NCBI RefSeq assembly: GCF_947568905.1
Contig: NC_079170.1
Coordinates: 6,758,001-6,822,000 of the forward strand
From: Ostrea edulis
Taxonomy: Eukaryota
DNA length: 64,000 nucleotides
Direction: 5' to 3'
A program made the position numbers and the translations under genes. The notes under the pieces are model-generated. The model was not told the DNA's origin. It made no database searches and was given only the letters and a program-made list of their open reading frames with translations. Shown piece after piece: positions 1-64,000 of the stretch (the stretch's first letter is position 1; every line of letters begins with the position of its first letter).

Positions 1-46
1 AAGCTTGAAAGTGGAGGGGTGTTTATAATAATATTTCTTTATCTAA

Positions 47-340
47 TTACTGTTCTCTACAATCATTATAAAAAGGACATACTAATATAAAATGATATTC
101 ATCTTCAATACTCTCTGAATATAATTTGCATTTTCTTTCGTTTCTTGGAATATTGCTAAATCTATCTTGTTCAATTTCTAATCTATATGAGGATAATCGG
201 TATTTATTAATATTTTGAACATATATACTTGGAATAGATTTTGTAAGACACAATTGTAATTTAAAACCTTCATTGACATATTTATATAAGTTACATTTTG
301 GTGACGTCTCAAAAACACTATTAATTTCTTGTATAAACAC
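47..340 (-). mobile_element. Degenerate non-LTR retrotransposon (LINE) ORF2 C-terminal fragment
   Basis: Translation RLSSYRLEIEQDRFSNIPRNERKCKLYSESIEDEYHFILVCPFY matches the RLSxHxLxIExGR...RxERxCxxC...EDExHFxLxCPxY C-terminal zinc-knuckle region of invertebrate LINE ORF2 proteins; one Cys is lost. Confidence 0.7.
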
Positions 341-968
341 ATCTTGAATTAAAACTCACACATACAATCATTAGTAAATGTTTGGCCTGGGCAACCTACA
401 GAAACAGGAGTTCGGATAATTATGTGGAATTAGGATCTCTCTCTCTCTCGATTTCTCTCTCGATCGATCGATCGATCGAAGCCTCTGTTATGCTCCATCG
501 CTAATACAACATTAAAATGAATAAAATGAGTACTCAACATCTTCTTTTCGAGATTCGTTCACAAAGCAACCCACTCAGAAATCTAACTTGTCATTTGAAA
601 TAAGTTGAAATAAGGCAGACACCCCAAAGGCAGTTTTTATATCGCTCGGTCACTATTTTTTCTATCATAATGCCCAAATGTTACTACATGTATTAGGAAG
701 TTTTGACTTAAATCCAGACACGATATATGATCTTAAAACATGAATGAATATATTTTGAAAGGGTAGGAAAACACAATTATGCTTGGAAAATACTATAGAC
801 AGTCACCTGGTTGTTGAATACAGGTAAACTTCCCTTAAGGTACTAATCATCAAAACCAGCTAGTACAAAAATCAACCAATCAAGATAAATCAAGGTGATT
901 ATGATTAAAGGATAAACATGCAGAAGGGTTAAGTTAAACAGAATCCAGAAATAGTTTAAGTACTCGTG

Positions 969-1505
969 TGAAACATGTGAAACGTGTACTAACATGTGAA
1001 ACGTGTACTAACATGTGAAACATGTACTAACATGTGAAACGTGTACTAACATGTGAAACGTGTACTAACATGTGAAACGTGTACTAATATGTGAAATGTG
1101 TACTAACATGCGAAACGTGTACTAACATGTGAAACGTGTACTAACATGTGAAACGTGTACTAATATGTGAAACGTGTACTAACATGCGAAACGTGTACTA
1201 ACATGTGAAACGTGTACTAACATGTGAAACGTGTACTAACATGTGAAACGTGTACTAACATGTGAAACGTGTACTAACATGTGAAACGTGTACTAATATG
1301 TGAAACGTGTACTAACATGTGAAACGTGTACTAACATGTGAAACGTGTACTAACATGGGAAACGTGTACTAACATGCGAAACGTGTACTAACATGTGAAA
1401 CGTGTACTAACATGTGAAACGTGTACTAACATGTGAAACGTGTACTAACATGCGAAACGTGTACTAACATGCGAAACGTGTACTAACATGCGAAACATGT
1501 ACTAA
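969..1505. repeat. 19-bp minisatellite (TACTAACATGTGAAACGTG)n, about 28 copies
   Basis: Directly visible tandem array; ends about 55 nt before the candidate acceptor at 1560. Confidence 0.95.
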
Positions 1506-1560
1506 GTATGTTGTTAACTTTCTCTTGTCACTCGACTTGGTCCCTTGCTTTGCTCGTCAG

Positions 1561-4500
1561 CAAATCTCTTGGGAATCAAGAAAACTTTACCAACATATCC
1601 TTATTCAACTTTTGTTACAGGGACAACACTCAGACCTGTATCTCTAGTTTTACCACAACCTTGGACATGCGTCAACAGTCTGTCACATACGGCTCCAAAG
1701 TTGGCAATTCCACAAACCCGCAGTTTTTGGAAGTGGACAACTGGGTGAAACCTTTCATGTTAAATATAATTGTCATGTGATAAGATTTGTTTTGTTTCTG
1801 GTTTAGCTCGCCTGAGCAGCTGAAGGCTCAAGTGAGCTTTTCTTATCACAATTTGTCCGTTGCCTGTCCTCGTCGTCGTCGTTGTAAACTTTTCACATTT
1901 TCATCTTTCCCTCCAGAACCACTGGGTCAACCTCAACCAAACTTCGGATTTCAAGTTAGTTCAGATTAAGTGCCACGTCTTCTTTAATGGGGAGATAATC
2001 GCAAAAATATGTGATCCACTTAAAAATCTTCTTCGCAAGAACAACTGGGCCATGGGAGCTCAAATTTACATGTAAGCTTCCTGGCATAGTACATATTTAG
2101 GTTTGTCCAAATCATGGCCCCGGGGAGTGGGTTGAAACCACAATAGGGGGATCAAAGTTTTACATGGGAATAGATAAGGAAAATCTTTTAAAATCTTTTC
2201 AAGAACCACTAGACCAAAAGTGCTGAGATTTACATGACAGTTTCCTAGCATAGTGCAGATTCAAGGCTGCTAAAAGTATGACCCCATGGAGTGGGATGGG
2301 GCCACAATAAGAGATTTTTTTTTTACATGGGAATGAATAGGGACAATCTTTTAAAATCTTCTGAATACGGGATCAAAGTTGACATACAAATATATAGGGA
2401 AAATCATTAAAAATCTGAAGAATCACTGGGCCAGTAAAGTATATATTTACATGAAAGCTTCCACATAGTGCCACCAGGGGTAGGATGGGGCCACAATAGG
2501 GGATTAAAAAAAATACATAATTACATATAGAGAAAATCTTTTAAAATCTTCTTCACAAGAACCATTGGGCCAAAGAGTTTACATTTACATGAAAGCTTAC
2601 TGACATAGTGCAGATTCAAGTTTGTAAAAAGCATGGCACCCGGGGGGTACGTTGGGGCCACAATAGGGACCAACGTTATACATGGAAACTTTTAAGATAT
2701 GGGCCAATGTGACTCACGTGCGCGATGTGACCTATGGGCTTCTGTTCCTTCTTTTTACGATTAAACACATTTATCCAGTTCTTTAGATCAGCATTTTTAC
2801 ATGTGCCTCTACATCCCGACCTGACCAGCGGAATGGGGACCCAATACTGTTTACAAACACATTCACTTTTACACTTATGATAAACTCTCATTTACAAGAT
2901 AGAAGTAAAGCGAAAGAAGATACAGGGAAAACTACTCTGGCTGCTAAATAAAAACGTAAAAAATAGGAGGGAAAATGCCAGTATAGGTCATGTTGTTTTG
3001 TTTACCCTGTGCACAATTTGAAAGTCTTGTGGTCACAAAACCAGTACAAATATATATTCCTTATCTTATACAAATCTTTTCTTATTATCTTATCAAAAAA
3101 AATATCAAGGATGATAGTAACGAAAGTTTTACGTTACTATCATCGTTCATTTCCGTTACTATCATCCTCGCTGTTTTTTCAACGACGAATTTTCTGTTCA
3201 TATGAGCCGTATAAAAGATAAAATAACACCTGATCGTAATTGTTGCTAGTGTATATTTCTTGCCTACATATCATTCGCAAATAAACAGTACAAATAGATA
3301 TAATAAGTAAACGTGGTCTTTCCGGAATTTCCTTCCGCCATCTTGGGATGATAGTAACGAACAGTTTAATACCAGTGATATTGTTATCGTTTGTAAATTC
3401 AAAAACATTAAAGTAGATTTTTTTTACCATTCTTGGTCTGTACTTGAAATTTTTTCGTTCTTTTGACCTCTTGATGTTTCACCACTGTCATTAAAAATCT
3501 TGTACATTTTCATATTTCCCGTATGAGCAAAGGTAAGTGGTACAATATGTAATGGCATAATAGGTTCATCCTCTTTGTCATGCGATAAGATGATTAAAGC
3601 AAAACTATAAATGTGCTTCATGCGTACAAAATGCATTTCTTAACTTAAAATTACATTCATATTATTTTCATTTAGAAAAAATACCTTGACAAGATATCAG
3701 TGAACGTGTATGATATGGGACCCTCTACACGACTCATCTACCAGAACGAGTTTTCTGATTACAGTCTTAAAATTGGGAACAACATTCTGTCACAAAACTG
3801 GGGACAGAAAAAATTAGTAGCCAGTTATTTATCGGATCACAATGCTTTCTCGTAATGAGTTTTCATACTCACATAATATAATATCAACTTTTCAGTTTAA
3901 ACGTATCCAATGTTGATATAAATTTTTCCATATTAGTTTCTTTAAATCTCTTAACAAATGATTGATAAGATTGTTACATTTAGATTACAGTTAACTTACA
4001 AAGTGTACTGTTCTGAGGGCTACTATGGATCAGAATGTACCGCTCACTGTCCTGGTAATCCAAGGAAGTGTGTAGTCAACGGGCATACCTACTGTAAAAT
4101 GGGTGAGTTAGAATTCCAATCTGATCTAGGTATTCAGACATCAGACCAACTTGAGAAATTTAATGAATGGGTGGGTGGGTACGTTAACACTTTAAAGATT
4201 TCGCATACATTGTAGGTTGGGGTGGCACCAACTGTGACCAAGACGTTAACGAATGTTCTACACATAATTTCTGCAGTCATGGTCAATGTACAAACACTGT
4301 TGGTAGTTTTCATTGTACCTGTCCTCCCTCCGTGTACGGTCTGAAGTGTCAGCTGGATGAGGATGAATGTTTACTGAAGCCTTGTAATGGCGGAGAATGT
4401 ATCAACAAAATAGGGAGTTACCAGTGTCAGTGTAAGAACGGAACCACTGGTAAAAACTGTGAAGCTTTAACGGCACACACGTGTTCCGGCATCACGTGTA

Positions 4501-7500
4501 ATAACCATGGAACGTGTAGTGTCCGAGATCATAAGACAGTGTGTACGTGTGATTCAGGCTACTCTGGGACTGACTGTTCCGTCAGAGACTTCTGTGGAAA
4601 CAATAAATGTCAACATCATTCTACGTGTGTTATTGGTGAAACAAACTATACCTGTCACTGCCAAAAAGGTTATATGGGTCAATATTGTGAAATTCGGGAT
4701 TACTGCGCCAGTCAGCCTTGTCTTAACTCGGGAATCTGTACGAACACCCCGACACGATACCAGTGTAAATGTGTTGATTATTTTACTGGGAGAACATGCA
4801 GTGAGTATAACTATTGTGGGGGAATTAATTGCAGTGGTAACGGTATTTGTCACGTGGTTGGAAAGGGTCGTCATTGTTCTTGTAACCCAGGGTATAAAGG
4901 CACCGACTGTGAAATCCATGACTACTGCTATAACAAGAACTGCTCAAACCACGGAAATTGTAACAACGGAAACAATGAGTTCACGTGTACCTGTAGTGGC
5001 GGATACACCGATAAAGACTGCGAAACACGGAATTATTGTAATAATAAGCACTGTTCTAACCACGGTACGTGTCATAACGAACATACCTCATACAGATGTA
5101 ACTGTACCTCTGAGTACATCGGTAAAGATTGCCAGACACGAGATTATTGTTACAATCAGAAATGCTCTAGTCATGGCACCTGTCATAACGGACGAACCAC
5201 GTACACATGTACTTGTCATTCAGGATACACGGGCACAAACTGTGAGCACACTTACTGTTACAACAAAATATGCTCAAACCATGGTAAATGTGTAAATGGT
5301 CAAAACACATATACATGTAACTGTACCGCTGGATTCACGGGTACAAACTGTGAAAAAATAGATTATTGTAACAATCAGCACTGTTCTAACCACGGTACTT
5401 GTCGTAACGGAAATACCAAATATACATGTAATTGTAACCCTGGATACACCGGTACAAACTGTGAAAAAGTAGATTATTGTAACAACCAGCACTGTTCTAA
5501 CCACGGTACTTGTCGTAACGGAAATACCAAATATACATGTAATTGTAACCCTGGATACACCGGTACAAACTGTGAGAAAATAGATTATTGTAACAACCAG
5601 CGTTGTTCTAACCACGGTACCTGTCGTAACGGAAATACCAAATATACATGTAATTGTAACCCTGGATTCATCGGTACAAACTGTGAAAAAGTAGATTATT
5701 GTAACAACCAGCGCTGTTCTAACCACGGTACTTGTCGTAACGGAAATACCAAATATACATGTAATTGTAACCCTGGATACACCGGTACAAACTGTGAGAA
5801 AATAGATTATTGTAACAACCAGCGTTGTTCTAACCACGGTACCTGTCGTAACGGAAATACCAAATATACATGTAATTGTAACCCTGGATTCATCGGTACA
5901 AACTGTGAAAAAGTAGATTATTGTAACAACCAGCGCTGTTCTAACCACGGTACCTGTCGTAACGGAAATACCAAATATACATGTAATTGTAACCCTGGAT
6001 TCATCGGTACAAACTGTGAAAAAATAGATTTTTGTAACAACCAGCGCTGTTCTAACCACGGTACTTGTCGTAACGGAAATACCAAATATACATGTAATTG
6101 TAACCCTGGATACACCGGTACAAACTGTGAAAAAATAGATTTTTGTATGAACCATCACTGTTCTAACCACGGTAAATGTGTGAATGGACACACGTCATAC
6201 ACATGTAGTTGTAGCACAGGATACTCGGGTAGGAACTGCCAGACTCGGAATTATTGTTACAATAATCGTCAATGTCACAATGGCGCCACATGTGTGAATG
6301 GGAATTCTAATTATACCTGTAAATGCGTCCATGGTTATAAAGGTATCCACTGTGAAGTGCGTGATTTCTGTTACAACAAAAACTGTAGTGGGCGTGGAAC
6401 GTGTCAGAATGGTCACCATGGTTACTCCTGTAACTGTAATTCTGGTTTCCTAGGTAATGATTGTGAACATGATTATTGCTTCAATAACACGTGTAAAAAC
6501 GGAGCTACCTGTCATAGTGGAGCGTCAAACTATACGTGTTCTTGTACGCGGGGATACGTGGGGTCACTTTGTGAAACTCGGAATTATTGTCACGGTCAGA
6601 CATGTAGCAGGAGAGGAACATGTCAAAATGGCCGCAGTGGGTACACGTGTCATTGTCCGCCACAGTATCTCGGAAATAACTGTGAATTAAACAACTATTG
6701 TCATAGTAACCCATGTAAACAAGGAACGTGTACAAATACTAACAATGGATATAAGTGTTCCTGTACTGCGGGATATACCGGGACAAACTGTGATAGAACA
6801 GATCATTGTTACAATCAACATTGTTCTCACCACGGTACTTGTCACAACGGAAATAGCGCATATACTTGTACATGTAACGTTGGATACATAGGTAAAACCT
6901 GTCAAAAAACAGATTTTTGTAACAATCAGCAGTGTTCTAACCACGGTAGATGTGTGAATGGACAAAGTTCATACACATGTAGTTGTAGCGCAGGCTACTC
7001 GGGTAAAAACTGTCAGACACGGAATTATTGTTACAATAATCATCAATGTCAGAATGGCGGCACATGTGTGAATGGGAATTCTAAGTATACCTGTAAATGC
7101 GTCCATGGTCATAAAGGTATCCACTGTGAAGTGCGTGATTTCTGTTACAACAAGAACTGTAGTGGGCATGGAACGTGTCAGAATGGTCACCTTGGTTACT
7201 CCTGTAAGTGTAATTCTGGTTTCCTAGGTAATGACTGTGAACATGATTATTGCTTCAATAACACGTGTAAAAATAGAGCTACTTGTCATAGTGGAGCGTC
7301 AAACTATACGTGTTCTTGTACGCCGGAATACATGGGATCACTTTGTGAAACTCGGAATTATTGTCACGGTCAGACATGTAGCAGGAGAGGAACATGTCAA
7401 AATGGCCGCAGTGGGTACACGTGTCATTGTCCGCCACAGTATCTCGGAAATAACTGTGAATTAAACAACTATTGTCATAGTAACCCATGTAAACAAGGAA

Positions 7501-10500
7501 CGTGTACAAATACTAACAGTGGATATAAGTGTTCCTGTACTGCGGGATATACTGGAACAAACTGTGATAGAACAGATCATTGTTACAACCAACATTGTTC
7601 TAACCATGGTACTTGTCGTAACGGAAATACCAAATATACATGTAATTGTAACCCTGGATACACCGGTACAAACTGTGAAAAAATAGATTATTGTAACAAC
7701 CAGCACTGTTATAACCACGGTAGATGTGTGAATGGGAGAACCTCGTACACGTGTCGATGTGACGCTGGATACACTGGGAAAGACTGCGAACAAACTTACT
7801 GTTCTCGTCATCAGTGCATTAACGGTGCCACTTGTGTCGATGGAAATTCTGGTTATACGTGTAAATGCGTTACTGGCTACACTGGTTCACACTGTCAAGT
7901 ACGCGACTATTGTTACAGGCAAAACTGTAGTGGACATGGAATATGTTACAATGAGGAACATGGATTTGTCTGCTCTTGCAACGAAGAATTCTATGGTGTT
8001 CACTGTGAACGCCCATTTGACTGTTACATCAACCCATGCCTTCATGGAGTATGTTACGATCTCAATACAACTTACCAATGTTTTTGCAGTGATGGATATA
8101 CTGGGCGCCATTGCGATATTCCGTTAGTCACAGAAATCAGTACGGAAGCGGTTACTACACCAGAACATACCTCAGTTCAGATGTGCACTTCGTCTGCCTG
8201 TAACTATCATGGAACCTGCTTCCCGGAGATCAATCACAGAGGTTATGTCTGTGACTGTTTTCCTGATTGGTTGGGTGTTGACTGTGAGACATACAACTTC
8301 TGTCATAATATATCCTGCTCACATCATGGGCAGTGTTTCACTGGGCATAATGATTTTCTTTGTTTGTGTGATGACGGTTTCACAGGCAAAACGTGTAATT
8401 TGATTCAAAACTGCAAACCGGATTCTTGTACTAGTCCCCACGTATGTACAGAACACGGGAACGGTTACACGTGTGATTGTCCATCTGGGTTATCTGGAAG
8501 TTTGTGTCAGTACATTGATCATTGTTTTAGCAATCCGTGTGGTGTACACGGAAATTGTCTATCTGAAAATAACACGTTGCGATGTGTGTGTGACAAGGGA
8601 TGGACAGGAATCAATTGCTCAGATGCGGATTTTTGTAGCTCTAACCCATGTAAAGGTAACGGAAACTGTTCAAATACACCGACTAATTTCACTTGCTTGT
8701 GCGAACCTGGATGGGTAGGTGGTGATTGTAGCATTCGTGATCCTTGTCAGGACCACGTTTGTAGAAATGGAGGAAATTGTTCCATAGAAATTGAACAAAA
8801 GATGCTTGAACATACAGGATCGGATCCCTTTTCCTTATCAACATTGACAGTTCTTGATGAAGTAGCGACTGCAAAATGTCATTGTCTGCCAGGGTGGAAT
8901 GGAAGTCGATGTGGAGAGGATATGAATGAATGCTCAATCGCTGGTGTTTGTTCCGGACATGGGAAGTGCAAGAACACTATAGGCAGCTTTGTCTGTGACT
9001 GTGAAGTCGGATGGGAAGGGTTACAATGCGAAATTAACACCGATGACTGTATTTCATTTCCTTGCCTCAACAACGGAACGTGTCAAGATGATCTAAATAG
9101 TTTTACCTGTTCGTGTTCTCAGTATTGGGAAGGTGACACGTGCCAGAGAGACGTGAATGAATGTAATTACTTTCCATGTGGAGTCCACGGTACGTGCATA
9201 AACCATGAAGGGAATTACTCTTGTAGCTGCACGTCGTCATGGTCTGGGAGACACTGCGAAATTCATACGAAGTCTTGCTCTCTTCAACCATGCCAAAACA
9301 ATGCAACTTGTATAGATGTCGATGATACATTTTTCTGTGAATGTGCAACAGGTTTCGCGGGCCGTATGTGTGAAAGTGATGTAGACGAGTGCAAAATGAT
9401 CTCGCCATGCAAGCATTCAGGAACGTGTGTTAACACGTATGGATCCTATCGCTGCAATTGTATTTCGGGCTGGACAGGAGACCTTTGTGATAATGATATA
9501 GATGAATGCAGGACTTCGCCGTGTCCGCAGAACACGACATGTATTAACGAACTCAGTGGTTATCGTTGTGCCGATTGTTCAACCTTTGCCTGTTTGAATG
9601 GTGGTCATTGTATTGACAGGCTAAACGGACCTGAATGCTCATGTACGACGAATTGGACTGGAACACGCTGTCAGCAGCGGAACTTCTGTACCAACAATCC
9701 TTGTGCTCCATACGAAAAATGCATAAATACGAAAACAACTTACGCCTGTGAATATCATCCTTGTTTGAGTTCGCCGTGTAGGAATAATGGCACTTGTGTT
9801 GAAACAGGAATTGGTTTCCAGTGTCAGTGTCCCAATGGATGGATAGGTAGCACCTGTTCGGATAAAGATTATTGCGCCTCGGTTACCTGCATGAATAATG
9901 GAACGTGTTCTAATGCAAATGGGACTTTTCTCTGTTCTTGTTCGAAAAACTGGTATGGAGAAAGATGTAGCTATTTCGATTTCTGCTTTTCGTCTCCGTG
10001 CGTTAATAGTGGAATATGCCATAATGACTACGGAAGTGGTGACTTTTCGTGCGAATGTAAGAACGGCTGGGTCGGTAAAAAGTGTGAAAATAAAGATTTC
10101 TGTCTTTCAGTTCCATGCGTAAACAACGGTATTTGCGTCAACCTGAATGACACTTACACTTGCACCTGTTCTTCGGTGTGGGTCGGAAGAAACTGTCAAT
10201 ACTATAACTACTGTCTTCAGCATCCGTGTGGGGACAACGCAAAGTGTATCAACCAGAATGATACATATTCCTGCATATGTGACCCCGGGTACATCGGCCA
10301 ACACTGTGACTTTATTGATCATTGCCACGTGAACCCTTGCCTCAATAACGGAACCTGTAGTTTGGAACCATATGGTTATCGCTGTCACTGTCATGGAGGT
10401 TACGTTGGAAACCGATGTGAGCGCGATATGGACGAATGCACTTTTGACCTTTGTCCTGCCAAATCAACCTGCTACAATAAAGACGGTGGATATGAATGTA

Positions 10501-12522
10501 TTTGGAATACTAGACGTAGAAGGGGAATTCAAATGGGTAAGAAATAAGCTTTGAAATTAATTTAGTTGAGATGCAACTACATGTACTTGAATCAAAGAAG
10601 AATTCTGTTTGACTGTTGTTTAACGCCCCAGCGAGAATATTTCACTTTTGTCGAGACATAATCGAGTACACTTTCAGATGGCGTGCCACATATTTATCTA
10701 ATTGACTTTTAATAATTTTCACGTCACTTCGACATTTTTTCACTCTTAAAAATATGTTGGCACTTGTTAAGTGATTATATAGGCAATTTCTCTATAGGGC
10801 TAAATTCTACTCTTGCAAGTGACATCACTTATTAATCCGAGCGCTTGGAACCGTGTCGCTACTCCTAACTCTTAGCGCGGCTGGGATCCGAACCCGGCAA
10901 CAATCTTCTGGTCTCAAAGCAATCGTTATACTTATTTAACAACCATGACTAGTATCAAATTCTTCATACGGTTCCTTATTGTCAACTGTCACGAAAACCT
11001 CTGTTTTAAGGTCTCATCCGAAGGACCCATGACCTTCTCTTCTTTCTGGCGAACACTTGGCGATGAAGTAATTACTGCTCAAGTTAAAGGATTCTGTTCT
11101 AGCATGTCTTGACACCATAAAGCATTTAGATAATCAATGTACAGATGTTTCAGCTTAGTTGTTTAGTGAAGTACGTAATTTTTCTGTTTTAGGAATTATA
11201 AATACTGCAAAACTTCATAGAGTTAGGTTCCCATTTGATCTTTCGAGAGTAGTTGACAATTTCCATGCGACACTTACAAAGGAACTCTGTTCATCCCCGG
11301 AAAATGCTGTCTTTCTTCCCAGAAAACTGGAAGTTCGTTCAAGGTAAGGATGATTTTTGATTGATTGATTGATTTTTTATGTTTTCCGCCACACTCAACA
11401 ATTTTTCAGTTATAAGGTGGCGCCCATTTTTTTGTTGGTGGAAGAGAGAACCTAGATACAATGCACCTGGGAAGAGACCACCGACCTTCCGAAAGTAAAC
11501 TGGGAAACTTTCTCACTTACCGGCGCGAGCAGGATTCGAACGCTCTAATCACTCGGCCACGGAGGCCCCTCAGGATGATTTTTGTATACTTGAATAAGAT
11601 AAGACAAATTAAATTCTGTACATTAATATGAATGTCATGTCTAAGCTTTTTATCTTTGTATCAACATAAATTTTAAAGTTGCGTTAAAAATTGATAAAGC
11701 TTTAGAAGGTCACTTGCTACAAAATTTCTTCACAAATGATGATGAAAATGGATACTACATGTAGATATATGTTTATGTAAGTGAAATGAATAGATTTCAC
11801 TGCAGGAAAGTTAACTTGATTTTTATCACGTTTTCTCAATAAACAGTGGGATAATCTTGTATAGATTTACATAGTTAGGGATGATATTTTACAATTTTGA
11901 ACATCATAAAAAATATACAAGTTCCAAATATTTTAAGATCGAGTTTAATGATTGCAACCAGAATAACTCAACAAATAAAGCATATATATTTTAAACCCTT
12001 GCATATATTTTATGTAGCAAGTGTCCTACATAAAGAAATTTGAAAGTTCTATTTAAAAGATTTACTGACGTGTGTTTGAGTAGCTAAAATTCAATAATGA
12101 CAGGGAGACTTGTCTTTGTCGTGAAACAGCACGAGGGTGGTCATTTTTACATAGATGAAAGAAAACAACGAAAAACAAAATCTGATTATGGCTAGCCCAA
12201 GGACTATCGTAAAGTTACGAAATTCTAAAAGTTTACGATGAACTCTGGAACTTAGAAAAGCCTAAGCCTGGGTGTTATTCAAAGTATTTAGGAACATATC
12301 CCTGTATTCTCTATAGGATTGTTTTAGATTGAGTAATGCTTATTATGATAATGAACATTAATATATTCACCTTTTTCTCATGTTTTTAACTTATAATTCA
12401 ATGCTACGATTTTCAGCGACGAACCTCGTATCCTTCTGCAGTATCACGCTTCTTGTCAAAAAACAACAGAAAGCACAAGGGGCGAGAAAACAATAGAAAG
12501 CACAAGGGTGGGGAAACAGTGA
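1561..12522 (+). CDS. Delta/Serrate (DSL-family)-like protein: MNNL/C2 domain + atypical DSL + about 56 EGF repeats; 5' signal-peptide exon(s) not identified
   Basis: Exons by eye: ~1561 (or 1621)-1744, 3676-3851, 3984-4102, 4216-10536, 11193-11343 and probable last exon 12417-12522; donors/acceptors are GT/AG and phases join. FNFCYR...SVTYGSKVGNSTNPQFLEVDNW|KKYLDKISVNVYD..RLIY..QNW..LQLTYKVYC parallels the Delta/Jagged MNNL domain; CSEGYYGSECTAHCPGNPRKCVVNGHTYCKMGWGGTNC keeps all six DSL cysteines. First acceptor and last exon are the least certain. Confidence 0.8.
1802..2746 (+). mobile_element. Non-autonomous Helentron-type element (HINE) with degenerate tandem core repeats
   Basis: 5' TTTAGCTCGCCTGAGC...GCTCAAGTGAGC subterminal motif, GTC microsatellite, repeated GGGGCCACAATAGGGG cores, 3' end CACGTGCGCGATGTGACCTATGGGCTTCTGTT; architecture of bivalve Pearl/HINE elements. 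Confidence 0.7.
4216..10536 (+). CDS. Giant 6321-nt internal exon encoding about 56 EGF-like repeats
   Basis: Acceptor tgtag|GT TGG at 4216, donor ATG G|gtaaga at 10536; open frame throughout (supplied ORF 4332-10547). 53 six-Cys and 3 truncated four-Cys EGF modules counted by eye; several have D/N-x-D/N-E-C calcium-binding starts. Confidence 0.95.
5355..6131 (+). repeat. Coding tandem repeat, 7 x 111 bp (one EGF module each)
   Basis: K[IV]D[YF]CNNQ[HR]CSNHGTCRNGNTKYTCNCNPG[YF][TI]GTNCE repeated seven times, near-identical at DNA level. Confidence 0.95.
6132..7680 (+). repeat. Coding block duplication, 2 x 774 bp (7 EGF modules each)
   Basis: EGF18-24 repeated as EGF25-31; shadow ORFs at 6457/7231 and 6505/7279 are offset by exactly 774 nt. 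Confidence 0.9.
10610..11030 (-). mobile_element. Degenerate SINE-like fragments (contain the Harbinger empty target site at 10908-10910)
   Basis: Tail-like TTGTTTAACGCCCCAGCGAGAATATTTCACT, B-box-like GGGATCCGAACCCGG and AAGGTCTCATCCGAAGGACC motifs of the kind found in bivalve tRNA-derived SINEs. Confidence 0.45.
11360..11571 (-). mobile_element. tRNA-derived SINE with 13-bp target-site duplication (duplicate at ~31077-31331)
   Basis: GGGGCCTCCGTGGCCGAGTG A-box head, GGTTCGAATCC B-box (intact only in copy B), (ATCA)n tail; AGGATGATTTTTG at 11347-11359 and 11572-11584. Confidence 0.85.
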
Positions 12523-12957
12523 CCATTCTCTGACCTTCAACCAAGGACAAATTAAAAGAATAACCTTATAAAATTTTAACTGAATATGTTTATTTTCCTA
12601 TCGTTGTGTTTTAATTTCTTTTACATTATATAATATATTTCAGTCAAAAAGAATGATTTAATTTGTAAATCAGTGTAGCATATGCTTAGGCAAACTTACT
12701 ATCTTTTTATTCAGAATTAGATTGTTGTTGTTGTTCAGTAAACCGACAAGATATGATTTGTATTTAATGTCAAACCTCTTCAAATATATGTTATCCCCCC
12801 TACAATTAGGGTTAACAGCACTAATTTTACAATAATATTGTTCAAAGGGGAAAAATCAAAGGATTACTAATGAAGAAATCTGTGGCTAAATCGAAAAAGT
12901 TCCGCCATTTTGATTCTGATAGTGTGGTAGACCATTGTATTTTAAAAGATGAGTTAC

Positions 12958-13140
12958 AGAGGTGGGTCTAGAGGAGGGGGTTATGGGGGTTGTATATCAG
13001 GCGCGGATCTAGAGACGGGGTTACGGCGATCGTACCTGAGGTGGTGTTACGGGGGTTGTACATCAGTGGCGGATCTAGAAGCGGGGTTATGGGGGTTGTA
13101 CATCAGAGGCGGATCTAGAGACGGGGTTATGGGAGTTGCC
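12958..13140. repeat. GC-rich ~37-bp tandem repeat resembling a DNA-transposon terminus (duplicate ~32718-32900)
   Basis: CAGTGGCGGATCTAGAAGCGGGGTTATGGGGGTTGTACAT-like unit about 5 times; CAG(T/G)GGCGGATC is a common MITE terminal motif. Confidence 0.6.
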
Positions 13141-13784
13141 ACCAATCCCTTTGGTCGAATTATTTTCAAAAATGGTAATTAGTCATCAGTAGAATTATCA
13201 CGTTAAACATCACTTTAAGTACAAGCATTGTAATGCAATCATATCATTTATATAGTATTTATCATTGTATGCATTATATATTTCATATTGCTCATATTCA
13301 AGTATAATACCATCTGGTAGGCATAAAAATGTCAATAATGTATACATGTTGTAAAACAATTAAATTTGATGTGATAACATTCTCTACCTCCTATTGTGCA
13401 CAGATTTGTATTGCAATTCAATTTATTAAAACATACTGCATAATTACCGCCTTTTTCACGTTCGGTGTACAGTGACATGTACATGTATCACATTTCATAT
13501 TGAGAATTAAAATATTCAATGTAGGAAATGTAGACGCAGTAATATAGTTGATTTCTAAATTTTTAATTCTAATCACAAGAATGCATTATCAAGTATAAGG
13601 TCATAAAAAGGCAAGACGGGGAGAAATGAGGACAGGAATTTATTTTCACCTGTCAGACTGAGTGTTTGGTACCCTGTTGACACATACGCCATTGCTTCAC
13701 ACATAAAAGGCGGTCACCTGAATGCTCTTTTGCAAAGCGTATTGGTGAACAATGAAATAATTTCAAAAGATATCGAATGTTATG

Positions 13785-14325
13785 ATGAAAGGTGAAAATA
13801 GCCAACAGTGATCAATCTCATAACTCCTATAAGGAATACAAAATAGAGAGTTTGGCAAACACGGACCCCTGGATATACCAGAGGTGGGATCAGGTGCCTA
13901 GGAGGAGTCAGCATCCCCTGTCGACCGGTCACACCCGCCGTGAGCCCTATATTTTGATAAGGTAAACGGAGTAATCCGTAGTCAAAATCAGTGTGCCAAT
14001 AACGGTCTGAAAATCGGTATGAAACACGTCACAGTGTTTGACCCAATGATATGTTGAATTGGCAAACTAGATCGTTATAACGACCATGCTGGCTTAAAAC
14101 AAGACCGTTGAAACCCCTGTAACATCAATGTGTTTGTCAGTGGCCTGTCCTGATTTTAAAAATGATCATACGCAGAACAAGCTTTTGTGTTTAGAATCAG
14201 TTGAGATATATAAACACCATAAGTAAATGATAATGGAACATTGCTACATAATTTTGGGAAGTTGACGATGGAGATGCTGAAAACATCCCATTTGCCATAT
14301 AGTTGAGTTTTTAGTTTAACGTTAA
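13785..14325 (-). mobile_element. Penelope-like retroelement 3' fragment, degenerate RT C-terminus (duplicate ~33545-34085)
   Basis: Minus-strand translation KLKTQLYGKWDVFSISIVNFPKLCSNVPLSFTYGVYISQLI...LTNTLMLQGF resembles the LYDKRDDF.F.IVNFP.L.SNIP...YGVYISQL motif of Penelope-like RTs; contains a stop; followed by a GC-rich 3' tail. Confidence 0.7.
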
Positions 14326-15109
14326 TATTTATTTTTCAATAAAAAAGTATGAAGCAGATCAGGAAGAATTTTTTAAGAATCCAAATGCCATATGTAGTAG
14401 CACAGTACGTTTGAAATTTCCCCTTCACAGCTGTTAATATTTTCGTGGGGAGCTAAGATGAGGGGGAGGGGGGGGGGCTTGGTAGAACATTTACTGGATT
14501 CAGCAATGTATCTTTGTAAAAGTTTTTGTGAAGGTGTTTGCCAAGGAGAATAACTGTGAAAGAGGCCACGACAATCAGGATGATAATTCTGTCTCTTACA
14601 AGTAGATACATGTATACTACCTGATCCTTTAAAATCATAATGTAAATATGAGTATCAGCAATATTTGTATATCCACTTTTAAATTTGATTGTGTAGCTGG
14701 GTATCTCAGTCAGTTCACTGTTGACTGCTGATCTGTACCTGTAGATCGCAGGTTTGAATTCAGCAAAGATTTTAATATTTTCAGATTACTTTCTACTAAC
14801 TCTGCATTTTTTGACTAAATAAAGTAAATTGGAAAGGTTTCAATTTCAAAATATCGGTATACACCCTCCACTTTTTATCCAATTAAATTCCTCTCATGTG
14901 TTATTCCTCCTCTATACAGGTGACCTAATAATCATGTAAATCATCTTAACAACATTTTATGTGAAATTCTAGTCATAGAAGGTGGCCTTCTAATGACCAT
15001 ACACAAAAAATTTAAATGTTATTTGAGTTTTGTGTTTCTTGACTTTCATTATTGGATATATTTACTGTATCAAATACTGGATTCCTTTTACAAATGTACA
15101 GGAAGGGAG

Positions 15110-15450
15110 AGAATGCAATGGAGCAGACCGGGATTCGAACCCGGGCCACTTGAATCTCTAGTCAGGTGCTCTACCAACTGAGCTATCTGGCCACCAGCAA
15201 TCAAACCTGGCTGATTGCTACATCCCCCCCTCCTTAAATGTCTTCACATTTGAAAACATCAACCCAGAATCTTTATCCCCTGAAAGGCATTTTCACCTGT
15301 CACTTTCAGGCGCTGGTCTATAGCACCAACAGTAAGAAGAAGGGAGAAAATGTAACGGACCAGACCAGGATTCGAACCCCCCCCCCTCCCCTGAACCTCT
15401 AGTCAGGTGCTCTACCAATTGAGTTATCTGGCCGACGGCAACCGAACCCT
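15110..15450 (-). mobile_element. Two tRNA-like SINE-head copies in tandem (cores 15121-15192 and ~15358-15433; duplicate ~34870-35215)
   Basis: GGCCAGATAGCTCAGTTGGTAGAGCACCTGACTAGAGATTCAAGTGGCCCGGGTTCGAATCCCGG: A and B boxes, cloverleaf with 8-nt anticodon loop; same family as 49123-49195. Confidence 0.7.
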
Positions 15451-15736
15451 GCTGACCGCTAGTTAGCTAGCTATGTATATTTCAAAAATTCACATTTAAT
15501 TTTGTACACGAGGCACTAAGGCACATTTAAATTGCATGTACATTACAATAGATTCTTTTCTTTTTTTTTAATTGTGACGTCAATAGCTATATTTATATGT
15601 ACATCAAAATTAAATGTGAAATTTAAAACATACATAGCTAGCTTTCTGTATAAACATAGCTATTGACAACACAATTCAATGTTGAAAACATACAAACTCC
15701 ACAAAAAATGTATTGTATATATGTACATGCAAATTC

Positions 15737-15793
<57 letters not shown>

Positions 15794-16260
15794 GCACTGG
15801 TAACTGTAAGTCACATAAATTCAAATAATTATGATCTTACAATTTAGACTTGTGATAAGATTGGGAATAACCAAAAAAAAAATAGATTATTTAATAATTT
15901 CAGAACCACATAGCTACATTATACAAATATATAATTATATATTGATCGTGTGTTTCAGTATTATGCCTAGATATGAGGGAACAAGAAAATTGGATTTTCA
16001 TGGAATTTTGGCAGAAATAATATTTGATACGTTTCAAAAGATCTTCACATTCAAAAGCTAAATACATGTAACTGAACCTAATGCTAGGGATGAATGATTA
16101 GAACATTACATTAGAGAGTAAATATATTAGAATTTTATTCAGATTGTCATATCTTTGAAGAACATTTTTAGTGCACTAAAATTACAACACCTTCATACAA
16201 CTGACATTATTAACATCATCATGTACAAACAATCCATACACTCTATACAATATACTCCAC

Positions 16261-17078
16261 TGTACAAGTCAATATCTCTCTATCAGACAGACAAGTCAAT
16301 ATCTCTCTATCAGACAGACACTCTATACAATATATTCCTCTGTACAAGTCAATATCTCTCTATCAGACAGACAAGTCAATATCTCTCTATCAGACAGACA
16401 AGTCAATATCTTTCTATCAGACAGACAAGTCAATATCTCTCTATAAGACAGACAAGTCAATATCTCTCTATCAGACAGACAAGTCAATATCTCTCTATAA
16501 GACAGACAAGTCAATATCTCTCTATCAGACAGACAAGTCAATATCTCTCTATCAGACAGACAAGTCAATATCTCTCTATAAGACAGACAAGTCAATATCT
16601 CTCTATCAGACAGACAAGTCAATATCTCTCTATAAGACAGACAAGTTAATATCTCTCTATAAGACAGACAACTCAATATCTCTCTATCAGACAGACAAGT
16701 CAATATCTCTCTATCAGACAGACAAGACAATATCTCTCTATGAGACAGACAAGTCAATATCTCCCTATCAGACAGACAAGTCAATATTTCTCTATCAGAC
16801 AGACAAGTCAATATCTCTCTATAAGACAGACAAGTCAATATCTCTCTATCAGACAGACAAGTCAATATTTCTCTATCAGACAGACAAGTCAATATCTCTC
16901 TATAAGACAGACAAGTCAATATTTCTCTATCAGACAGACAAGTCAATATCTCTCTATAAGACAGACAAGTCAATATCTCTCTATCAGACAGACAAGTCAA
17001 TATCTCTCTATCAGATTGACACTCTATACAATACAGATGTATATTCCTCTGTACGAGTCAATATCTCTCTATCAGACA
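16261..17078. repeat. 27-bp minisatellite in 3' UTR of HEMK1 copy A
   Basis: (AGTCAATATCTCTCTATCAGACAGACA)n; explains shadow ORFs SQYLSIRQT and CLSDREILT. Confidence 0.95.
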
Positions 17079-19519
17079 AAACCGCTCTCTGTAAGTAAAA
17101 TAAAATGAAGACATTTCACTATTTACATAACATTAAAAATTATTTAAATTCTAAATGTTCGTAAGTTGAAATTTGCAAATATAATAAGCTTAAATGCATT
17201 CTAATCAATCTCTCATCTTTACTTGTGAATAGATGTAATAAGTAATGCACATTCATTTAATTTCGTCTAATATTTTAGCAGTTACATGTAAGTACAAAGA
17301 ATTCATCACGTGATTATCAGCTTATTTTTTATTTTTTTTGTGTGTGTGTTAATTTGTTTTGCTGTAGGCATTAAAGGTACAAATGCTTCAATTTTATGTT
17401 AGATTTTTTTGCATAAAGATACCAATACTGCGGTATTCTATGAATAAAATGAAGAAATAATCTCAATCAGATATATATGTAAAATAGTTTCAAAACACAA
17501 CCTGTCTTTTTATATACTTTCGATCTGAAACAAATGGAGTGCTGATCACTGACTGTTTTATCCTTACTACTACATCTACAATCTATGAACTCGATGTCTA
17601 AACTTACCAAGGCCAATTTTCTTTCCAATTACATGTGAAGAAGGCATGCGCTATGTACATATTATACAAATAAGGCTAACCGAAGATGTGTGAGAGTTAA
17701 ATTAGTCACAATTAGTCACAGTGTGAGAGTTAAATTAGTCACAGTGTGAGAGTTAAATTAGTCACAGATGAACACAATATTTTGACCTATTCCTTTCATT
17801 TGAGATGAAATCAAACAATTTACGCTGCACGAGTCATTTATACTGCCGTTATAGATACACTAACCATGTCAGTGTGAGAAACAAAAACCAATGTAATTAT
17901 TAATACACGTGTACCTCTAACGATTCATTTTAACTTATAATGTAATAATAAAACACGACAGTAACGAAGACAAGTATTTTGAAACAAAATGAGACAGTTT
18001 GGTGTCAATCAATGTCCCACACTCTCTAGTGAAATCCTCAATAGACTTGACAAATTCCTATAGTGACATTGTAGCAATTTTGCCTACCTTCTGGTGAAAT
18101 CCTCAACAGACTTGACAAATTCCTATAGTGACATTGTAACAATTTTGCCTACCTTCTGGTGAAATCCTCAATAGACTTGACAAATTCCAGTGCACAGTTT
18201 GAATCGCTGTTGATGATACTCTGTATCGTCTTGTGCTGCTCCAGACCAGTCTCAAGCCACAGTCTCCTACAAAAACAGAGAGAAAGTTCAACAACAATTT
18301 TACTGATAATTCTGCTGTTTGGGGAGGTTTGTCAAAGCTAATACCAGTGTCTGCTGTCAATATATGAAGTACATATACATGTGCTACAATCTTTGCAATA
18401 TAAGTATCTTTTGTAACAATCTACAGTTTGACACAAATACATGTATGTCAGCATATATCAAAAAACATAAATCCATTTATTTTGTTTATATTGGTTAAAT
18501 ATACTAGTTAATGTTTCATTTAAAGCAAATTTTTCAAATTACAAGTTAATTTTGAACACAATTACACAGTTTCTAGTTTTGTCACATTTCCTTTTGTTTC
18601 AAACATGATATTTTCTGTCAAAGAATCTAATTGTAAACAAAAACATGGCTCTTATGTGAGAACTGTATCTCATTTGTAACTCAACTGACATTCAATTGTT
18701 TGCTGACCATTAGAAATACCTTAATCAAACATTGTAAACATTAAAAACGGGAAAATACAATTTGAAAATTTTCAGCTCAAATCATTTCAAAGATGCATAA
18801 CTTTATAAACCAGTGATTGAAACACGTTTACTGAATCCATACCCATTCTTCTTCAATAACATGGGGGAAACGGCTAGCAAATGTCTTATGAAATCCAGTC
18901 CATCAGTCCCACCGTCCAACGCCCCCCTGTCTTCATATCTAAAATATGCGCAAAGTAAAAACCGTCAGACAAAACAATCACATCATATAATACATGTCAT
19001 TCAATTTCATATCCATTGTACAGATTCAGAATGGCACTGAACTGCGTCCAGTGTGTTTTACCTTCTGACCTCTGGGTCAAGGTCATCAATATCTGCTGTG
19101 GGTATATACGGAGGGTTGCTAACGATGATATCAAATGGACCAAGTCGAGATAAGTATTGCATAGTCTCTGTAAAACCATCAATGAATGAATTACTATGAC
19201 TGTTTAAATCAACTGCACTTTTTTTATCATCTCACAACCATGTTGAGAATCATGATGATGTATTTAAAAGTTATGAGAAAAACAGAACAAACTTTCTTGT
19301 GTTTTTAAATGCTGATACACACATAGTATTTCAATCCTGATTTCAAAAAATTCAAACATCTTCCACTTTATCATTCCACTACAGCCTAACTTTGTATCCT
19401 ATGTAGAAGAACGGTGTAAAGCCTGTCATTTCTGACCTTGCAGTGTTACATGTGATTACATGAGGGAATTAAATGAAGAATGCTATACCTTCAACAGATG
19501 ATGAAGAAATTTCACATTC

Positions 19520-21287
19520 ACAAGAGGCCCACAGACCATATCACTCACCTGAGTCACCTTGGCTCTGCTGTTGTGATTTCTAAAACAGACTTTTATTTCA
19601 ATCTTTATTACCATATTATAACCCCAACTTAGCACCATAAGGTCACGACATAAACAAAAATTGAAAGTATGGGATAATTAACTTCTAATTTCTAATGATT
19701 TTATTCTAATTAAGATAATATTGAGGGTAAGAAATAAAGTAAATTTAATATATTTATGCCATAAATTCTAAATGAATGAAATTTAATTATTTTTTTATTA
19801 ATCAATCGAAAATGTGTATCCAATATTTTTTTACCCCCGATTGCCCATCACTAGCTCTACCTTAAAGAGTTCAGGAGATATTGAATAGGTTAGTTTTCCT
19901 TAAAAGAGGTCAAACTCCAAGATCAGTGTCACAAGGTTAAAATCTTCGGTACCATGTCACAAGGAACATGCTTAGCCTTATGAAATATGAAAGCCCTATC
20001 ACTCGCCATTCAAAAGTTATGAGCAAGGTTAGAGCTTCAGACAAGACAGACAGACAGACAGACAGGACAAAAAGAGTCGCAGAAAGTTGCAAGGGCATTA
20101 GAAAAACTGGAATGTTATCTCTCTTCTAGCACATGTTGTTGGAACAAATGTTCGAAGATCAACTTGCATGAAATACCGTGGATGCTATTTGAATGAACAA
20201 TTAAATTTCAAAAAACTTGTAAGCAAAAAATGCAGGACCATCTCATTGAATATATTCCAAATTAGACAAATTCATAAATAACTAACGCAGGATTCGTGCA
20301 GACAGTTAATACAACCTTTATTGATTAGTCATCTTGATTATACTAACAGTGTGCTATACTGCCTACCAAATTGTACTTATTCAAACGACTGCAACTCCTT
20401 CAAAATCATGCTGCAAAAGTTGTTTTAAAATGGAAATCTACTGACAGTTCAAGAGAAGCCCTAAAGAGTCTGCATTGGTTACCTGTCCAGTATATTTTAG
20501 AATCAAATTTAAGATTGCTTGTATCGTTTTTAAATGTCTCAATGAGAGTGACACTCCTTTATATCTTAACAATATGTTGAGCATGAGAAGGTCAGCCTAT
20601 GACACCCAATCTGTTGACGTTGGAACCAAAACACTCATTATTCCGGCCGTTAAACGAAAAACGTTTGCATCAAGACCATTCTCACTAGCAGGACCAACCG
20701 TGTGGAACGAGCTGTCACAAAATATTAGGACAATAACTAAATATACCTATTTTAAACGCCATCTGAAAACATTTTATTTCACTACTGCCTTTTACTAACT
20801 GTTACACACATGTCAATTTCACTATATTACGATATTAACTTTTTTACTTGTGTAATGTTTTACTTCTGTACAGTGCCTTTGATATCTTTTATTATAAAAT
20901 TGTGCACTTTATGAATTGTAATAATAAATTGTGATAATAAGAATCCACACATTTTGGAAACATTTGCACTTGGATCTGATTTATGGTAGTGTAGCCCAGT
21001 GGTTCTTAAGAAGAAGATTTTTAAATGATCCCAAACCAATTTTGCCTTTTCTTAATTATCTCCCCTTTTAAGGAGGCATGGACCTTCATTTGAAGAAACT
21101 AAAATCTCCTTTACCAAAGAAGGATTTGTACCAATTTTGATTGAAATTGGCTCAGTGACGTGGTTCTGGAGAAGAGGAAAATGTGAAAAGTTAACAGACA
21201 GACCATGAACAGACAGACGACAGACAAAGGAGTTAAAGGTCATCAGAAAAAGCTCACATGGGCGGGCTTTTAGCTCAGGTGAGTTAA
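19520..21287 (-). mobile_element. HINE-type element interrupted by nested insertions (duplicate ~39213-40987)
   Basis: 3' end ACAAGAGGCCCACAGACCATATCACTCACCTG at 19521 and 5' end GCTTTTAGCTCAGGTGAG at ~21270-21285 with (GACA)n microsatellite and core repeat; a LINE fragment lies between. That both ends belong to one element is inferred. Confidence 0.6.
20130..20800 (+). mobile_element. L2/CR1-type LINE ORF2 3' fragment, frameshifted (duplicate ~39823-40493)
   Basis: [13 protein letters not shown]...[23 protein letters not shown]...[19 protein letters not shown]...[10 protein letters not shown] is the characteristic L2-clade C-terminus. Confidence 0.85.
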
Positions 21288-21646
21288 TACGATGTCTTCA
21301 TCAAGGTAGGATAAATTCCTTATCAATCAAAATGGAGGAATTATATTAATCTATTTCATTATATTTTTTAAATTTTAGGACTCGTAAGTATATCACGGTT
21401 TTCTCACCAGTAGTTTCTCCATTTTTCGCCTCAAATCACACAATGATAATGATTGATCACGAGCGCCACTAACAAACCTGCACTTTTGAAATCCATGTTA
21501 AGGACAACAGCTCTCCCCTGCACTTGATGCTTGGTCAGGTTCTCCAGCGTAAGGTCACAGGCAACACGGCTGATATCACATGCCACGGCTGTCATCTGCA
21601 GGAATAGCAACCAAAAGTTAGAACATAGGTCCCCATAGGTTATGAT

Positions 21647-22129
21647 ACATAAATACAGACTGCATCAAGCCATAAATACAGACTGCATCAAGTTATAGAT
21701 ATCCTACATAAATACAGACTGCATCAAGTCATAAATACAGACTGCATCAAGTCATAAATACAGACTGTATCAAGTTATAGATATCCTACATAAATACAGA
21801 CTGCATCAAGTTATAGATATCCTACATAAATACAGACTGCATCAAGTCATAAATACAGACTGCATCAAGTCATAAATACAGACTGCATCAAGTTATAGAT
21901 ATCCTACATAAATACAGACTGCATCAAGTTATAGATATCCTACATAAATACAGACTGCATCAAGTTATAGATATCCTACATAAATACAGACTGCATCAAG
22001 TTATAGATATCCTACATAAATACAGACTGCATCAAGTTATAGATATCCTACATAAATACAGACTGCATCAAGTTATAAATACAGACTGCATCAAGTTATA
22101 AATACAGACTGCATCAAGTTATAGATATC
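21647..22129. repeat. 36/23-bp minisatellite (CATAAATACAGACTGCATCAAGTTATAGATATCCTA)n; shorter copy at ~41347-41578
   Basis: Directly visible tandem array in HEMK1 intron 4. Confidence 0.9.
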
Positions 22130-22431
22130 CTTTGTTTACAAACTTGCCATGAAGCGAAGAATATCATTATTGTACTTAAGGTATGACAATAACTACAAAT
22201 TCTTCAGCAACATGCATGTAAATAGGATAATTATATTATTATGATGTTTATTGTGATCTTCAGTTTATGGTTTTCTAGAAAAAACACACTGAGTTCATTT
22301 GAATAATTTCATGTATAATTGTAATACTGGATTTGAAATGGAGAGAAAGAGAGAAAGTGAATGATAGAGAGATGACAAATGATCCACACTTGTGTCAATA
22401 TGCAAGGAGACTAACGTAAGTATATGACATT

Positions 22432-24815
22432 GTGATATGTGTGTCTGTGTGTGCTGTATACAGTTTGTATGAGTTGATATGTGTGTCTGTGTGTGCTGTA
22501 TACAGCTTGATGAGTTGATATGTGTGTCTGTGTGTGCTATATACAGCTTGTATGAGTTGATATGTGTGTCTGTGTGTGCTGTATACAGCTTGATGAGTTG
22601 ATATGTGTGTCTGTGTGTGCTATATACAGCTTGATGAGTTGATATGTGTGTCTGTGTGTGCTGTATACAGCTTGATGAGTTGATATGTATGTCTGTGTGT
22701 GCTATATACAGCTTGATGAGTTGATATGTGTGTCTGTGTGTGCTGTATATAGCTTGATGAGTTGATATGTGTGTCTGTGTGTGCTGTATACAGCTTGATG
22801 AGTTGATATGTGTGTCTGTGTGTGCTGTATACAGCTTGATGAGTTGATATGTATGTCTGTGTGTGCTATATACAGCTTGATGAGTTGATATGTATGTCTG
22901 TGTGTGCTATATACAGCTTGATGAGTTGATATGTATGTCTGGGTGTGCTGTATACAGCTTGATGAGTTGATATGTATGTCTGTGTGTGCTATATACAGCT
23001 TGATGAGTTGATATGTATGTCTGTGTGTGCTATATATATAGCTTGATGAGTTGATATGTGTGTCTGTGTGTGTATGTCTGTGTGTGCTATATACAGCTTG
23101 ATGAGTTGATATGTATGTCTGTGTGTGCTATATACAGCTTGATGAGTTGATATGTGTGTCTGTGTGTGTGTGTCTGTGTGTGCTATATACAGCTTGATGA
23201 GTTGATATGTATGTCTGTGTGTGCTATATACAGCTTGATGAGTTGATATGTGTGTCTGTGTGTGTGTGTCTGTGTGTGTATGTCTGTGTGTGCTATATAC
23301 AGCTTGATGAGTTGATATGTGTGTCTGTGTGTGTATGTCTGTGTGTGCTATATACAGCTTGACGAGTTGATATGTATGTCTGTGTGTGTATGTCTGTGTG
23401 TGCTGTATACAGCTTGATGAGTTGATATGTATGTCTGTGTGTGTATGTCTGTGTGTGCTGTATACAGCTTGATGAGTTGATATGTATGTCTGTTTGTGCT
23501 ATATACAGCTTGATGAGTTGATATGTATGTCTGTGTGTGCTGTATACAGCTTGATGAGTTGATATGTGTGTCTGTGTGTGTATGTCTGTGTGTGCTATAT
23601 ACAGCTTGATGAGTTGATATGCATGTCTGTGTGTGCTATATACAGCTTGATGAGTTGATATGTGTGTTTGTGTGTGCTGTATACAGCTTGATGAGTTGAT
23701 ATGTGTGTCTGTGTGTGCTGTATACAGCTTGATGAGTTGATATGTGTGTCTGTGTGTGTATGTCTGTGTGTGCTGTATACAGATTGATGAGTTGATATGT
23801 TTGTCTGTGTGTGCTGTATACAGCTTGATGAGTTGATATGTATGTCTGTGTGTGCTATATACAGCTTGATGAGTTGATATGTATGTCAGGGTGTGCTGTA
23901 TACAGCTTAATGAGTTGATATGTATGTCCGTGTGTGCTGTATACAGCTTGACGAGTTGATATATATGTCTGTGTGTGCTATATACAGCTTGATGAGTTGA
24001 TATGTGTGTCTGTGTGTGCTGTATATAGCTTGATGAGTTGATATGTGTGTCTGTGTGTGATATATACAGCTTGATGAGTTGATATGTGTGTCTGTGTGTG
24101 CTGTATACAGCTTGATGAGTTGATATGTATGTCTGTGTGTGCTGTATACAGCTTGATGAGTTGATATGTATGTCTGTGTGTGCTATATACAGCTTGATGA
24201 GTTGATATGTATGTCTGTGTGTGCTATATACAGCTTGATGAGTTGATATGTATGTCTGTGTGTGTATGTCTGTGTGTGCTATATACAGGTTGATGAGTTG
24301 ATATGTGTCTGTGTGTGTTGTATACAGCTTGATGAGTTGATATATGTGTCTGTGTGTGCTATATACAGCTTGATGAGTTGATATGTGTGTCTGTGTGTGC
24401 TATATACAGCTTGATGAGTTGATGTGTGTCTGGGTGTGCTGTATACAGCTTGATGAGTTGATATGTATGTCTGTGTGTGCTGTATACAGCTTGATGAGTT
24501 GATATGTATGTCTGTGTGTGTATGTCTGTGTGTGCTGTATACAGCTTGATGAGTTGATATGTATGTCTGTGTGTGCTGTATATAGCTTGATGAGTTGATA
24601 TGTATGTCTGTGTGTGCTATATACAGCTTGATGAGTTGATATGTATGTCTGTGTGTGCTGTATACAGCTTGATGAGTTGATATGTATGTCTGTGTGTGCT
24701 ATATACAGCTTGATGAGTTGATATGTATGTCTGTGTGTGTATGTCTGTGTGTGCTATATACAGCTTGACGAGTTGATATGTATGTCTGTGTGTGTATGTC
24801 TGTGTGTGCTGTATA
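22432..24815. repeat. ~39-bp satellite (TATACAGCTTGATGAGTTGATATGTRTGTCTGTGTGTGC)n, copy A
   Basis: Directly visible; HEMK1 intron 4. Confidence 0.95.
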
Positions 24816-25536
24816 CGGTTTGATGAGTTGTCCATACTGTATGTCCTTCCTCTTAAGTGTGTTGTCTGTATGTCTTCCCTGCTCAGTATGTATGTGTTTC
24901 ATGTTTAATGTGTTGCTTGTATGTCTTCCGTGTACATCTTTTGCAATAAATAAGTCAAAAAAGGAAAAGGAAATTACCCAAGGCAGTTTGGACAGTAAGC
25001 ACAGAGTTACTGCCCCTGATCCACAGCCCACCTCCAGGAATGTCCGACAAGACTTATTCTGTCCCACATGTTGTATCATATACTGAACCAGTTCCTGTAG
25101 AAGTTCATAGGAAGCATGTGAACAATCTGTGTGAAACTGAATATCAGGGAACTTATAGATTATTTATCAAATTTATGTTATCACATGCTTAGTGATAAAC
25201 TTCAGTTATTTTTTCCTTCTTTTCATTACTTGAATCTAGAGCCCATACATTTCTGTGTAATTCTTCATGATTATCTTTTAACTAAATAACTGTGTCATGA
25301 TGTGTTTTGTTTAAACATTAAAGTTTGTTATTTAGGCCTTGACATGTATTGTAATAAAATGGTTTTTTTAATAGCTTGCAATTATATATAAGTCAAGTGA
25401 CAACGTCGTTCATGCATCAAAATTCATAAAATGAAGGTGGAATAAATAGAATACTACATAGAAAGGTCCCCGGTACAATCCCCATTTTCATCATATTATT
25501 TTTTTTAAACTTGAAATTAAATTTCCTCTCTTACAG

Positions 25537-27306
25537 TAATGTAATGCTTTGTAGACAATTCGACAACAAGATGAGAGGTCTAGAGGAAGTGAAGAAAAAA
25601 TATTACAACATTAAACAGAGAAGTATGAAAAAGAATTTATCAATTTGTATTAAATTTAGCAATAGAAACAGTGCAGTACATATTAATGATGTTAATTAAT
25701 TTTGTGAGCATACTATACTTATTGTCATGCATGTATTTTTGCTGAATATACATGTATCAAATCAATCTGAAGTTTTGGAAGTATATTAATATATTAATAT
25801 TTTTAACCAATATTATCTTTTTTTATCATTATCATTATTGTTCATTTATTTTATTGTATGGTATTTTGATGAGATTATAATTTTTTTTTTAAATTAAAAA
25901 CCTTATTTGAATAATTCAATCATATATTGTGTAAATCTCTTGCATCTATTTTCAATTAGGCAAAGAAAAACTTGATTCAGTCAAAAAGCCCAAGACAGGA
26001 GGAGGTCCACCCCTCCCACCACTAACACCTGGGGAAGAGACTTTTCTGAACTTGTCAGTAGGCCAACCAAATGTCCATGGTTTAAATGGAGGTGTTGATA
26101 CTGACGGTACATATACATGTAGAATCACGATTCAATCTCAGACTTTTAAGCTTGAATTTATCCAAATTTGAAAGGTATATTTGTATTCACCTGAGGATGG
26201 ATGTTAAAATCCAGAAAGTGCTAGTGATTTGAATATATATAATTTGTTGTATGTACTGATATTGTGAAATTGTTGATTATAGAGCAGCAGATTCTTCAAT
26301 CAACACCAAAGTCACAAGAGCAAGGTATCAATCAATATCATTTAAAATTCATGGGGATAATGTAATTATTCTACAAAAGAGATATGATTTTTCCTAACAA
26401 CATATATATTCATGCTGGCCAGAGCATTTTGTTGATTATAACTTTGCCAAGTCATCATTTGAAACTAAAGGTAATCAAAACCATCTCTATTGAAAATGTT
26501 TGAAATATACATACAAAATTATATTGTATATTTATTAAATTTCAAGCACCATGTACCTCAGATAGTGTGTCCCATCAGCAGCCACAGGAAAACATGGCAT
26601 CATTGACTATGGTAATTACATGCATACTGTTATAAAGTAAAAAATGCTTTTTTAAGGGGTGGTTAAATATTTCCAATTTTCCATGTGTTTGTTCGCTTAT
26701 AATTTTAAGAAAATGTAAATAATATGCTCTATTATATATTTGTATAAGTCATCCGTACATGATCATATTGTCTTATCTTAATTAATTGTAAATGTTAATG
26801 AGCTTCATTGTGCTGTTTTTTGGTTTTTTTTATTTCCATGCAATTTTGTTCTAAATCCTTTTAATATTCATAATCAGAATGAGACATCTGGACACCAATG
26901 TGTTATTTCCACAAGCACAACTGATAGGAGGAAAGGAAAAAAAGGTTTGTTTTATTCACATGTTTATTTCAACCACCACGATTAATTTTCATCAAGTTAT
27001 TCCTAGTGGATATTAACAAAGTACTCATTTAATCACATGATACATGTATGTCCAGTTGATATTAGTATCTATGATAATAATTGATATTCAAACATTGTAG
27101 TAACTGATTCCAAGAGAAAAATACTGGAGGAATTAGAGGAAAGGAACTTAAGTCTGGATAACAAAAGGTTGGAAGAGGAGATATTAAAAGTGAAGGAGAA
27201 ACGAGAAGTTTTAACCTTGCAGAAGGAAGTCCTTCAGATGAAAAAACAGAAATTAGTTTTTGAAATCCAAGCAAACTATCCCAGTTTTCTGGAGATGGAG
27301 ATGTGA
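25537..27306 (+). CDS. Harbinger Myb/SANT-like DNA-binding protein (NAIF1/MSANTD-like), first exon missing
   Basis: Phase-consistent exons 25537-25622, 25960-26106, 26283-26324, 26547-26611, 26878-26944, 27101-27306: ...MRGLEEVKKKYYNIKQRSKEKLDSVKKPKTGGGPPLPPLTPGEE... and a C-terminal coiled coil (LEELEERNLSLDNKRLEEEILKVKEKRE). Confidence 0.85.
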
Positions 27307-27330
27307 GAAGTAAATTCAAATTGAAAGATT

Positions 27331-27374
<44 letters not shown>

Positions 27375-27550
27375 GCTAATGAGAGGGAGAGAGACAGAAT
27401 GAGAAAAAACAGTGGGAGACAGAGAGAGTTGTTGTTTTTGAGTGAGAAAAACAGATGATGTGTTATGAAGGAGAATAAAGTTATATTTCTAAATTTCAAA
27501 CAGTTTGAATAGTCCTTTATGATACTTAATCTACTGAAATACATCTGTAA

Positions 27551-30432
27551 TTAAAAAAATCCATTGGTGATGGTAGCTCGCTTCAGAATACCATCATTCC
27601 TGGTGGGTGCAGCTGGGCCCTGTACTACCTGTGCTTGGCAGTCTCTAATATTGATAGTTATGCAGTCGTCACTGATCCTAGTGTCCTGTCTGTCTATGGC
27701 TATGTTGTGTAGAATACAAGATGCTGTGATGTACACTATTGCCTGCTCTGGTGATGTCCTTAGACCAAAATGAAGGGCTTGGAACTTCCTCTTCATGATT
27801 CCAAATGTCTGTTCTATTAGAACCCGTGTACGGCATAAACTCGCATTAAACCTCTCCTCAGCAGGTGTACGTGGTGTCAAGTAAGGGGTCATGAGGTATC
27901 TGGTGAGGGGATAGCCAGAGTCACCCAGTAACAGGCCATCATGAATACCTATGAATTTTAACACATTCACATGTACATACATTAAAATTTTGCATAATTA
28001 AATAACTTGAAGTAACTTAAATTAACCATGCCTGTAGGTCACCACAGCATATGTTGTACATGTCACTTAACTGTAACAGAGTTATAAGTGGATTGTGTTG
28101 AATTATCACACATGGGTAAATATTAATTACATAAATTATTTAATGCCATAATATTTCTTTTAAATTAAATATAATTATTCTTTAGTTGATGTGTATATGT
28201 TACATGTAGTAATATGTAGGTTTTACCATTTTCAAACTGCTGACAGAGGGATGATGTTCTCCATATTCTGGAATCGTGGCAAGAACCTGGCCATCTGGCA
28301 CAAAGTGAAGTTACCCTGAAATTGGGATCACACACCATCTGAAATTTACAACTGTACATATATAATAGATCTATGAATAATTATATACTGTCAAACCACT
28401 AGTTATATTGAATGAGTTGGTTTCACTACATTATATGGCATCCAAATGTTTGTTGGGGTGGGGGGGGGGGTATTTGAATTAAAAACTTTTAAAAAACCAC
28501 ACTAGGAATGATTCCTTTAGTTTGTACAAATTATTTCATGCATATAAATTCTACAAGTGTGGTATACATGTGAACTACATGGATGTTGGTAATAAAAAGT
28601 GCAACACTTTTAGGCCTATATCATTACATAGTAATTAATAAAATGTACTCATTCGAACAATTCATATGCATTATACCTGAACATTAAGGCTGTGGAACCC
28701 TTTCCTGTTGACATAGTCAGCCTCATTCTCAGTTGGTGTACAGATTTTAATTTGTGTCCCATCAACACAACCCAGAACTTTAGGGAATCCTAGAAAATGT
28801 GTATATTATAAATTTATGAATATAAGTTCATTTCTTATATGAAACAGTTATTGATATCTTGTAATTTGAATTATTTTCATAAATGACAATGGCTATTTAT
28901 TCTTTACAAAAGACATTTGAGGGAAAAAAACTTAATATATATGAATTGATTTATGCAAATAAATTAGTTAAAATGTACGGAAGCGATAGGTGCCAGGGTA
29001 TAGAATTAATATTCATATAATTCCAATGTTATTTATTACAATTGTTTTGATTGGACAAAAATAAAACTGAACAAGAGTTTATACATCAATAAATCCGAAA
29101 ACGCGATGTATTCATACACGCCTGAAAACAAATAACATAGTGCGGGGAAACTATTCAAATTTTTTGCAATTGTAAATAAAGTGAATGAATTGGAATTATA
29201 AGAATCAAACATTCGCACTTTTATTCAGTTTGTGAGTAAAATGTCCGGAGTTTACACATCGATAAATTCTTCAAAAAGAATGTTTAATCCTATAATTAAC
29301 TGGCGGCCGGCACTTTATTCATATGGTGGCTGCCAGTTAATTCATATAACTTTGAAAAACGATGCTGCAATTGTTTGAAATGAATTTTTATCAAATGACA
29401 ATTATAATGACAGACACAATTTGAAAATTCAATAACCTCTTTGAGGGGGGGTGGGGGGTGTCTTGTCTGGCTATGTTGTTAGATTAAACAATGAAAACTA
29501 TAACTTTTCAATAAATGTACTTTCAGGCTAAGGTGCCCATGTCAAATTCATGTGTAATAAATAAATCATAGATTACAGTGTATATATTTCATATATATGT
29601 ATGATACGAATGTATTAGTATGTGTCATGTCCTAAGGGTTTCAAAAAATATTTCATAGTCAGTTATGGCAATTTATTCATTTAAACCAATTCAAAAGACT
29701 ATTTGTTTAGTTGGATCCGCCACCTTTCAAAATAACATTGTGCAGTTATCGCCCTTACGGTGGAGCTCTTCTTATCAATGCGATATCAACACTGGAAGAC
29801 TCACTCTGAGAAGAATTTTGTGAATTTACAGCGGGTAAGCATTCTTTGGGATGTTTTTATGGATGTAGTGTTGTTTTGGATATTTGTTTAATCGTATGCA
29901 TTGTATTTGGCTCTTAGGATTGATGCATATAATTCACTAAAGTTATGAATATCATGGCAGCGCATCTAACGCTACTTCCATTTTCAGATTATATATAGAA
30001 CTTGCCTGCAACTCTCCTGAAACCCTCCTTTACTTTAGTAGCCATCTCTCCGACCGGAAACTTTATGTAATCGGAGAAAACATCAACAACGGCCCTTGCT
30101 ACAGATTTGACCGCTCTTCCAGCTGAGGATTCGGACACGTTCAGACTATCTCCAATGAGTCTCAGGTGGGCCCCCGTGGCAACGAAACGCAAAAATAGTA
30201 GAACTTGAATCAGAGGAGGAATAGGGCGGTTCCTGACAGTGTCTGTCTCCAGGCGATTACCAACTCCATTCAAAATGAAAACAATACTTTCTGGTGAAAA
30301 GCGGTATCTTTGGAAGATTTCATCCTCCTCCAGACTCTCAAGAGGATTACTAAGGTCCCGAAATACCCGAGGTCGTCTTAAAATGCGCCGATTTTGTCTC
30401 CGCTGACGTCTGCGTCTGATCATAGCAGCCAT
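27551..30432 (-). CDS. Harbinger (HARBI1-like) DDE transposase, intact, 349 aa
   Basis: Exons 30006-30432, 28677-28789, 28227-28338, 27551-27948 (1050 nt); [35 protein letters not shown] and [12 protein letters not shown] give the full D-D-E triad; intron 1 has a GC donor. Confidence 0.95.
29011..29205. mobile_element. Small inverted-repeat element (MITE-like) in transposase intron 1
   Basis: ATTCATATAATTCCAAT (29011-29027) and ATTGGAATTATAAGAAT (29189-29205) are 17-bp inverted repeats with one mismatch. Confidence 0.55.
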
Positions 30433-30606
30433 TTTTAATGTTTGAGAACGTTCTTAAGTCTGCATTTTTGTAGACTCAAATATTTGAGAATAAAACTGAT
30501 TTTGAGAATTTTTTTTGTGCTCAACCTTTTTATGACGGCCGCTGAGTCTGAGAATGGGGAAGTTGAGAACATTCTCAGACTTGAGAATATTCTCAGACTT
30601 AAGTAT

Positions 30607-30624
30607 GTTTTATGACGGCGGGGC
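30607..30624 (-). other. Putative right terminal inverted repeat of the Harbinger element
   Basis: GCCCCGCCGTCATAAAAC on the minus strand, abutting CTG where homology to 10908 starts; partial internal copy at 30527-30540. Partner TIR is absent, so this is inferred. Confidence 0.7.
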
Positions 30625-30909
30625 CTGGTCTCAAAGCAATCGTTATACTTATTTAACAACCATGACTAGTATCAAATTCTTCATACGGTTCCTCATTGTC
30701 AACTGTCACGAAAACCTCTGTTTTAAGGTCTCATCCGAAGGACCCATGACCTTCTCTTCTTTCTGGCGAACACTTGGCGATGAAGTAATTACTGCTCAAG
30801 TTAAAGGATTCTGTTCTAGCATGTCTTGACACCATAAAGCATTTAGATAATCAATGTACAGATGTTTCAGCTTAGTTGTTTAGTGAAGTACGTAATTTTT
30901 CTGTTTTAG

Positions 30910-32282
30910 GAATTATAAATACTGCAAAACTTCATAGAGTTAGGTTCCCATATGATCTTTCGAGAGTAGTTGACAATTTCCATGCGACACTTACAAAGGA
31001 ACTCTGTTCATCCCCGGAAAATGCTGTCTTTCTTCCCAGAAAACTGGAAGTTCGTTCAAGGTAAGGATGATTTTTGATTGATTGATTGATTCTTTATGTT
31101 TTCCGCCACACTCAACAATTTTTCAGTTATAAGGTGGCGCCCATTTTTTTGTTGGTGGAAGAGAGAACCTAGATACAATGCACCTGGGAAGAGACCACCG
31201 ACCTTCCGAAAGTAAACTGGGAAACTTTCTCACTTACCGGCGCGAGCAGGATTCGAACCCGCGCCGACAGAGGTGAGAGGCCGTGTGATTTTGAGCGCGA
31301 TGCTCTAATCACTCGGCCACGGAGGCCCCTCAGGATGATTTTTGTATACTTGAATAAGATAAGACAAATTAAATTCTGTACATTAATATGAATGTCATGT
31401 CTAAGCTTTTTATCTTTGTATCAACATAAATTTTAAAGTTGCGTTAAAAATTGATAAAGCTTTAGAAGGTCACTTGCTACAAAATTTCTTCACAAATGAT
31501 GATGAAAATGGATACTACATGTAGATATATGTTTATGTAAGTGAAATGAATAGATTTCACTGCAGGGAAGTTAACTTGATTTTTATCACGTTTTCTCAAT
31601 AAACAGTGGGATAATCTTGTATAGATTTACATAGTTAGGGATGATATTTTACAATTTTGAACATCATAAATAATATACAAGTTCCAAATATTTTAAGATC
31701 GAGTTTAATGATTGCAACCAGAATAACTCAACAAATAAAGCATATATATTTTAAACCCTTGCATATATTTTATGTAGCAAGTGTCCTACATAAAGAAATT
31801 TGAAAGTTCTATTTAAAAGATTTACTGACGTGTGTTTGAGTAGCTAAAATTCAATAATGACAGGGAGACTTGTCTTTGTCGTGAAACAGCACGAGGGTGG
31901 TCATTTTTACATAGATGAAAGAAAACAACGAAAAACAAAATCTGATTATGGCTAGCCCAAGGACTATCGTAAAGTTACGAAATTCTAAAAGTTTACGATG
32001 AACTCTGGAACTTAGAAAAGCCTAAGCCTGGGTGTTATTCAAAGTATTTAGGAACATATCCCTGTATTCTCTATAGGATTGTTTTAGATTGAGTAATGCT
32101 TATTATGATAATGAACATTAATATATTCACCTTTTTCTCATGTTTTTAACTTATAATTCAATGCTACGATTTTCAGCGACGAACCTCGTATCCTTCTGCA
32201 GTATCACGCTTCTTGTCAAAAAACAACAGAAAGCACAAGGGGCGAGAAAACAATAGAAAGCACAAGGGTGGGGAAACAGTGA
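30910..32282 (+). pseudogene. Orphan duplicate of the last two exons of the DSL/EGF gene
   Basis: Exons 30910-31060 and 32177-32282 match 11193-11343 and 12417-12522; FPYDL vs FPFDL difference. Confidence 0.7.
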
Positions 32283-35200
32283 CCATTCTCTGACCTTCAA
32301 CCAAGGACAAATTAAAAGAATAACCTTATAAAATTTTAACTGAATATGTTTATTTTCCTATCGTTGTGTTTTAATTTCTTTTACATTATATAATATATTT
32401 CAGTCAAAAAGAATGATTTAATTTGTAAATCAGTGTAGCATATGCTTAGGTAAACTTACTATCTTTTTATTCAGAATTAGATTGTTGTTGTTGTTCAGTA
32501 AACCGACAAGATATGATTTGTATTTAATGTCAAACCTCTTCAAATATATGTTATCCCCCCTACAATTAGGGTTAACAGCACTAATTTTACAATAATATTG
32601 TTCAAAGGGGAAAAATCAAAGGATTACTAATGAAGAAATCTGTGGCTAAATCGAAAAAGTTCCGCCATTTTGATTCTGATAGTGTGGTAGACCATTGTAT
32701 TTTAAAAGATGAGTTACAGAGGTGGGTCTAGAGGAGGGGGTTATGGGGGTTGTATATCAGGCGCGGATCTAGAGGCGGGGTTACGGCGATCGTACCTGAG
32801 GTGGTGTTACGGGGGTTGTACATCAGTGGCGGATCTAGAAGCGGGGTTATGGGGGTTGTACATCAGAGGCGGATCTAGAGACGGGGTTATGGGAGTTGCC
32901 ACCAATCCCTTTGGTCGAATTATTTTCAAAAATGGTAATTAGTCATCAGTAGAATTATCACGTTAAACATCACTTTAAGTACAAGCATTGTAATGCAATC
33001 ATATCATTTATATAGTATTTATCATTGTATGCATTATATATTTCATATTGCTCATATTCAAGTATAATACCATCTGGTAGGCATAAAAATGTCAATAATG
33101 TATACATGTTGTAAAACAATTAAATTTGATGTGATAACATTCTCTACCTCCTATTGTGCACAGATTTGTATTGCAATTCAATTTATTAAAACATACTGCA
33201 TAATTACCGCCTTTTTCACGTTCGGTGTACAGTGACATGTACATGTATCACATTTCATATTGAGAATTAAAATATTCAATGTAGGAAATGTAGACGCAGT
33301 AATATAGTTGATTTCTAAATTTTTAATTCTAATCACAAGAATGCATTATCAAGTATAAGGTCATAAAAAGGCAAGACGGGGAGAAATGAGGACAGGAATT
33401 TATTTTCACCTGTCAGACTGAGTGTTTGGTACCCTGTTGACACATACGCCATTGCTTCACACATAAAAGGCGGTCACCTGAATGCTCTTTTGCAAAGCGT
33501 ATTGGTGAACAATGAAATAATTTCAAAAGATATCGAATGTTATGATGAAAGGTGAAAATAGCCAACAGTGATCAATCTCATAACTCCTATAAGGAATACA
33601 AAATAGAGAGTTTGGCAAACACGGACCCCTGGATATACCAGAGGTGGGATCAGGTGCCTAGGAGGAGTCAGCATCCCCTGTCGACCGGTCACACCCGCCG
33701 TGAGCCCTATATTTTGATAAGGTAAACGGAGTAATCCGTAGTCAAAATCAGTGTGCCAATAACGGTCTGAAAATCGGTATGAAACACGTCACAGTGTTTG
33801 ACCCAATGATATGTTGAATTGGCAAACTAGATCGTTATAACGACCATGCTGGCTTAAAACAAGACCGTTGAAACCCCTGTAACATCAATGTGTTTGTCAG
33901 TGGCCTGTCCTGATTTTAAAAATGATCATATGCAGAACAAGCTTTTGTGTTTAGAATCAGTTGAGATATATAAACACCATAAGTAAATGATAATGGAACA
34001 TTGCTACATAATTTTGGGAAGTTGACGATGGAGATGCTGAAAACATCCCATTTGCCATATAGTTGAGTTTTTAGTTTAACGTTAATATTTATTTTTCAAT
34101 AAAAAAGTATGAAGCAGATCAGGAAGAATTTTTTAAGAATCCAAATGCCATATGTAGTAGCACAGTACGTTTGAAATTTCCCCTTCACAGCTGTTAATAT
34201 TTTCGTGGGGAGCTAAGATGAGGGGGAGGGGGGGGGGCTTGGTAGAACATTTACTGGATTCAGCAATGTATCTTTGTAAAAGTTTTTGTGAAGGTGTTTG
34301 CCAAGGAGAATAACTGTGAAAGAGGCCACGACAATCAGGATGATAATTCTGTCTCTTACAAGTAGATACATGTATACTACCTGATCCTTTAAAATCATAA
34401 TGTAAATATGAGTATCAGCAATATTTGTATATCCACTTTTAAATTTGATTGTGTAGCTGGGTATCTCAGTCAGTTCACTGTTGACTGCTGATCTGTACCT
34501 GTAGATCGCAGGTTTGAATTCAGCAAAGATTTTAATATTTTCAGATTACTTTCTACTAACTCTGCATTTTTTGACTAAATAAAGTAAATTGGAAAGGTTT
34601 CAATTTCAAAATATCGGTATACACCCTCCACTTTTTATCCAATTAAATTCCTCTCATGTGTTATTCCTCCTCTATACAGGTGACCTAATAATCATGTAAA
34701 TCATCTTAACAACATTTTATGTGAAATTCTAGTCATAGAAGGTGGCCTTCTAATGACCATACACAAAAAATTTAAATGTTATTTGAGTTTTGTGTTTCTT
34801 GACTTTCATTATTGGATATATTTACTGTATCAAATACTGGATTCCTTTTACAAATGTACAGGAAGGGAGAGAATGCAATGGAGCAGACCGGGATTCGAAC
34901 CCGGGCCACTTGAATCTCTAGTCAGGTGCTCTACCAACTGAGCTATCTGGCCACCAGCAATCAAACCTGGCTGATTGCTACATCCCCCCCCCCCTCCTTA
35001 AATGTCTTCACATTTGAAAACATCAACCCAGAATCTTTATCCCCTGAAAGGCATTTTCACCTGTCACTTTCAGGCGCTGGTCTATAGCACCAACAGTAAG
35101 AAGAAGGGAGAAAATGTAACGGACCAGACCAGGATTCGAACCCCCCCCCCCTCCCCTGAACCTCTAGTCAGGTGCTCTACCAATTGAGTTATCTGGCCGA

Positions 35201-35501
35201 CGGCAACCGAACCCTGCTGACCGCTAGTTAGCTAGCTATGTATATTTCAAAAATTCACATTTAATTTTGTACACGAGGCACTAAGGCACATTTAAATTGC
35301 ATGTACATTACAATAGATTCTTTTCTTTTTTTTTAATTGTGACGTCAATAGCTATATTTATATGTACATCAAAATTAAATGTGAAATTTAAAACATACAT
35401 AGCTAGCTTTCTGTATAAACATAGCTATTGACAACACAATTCAATGTTGAAAACATACAAACTCCACAAAAAATGTATTGTATATATGTACATGCAAATT
35501 C

Positions 35502-35540
<39 letters not shown>

Positions 35541-36007
35541 GCACTGGTAACTGTAAGTCACATAAATTCAAATAATTATGATCTTACAATTTAGACTTGT
35601 GATAAGATTGGGAATAACCAAAAAAAAATTAGATTATTTAATAATTTCAGAACCACATAGCTACATTATACAAATATATAATTATATATTGATCGTGTGT
35701 TTCAGTATTATGCCTAGATATGAGGGAACAAGAAAATTGGATTTTCATGGAATTTTGGCAGAAATAATATTTGATATGTTTCAAAAGATCTTCACATTCA
35801 AAAGCTAAATACATGTAACTGAACCTAATGCTAGGGATGAATGATTAGAACATTACATTAGAGAGTAAATATATTAGAATTTTATTCAGATTGTCATATC
35901 TTTGAAGAACATTTTTAGTGCACTAAAATTACAACACCTTCATACAACTGACATTATTAACATCATCATGTACAAACAATCCATACACTCTATACAATAT
36001 ACTCCAC

Positions 36008-36771
36008 TGTACAAGTCAATATCTCTCTATCAGACAGACAAGTCAATATCTCTCTATCAGACAGACACTCTATACAATATATTCCTCTGTACAAGTCAAT
36101 ATCTCTCTATAAGACAGACAAGTCAATATCTCTCTATCAGACAGACAAGTCAATATCTTTCTATCAGACAGACAAGTCAATATCTCTCTATAAGACAGAC
36201 AAGTCAATATCTCTCTATCAGACAGACAAGTCAATATCTCTCTATCAGACAGACAAGTCAATATCTCTCTATAAGACAGACAAGTCAATATCTCTCTATC
36301 AGACAGACAAGTCAATATCTCTCTATAAGACAGACAAGTTAATATCTCTCTATAAGACAGACAACTCAATATCTCTCTATCAGACAGACAAGTTAATATC
36401 TCTCTATCAGACAGACAAGACAATATCTCTCTATGAGACAGACAAGTCAATATCTCCCTATCAGACAGACAAGTCAATATTTCTCTATCAGACAGACAAG
36501 TCAATATCTCTCTATAAGACAGACAAGTCAATATCTCTCTATCAGACAGACAAGTCAATATTTCTCTATCAGACAGACAAGTCAATATCTCTCTATAAGA
36601 CAGACAAGTCAATATTTCTCTATCAGACAGACAAGTCAATATCTCTCTATAAGACAGACAAGTCAATATCTCTCTATCAGACAGACAAGTCAATATCTCT
36701 CTATCAGATTGACACTCTATACAATACAGATGTATATTCCTCTGTACGAGTCAATATCTCTCTATCAGACA
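36008..36771. repeat. 27-bp minisatellite in HEMK1 3' UTR (copy B)
   Basis: Same unit as 16261-17078, two units shorter (shadow ORF 207 vs 225 aa). Confidence 0.95.
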
Positions 36772-39700
36772 AAACCGCTCTCTGTAAGTAAAATAAAATG
36801 AAGACATTTCACTATTTACATAACATTAAAAATTATTTAAATTCTAAATGTTCGTAAGTTGAAATTTGCAAATATAATAAGCTTAAATGCATTCTAATCA
36901 ATCTCTCATCTTTACTTGTGAATAGATGTAATAAGTAATGCACATTCATTTAATTTCGTCTAATATTTTAGCAGTTACATGTAAGTACAAAGAATTCATC
37001 ACGTGATTATCAGCTTATTTTTTATTTTTTTTGTGTGTGTGTTAATTTGTTTTGCTGTAGGCATTAAAGGTACAAATGCTTCAATTTTATGTTAGATTTT
37101 TTTGCATAAAGATACCAATACTGCGGTATTCTATGAATAAAATGAAGAAATAATCTCAATCAGATATATATGTAAAATAGTTTCAAAACACAACCTGTCT
37201 TTTTATATACTTTCGATCTGAAACAAATGGAGTGCTGATCACTGACTGTTTTATCCTTACTACTACATCTACAATCTATGAACTCGATGTCTAAACTTAC
37301 CAAGGCCAATTTTCTTTCCAATTACATGTGAAGAAGGCATGCGCTATGTACATATTATACAAATAAGGCTAACCGAAGATGTGTGAGAGTTAAATTAGTC
37401 ACAATTAGTCACAGTGTGAGAGTTAAATTAGTCACAGTGTGAGAGTTAAATTAGTCACAGATGAACACAATATTTTGACCTATTCCTTTCATTTGAGATG
37501 AAATCAAACAATTTACGCTGCACGAGTCATTTATACTGCCGTTATAGATACACTAACCATGTCAGTGTGAGAAACAAAAACCAATGTAATTATTAATACA
37601 CGTGTACCTCTAACGATTCATTTTAACTTATAATGTAATAATAAAACACGACAGTAACGAAGACAAGTATTTTGAAACAAAATGAGACAGTTTGGTGTCA
37701 ATCAATGTCCCACACTCTCTAGTGAAATCCTCAATAGACTTGACAAATTCCTATAGTGACATTGTAGCAATTTTGCCTACCTTCTGGTGAAATCCTCAAC
37801 AGACTTGACAAATTCCTATAGTGACATTGTAACAATTTTGCCTACCTTCTGGTGAAATCCTCAATAGACTTGACAAATTCCAGTGCACAGTTTGAATCGC
37901 TGTTGATGATACTCTGTATCGTCTTGTGCTGCTCCAGACCAGTCTCAAGCCACAGTCTCCTACAAAAACAGAGAGAAAGTTCAACAACAATTTTACTGAT
38001 AATTCTGCTGTTTGGGGAGGTTTGTCAAAGCTAATACCAGTGTCTGCTGTCAATATATGAAGTACATATACATGTGCTACAATCTTTGCAATATAAGTAT
38101 CTTTTGTAACAATCTACAGTTTGACACAAATACATGTATGTCAGCATATATCAAAAAACATAAATCCATTTATTTTGTTTATATTGGTTAAATATACTAG
38201 TTAATGTTTCATTTAAAGCAAATTTTTCAAATTACAAGTTAATTTTGAACACAATTACACAGTTTCTAGTTTTGTCACATTTCCTTTTGTTTCAAACATG
38301 ATATTTTCTGTCAAAGAATCCAATTGTAAACAAAAACATGGCTCTTATGTGAGAACTGTATCTCATTTGTAACTCAACTGACATTCAATTGTTTGCTGAC
38401 CATTAGAAATACCTTAATCAAACATTGTAAACATTAAAAACGGGAAAATACAATTTGAAAATTTTCAGCTCAAATCATTTCAAAGATGCATAACTTTATA
38501 AACCAGTGATTGAAACACGTTTACTGAATCCATACCCATTCTTCTTCAATAACATGGGGGAAACGGCTAGCAAATGTCTTATGAAATCCAGTCCATCAGT
38601 CCCACCGTCCAACGCCCCCCTGTCTTCATATCTAAAATATGCGCAAAGTAAAAACCGTCAGACAAAACAATCACATCATATAATACATGTCATTCAATTT
38701 CATATCCATTGTACAGATTCAGAATGGCACTGAACTGTGTCCAGTGTGTTTTACCTTCTGACCTCTGGGTCAAGGTCATCAATATCTGCTGTGGGTATAT
38801 ACGGAGGGTTGCTAACGATGATATCAAATGGACCAAGTCGAGATAAGTATTGCATAGTCTCTGTAAAACCATCAATGAATGAATTACTATGACTGTTTAA
38901 ATCAACTGCACTTTTTTTATCATCTCACAACCATGTTGAGAATCATGATGATGTATTTAAAAGTTATGAGAAAAACAGAACAAACTTTCTTGTGTTTTTA
39001 AATGCTGATACACACATAGTATTTCAATCCTGATTTCAAAAAATTCAAACATCTTCCACTTTATCATTCCACTACAGCCTAACTTTGTATCCTATGTAGA
39101 AGAACGGTGTAAAGCCTGTCATTTCTGACCTTGCAGTGTTACATGTGATTACATGAGGGAATTAAATGAAGAATGCTATACCTTCAACAGATGATGAAGA
39201 AATTTCACATTCACAAGAGGCCCACAGACCATATCACTCACCTGAGTCACCTTGGCTCTGCTGTTGTGATTTCTAAAACAGACTTTTATTTCAATCTTTA
39301 TTACCATATTATAACCCCAACTTAGCACCATAAGGTCACGACATAAACAAAAATTGAAAGTATGGGATAATTAACTTCTAATTTCTAATGATTTTATTCT
39401 AATTAAGATAATATTGAGGGTAAGAAATAAAGTAAATTTAATATATTTATGCCATAAATTCTAAATGAATGAAATTTAATTATTTTTTTATTAATCAATC
39501 GAAAATGTGTATCCAATATTTTTTTACCCCCGATTGCCCATCACTAGCTCTACCTTAAAGAGTTCAGGAGATATTGAATAGGTTAGTTTTCCTTAAAAGA
39601 GGTCAAACTCCAAGATCAGTGTCACAAGGTTAAAATCTTCGGTACCATGTCACAAGGAACATGCTTAGCCTTATGAAATATGAAAGCCCTATCACTCGCC

Positions 39701-42700
39701 ATTCAAAAGTTATGAGCAAGGTTAGAGCTTCAGACAAGACAGACAGACAGACAGACAGGACAAAAAGAGTCGCAGAAAGTTGCAAGGGCATTAGAAAAAC
39801 TGGAATGTTATCTCTCTTCTAGCACATGTTGTTGGAACAAATGTTCGAAGATCAACTTGCATGAAATACCGTGGATGCTATTTGAATGAACAATTAAATT
39901 TCAAAAAACTTGTAAGCAAAAAATGCAGGACCATCTCATTGAATATATTCCAAATTAGACAAATTCATAAATAACTAACGCAGGATTCGTGCAGACAGTT
40001 AATACAACCTTTATTGATTAGTCATCTTGATTATACTAACAGTGTGCTATACTGCCTACCAAATTGTACTTATTCAAACGACTGCAACTCCTTCAAAATC
40101 ATGCTGTAAAAGTTGTTTTAAAATGGAAATCTACTGACAGTTCAAGAGAAGCCCTAAAGAGTCTGCATTGGTTACCTGTCCAGTATATTTTAGAATCATA
40201 TTTAAGATTGCTTGTATCGTTTTTAAATGTCTCAATGAGAGTGACACTCCTTTATATCTTAACAATATGTTGAGCATGAGAAGGTCAGCCTATGACACCC
40301 AATCTGTTGACGTTGGAACCAAAACACTCATTATTCCGGCCGTTAAACGAAAAACGTTTGCATCAAGACCATTCTCACTAGCAGGACCAACCGTGTGGAA
40401 CGAGCTGTCACAAAATATTAGGACAATAACTGAATATACCTATTTTAAACGCCATCTGAAAACATTTTATTTCACTACTGCCTTTTACTAACTGTTACAC
40501 ACATGTCAATTTCACTATTAATAATATTACGATATTAACTTTTTTACTTGTGTAATGTTTTACTTCTGTACAGTGCCTTTGATATCTTTTATTATAAAAT
40601 TGTGCACTTTATGAATTGTAATAATAAATTGTGATAATAAGAATCCACACATTTTGGAAACATTTGCACTTGGATCTGATTTATGGTAGTGTAGCCCAGT
40701 GGTTCTTAAGAAGAAGATTTTTAAATGATCCCAAACCAATTTTGCCTTTTCTTAATTATCTCCCCTTTTAAGGAGGCATGGACCTTCATTTGAAGAAACT
40801 AAAATCTCCTTTACCAAAGAAGGATTTGTACCAATTTTGATTGAAATTGGCTCAGTGACGTGGTTCTGGAGAAGAGGAAAATGTGAAAAGTTAACAGACA
40901 GACCATGAACAGACAGACGACAGACAAAGGAGTTAAAGGTCATCAGAAAAAGCTCACATGGGCGGGCTTTTAGCTCAGGTGAGCTAATACGATGTCTTCA
41001 TCAAGGTAGGATAAATTCCTTATCAATCAAAATGGAGGAATTATATTAATCTATTTCATTATATTTTTTAAATTTTAGGACTCGTAAGTATATCACGGTT
41101 TTCTCACCAGTAGTTTCTCCATTTTTCGCCTCAAATCACACAATGATAATGATTGATCACGAGCGCCACTAACAAACCTGCACTTTTGAAATCCATGTTA
41201 AGGACAACAGCTCTCCCCTGCACTTGATGCTTGGTCAGGTTCTCCAGCGTAAGGTCACAGGCAACACAGCTGATATCACATGCCACGGCTGTCATCTGCA
41301 GGAATAGCAACCAAAAGTTAGAACATAGGTCCCCATAGGTTATGATACATAAATACAGACTGCATCAAGTCATAAATACAGACTGCATCAAGTTATAGAT
41401 ATCCTACATAAATACAGACTGCATCAAGTCATAAATACAGACTGTATCAAGTTATAGATATCCTACATAAATACAGACTGCATCAAGTTATAGATATCCT
41501 ACATAAATACAGACTGCATCAAGTTATAAATACAGACTGCATCAAGTTATAAATACAGACTGCATCAAGTTATAGATATCCTTTGTTTACAAACTTGCCA
41601 TGAAGCGAAGAATATCATTATTGTACTTAAGGTATGACAATAACTACAAATTCTTCAGCAACATGCATGTAAATAGGATAATTATATTATTATGATGTTT
41701 ATTGTGATCTTCAGTTTATGGTTTTGTAGAAAAAACACACTGAGTTCATTTGAATAATTTCATGTATAATTGTAATACTGGATTTGAAATGGAGAGAAAG
41801 AGAGAAAGTGAATGATAGAGAGATGACAAATGATCCACACTTGTGTCAATATGCAAGGAGACTAATGTAAGTATATGACATTGTGATATGTGTGTCTGTG
41901 TGTGCTGTATACAGTTTGTATGAGTTGATATGTGTGTCTGTGTGTGCTGTATACAGCTTGATGAGTTGATATGTGTGTCTGTGCGTGCTATATACAGCTT
42001 GTATGAGTTGATATGTGTGTCTGTGTGTGCTGTATACAGCTTGATGAGTTGATATGTGTGTCTGTGTGTGCTATATACAGCTTGATGAGTTGATATGTAT
42101 GTCTGTGTGTGCTATATACAGCTTGATGAGTTGATATGTGTCTGTGTGTGTTGTATACAGCTTGATGAGTTGATATGTATGTCTGTGTGTGTATGTCTGT
42201 GTGTGTATGTCTGTGTGTGTGTGTCTGTGTGTGCTATATACAGCTTGATGAGTTGATATGTATGTCTGTGTGTGCTATATACAGCTTGATGAGTTGATAT
42301 GTATGTCTGTGTGTGTATGTCTGTGTGTGTATGTCTGTGTGTGTATGTCTGTGTGTGCTATATACAGCTTGATGAGTTGATATCTGTGTCTGTGTGTGCT
42401 GTATACAGCTTGATGAGTTGATATGTGTGTCTGTGTGTGCTGTATACAGCTTGATGAGTTCATATGTATGTCTGTGTGTGTATGTCTGTGTGTGTGTGTC
42501 TGTGTGTGCTATATACAGCTTGATGAGTTAATATGTATGTCTGTGTGTGCTATATACAGCTTGATGAGTTGATATGTGTGTCTGTGTGTGCAGTATACAG
42601 CTTGATGAGTTGATATGTATGTCTGTGTGTGCTATATACAGCTTGATGAGTTGATATGTATGTCTGTGTGTGCTATATACAGCTTGATGAGTTGATATGT

Positions 42701-45700
42701 GTGTCTGTGTGTGCTATATACAGCTTGATGAGTTGATATGTGTGTCTGTGTGTGCTGTATACAGCTTGACGAGTTCATATGTATGTCTGTGTGTATGTCT
42801 GTGTGTGCTGTATACAGCTTGATGGGTTGATATGTATGTCTGTGTGTGCTATATACAGCTTGATGAATTGATATGTGTGTCTGTGTGTGCTGTATACAGC
42901 TTGATGAGTTGATATGTGTGTCTGTGTGTGCTGTATACAGCTTGATGAGTTGATATGTATGTCTGTGTGTGTATGTCTGTGTGTGCTGTATACAGCTTGA
43001 TGAGTTGATATGTATGTCTGTGTGTGCTATATACAGCTTGATGAGTTGATATGTGTGTCTGTGTGTGTATGTCTGTGTGTGCTATATACAGCTTGATGAG
43101 TTGATATGTGTGTCTGTGTGTGCTGTATACAGCTTGATGAGTTGATATGTGTGTCTGTGTGTGCTGTATACAGCTTGATGAGTTGATATGTGTGTCTGTG
43201 TGTGTATGTCTGTGTGTGTGTGTCTGTGTGTGCTATATACAGCTTGATGAGTTGATATGTGTGTCTGTGTGTGCTGTATACAGCTTGATGAGTTGATATG
43301 TGTGTCTGTGTGTGTATGTCTGTGTGTGTGTGTGTGTCTGTGTGTGCTATATACAGCTTGATGAGTTGATATGTGTGTCTGTGTGTGCTGTATACAGCTT
43401 CACGAGTTGATATGTGTGTCTGTGTGTGTATGTCTGTGTGTGTATGTCTGTGTGTGCTATATACAGCTTGATGAGTTGATATGTGTGTCTGTGTGTGCTG
43501 TATACAGCTTCACGAGTTGATATGTGTGTCTGTGTGTGTATGTCTGTGTGTGTATGTCTGTGTGTGCTATATACAGCTTGATGAGTTGATATGTGTGTCT
43601 GTGTGTGCTGTATACAGCTTGATGAGTTGATATGTATGTCTGTGTGTGTATGTTTGTGTGTGCTATATACAGCTTGACGAGTTGATATGTATGTTTGTGT
43701 GTGTATGTCTGTGTGTGTGTGTCTGTGTGTGTATGTCTGTGTGTGCTATATACAGCTTGATGGGTTGATATGTGTGTCTGTGTGTGCTGTATACAGCTTG
43801 ATGAGTTGATATGTGTGTCTGTGTGTGCTGTATACAGCTTGATGAGTTGATATGTATGTCTGTGTGTGTATGTCTGTGTGTGCTGTATACAGCTTGATGA
43901 GTTGATATGTATGTCTGTGTGTGCTATATACAGCTTGATGAGTTGATATGTGTGTCTGTGTGTGTTGTATACAGCTTGATGAGTTGATATGTGTGTCTGT
44001 GTGTGCTGTATACAGCTTGATGAGTTGATATGTGTATCTGTGTGTGTGCGTCTGTGTGTGTATGTCTGTGTGTGCTATATACAGCTTGATGAGTTGATAT
44101 GTGTGTCTGTGTGTGCTGTATACAGATTGATGAGTTGATATGTATGTCTGTGTGTGTATGTCTGTGTGTGTATGTCTGTGTGTGTTCTATACAGCTTGAT
44201 GAGTTGATATGTGTGTCTGTGTGTGTGTGTCTGTGTGTGTATGTCTGTGTGTGCTATATACAGCTTGATGAGTTGATATGTGTGTCTGTGTGTGCTATAT
44301 ACAGTTTGTATGAGTTGATATGTGTGTCTGTGTGTGCTATATACAGCTTCATGAGTTGATATGTGTGTCTGTGTGTGCTATATACAGCTTGATGAGTTGA
44401 TATGTATGTCTGTGTGTGCTATATACAGCTTGATGAGTTGATATGTGTGTCTGTGTGTGCTATATACAGCTTGATGAGTTGATATGTATGTCTGTGTGTG
44501 CTATATACAGCTTGATGAGTTGATATGTATGTCCGTGTGTGCTGTATACAGCTTGATGAGTTGATATGTGTGTCTGTGTGTGCTATATACAGCTTGATGA
44601 GTTGATATGTATGTCCGTGTGTGCTGTATACAGCTTGATGAGTTGATATGTGTGTCTGTGTGTGCTGTATACAGCTTGACGAGTTGATATGTATGTCTGT
44701 GTGTATGTCTGTGTGTGCTGTATACAGCTTGATGAGTTGATATGTGTGTCTGTGTGTGCTGTATACAGCTTGACGAGTTGATATGTATGTCTGTGTGTGC
44801 TATATACAGCTTGATGAGTTGATATGTATGTCTGTGTGTGCTGTATACAGCTTGACGAGTTGATATGTATGTCTGTGTGTGCTATATACAGNNNNNNNNN
44901 NNNNNNNNNNNNNNNNNNNNNNNNNNNNNNNNNNNNNNNNNNNNNNNNNNNNNNNNNNNNNNNNNNNNNNNNNNNNNNNNNNNNNNNNNNNNNNNNNNNN
45001 NNNNNNNNNNNNNNNNNNNNNNNNNNNNNNNGATGAGTTGATATGTGTCTGTGTGTGCTGTATACAGCTTGACGAGTTGATATGTATGTCTGTGTGTATG
45101 TCTGTGTGTGCTGTATACAGCTTGATGAGTTGATATGTATGTCTGTGTGTGCTATATACAGCTTGATGAGTTGATATGTGTGTCTGTGTGTGCTGTATAC
45201 AGCTTGATGAATTGATATGTGTGTCTGTGTGTGTATGTCTGTGTGAGCTATATACAGCTTGACGAGTTGATATGTATGTCTGTGTGTGTATGTCTGTGTG
45301 TGCTGTATACAGCTTGATCAGTTGATATGTATGTCTGTGTGTGCTATATACAGCTTGATGAGTTGATATGTATGTCAGGGTGTGCTGTATACAGCTTAAT
45401 GAGTTGATATGTATGTCCGTGTGTGCTGTATACAGCTTGACGAGTTGATATATATGTCTGTGTGTGCTATATACAGCTTGATGAGTTGATATGTATGTCT
45501 GGGTGTGCTGTATACAGCTTGATGAGTTGATATGTATGTCCGTGTGTGCTGTATACAGCTTGACGAGTTGATATGTATGTCTGTGTGTGTATGTCTGTGT
45601 GTGCTGTATACAGCTTGATCAGTTGATATGTATGTCTGTGTGTGCTATATACAGCTTGATGAGTTGATATGTGTGTCTGTGTGTGTTGTATACAGCTTGA

Positions 45701-48700
45701 TGAGTTGATATGTGTGTCTGTGTGTGCTGTATACAGCTTGATGAGTTGATGTGTGTCTGTGTGTGTGCGTCTGTGTGTGTATGTCTGTGTGTGCTATATA
45801 CAGCTTGATGAGTTGATATGTGTGTCTGTGTGTGCTGTATACAGATTGATGAGTTGATATGTATGTCTGTGTGTGTATGTCTGTGTGTGTTCTATACAGC
45901 TTGATGAGTTGATATGTGTGTCTGTGTGTGTGTGTCTGTGTGTGTATGTCTGTGTGTGCTATATACAGCTTGATGAGTTGATATGTGTGTATGTGTGTGC
46001 TGTATACAGCTTGATGAGTTGATATGTGTGTCTGTGTGTGCTGTATACAGCTTGATGAGTTGATATGTATGTCTATGTGTGCTATATACAGCTTGATGAG
46101 TTGATATGTATGTCTGTGTGTGCTATATACAGCTTGATGAGTTGATATGTGTGTCTGTGTGTGATATATACAGCTTGATGAGTTGATATGTGTGTCTGTG
46201 TGTGCTGTATACAGCTTGATGAGTTGATATGTATGTCTGTGTGTGCTGTATACAGCTTGATGAGTTGATATGTATGTCTGTGTGTGCTATATACAGCTTG
46301 ATGAGTTGATATGTATGTCTGTGTGTGCTATATACAGCTTGATGAGTTGATATGTATGTCTGTGTGTGTATGTCTGTGTGTGTATGTCTGTGTTTGCTAT
46401 ATACAGGTTGATGAGTTGATATGTGTCTGTGTGTGTTGTATACAGCTTGATGAGTTGATATATGTGTCTGTGTGTGCTATATACAGCTTGATGAGTTGAT
46501 ATGTGTGTCTGTGTGTGCTATATACAGCTTGATGAGTTGATATGTGTGTCTGGGTGTGCTGTATACAGCTTGATGAGTTGATATGTATGTCTGTGTGTGC
46601 TGTATACAGCTTGATGAGTTGATATGTATGTCTGTGTGTGTATGTCTGTGTGTGCTGTATACAGCTTGATGAGTTGATATGTATGTCTGTGTGTGCTGTA
46701 TACAGCTTGATGAGTTGATATGTATGTCTGTGTGTGCTATATACAGCTTGATGAGTTGATATGTATGTCTGTGTGTGCTCTATACAGCTTGATGAGTTGA
46801 TATGTATGTCTGTGTGTGTATGTCTGTGTGTGTGTGTATGTCTGTGTGTGCTATATACAGCTTGACGAGTTATGTATGTCTGTGTGTGTATGTCTGTGTG
46901 TGCTGTATACGGTTTGATGAGTTGTCCATACTGTATGTCCTTCCTCTTAAGTGTGTTGTCTGTATGTCTTCCCTGCTCAGTATGTATGTGTTTCATGTTT
47001 AATGTGCTGCTTGTATGTCTTCCGTGTACATCTTTTGCAATAAATAAGTCAAAAAAGGAAAAGGAAATTACCCAAGGCAGTTTGGACAGTAAGCACAGAG
47101 TTACTGCCCCTGATCCACAGCCCACCTCCAGGAATGTCCGACAAGACTTATTCTGTCCCACATGTTGTATCATATACTGAACCAGTTCCTGTAGAAGTTC
47201 ATAGGAAGCATGTGAACAATCTGTGTGAAACTGAATATCAGGGAACTTATAGATTATTTATCAAATTTATGTTATCACATGCTTAGTGATAAACTTCAGT
47301 TATTTTTTCCTTCTTTTCATTACTTGAATCTAGAGCCCATACATTTCTGTGTAATTCTTCATGATTATCTTTTAACTAAATAACTGTGTCATGATGTGTT
47401 TTGTTTAAACATTAAAGTTTGTTATCTAGGCCTTGACATGTATTGTAATAAAATGGTTTCTTTAATAGCTTGCAATTATATATAAGTCAAGTGACAACGT
47501 CGTTCATGCATCAAAATTCATAAAATGAAGGTGGAATAAATAGAATACTACATGATACAATCTAAATCATAGCCCTCCATCTGATTCAAGGCCACTCAGG
47601 CTGGTATGACATAATTTACCTATCTAATATTATCCTATATGATATTAATCAATGTACATTATATAATATTAATCAATGTACAGTATATAATATTACTGTA
47701 CTTACCTCAGTTTCCGGTCTGGGAATGAGGACTGGTGGAGATAATTTAACAGTAACTGTACCTACCTCAATTTCCGGTCTGGGAATGTGGACTGGTGGAG
47801 ATAATTTAACAGTAACTGTACCTACCTCAGTTTCTGGTCTGGGGATGAGGACTGGTGGAGATAATTTAACAATAACTGTACCTACCTCAGTTTCCGGTCT
47901 GGGAATGTGGACTGGTGGAGATAATTTAACAGTAACTGTACCTACCTCAGTTTCCGGTCTCGGAATGAGGACTGGTGAAGATAATTTAACAGTAACTGTA
48001 CCTACCTCAGTTTCCGGTCTCGGAATGAGGACTGGTGAAGATAATTTAACAGTAACTGTACCTACCTCAGTTTCCGGTCTCGGAATGAGGACTGGTGAAG
48101 ATAATTTAACAGTAACTGTACCTACCTCAGTTTCTGGTCTCAGAATGAGGACTGGATGAGATAATTTAACAGTAACTGTACCTACCTCAGTTTCCGGTCT
48201 GGGGATGATGACTGGTGGAGATAATTTAACAGTAACTGTACCTACCTCAGTTTCTGGTCTGGGGATGAGGACTGGTGGAGATAATTTAACAGTAACTGTA
48301 CCTACCTCAGTTTCCGGTCTGGGGATGAGGACTGGTGGAGATAATTTAACTGTAAATTCATGGAAATCCCATTCCTGGATGACATATTGAAGTGGCATTC
48401 TAAAAATAGGAAGGGGGGGGGGGGGGTGGGTTGGGTTATAGCTTCTTAGACAAAATAGTTATCTAACTGTAATGAGGATTAGAAAATTATTATTAATTTA
48501 AAATAATAAATAATAGCATATTACCTTTCCATACGCTTCATTGCCAATTCATTAATTCGTGTTAGCTGTGCTTCATTGATAATCTGTCCTCCGGGAACTT
48601 GATGAAACTACAATAGTGATGATGGCGAGTTGTGAAATTGTAAAATTATATTCCCTGCTGCCTATGTAATTTTTGTATTTTAGTTGGGATGTAATTTCAT

Positions 48701-50227
48701 GGTTATATAATTAGTAACAATAGTCACAACTAACCTAACAAACTGACCCTTTTAATTACTAATATTCCAGGTAAGTGAAATCATTAGTGGGTCCAATCAC
48801 AGGCAATTGCATCGCTTGGGGTCGAATTTACTATATAAAGAGTAAATTCGACCCCAAGCGATGCAATTGCCTGTGGGTCCAATATTATAGGTTCAAAACC
48901 TTTCAACATGTTCAACTTGAATAAAGTCGAAATTATTGTGGGCCCCAAGCTGAATGAGGCCTAAACCTCTGTGGGTCCTGTAGTATTATAGAACTGAAAC
49001 CCCTATATGGGTCCAACTTGAATAGAGTAAAAACTTCCAATTTCAACACAGCAGAAGCCTCCAGCAATCAATCATCTTTTATTGCATAGAAGTGTAGCGA
49101 TCAGCCGGGTTCGATCGCTGGTGGCCAGATAGCTCAGTTGGTAGAGCACCTGACTAGAGAATTCAGGGGGCCCAGGTTCAAATCGGGGTCTGGTCTAGCT
49201 GTTGCATTTTCTCCAGTTACAGATGTTACTGTTTACTACGTACTACTCTTTTAATGCATTTCAATTCTTTAGCAGCATTTATCATATTTTGTGTAGAATT
49301 CTCTTCCTTCACCTGTTTGTACAGCTGCAGATCTGTAGCTCTCTGGGAAAATATTGGGTCAGACTAGGTGTTTTGTTTTTATTAACAGGTTGGGAACACT
49401 TCCCCTATGGCGAGAATTTAAAACGCGATTATCCCTCTTTAGCGAGAGTGTAAACATTACCATAAATAGGTGTTTTAGCGACTTTATTGAAAATAATGGC
49501 AAATCCCGTGTAACGCTGAATAAGACAACTGTGACACACTTTCAACATGATGCGAATTGTCTCTGTGAAATTCACAACATAGTCAAGAAATTGCATATCA
49601 ACGTTGCTGTGTAAGAGGGAAGCAGTCTGAAATCCACATTGTGAGTGTTTTTGTTTTGATTAATATATTTGCAGAAGTATCAGACATTTTAGCACTTTTT
49701 TCTTCTTTTCACGTGAAACACGAAGAGATATGTACTCCACGGGTGTTTTTCTCGGTTGTACGGGATATATTTACTCTCGCCAGAGAGGGATAATCGCGTT
49801 TTAGCGGGAATATCTCGCTATAGGGGAAGTGTTCCCAACCTGATTAAGGGTGGTATGGTATAGATCTATACTATTATTATTATTGCAGACAAAATGACCC
49901 GTTCCTGGTGTGGTCAGACCTTGTCTGACCCAATATTTTCCCCAGAAAGTTACAGATCTGCAGCTATTGTTTGAAGGGTCAGACGGGTAACATATAAGCA
50001 AAACTGTATACATTTACCATCTTTTTACCCAAAACATGGGCAATGATGTATTCGGCAGAGAAACGAGATTCTGTGTCCTCTATTCCAACATTTTGAAATT
50101 TTCTGATCAAATTTGAGCACACTTTGATTGCATCACTGGGATACGCACTGCTGGAATAGCAAGAAATTGGATTCCTCGTTGCTCTGTAAAAAGCGTGAAG
50201 TCCCTGAATCCTCGTCAGACATCGCAT
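36751..50227 (-). CDS. HEMK1: HemK/PrmC-family N5-glutamine methyltransferase (mitochondrial release factor methylase), 322 aa, 9 exons
   Basis: Exons 50018-50227, 48525-48607, 48306-48399, 47072-47188, 41178-41295, 38755-38860, 38536-38631, 37846-37959, 36751-36781 (969 nt, phases join). Motifs [52 protein letters not shown]; basic N-terminus resembles a mitochondrial targeting peptide. Confidence 0.95.
37719..37881 (-). repeat. 65-bp tandem repeat (~2.5 copies) spanning the HEMK1 exon-8 donor (duplicate 18026-18188)
   Basis: GGAATTTGTCAAGTCTRTTGAGGATTTCACCAGAAG|GTAGGCAAAATTG...; donors at 37845 and 37780. Confidence 0.9.
41885..46908. repeat. ~39-bp satellite, copy B (contains assembly gap)
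   Basis: Directly visible; same unit as 22432-24815. Confidence 0.95.
44892..45031. other. Assembly gap (140 N)
   Basis: Run of n characters. Confidence 1.
47695..48355 (-). repeat. 60-bp minisatellite, 11 copies, spanning the HEMK1 exon-3 donor
   Basis: Unit ACAGTTAAATTATCTCCACCAGTCCTCATCCCCAGACCGGAAACTGAG|GTAGGTACAGTT; open frame [20 protein letters not shown] x11. Confidence 0.97.
48798..48875. mobile_element. 78-bp perfect hairpin element with 8-bp target-site duplication
   Basis: 35-bp arms CACAGGCAATTGCATCGCTTGGGGTCGAATTTACT and its exact reverse complement, 8-nt loop ATATAAAG, flanked by GGTCCAAT at 48790-48797 and 48876-48883. Confidence 0.85.
49123..49195 (+). mobile_element. tRNA-like pseudogene / SINE head
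   Basis: Acceptor GGCCAGA/TCTGGTC and D-arm GCTC/GAGC pair, but the anticodon loop is 9 nt and the T-stem is mismatched. Confidence 0.7.
49323..49965. mobile_element. MITE with ~48-bp TIRs, containing a nested MITE
   Basis: AGCTGCAGATCTGTAGCTCTCTGGGAAAATATTGGGTCAGACTAGGT vs reverse complement of ACCTTGTCTGACCCAATATTTTCCCCAGAAAGTTACAGATCTGCAGCT. Confidence 0.8.
49386..49842. mobile_element. Nested MITE with ~30-bp TIRs
   Basis: CAGGTTGGGAACACTTCCCCTATGGCGAGA ... TCTCGCTATAGGGGAAGTGTTCCCAACCTG, flanked on both sides by ATTAA. Confidence 0.8.
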
Positions 50228-50751
50228 ATCAAAAGTGAAAGTAAAAGTACGTCCACGTGGGTTTGTCGTCTTAATAACTTGATTACCGGAAAATCACAAT
50301 TTTGGAAAAGTATTTCTTCATTCTATCAATAAGGTGATATCATTATTATGAAAACGAGAGAGAAAATCGCCACCGTTTGCAATTTTTAAAGGGACTTATG
50401 AACGAGTTATTCAGTACCAAGTTAAAAACCTCAAACTGAAAGTGAAAATAGAACCCGAACGTGTACACGACATGTAAAACAGTTAAGTTCACAAACTGTG
50501 CTGATGACGTCTTCCAAAAAAGGTTTCATAGTTGTACTTTAAACTGAAATTAGTTTGCCGGTAATTTTATTAATATGGAAAGGATACATCATTGATGCGT
50601 GACCTATTTTAGACGTTGATGGTTAGATTATGGAACTTCACTTCAGTAACGGTCCAGTGAATTGAGTAAATATATATTAATTCAATTTACTAAATAGCTT
50701 TCGGCGTATTTAATCATTTCAATTTCGTGTATCGCAACTTAAAGACACAAG
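50228..50751. promoter_or_regulatory. Putative bidirectional promoter shared by HEMK1 and SUMF1
   Basis: Divergent start codons only 524 nt apart; repeat-free; CRE-like TGACGTC near 50504. Confidence 0.65.
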
Positions 50752-53700
50752 ATGGAAAAATACATTGCTTGTATACTTCTACTTTCACTTTTCCTGCATA
50801 CTTCTTGTCAAACATGTGACGAAGATTCTAGTCAGTGCGAGGGGGATTCCAAAAAATCAGGATGCGGATGCTCAGCAAGTCGAGATTCCTCAGAACACTC
50901 CAATGACGAACAACCAGGTGACAAGTCTGTCAAAGACATTTTTGACATATCTGATCTTTCAAGGACCAACGAGATGTTGTTCATAGAACGCGCTACATTC
51001 ACCATGGGTACGAACGAGCCAGTGTTCCCCGTGGACGGGGAGGGGCCTGCCAGAAAAGTCACCGTGGATTCGTTTTACCTCGACAAACACGAAGTCAGTA
51101 ACGCGGAGTTTCAGAGATTTGTGGAGGACACAAATTATGTGACAGAGGTATCAAATTGTTTTATGTTCATAAATAAAAATATCATTTGAAATCACCCCTA
51201 AAGAACTACAGACGTTTGTAACATTTATAACGCATCTCCAGAAACAGTTTCATTATAACCACGATAACTGCCATTAGCTTTTATTTTGTATACTGAAATT
51301 AACATAATGTGTGGTCATTACTATATAATATCAAAGTACTGTAGATCCCTTAGTAATTTTACGCCAGTACTTAAATATGGTGAAATACCTTGTATACATC
51401 AAATCGTGTGAACATGAATTCGCGTGTCGTCTGTCAATCAAGAGATTTTGCATGTATTTTAGCAACAGAAAATTAAAAACGAGTAATTTTATTTCGTAAG
51501 TGATGCGTCTCACGAATTTACACAATGATAAATTCCTCGTGTACATTTAGGAATCTACAGTATGTTTTACTTAAAAGGTTATTGACTGAAAATCGTAAAT
51601 ACGCCTGTCCAAGGTCAGTACGAGGTAAAGCCGACCAAGCTGGCAAGGTGCACTCTGCTTCTGTGCAATGATTGAAGGCATTTGAAATATAAGTGTCAGA
51701 GCTTCGGAGGACCAATGAGATCTAAGTATAGGAGTGCTTATATATATTGTGACATTAAATGTTGACATTTTTGGTCGTATAAAGGTGTCTAACAACGTAA
51801 ACAGATGTCACAATCACCTGGTTATTTTTAAAAATGTAAGTAAATTGTGATGTCATGATTTAGTTAAAGTAGTCCCGGGGTATCTACAGAGCAACTTTTA
51901 TGGCTCAACAGTATGGCCCAGGTATCCTCTATATAATCTATTGGGGAAAATATTAAAGCATGTTTTAAGTGTATGAAAGATGAATAATCAGTTGAACTTT
52001 TTTTTCTACAGGCAGAAAGTTTTGGAAATTCATTCTGCCTTGAGAATTATGTGAGTGAAGAAATTCTCAAAAATGTAACCCAGTCGGTAAGTAATTGAAA
52101 GCACTAACAAATCATAGATTTATATCCTATAAAAATCATAGAAACATTTTGTTTGCCCTAGCATGACAAATTGAAATGAATATCTCCATCTCGAAGGTTT
52201 TATCCACACTTTTTGACATTTCCTTATATTAATTTTTCCCTAAAATTTTCAGGCATTTGTGTCTTAATTTTCCTTGGTTTCTATAGAAACAACTGAATGC
52301 AAACTGAACTTTTTCAATACGACTTTCAAGCCTGCTGTGTAGTCATCATATTTGTGGGAGCTCAATTTTTGTAGATTTTGTGGGAACCCCTATCCCACAA
52401 ATGGAGAAAACACAATGTACAAAATTTATGTGGTACACGTACAGAATTCAACCATTACAATTGTGAATCTGTTTACGGAATCTTGGCATCAGGCAATCAA
52501 TGGAAATTGGCCCCAATGAATTTAAATTATTCTACAGTGTCCCTACATTAGATTACTATCATGGAAAGGATCTCTGACAATGAAATATTTCCAGGTTTTT
52601 TAATTATCTGATTTAATTGTTACAATAGTTTCGATTTGGCACAATAAAGAAGAATAAATTTCCACTGCACTGGGCTAATTCCATTTTGAGTGGAGATTTT
52701 ACTGTGTGACCCGCAAAGCCAGAAAGACGCATAGAGGTCGATTTGTCATGTGTCTGTCTCTCTGTCCATCTCTCTGGCATCTTGTCTGTCTGTCTGTGTG
52801 TGTGTGACAAGTCCTACTCTTACTATAAAGCACCTGCAGGTGACACAAAGCTATGGTAAACTTTAACCCCATACATAAATTTATTAGGCTGTTTTCATCA
52901 TGATATGAATAGAATATCATTTCTACAGGGAGACCAAGCTCCATAGAATATAAACAATGAATCCTTTTTTAGTACTGTGTGACACATAATATTGTTTTTT
53001 ATTGTATGATTGAGTAATTCTTTTTTATTGGCTCAGATCCAACAAAATAGAACCTTATGTTCATCTGTACCTTCAAATAGCTGCAATAATGTAACCCTCT
53101 CCGATTTTTTTTTTTTTTTTGAATGTCAGAATAAAAACAATCGGATAGAGCTACATTATTGCAGCTCTATAACCTTCAAAGTGAATATAACACTCTGATT
53201 AATCCAACATTGGGCCAAAAGGAATTTGGAATTTCAAAATCTATACGATATTGATTTTAATTTTTTTGGTCACGCAATAAAATTCTGTCTCTCTTGACTA
53301 TCTAGTACAAATTCATTGTAAAGAAAGAGTAACTTCTATCACAAACAAATTCATTGTAAAGAAAGAGTAACTTCTATCACAAACCAATTCATTGTAAAGA
53401 AAGAGTAACTTCTATCACAAACCAATTCATTGTAAAGAAAGAGTAACTTCTATCACAAACCAATTCATTGTAAAGAAAGAGTAACTTCTATCACAAACAA
53501 ATTCATTGTAAAGAAAGAGTAACTTCTATCACAAACCAATTCATTGTAAAGAAAGAGTAACTTCTATCACAAACAAATTCATTGTAAAGAAAGAGTAGCT
53601 TCTATCACAAACAAATTCATTGTAAAGAAAGAGTAACTTCTATCACAAACAAATTCATTGTAAAGAAAGAGTAACTTCTATCACAAACCAATTCATTGTA

Positions 53701-56700
53701 AAGAAAGAGTAACTTCTATCACAAACAAATTCATTGTAAAGAAAGAGTAACTTCTATCACAAACCAATTCATTGTAAAGAAAGAGTAACTTCTATCACAA
53801 ACCAATTCATTGTAAAGAAAGAGTAACTTCTATCACAAACCAATTCATTGTAAAGAAAGAGTAGCTTCTATCACAAACAAATTCATTGTAAAGAAAGAGT
53901 AACTTCTATCACAAACCGGAAAAACAACAAATTCATTGTAAAGAAAGAGTAACTTCTATCACAAACCGGAAAAACAAATTCATTGTAAAGAAAGAGTAAC
54001 TTCTATCACAAACCGGAAAAACAAATTCATTGTAAAGAAAGAGTAACTTCTATCACAAACCGGAAAAACAAATTCATTGTAAAGAAAGAGTAACTTCTAT
54101 CACAAACCGGAAAAATAAATTCATTGTAAAGAAAGAGTAACTTCTATCACAAACCGGAAAAACAACAAATTCATTGTAAAGAAAGAGTAACTTCTATCAC
54201 AAACCGGAAAAACAAATTCATTGTAAAGAAAGAGTAACTTCTATCACAAACCGGAAAAACAAATTCATTGTAAAGAAAGAGTAACTTCTATCACAAACCG
54301 GAAAAACAAATTCATTGTAAAGAAAGAGTAACTTCTATCACAAACCGGAAAAATAAATTCATTGTAAAGAAAGAGTAACTTCTATCACAAACAAATTCAT
54401 TGTAAAGAAAGAGTAGCTTCTATCACAAACAAATTCATTGTAAAGAAAGAGTAGCTTCTATCACAAACAAATTCATTGTAAAGAAAGAGTAGCTTCTATC
54501 ACAAACAAATTCATTGTAAAGAAAGAGTAGCTTCTATCACAAACAAATTCATTGTAAAGAAAGAGTAGCTTCTATCACAAACCGGAAAAACAACTGTGGA
54601 ATTATCGTAACATCAAAGATCCCCAAACAGGTATCATTGGGTGAGTTCTAGCAGCACAGGTTTCAATGTTTTAAATCATTTAATTAGTGATACAGTGTAT
54701 GATAAACAGAAACTGGCGTATCTATAATGACTTTTGTCTAGGTCTTGCAGTGCACTAGAATGTCTATAAAAATGGCTGACCTGCTATCATTTCTAAGGCT
54801 CTAGTACTACAGTAGTCAGTTTTAATTATCTTGTTTATTCAGTCATACGATAAAACCATTAGTGGCATTTTCTTAGTACATAGTTAATCTTAAAGTGCAC
54901 TATTAATCTCACACTCCAGGCCTCAGGTGCATGTTGTACTTCACAGGTAGGAAAAACATCACACTGACCTCACACTATCAATAATTGTATTGAATCTCAA
55001 TTTAAACACTAGATAACACAAGATGTCCTTGGATTTGTCTAGGTTGCTGCTGCCCCCTGGTGGATCCCGGTTAATGGAGCGGATTGGCGACATCCCAATG
55101 GACCAGATACCTCCATTAAAGATATGTAAGTCTGCGATCAATATCTAGAGATATTATAATTATAGTCCTCTGTATGTGGATATCTAGAGATGTTATAATT
55201 ATACTCCTTAGAAATCATCTGGATATCTAGAGATATTATAATTATAGTCCTCTGTATCTGGATATCTAGAGATATTATAATTATAGTCATCTGTATTATC
55301 TGGATATCTAGAGATATTATAATTATAGTCATCTGTATTATCTGGATATCTAGAGATATTATAATTATAGTCATCTGTATTATCTGGATATCTAGAGATA
55401 TTATAATTATAGTCATCTGTATTATCTGGATATCTAGAGATATTATAATTATAGTCCTCTGTGTCATCAGGATATCTAGAGATATTATAATTATAGTCAT
55501 CTGTATTATCTGGATATCTAGAGATATTATAATTATAGTCGTCTGTATTATCTGGATATCTAGAGATATTATAATTATAGTCGTCTGTATCATCTGGATA
55601 TCTAGAGATATTATAATTATAGTCATCTGTATTATCTGGATATCTAGAGATATTATAATTATAGTCCTCTGTGTCATCTGGATATCTAGAGATATTATAA
55701 TTACAGTCCTCTGTGTTATCAGGATATCTAGAGATATTATAATTATAGTCCTCTGTATCTGGATATCTAGAGATATTATAATTATAGTCCTCTGTATCTG
55801 GATATCTAGAGATATTATAATTATAGTCCTCTGTATCTGGATATCTAGAGATACTATAATTATCTACTCTGTGTCATCTGGATATCTAGAGATATTATAA
55901 TTATAGTCGTCTGTATTATCTGGATATCTAGAGATATTATAATTATAGTCGTCTGTATTATCTGGATATTTAGAGATATTATAATTATAGTCGTCTGTAT
56001 CATCAGGATATCTAGAGATATTATAATTATAGTCGTCTGTATTATCAGGATATCTAGAGATATTATAATTATAGTCGTCTGTATTATCTGGATATCTAGA
56101 GATATTATAATTATAGTCATCTGTATTATCTGGATATCTAGAGATATTATAATTATAGTCGTCTGTATCATCTGGATATCTAGAGATGTTATAATTATAG
56201 TCCTTTGTAATCCCCTGGATATCTAGAGATATTGGATCGAATATCGGAGGACATATTTTTTTTGGTTTGTCATCAACTTTGACATTATTCATAATTTTTG
56301 GACTATACAATATCTATGTAATATATAGTCTTTCATAGTGATGAATTGAAAGGTAAAGGTCAAAACTATGTGACTGATACAGGTCAAGGTCACTTGTCAA
56401 AATAGAGACATTTTCAGGGCAAACTGTAGAATTATGTAAACACATCTATTTATTACAAGCATTCCTATTTTTCAGAAAGCAAAACAGTGCTGTCTTTTGC
56501 ATTGATCAAGTTTTCCTATGTGTAAAAAAAATCGAGACATCTTTCTTGAAAATAATGTGATTTGTTTGTCCTTTGTGTAGAATGGATCACCCTGTTGTCC
56601 ATGTATCTTGGAATGATGCTGTCAAGTATTGTGAGTGGGCAGGCAAAAGACTGCCCACAGAGGCGGAGTTTGAGCGGACATGTAAAGGCAATCTCAAATC

Positions 56701-59700
56701 AAGGCAAGAACATCTTCTATTTCTGTGTGTGCAGTAAATACAATTGGATAACTCATTCAGAAGAATGTGTCTTAAAATTTCTATTTAGATGATGTCATCT
56801 TTGTCCCAGTATTCTCTCTGTCTGGGATTAATGTAGTCATGCTTAGTTATAAACTCATGTAAAACGTAAAATCATAATGTGGAAGTGAGAATCATGGGTC
56901 TTTCAGATATCACCTTAAAAACAAAGGTCCCTAGGTACGGCAGGCTTTGGCACAATAAAGAACCCTCACTGCTACGACCCTGAGCGCTAAGCATATGTCT
57001 AAATTTGTAGTACTTCATCAGCAGCTGGTGACATTTCAATATGAGTGAAAAATTTCTTGATAGGATGTAAAAAAAAAAAAAAAATCATCCATTAATCATA
57101 ATAAATTACAGGATCTTTCCCTAGGGGAACAATGTACGAACTTGATATCTAATCTGTCAAATCATAATGTGTTACAGGCTCTTTCCCTGGGGGAACAAGG
57201 AGGAACCTAAAGGGAAACATTGGATGAATATATGGCATGGAAAATTTCCCTCAGAAAACACAGCTAGTGATGGATATTACACTACAGCCCCAGTAAGATG
57301 TTCACTGTAAATTACTTATATTACACTACAGTAAGATGTTCACTGTAGATTACTTATATTACACTACAGTAAGATGTTCACTATAGATTACTTATATTAC
57401 ACTACAGTAAGATGTTCACTATAGATTGCTTATATTACACTACAGTAAGATGTTCACTATAGATTACTTATATTACACTACAGTAAGATGTTCACTATAG
57501 ATTGCTTATATTACATTACAGTAAGATGTTCACTGTAGATTACTTATATTACACTACAGTAAGATCTTCATTATAGATTACTTATATTACATTACAGTAA
57601 GGTGTTCACTGTAGATTACTTATATTACATTACAGTAAGATGTTCACTGTAGATTACTTATTTTACACTACAGTAAGATGTTCATTCTATATTACTTATA
57701 TTACATTACAGTAAGATGTTCACTGTAGATTACTTATATTATACTACAGTAAGATGTTCACTATAGATTACTTATATTACACTACAGTAAGATGTTCACT
57801 ATAGATTACTTATATTACACTACAGTAAGATGTTCACTGTAGATTACTTATATTACATTACAGTAAGATCTTCATTATAGATTACTTATATTACATTACA
57901 GTAAGGTGTTCACTATAGATTACTTATATTACTCTACAGTAAGATGTTCACTATACATTACTTATATTACACTACAGTAAGATGTTCACTGTATATTACT
58001 TATATTACATTACAGTAAGATGTTCACTGTAGATTACTTATATTACACTACAGTAAGATGTTCACTATAGATTACTTATATTACACTACAGTAAGATGTT
58101 CACTATAGATTGCTTATATTACACTACAGTAAGATGTTCATTATAGATTACTTATATTACACTACAGTAAGATGTTCACTGTAGATTACTTATATTACAC
58201 TACAGTAAGATGTTCACTGTAGATTACTTATATTACATTACAGTAAGATGTTCACTATAGATTACTTATATTACATTACAGTAAGATGTTCACTGTAGAT
58301 TACTTATATTACATTACAGTAAGATGTTCACTATAGATTACTTATATTACATTACAGTAAGATGTTCACTGTAGATTACTTATATTACATTACAGTAAGA
58401 TGTTCACTATAGATTACTTATATTACACTACAGTAAGATGTTCACTGTAGATTACTTATATTACACTACAGTAAGATGTTCACTGTATATTACTTATATT
58501 ACATTACAGTAAGATGTTCACTATAGATTACTTATATTACACTACAGTAAGATGTTCACTATAGATTACTTATATTACATTACAGTAAGATGTTCACTGT
58601 ATATTACTTATATTACACTACAGTAAGATGTTCACTATAGATTACTTATATTACACTACAGTAAGATGTTCACTGTAGATTACTTATATTACATTACAGT
58701 AAGATGTTCACTGTAGATTACTTATATTACATTACAGTAAGATGTTCACTGTAGATTACTTATATTACACTACAGTAAGATGTTCACTGTAGATTACTTA
58801 TATTACAATACAGTAAGATGTTCACTGTAGATTACTTATATTACACTACAGTAAGATGTTCATTATAGATTACTTATATTACTCTACAGTAAAATGTTCA
58901 CTGTAGATTACTTATATTACTCTACAGTAAGGTGTTCATTATAGATTACTTATATTACAATAAGATGTTCACTATAGATTACTTATATTACTCTACAGTA
59001 ATATGTTCACTATAGATTACTTATATTACACTACAGTAAGATGTTCACTGTAGATTACTTATATTACACTACAGTAAGATGTTCACTATAGATTACTTAT
59101 ATTACACTACAGTAAGATGTTCACTATAGATTACTTATATTACACTACAGTAAGATGTTCACTATAGATTGCTTATATTACTCTACAGTAAAATGTTCAC
59201 TGTAGATTACTTATATTACTCTACAGTAAGGTGTTCATTATAGATTACTTATATTACAATAAGATGTTCACTATAGATTACTTATATTACTCTACAGTAA
59301 TATGTTCACTATAGATTACTTACATTACACTACAGTAAGATGTTCACTATAGATTACTTATATTACATTACAGTAAGATGTTCACTGTAGATTACTTATA
59401 TTACACTACAGTAAGATGTTCACTATAGATTGCTTATATTACTCTACAGTAAAATGTTCACTGTAGATTACTTATATTACATTACAGTAAGATGTTCACT
59501 ATAGATTACTTATATTACACTACAGTAAGATGTTCACTGTAGATTACTTATATTACATTACAGTAAGATGTTCACTGTAGATTACTTATATTACATTACA
59601 GTAAGATGTTCACTATAGATTGCTTATATTACACTACAGTAAGATGTTCACTGTATATTACTTATATTACACTACAGTAAGATGTTCACAATAGATTACT

Positions 59701-62355
59701 TATATTACACTACAGTAAGATGTTCACTGTAGATTACTTATATTACACTACAGTAAGATGTTCACTATAGATTACTTATATTACACTACAGTAAGATGTT
59801 CACTATAGATTACTTATATTACTCTACAGTAAAATGTTCACTGTAGATTACTTATATTACTCTACAGTAAGGTGTTCATTATAGATTACTTATATTACAA
59901 TAAGATGTTCACTATAGATTACTTATATTACACTACAGTAAGATGTTCACTGTAGATTACTTATATTACACTACAGTAAGATGTTCACTGTAGATTACTT
60001 ATATTACACTACAGTAAGATGTTCACTGTAGATTACTTATATTACACTACAGTAAGATGTTCACTGTAGATTACTTATATTACACTACAGTAAGATGTTC
60101 ACTGTAGATTACTTATATTACACTACAGTAAGATGTTCACTGTAGATTACTTATATTACACTACAGTAAGATGTTCACTGTAGATTACTTATATTACACT
60201 ACAGTAAGATGTTCACTGTAGATTACTTATATTACACTACAGTAAGATGTTCACTGTAGATTACTTACATTACACTACAGTAAGATGTTCACTGTAGATT
60301 ACTTATATTACATTACAGTAAGATGTTCACTATAGATTACTTACATTACACTACAGTAAGATGTTCACTGTAGATTACTTATATTACATTACAGTAAGAT
60401 GTTCACTATAGATTACTTATATTACATTACAGTAAGATGTTCACTATAGATTACTTACATTACACTACAGTAAGATGTTCACTATAGATTACTTATATTA
60501 CACTACAGTAAGATGTTCACTATAGATTACTTATATTACACTACAGTAAGATGTTCACTATAGATTACTTATATTACACTACAGTAAGATGTTCACTGTA
60601 GATTACTTATATTACATTACAGTAAGATGTTCCCTATACATTACTTATATTACACTACAGTAAGATGTTCACTGTATATTACTTATATTACTCTACAGTA
60701 AAATGTTCACTATAGATTACTTATATTACACTACAGTAAGATGTTCACTATAGATTACTTATATTACATTACAGTAAGATGTTCACTATAGATTACTTAT
60801 ATTACATTACAGTAAGATGTTCACTATAGATTACTTATATTACATTACAGTAAAATGTTCACTATATATTACTTACATTACACTACAGTAAGATGTTCAC
60901 TATAGATTACTTATATTACTCTACAGTAAGATGTTCACTGTATATTACTTATATTACACTACAGTAAGATGTTCACTATAGATTACTTATATTACATTAC
61001 AGTAAGATGTTCACTATAGATTACTTACATTACACTACAGTAAGATGTTCACTGTATATTACTTATATTACATTACAGTAAGATGTTCACTGTAGATTAC
61101 TTACATTACACTACAGTAAGATGTTCACTGTAGATTACTTATATTACATTACAGTAAGATGTTCACTGTAGATTACTTATATTACACTACAGTAAGATGT
61201 TCACTCTAGATTACTTATATTACACTACAGTAAGATGTTCACTATAGATTACTTATATTACACTACAGTAAGATGTTCACTGTAGATTACTTATATTACA
61301 TTACAGTAAGATCTTCATTATAGATTACTTATATTACATTACAGTAAGATGTTCACTGTAGATTATTTATATTACATTACAGTAAGATGTTCACTATACA
61401 TTACTTATATTACACTACAGTAAGATCTTCACTATAGATTACTTATATTACATTACAGTAAGATGTTCACTATACATTACTTATATTACACTACAGTAAG
61501 ATGTTCACTATAGATTACTTATATTACACTACAGTAAGATGTTCACTGTAGATTACTTATATTACATTACAGTAAGATCTTCATTATAGATTACTTATAT
61601 TACATTACAGTAAGATGTTCACTGTAGATTACTTATATTACATTACAGTAAGATGTTCACTATACATTACTTATATTACACTACAGTAAGATGTTCACTA
61701 TAGATTACTTATATTACACTACAGTAAGATGTTCACTCTATATTACTTATATTACACTATAGTAAGAATTTCTTATAATACATGTATATGTAAATACCTG
61801 ATATGGATAAATCAGCTGTCCACATCAATAGGCAAGTGCACAGATCTAGTGATATCAATTTTCAGTTGGTGATTAGTGATTTATAGATAAAAGTAAGACT
61901 TTTGAATTGGTGAGAAAGGCTGCTGATACTGGCAAATCAATGTCAATATCAAAAAGGGATCAATCAATCATATAATAAAGAATATACTGTGCTCAGTGTG
62001 ATTACTAAATTAACTAAAGTAATTGTGATATGTAGCCATGTATAATGACATACTGTTACACAGTACTTATTCCATGTCTGCCTTTGTGGAAGTAATTTCT
62101 AAAGTTATCCTGCACAGAAATCGTTTTTCTTAGTTAACCATCGTGTAATAGAATTTATCTACATCTAATCAACTACAGAGGAAGCCTTACTCTTGTACTC
62201 GTAAGAGGTTGTCTAACTAATAAAAACTTTCCTTTCAGGTAACAGAATTTCCAGAACAAAACATATTGGGTGTGAAAAATATCATAGGTAATGTTTGGGA
62301 GTGGACACAAGATTGGTGGGAGACCAAGTTTACCCCAACACCCAAGAAAAACCCA
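50752..62355 (+). CDS. SUMF1: Formylglycine-generating enzyme (sulfatase-modifying factor 1), exons 1-6; remainder beyond the window
   Basis: Exons 50752-51147, 52012-52086, 55043-55125, 56581-56703 (GC donor), 57178-57292, 62239-62355; signal peptide [19 protein letters not shown]; motifs [73 protein letters not shown]. Confidence 0.96.
53307..54593. repeat. 38/46-bp minisatellite in SUMF1 intron 2
   Basis: (AATTCATTGTAAAGAAAGAGTAACTTCTATCACAAACA)n with a central block of 46-bp variants carrying CCGGAAAA. Confidence 0.95.
55139..56232. repeat. 42-bp minisatellite at the start of SUMF1 intron 3
   Basis: (GATATCTAGAGATATTATAATTATAGTCRTCTGTATTATCTG)n starting about 13 nt after the donor. Confidence 0.95.
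56925..57084 (+). mobile_element. SINE 3' fragment with poly(A) tail
   Basis: GGCACAATAAAGAACCCTC...GAGCGCTAAGCAT...ATGAGTGAAAAATTTCTTGATAGGATGTAAAAAAAAAAAAAAAA resembles bivalve SINE tails. Confidence 0.55.
57293..61765 (+). repeat. 38-bp satellite, about 117 copies, derived from the SUMF1 exon-5/intron-5 junction
   Basis: Unit GTAAGATGTTCACTRTAGATTACTTATATTACACTACA; TATTACACTACA is exonic sequence (..GGA TAT TAC ACT ACA GCC CCA|gtaaga). Confidence 0.95.
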
Positions 62356-62560
62356 GTGAGTGGAGATTATTTTTTCTTAGCACAAAATGTTTGTATGATA
62401 TTTATGCTGGCCAGGTTTGGATTTCATGAAAAAATCTCAAACTTGAATTTGGGTTTTCTTATTCAGTAGTTGAACAGTCCAAATTTGAGTAAAATCTCGA
62501 ACTAAGTCCAAGTTTTGATTTAAGTTTTGTTTGAGAAATCCAGGCCAGAAGAGCTAGTAT

Positions 62561-63173
62561 TTTCTAGAATTCAGTTTGAGTGAGGCTTTGAGTTGTTGTT
62601 TATTTTCTAGAATTCAGTTTGAGTGAGGCTTTGAGTTGTTGTGTATTTTTTTTAGAATTCAGTTTGAGTGAGGCTTTGAGTTGTGTATTTTCTAGAATTC
62701 AGTTTGAGTGAGGCTTTGAGTTGTTGTGTGTATTTTCTAGAATTCAGTTTGAGTGAGGCTTTGAGGTGTTGTTGTATTTTCTAGAATTCAGTTTGAGTGA
62801 GGCTTTGAGTTGTTGTTGTATTTTCTAGAATTCAGTTTGAGTGAGGCTTTGAGTTGTTGTTGTATTTTCTAGAATTCAGTTTGAGTGAGGCTTTGAGTTG
62901 TTGTGTATTTTTCTAGAATTCAGTTTGAGTGAGGCTTTGAGTTGTTGTGTATTTTTCTAGAATTCAATTTGAGTGAGGCTTTGAGTTGTTGTGTATTTTT
63001 CTAGAATTCAGTTTGAGTGAGGCTTTGAGTTGTTGTGTATTTTTCTAGAATTCAATTTGAGTGAGGCTTTGAGTCGTTGTGTATTTTCTAGAATTCAGTT
63101 TGAGTGAGGCTTTGAGTTGTGTGTATTTTCTAGAATTCAGTTTGAGTGAGGCTTTGAGTTGTTGTGTGTATTT
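62561..63173. repeat. ~41-43-bp minisatellite (TTTCTAGAATTCAGTTTGAGTGAGGCTTTGAGTTGTTGTGTAT)n; resumes at 63969
   Basis: Directly visible; interrupted by the element at 63174-63968. Confidence 0.93.
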
Positions 63174-63968
63174 TTATACCCCCCGCAACAAGTTGTGGGG
63201 GGAGGGTATACTGGAATCGGGTTGTCCGTCCGTCCGTCTGAAGACGCAATGGTTTCCGGGCTCTAAAGCATTATCCTTTCCACCTACCATCACCATATCA
63301 TATATATGGACTACCCATGGGATGAAGATGTTCCCTATCGATTTTGGGGTCAAAAGGTCAAAGGTCAAGCACACTGGACATCGAAGTAGCAATATGGTTT
63401 CCGGGCTCTAAAGCGTTATCCTTTCCAACTACAGTCACCATATCATACATATGGACTACCCATGGGATGAAGATGTTCCCTATTGATTTTGGGGTCAAAA
63501 GGTCAAAGGTCACGCGCACTGGACATCGAAGTAGCAATATGGTTTCCGGGCTCTAAAGCGTTATCCTTTCCACCTACAGTCACCATATCATACATATGGA
63601 CTACCCATGGGATGAAGATGTTCCCTATCAATTTTGGGGTCAAAAGGTCAAAGGTCAAGCACACTGGACATCGAAATAGCAATATGGTTTCCGGGCTCTA
63701 AAGCGTTATCCTTTCCACCTACAGTCACCATATCATACATATGGACTACCCATGAGATGAAGATGTTCCCTATCGATTTTGGGGTCAAAAGGTCAAAGGT
63801 CACGCGCACTGGACATTGAAGTAGCAATATGGTTTGGTTTGTCATGCCATTTGTTTTTTACACTCAGAAAAAAGGTATATGTAGTTTATACCTATTACCA
63901 ACATCCTTTGGGAGATTGGGGTAAGCGGGGGGTATTCTTAGTGAGCATTGCTCACAGTACCTCTTGTC
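63174..63968 (+). mobile_element. HINE / Pearl-like non-autonomous Helentron with four-plus 145-bp core repeats
   Basis: TT-site insertion; 5' TATACCCCCCGC with nearby inverted GGGGGGAGGGTATA; (GTCC)n microsatellite; GGGGTCAAAAGGTCAAAGGTC at 63346, 63491, 63636, 63781; 3' GCGGGGGGTAT followed by stem-loop GTGAGCATTGCTCAC. Confidence 0.88.
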
Positions 63969-64000
63969 TAAAATTCAGTTTGAGTGAGGCTTTGAGTTGT

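What the first reader, a model, noticed from the sequence alone, without database searches (positions are those of the whole stretch)
10908..47553. 14.5-kb tandem duplication with half a Harbinger at the junction and an empty site in the first copy
Seen: copy B starts exactly at the transposon's right terminus (..GGCGGGGC|CTGGTCTC), copy A has the same site empty (..CAATCTT|CTGGTCTC), and the element is cut internally at its left where copy A ends; no transposon remnant follows copy B. Inference: either an exchange between an insertion-free chromosome (break in HEMK1 intron 3) and the interior of a Harbinger inserted at 10908 on the homologue, or one-ended/alternative transposition, or a false duplication joining two haplotypes that differ by the insertion.
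Basis: partly seen in the sequence, partly recalled or inferred. Interest (0 to 1): 0.7.

Follow-up and report, generated by a model that had tools for sequence, protein, structure and literature searches.

The report
Real tandem duplication with one-ended Harbinger
A 14.5-kb piece of a flat-oyster chromosome is present twice in a row with a one-ended Harbinger transposon between the copies; read-derived contigs show that the odd junction exists in real DNA, so it is a real and apparently polymorphic transposon-associated duplication of a known general kind.

Summary
Copy A is 10908-25459. Copy B is 30625-47553. A 5,165-bp Harbinger lies between them.

- The element keeps 80% of a 6,428-bp family member, not half. 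It lacks the left inverted repeat and the first Myb exon.
- Copy B is longer (16,929 bp) only because its 41-bp satellite array is longer. The N run lies inside that array.

The right junction is a canonical insertion junction. It is followed by CTG, and the flank is CWG in 6 of 6 family copies. The same CTG is unoccupied at the head of copy A. The left junction is blunt, has no homology, and lies in unique DNA.

The artefact reading is now unlikely. A read-derived contig from run X2 (k-mer depth 60) bridges 25459/25460 with 410 + 69 nt. There is no gap between the copies. The segment occurs nowhere else in the assembly. Run X1 carries the unduplicated allele, so the duplication appears polymorphic.

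Best reading: a Harbinger inserted at CTG 10908, and an end-joining exchange then joined an intron break to the element's interior. A one-step aberrant transposition cannot be excluded.

This is a new member of a known kind (transposon-associated tandem duplication), of modest interest. The scan had not noted this structure before on other DNA.

The parts
4332..10547 (+). Context: last long exon/ORF (2,071 aa) of an EGF-repeat (Notch-ligand-like) gene. Its stop codon is 360 bp before the duplication start.
   Evidence: ORF list. Pfam EGF 3.5e-56 and EGF_CA 1e-34 on 9000-10547.
10908..25459 (.). Copy A of the duplicated segment (14,552 bp). It holds intergenic DNA plus the 3' part of a HemK/PrmC-type methyltransferase gene (minus strand), with no promoter or first exons.
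   Evidence: Self-BLAST, pairwise alignment, NPPY and GCGSG exons.
10908..10910 (.). Unoccupied CTG target (J1, ...CAATCTT|CTGGTCTC). The same CTG follows the transposon terminus at 30625-30627.
   Evidence: The region is unique in the genome.
22433..24739 (.). 41-bp (with 55/96/123-bp variants) TG-rich satellite inside the HemK-like intron, copy A, about 53.5 units.
   Evidence: TRF.
25459..25460 (.). J2: blunt junction of intron DNA (...ACTACAT) to position 1230 of the Harbinger. There is no microhomology. Base 25460 (A) matches neither partner.
   Evidence: Bridged by X2 contig record 17, laid on 25050-25528 at depth 60.4.
25460..30624 (-). One-ended Harbinger (T'): positions 1230-6428 of a 6,428-bp family member. 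It keeps the right TIR and the transposase exons. It lacks the left TIR and Myb exon 1.
   Evidence: 99.45% identity to the C1 copy, L002. Full-length ends defined.
25460..26168 (+). Remnant of the Myb/SANT-like gene: later exon-like frames at 25460-25696 and 25935-26168. The first exon, with the Myb_DNA-bind_5 start, is lost.
   Evidence: Frames. Myb_DNA-bind_5 3.6e-5 on the lost exon in L002:7432-7605.
27554..30453 (-). Transposase gene pieces: N-terminal frame 29992-30453, DDE middle exon 28168-28380, DDE C-terminal exon 27554-27997. The two large ORFs are identical to those of the full-length C1 copy.
30607..30624 (.). Right terminal inverted repeat (18 bp, perfect complement of the family's left end GCCCCGCCGTCATAAAAC).
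30624..30627 (.). J3: transposon terminus followed by the CTG target and the start of copy B.
   Evidence: The X17 contig starts exactly at 30625, as expected when that position has two different left neighbours.
30625..47553 (.). Copy B (16,929 bp including 140 N). It continues on the right into the upstream part of the HemK-like gene, so this copy belongs to the intact gene.
41884..46888 (.). The same satellite in copy B, about 122 units, containing the N run.
   Evidence: TRF.
44892..45031 (.). N run (140). Both flanks are satellite, and the length is compatible with the array register. It is irrelevant to the junctions.
47553..47554 (.). J4: end of copy B into unique downstream DNA (...ACTACAT|GATACAATC). 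There is no transposon remnant and no CWG.

Best explanation
This is a real tandem duplication allele in the genome of the flat oyster (assembly identity inferred), not an assembly join. The two junctions of the central element were made in different ways.

Shown:
- J3 (30624/30625) is a canonical Harbinger integration junction: an exact terminus followed by a CTG target.
- The same CTG is intact at the head of copy A.
- J2 (25459/25460) is a blunt, homology-free join between unique intron DNA and position 1230 of the element, inside its Myb-like gene.
- J2 exists in reads.

Inferred order of events:
1. A complete element inserted at CTG 10908.
2. A two-break end-joining exchange (or a replication template switch) joined a chromatid broken in the HemK-like intron to the interior of the element on the other chromatid. 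This gave U - R - T' - R - D, where U is the unique DNA left of 10908, R the duplicated segment, T' the truncated Harbinger and D the unique DNA right of 47553.
3. The head of copy A is empty for one of two reasons. Either the partner was the insertion-free homologue, or a complete upstream element later excised precisely, as PIF/Harbinger elements usually do.

The junction copy has only one end and cannot excise, so it remains.

Consequences: one intact HemK-like gene (downstream DNA + copy B) and one promoterless 3' copy (copy A). Copy A lies downstream of, and in the same orientation as, the transposase gene.
For: - Duplication and exact junctions.
- R occurs only twice in the 895-Mb assembly, both times here.
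- Both outer boundaries lie in unique sequence.
- Genuine terminus and CWG target in 6/6 copies, with an 18-bp perfect TIR.
- Truncation at position 1230 of 6,428, with loss of the left TIR and Myb exon 1.
- No other element fragment in the window.
- J2 is bridged by X2 contig record 17 (552 nt, depth 60.4; 410 nt on the R side within the stretch and 69 nt in T', only 1 other letter).
- X1 contigs run through 25459 and 30625 into sequence unlike T', which is the unduplicated allele.
- The X17 contig starts exactly at 30625.
- The assembly matches a HiFi/hifiasm assembly of 894.8 Mb in 52 scaffolds (PMC10979132). There is no N between the copies.
- PIF/Harbinger elements generally excise precisely (PMC4561436 abstract).
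Against: - I saw no single long molecule that covers R tail, T' and R start together. The contig evidence bridges J2 only.
- J3 bridging pieces were not among the rows shown.
- X2 may be the specimen the assembly came from. If so, the junction is confirmed in reads but not in a second animal.
- A primary hifiasm assembly is a pseudo-haplotype, so the empty J1 is not proven to be in cis with J2.
- Depth over R against its flanks could not be measured. The raw-read run gave about 1.5x, and I had only one read-laying run.
- The X2 contig does not break at 25459, although an R-to-D branch should exist there (unexplained).
- No allele with a complete element at 10908 has been seen.
Confidence: 0.6

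Rival explanations
1. One-step, transposase-driven aberrant transposition. Only the right end of a Harbinger was integrated at CTG 10908 of the sister chromatid or homologue. Possible routes are one-ended integration, sister-chromatid or reversed-ends type alternative transposition, or uncoordinated gap repair after excision. The other, degraded or partly synthesised, end was then end-joined to a break in the intron. A variant: sister-chromatid transposition of a complete element first gave R-T-R, and a later deletion removed the element's first 1,229 bp together with adjacent DNA.
For: - J3 is a canonical target junction, while the head of copy A and the tail of copy B carry no element at all. 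A single inter-chromatid event explains this without a later excision.
- In maize Ac/Ds, alternative transposition makes tandem direct duplications with an element, sometimes a fractured one, at the junction. One breakpoint there also lacks an element (PMC3744419).
- Aborted re-replication repaired by end joining gives transposon-flanked segmental duplications (PMC4270019 abstract).
- The family looks active: copies are 99-100% identical and the transposase ORFs are identical to the full-length copy.
Against: - J2 is not at a transposon terminus and has no target-site signature. The transposase did not make it.
- The known alternative-transposition products keep a second element at one border. 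None is present here.
- It needs a coincident break in the intron.
- No reciprocal deletion allele is known.
Confidence: 0.25
2. Assembly artefact. Two haplotypes that differ by the Harbinger insertion were laid head to tail, and no chromosome carries two copies.
For: - The copies differ by only about 0.2-0.3% plus indels, which is in the range of allelic differences.
- Oyster assemblies are prone to haplotypic duplication. 33 were removed by hand from this one (PMC10979132).
- Depth could not be measured.
- An N run lies inside copy B.
Against: - J2 joins the R tail to the interior of the element. No simple insertion haplotype contains that junction, yet it is present in read-derived contigs at depth 60.
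- There is no gap between the copies, and J1-J3 lie on continuous sequence of a HiFi assembly.
- T' (5.2 kb) is shorter than HiFi reads.
- A rescue would need a second, non-canonical truncated insertion exactly at the other boundary.
Confidence: 0.07
3. Unequal homologous recombination (NAHR) between two Harbinger copies, or other dispersed repeats, that flank the segment.
For: NAHR is the standard model for tandem duplications (PMC3744419).
Against: - NAHR would leave a complete element at the junction and elements at the borders. Here the element is truncated at a non-homologous blunt junction, and there is no element at either outer border.
- Both borders are unique sequence.
Confidence: 0.02

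Closest known systems
Tandem direct duplications made by alternative (reversed-ends / sister-chromatid) transposition of maize Ac/fAc (Zhang, Zuo & Peterson 2013, PMC3744419; re-replication composite insertions, PMC4270019)
   Same: - A direct duplication with a class II element, in some products a fractured one-ended element, at the junction.
- One junction is a transposon terminus at a target site that is intact in the other copy.
- One duplication border lacks any element.
   Different: - The other junction here is an internal, blunt break of the element, not a terminus or a known pre-existing flank.
- No second element remains at either border.
- No reciprocal deletion is known.
- The superfamily is different (PIF/Harbinger, 3-bp CWG target) and the host is an animal.
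- The event is inferred from one allele, not observed de novo.
Hybrid element insertion by Drosophila P elements (cited in PMC3744419; details from my own knowledge)
   Same: Ends from different chromatids insert nearby and give flanking duplications or deletions next to the element.
   Different: Those products keep both termini of the element. Here one terminus is missing.
Ordinary NHEJ or replication-based tandem duplication (copy-number variant) that happens to have one breakpoint in a transposon
   Same: A blunt, homology-free junction in unique DNA; a young event (about 0.2% divergence); polymorphic.
   Different: The head of the first copy lacks the element that should have supplied the junction fragment. 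An insertion-free partner chromosome or a later precise excision has to be added.
CWG-targeting PIF/Harbinger transposons (two-gene elements: DDE_Tnp_4 transposase + Myb/SANT-like protein)
   Same: The family here has both genes in convergent orientation, 18-bp TIRs and CWG flanks.
   Different: The window copy is a one-ended derivative, and the family carries very high-copy nested repeats.

Membership tests
PIF/Harbinger superfamily | DDE transposase of the DDE_Tnp_4 / PIF type | tested here: met
   PF13359 at 1.4e-15 on 27551-27982(-). PF13359 at 1.6e-10 on the middle exon and 1.3e-15 on the C-terminal exon of the C1 copy. The same frames are present in the window.
PIF/Harbinger superfamily | Second gene encoding a Myb/SANT-like DNA-binding protein | tested here: met
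   Myb_DNA-bind_5 at 3.6e-5 (24.1 bits, cut-off 21.7) on L002:7432-7605(-) in the full-length relative. The window copy has lost this exon and keeps only the later frames.
PIF/Harbinger superfamily | Terminal inverted repeats | tested here: met
   18-bp perfect TIR, GCCCCGCCGTCATAAAAC, in the full-length copy. The window copy has only the right one.
PIF/Harbinger superfamily | 3-bp target-site duplication (TWA or CWG) | tested here: met
   Right flanks are CWG in 6/6 copies. L007 has CAG on both sides. L002 has CAG/CTG, which is not a direct repeat.
Alternative-transposition tandem direct duplication (Ac/Ds RET/SCT type) | Transposon at the duplication junction, with a terminus joined to a target site that is intact in the other copy | tested here: met
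   J3 and J1 share the CTG target.
Alternative-transposition tandem direct duplication (Ac/Ds RET/SCT type) | The other side of the junction element is a transposon terminus or its pre-existing flank, and a partner element remains at a border | tested here: not met
   J2 is an internal blunt break. No other element fragment lies in the window. Whether J2 pre-dated the duplication cannot be told.
Alternative-transposition tandem direct duplication (Ac/Ds RET/SCT type) | Reciprocal deletion chromatid with the matching target-site duplication | not testable with these tools
   It needs population or pedigree data.
False haplotypic duplication (assembly artefact) | The junction between the copies is absent from raw reads | tested here: not met
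   X2 contig record 17 bridges 25459/25460 with 410 + 69 nt at depth 60.4.
False haplotypic duplication (assembly artefact) | The copies meet at a contig end or gap | tested here: not met
   The only N run is 44892-45031, inside copy B's satellite.
False haplotypic duplication (assembly artefact) | Each copy is at half the depth of its flanks | tested here: inconclusive
   The raw-read run X24 was read at about 1.5x and gave 0-3 reads on the flanks. Logan word depths are not copy numbers.
NAHR duplication | Homologous repeats at both borders and a complete recombinant repeat at the junction | tested here: not met
   The borders are unique. The junction element is truncated and there are no border elements.

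The most novel reading that the evidence does not exclude
The structure is the direct product of a single aberrant Harbinger transposition. One end integrated into the sister chromatid or homologue, and the other end was lost and end-joined. That would make it a natural example in an animal of PIF/Harbinger alternative or one-ended transposition creating a segmental duplication, as Ac/Ds does in maize. The partial HemK-like copy sits downstream of the transposase gene in the same orientation, so it could also give a chimeric transcript.
Probability: 0.2. Interest if true: 0.6.

Novelty: new member of a known kind. Interest (0 to 1): 0.33.

Why it matters
- For users of this reference, the two copies are real sequence and should not be purged. 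Genotyping and read mapping around the HemK-like gene will show copy-number variation between animals.
- For transposon biology, this is a clean natural allele that links an apparently active CWG-type Harbinger family to a 20-kb duplication in a mollusc. One junction was made by the transposase and one by repair.
- If population data show that no complete-element allele ever existed, it would extend alternative or one-ended transposition as a source of duplications to PIF/Harbinger elements in animals.
- The duplication itself contains no complete gene, so a phenotypic effect is not expected.

Tried and rejected
- The repeat finder on the whole window was swamped by a 38-bp satellite. I replaced it with self-BLAST.
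- I first suspected that the element was complete, because genomic matches started at query position 2-5 and short derivatives carry both ends. Aligned flanks and the true left terminus 1,229 bp further out rejected this.
- The tRNA-like look of the sequence at the break led nowhere: ARAGORN found nothing.
- NAHR and repeat-mediated exchange are rejected. The borders are unique and there are no flanking elements.
- The raw-read run X24 was too shallow (about 6% of the run read) to give depth or junction reads on the flanks.
- Copy number cannot be inferred from Logan word depths. The stretch has no single-copy control, and the R start and R tail depths disagree in X2 and X17.
My plan to fetch contigs from other samples through ORFs next to or across the junctions could not be run.
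- Earlier scan notes hold nothing similar.
- I searched the host gene exon by exon only. I did not build or search a joined spliced model.
- I did not try to fill the N run.
Full report
**Observation**

A self-BLAST of the window and direct reading of the junctions confirm a direct repeat.
- Copy A is 10908-25459 (14,552 bp).
- Copy B is 30625-47553 (16,929 bp including 140 N).
- They are separated by 5,165 bp (25460-30624).

Outside a 27-bp minisatellite, the unique parts differ by about 20 substitutions in about 10 kb. There are also eight indels (43, 27, 27, 23, 18, 7, 4 and 1 bp). The 614-bp tail has three substitutions.

The length difference comes from a 41-bp TG-rich satellite: 53.5 units in A against about 122 in B.

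The N run 44892-45031 lies inside that array. Both flanks are satellite in the same orientation and non-coding. A length of 140 equals 3 + 2x41 + 55, which is in register with the array's 41- and 55-nt units. Eight of the 101 lengths between 100 and 200 would be in register. The N run has no bearing on the junctions. I did not try to fill it.

**The element**

The insert carries DDE_Tnp_4 transposase exons on the minus strand.

A search of the window's own assembly found a 99.45% identical copy on another chromosome (locus L002) and many short internally deleted derivatives. Alignment of flanks gave two results:
- The right end ...GACGGCGGGGC is the true terminus. It is followed by CWG in 6 of 6 copies.
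- On the left, the other copies continue beyond window position 25460.

The full-length relative is 6,428 bp, with an 18-bp perfect terminal inverted repeat. It has the classic two-gene Harbinger layout. The transposase reads in from one end. A Myb_DNA-bind_5 gene reads in from the other.

The window copy starts at position 1230. It has therefore lost the left inverted repeat and the first Myb exon, and it keeps about 80% of the element, not half. Its two large transposase ORFs are identical to those of the full-length copy. No other fragment of the element lies anywhere in the window.

**Host context**

The segment to the left of the duplication ends with a 2,071-aa EGF-repeat ORF. Its stop codon is 360 bp before 10908.

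The duplicated segment holds exons of a HemK/PrmC-type methyltransferase on the minus strand. The best exon-level matches are NCBIfam PrmC. The NPPY exon is at 19061-19231 and 38754-38924, and the GCGSG exon lies in frames 24702-25163 and 46400-47257.

I searched exon by exon only and left out the step of joining a spliced model.

Copy B joins the upstream part of the gene and so belongs to an intact gene. Copy A is a promoterless 3' copy. It lies downstream of the transposase gene and in the same orientation.

**Is it an artefact?**

The assembly statistics (894,786,893 bases in 52 sequences) match the Darwin Tree of Life flat-oyster assembly. That assembly was built from 38x HiFi reads with hifiasm, purge_dups and YaHS (PMC10979132). 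The runs that hold the stretch are labelled as an oyster. This identification is an inference.

The points against an artefact are these:
- There is no gap between the copies.
- The segment occurs only twice in the assembly, both times here.
- I laid three sets of read-derived contigs and one raw-read run on 25050-31049. In run X2 one contig (552 nt, word depth 60.4) lies on 25050-25528 with a single differing letter. It bridges 25459/25460 with 410 and 69 nt.
- A junction of the intron tail to the element's interior cannot come from a simple insertion haplotype. The rearranged junction therefore exists in DNA molecules.

In run X1, one contig runs 201 nt past 25459 into sequence unlike the element. 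A 3.7-kb contig runs past 30625 likewise. X1 therefore carries the unduplicated allele, and the duplication appears polymorphic.

In X17 a contig starts exactly at 30625. This is what a de Bruijn graph gives when that position has two different left neighbours.

The raw-read run was read at only about 1.5x and gave nothing on the flanks.

Caveats:
- X2 may be the specimen behind the assembly.
- I saw no single molecule that covers both junctions.
- Depth over the segment against its flanks could not be measured.
- A primary hifiasm assembly does not prove that the empty site at 10908 is in cis with the junction.

**Mechanism**

The two junctions have different origins.
- J3 has every mark of a transposase-made integration: an exact terminus and a CTG target. 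The same CTG is unoccupied at the head of copy A.
- J2 is blunt and has no microhomology. Its one ambiguous base (25460) matches neither partner. It lies in unique DNA. This is the signature of end joining.

Homologous recombination between elements is excluded, for three reasons. The junction element is truncated, no elements flank the duplication, and both borders are unique.

The simplest account has two steps:
1. A complete element inserted at 10908.
2. A chromatid broken in the intron was joined to the interior of that element on another chromatid.

The empty head of copy A then means one of two things. Either the partner was the insertion-free homologue, or a complete upstream element later excised precisely. 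PIF/Harbinger elements generally excise precisely (PMC4561436). The one-ended junction copy cannot excise.

A one-step aberrant transposition is the main rival. The closest known cases are the maize Ac/fAc tandem direct duplications. They have an element at the junction and one border free of elements (PMC3744419). Related cases are the re-replication composite insertions (PMC4270019). Those products differ in two ways. They keep a second element, and their junctions are at termini. I therefore do not file this allele as a member of that class.

**Novelty and score**

Transposon-associated tandem duplications are well known. This is a clean, apparently polymorphic example that involves a young CWG-type Harbinger family in a mollusc. 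Its mechanism is unresolved. The duplicated segment contains no complete gene. Interest is modest. It would rise if population data showed a one-step transposase-driven origin.

Earlier notes of the scan hold nothing like it.

Noticed in passing
window 57137-61700: A large 38-bp satellite array of about 119 units at 93-97% identity. It dominated the repeat finder. An earlier scan note reads it as decoy splice donors after a SUMF1 exon.
   Followed up: no
window 26050-26249 and 28850-29449 (inside the Harbinger): Two nested segments with word depths hundreds to thousands of times the rest of the element in all four runs, with many inverted joints around 29206-29285. These are very high-copy small repeats carried inside this Harbinger family. 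They are also present in the C1 copy.
   Followed up: partly
L002 (G000:C1:42886241-42894439): The full-length 6,428-bp copy is flanked by CAG on one side and CTG on the other, which is not a direct repeat. Either the duplication has mutated, or this copy has itself recombined with another copy.
   Followed up: no
window 25460-25476: The truncated element differs from its 99.45% relative at three places within its first 17 nt and nowhere in the next 120 nt or so. The places are 25460, one C fewer in a C-run, and 25476. This could be a mark of error-prone repair at the junction. The C-run length also varies in other copies.
   Followed up: partly
window 25332, 25366, 30694, 30952: The unduplicated allele in run X1 has copy-A letters at the segment start and copy-B letters at its tail. 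This fits ancestral states. It equally fits an allele that collapsed from the duplication by recombination between the copies.
   Followed up: no
window 25050-25449 vs 30650-31049: In runs X2 and X17 the word depth of the segment start exceeds that of the segment tail (68-102 vs 60, and 142-214 vs 94). In X1 they are equal. Also, the X2 contig is not interrupted at 25459 as a branch to the downstream DNA would predict. Both points are unexplained.
   Followed up: no
window 16235-17015 and 35982-36708: A 27-bp minisatellite inside the duplicated segment. It holds 14 of the 34 substitutions and two 27-bp unit differences between the copies.
   Followed up: partly
window 47695-48355: Eleven 60-bp tandem units start 141 bp to the right of the duplication end. 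An earlier scan note places HEMK1 exon 3 here.
   Followed up: no
G000:C1:90070998-90072593 and C1:90239812-90241137: Two 92%-identical partial copies of the element's Myb-side region. Both end at the same internal position (about 1569-1583 of the window copy). They lie 169 kb apart in the same orientation. They may be a separate non-autonomous subfamily or a segmental duplication.
   Followed up: no
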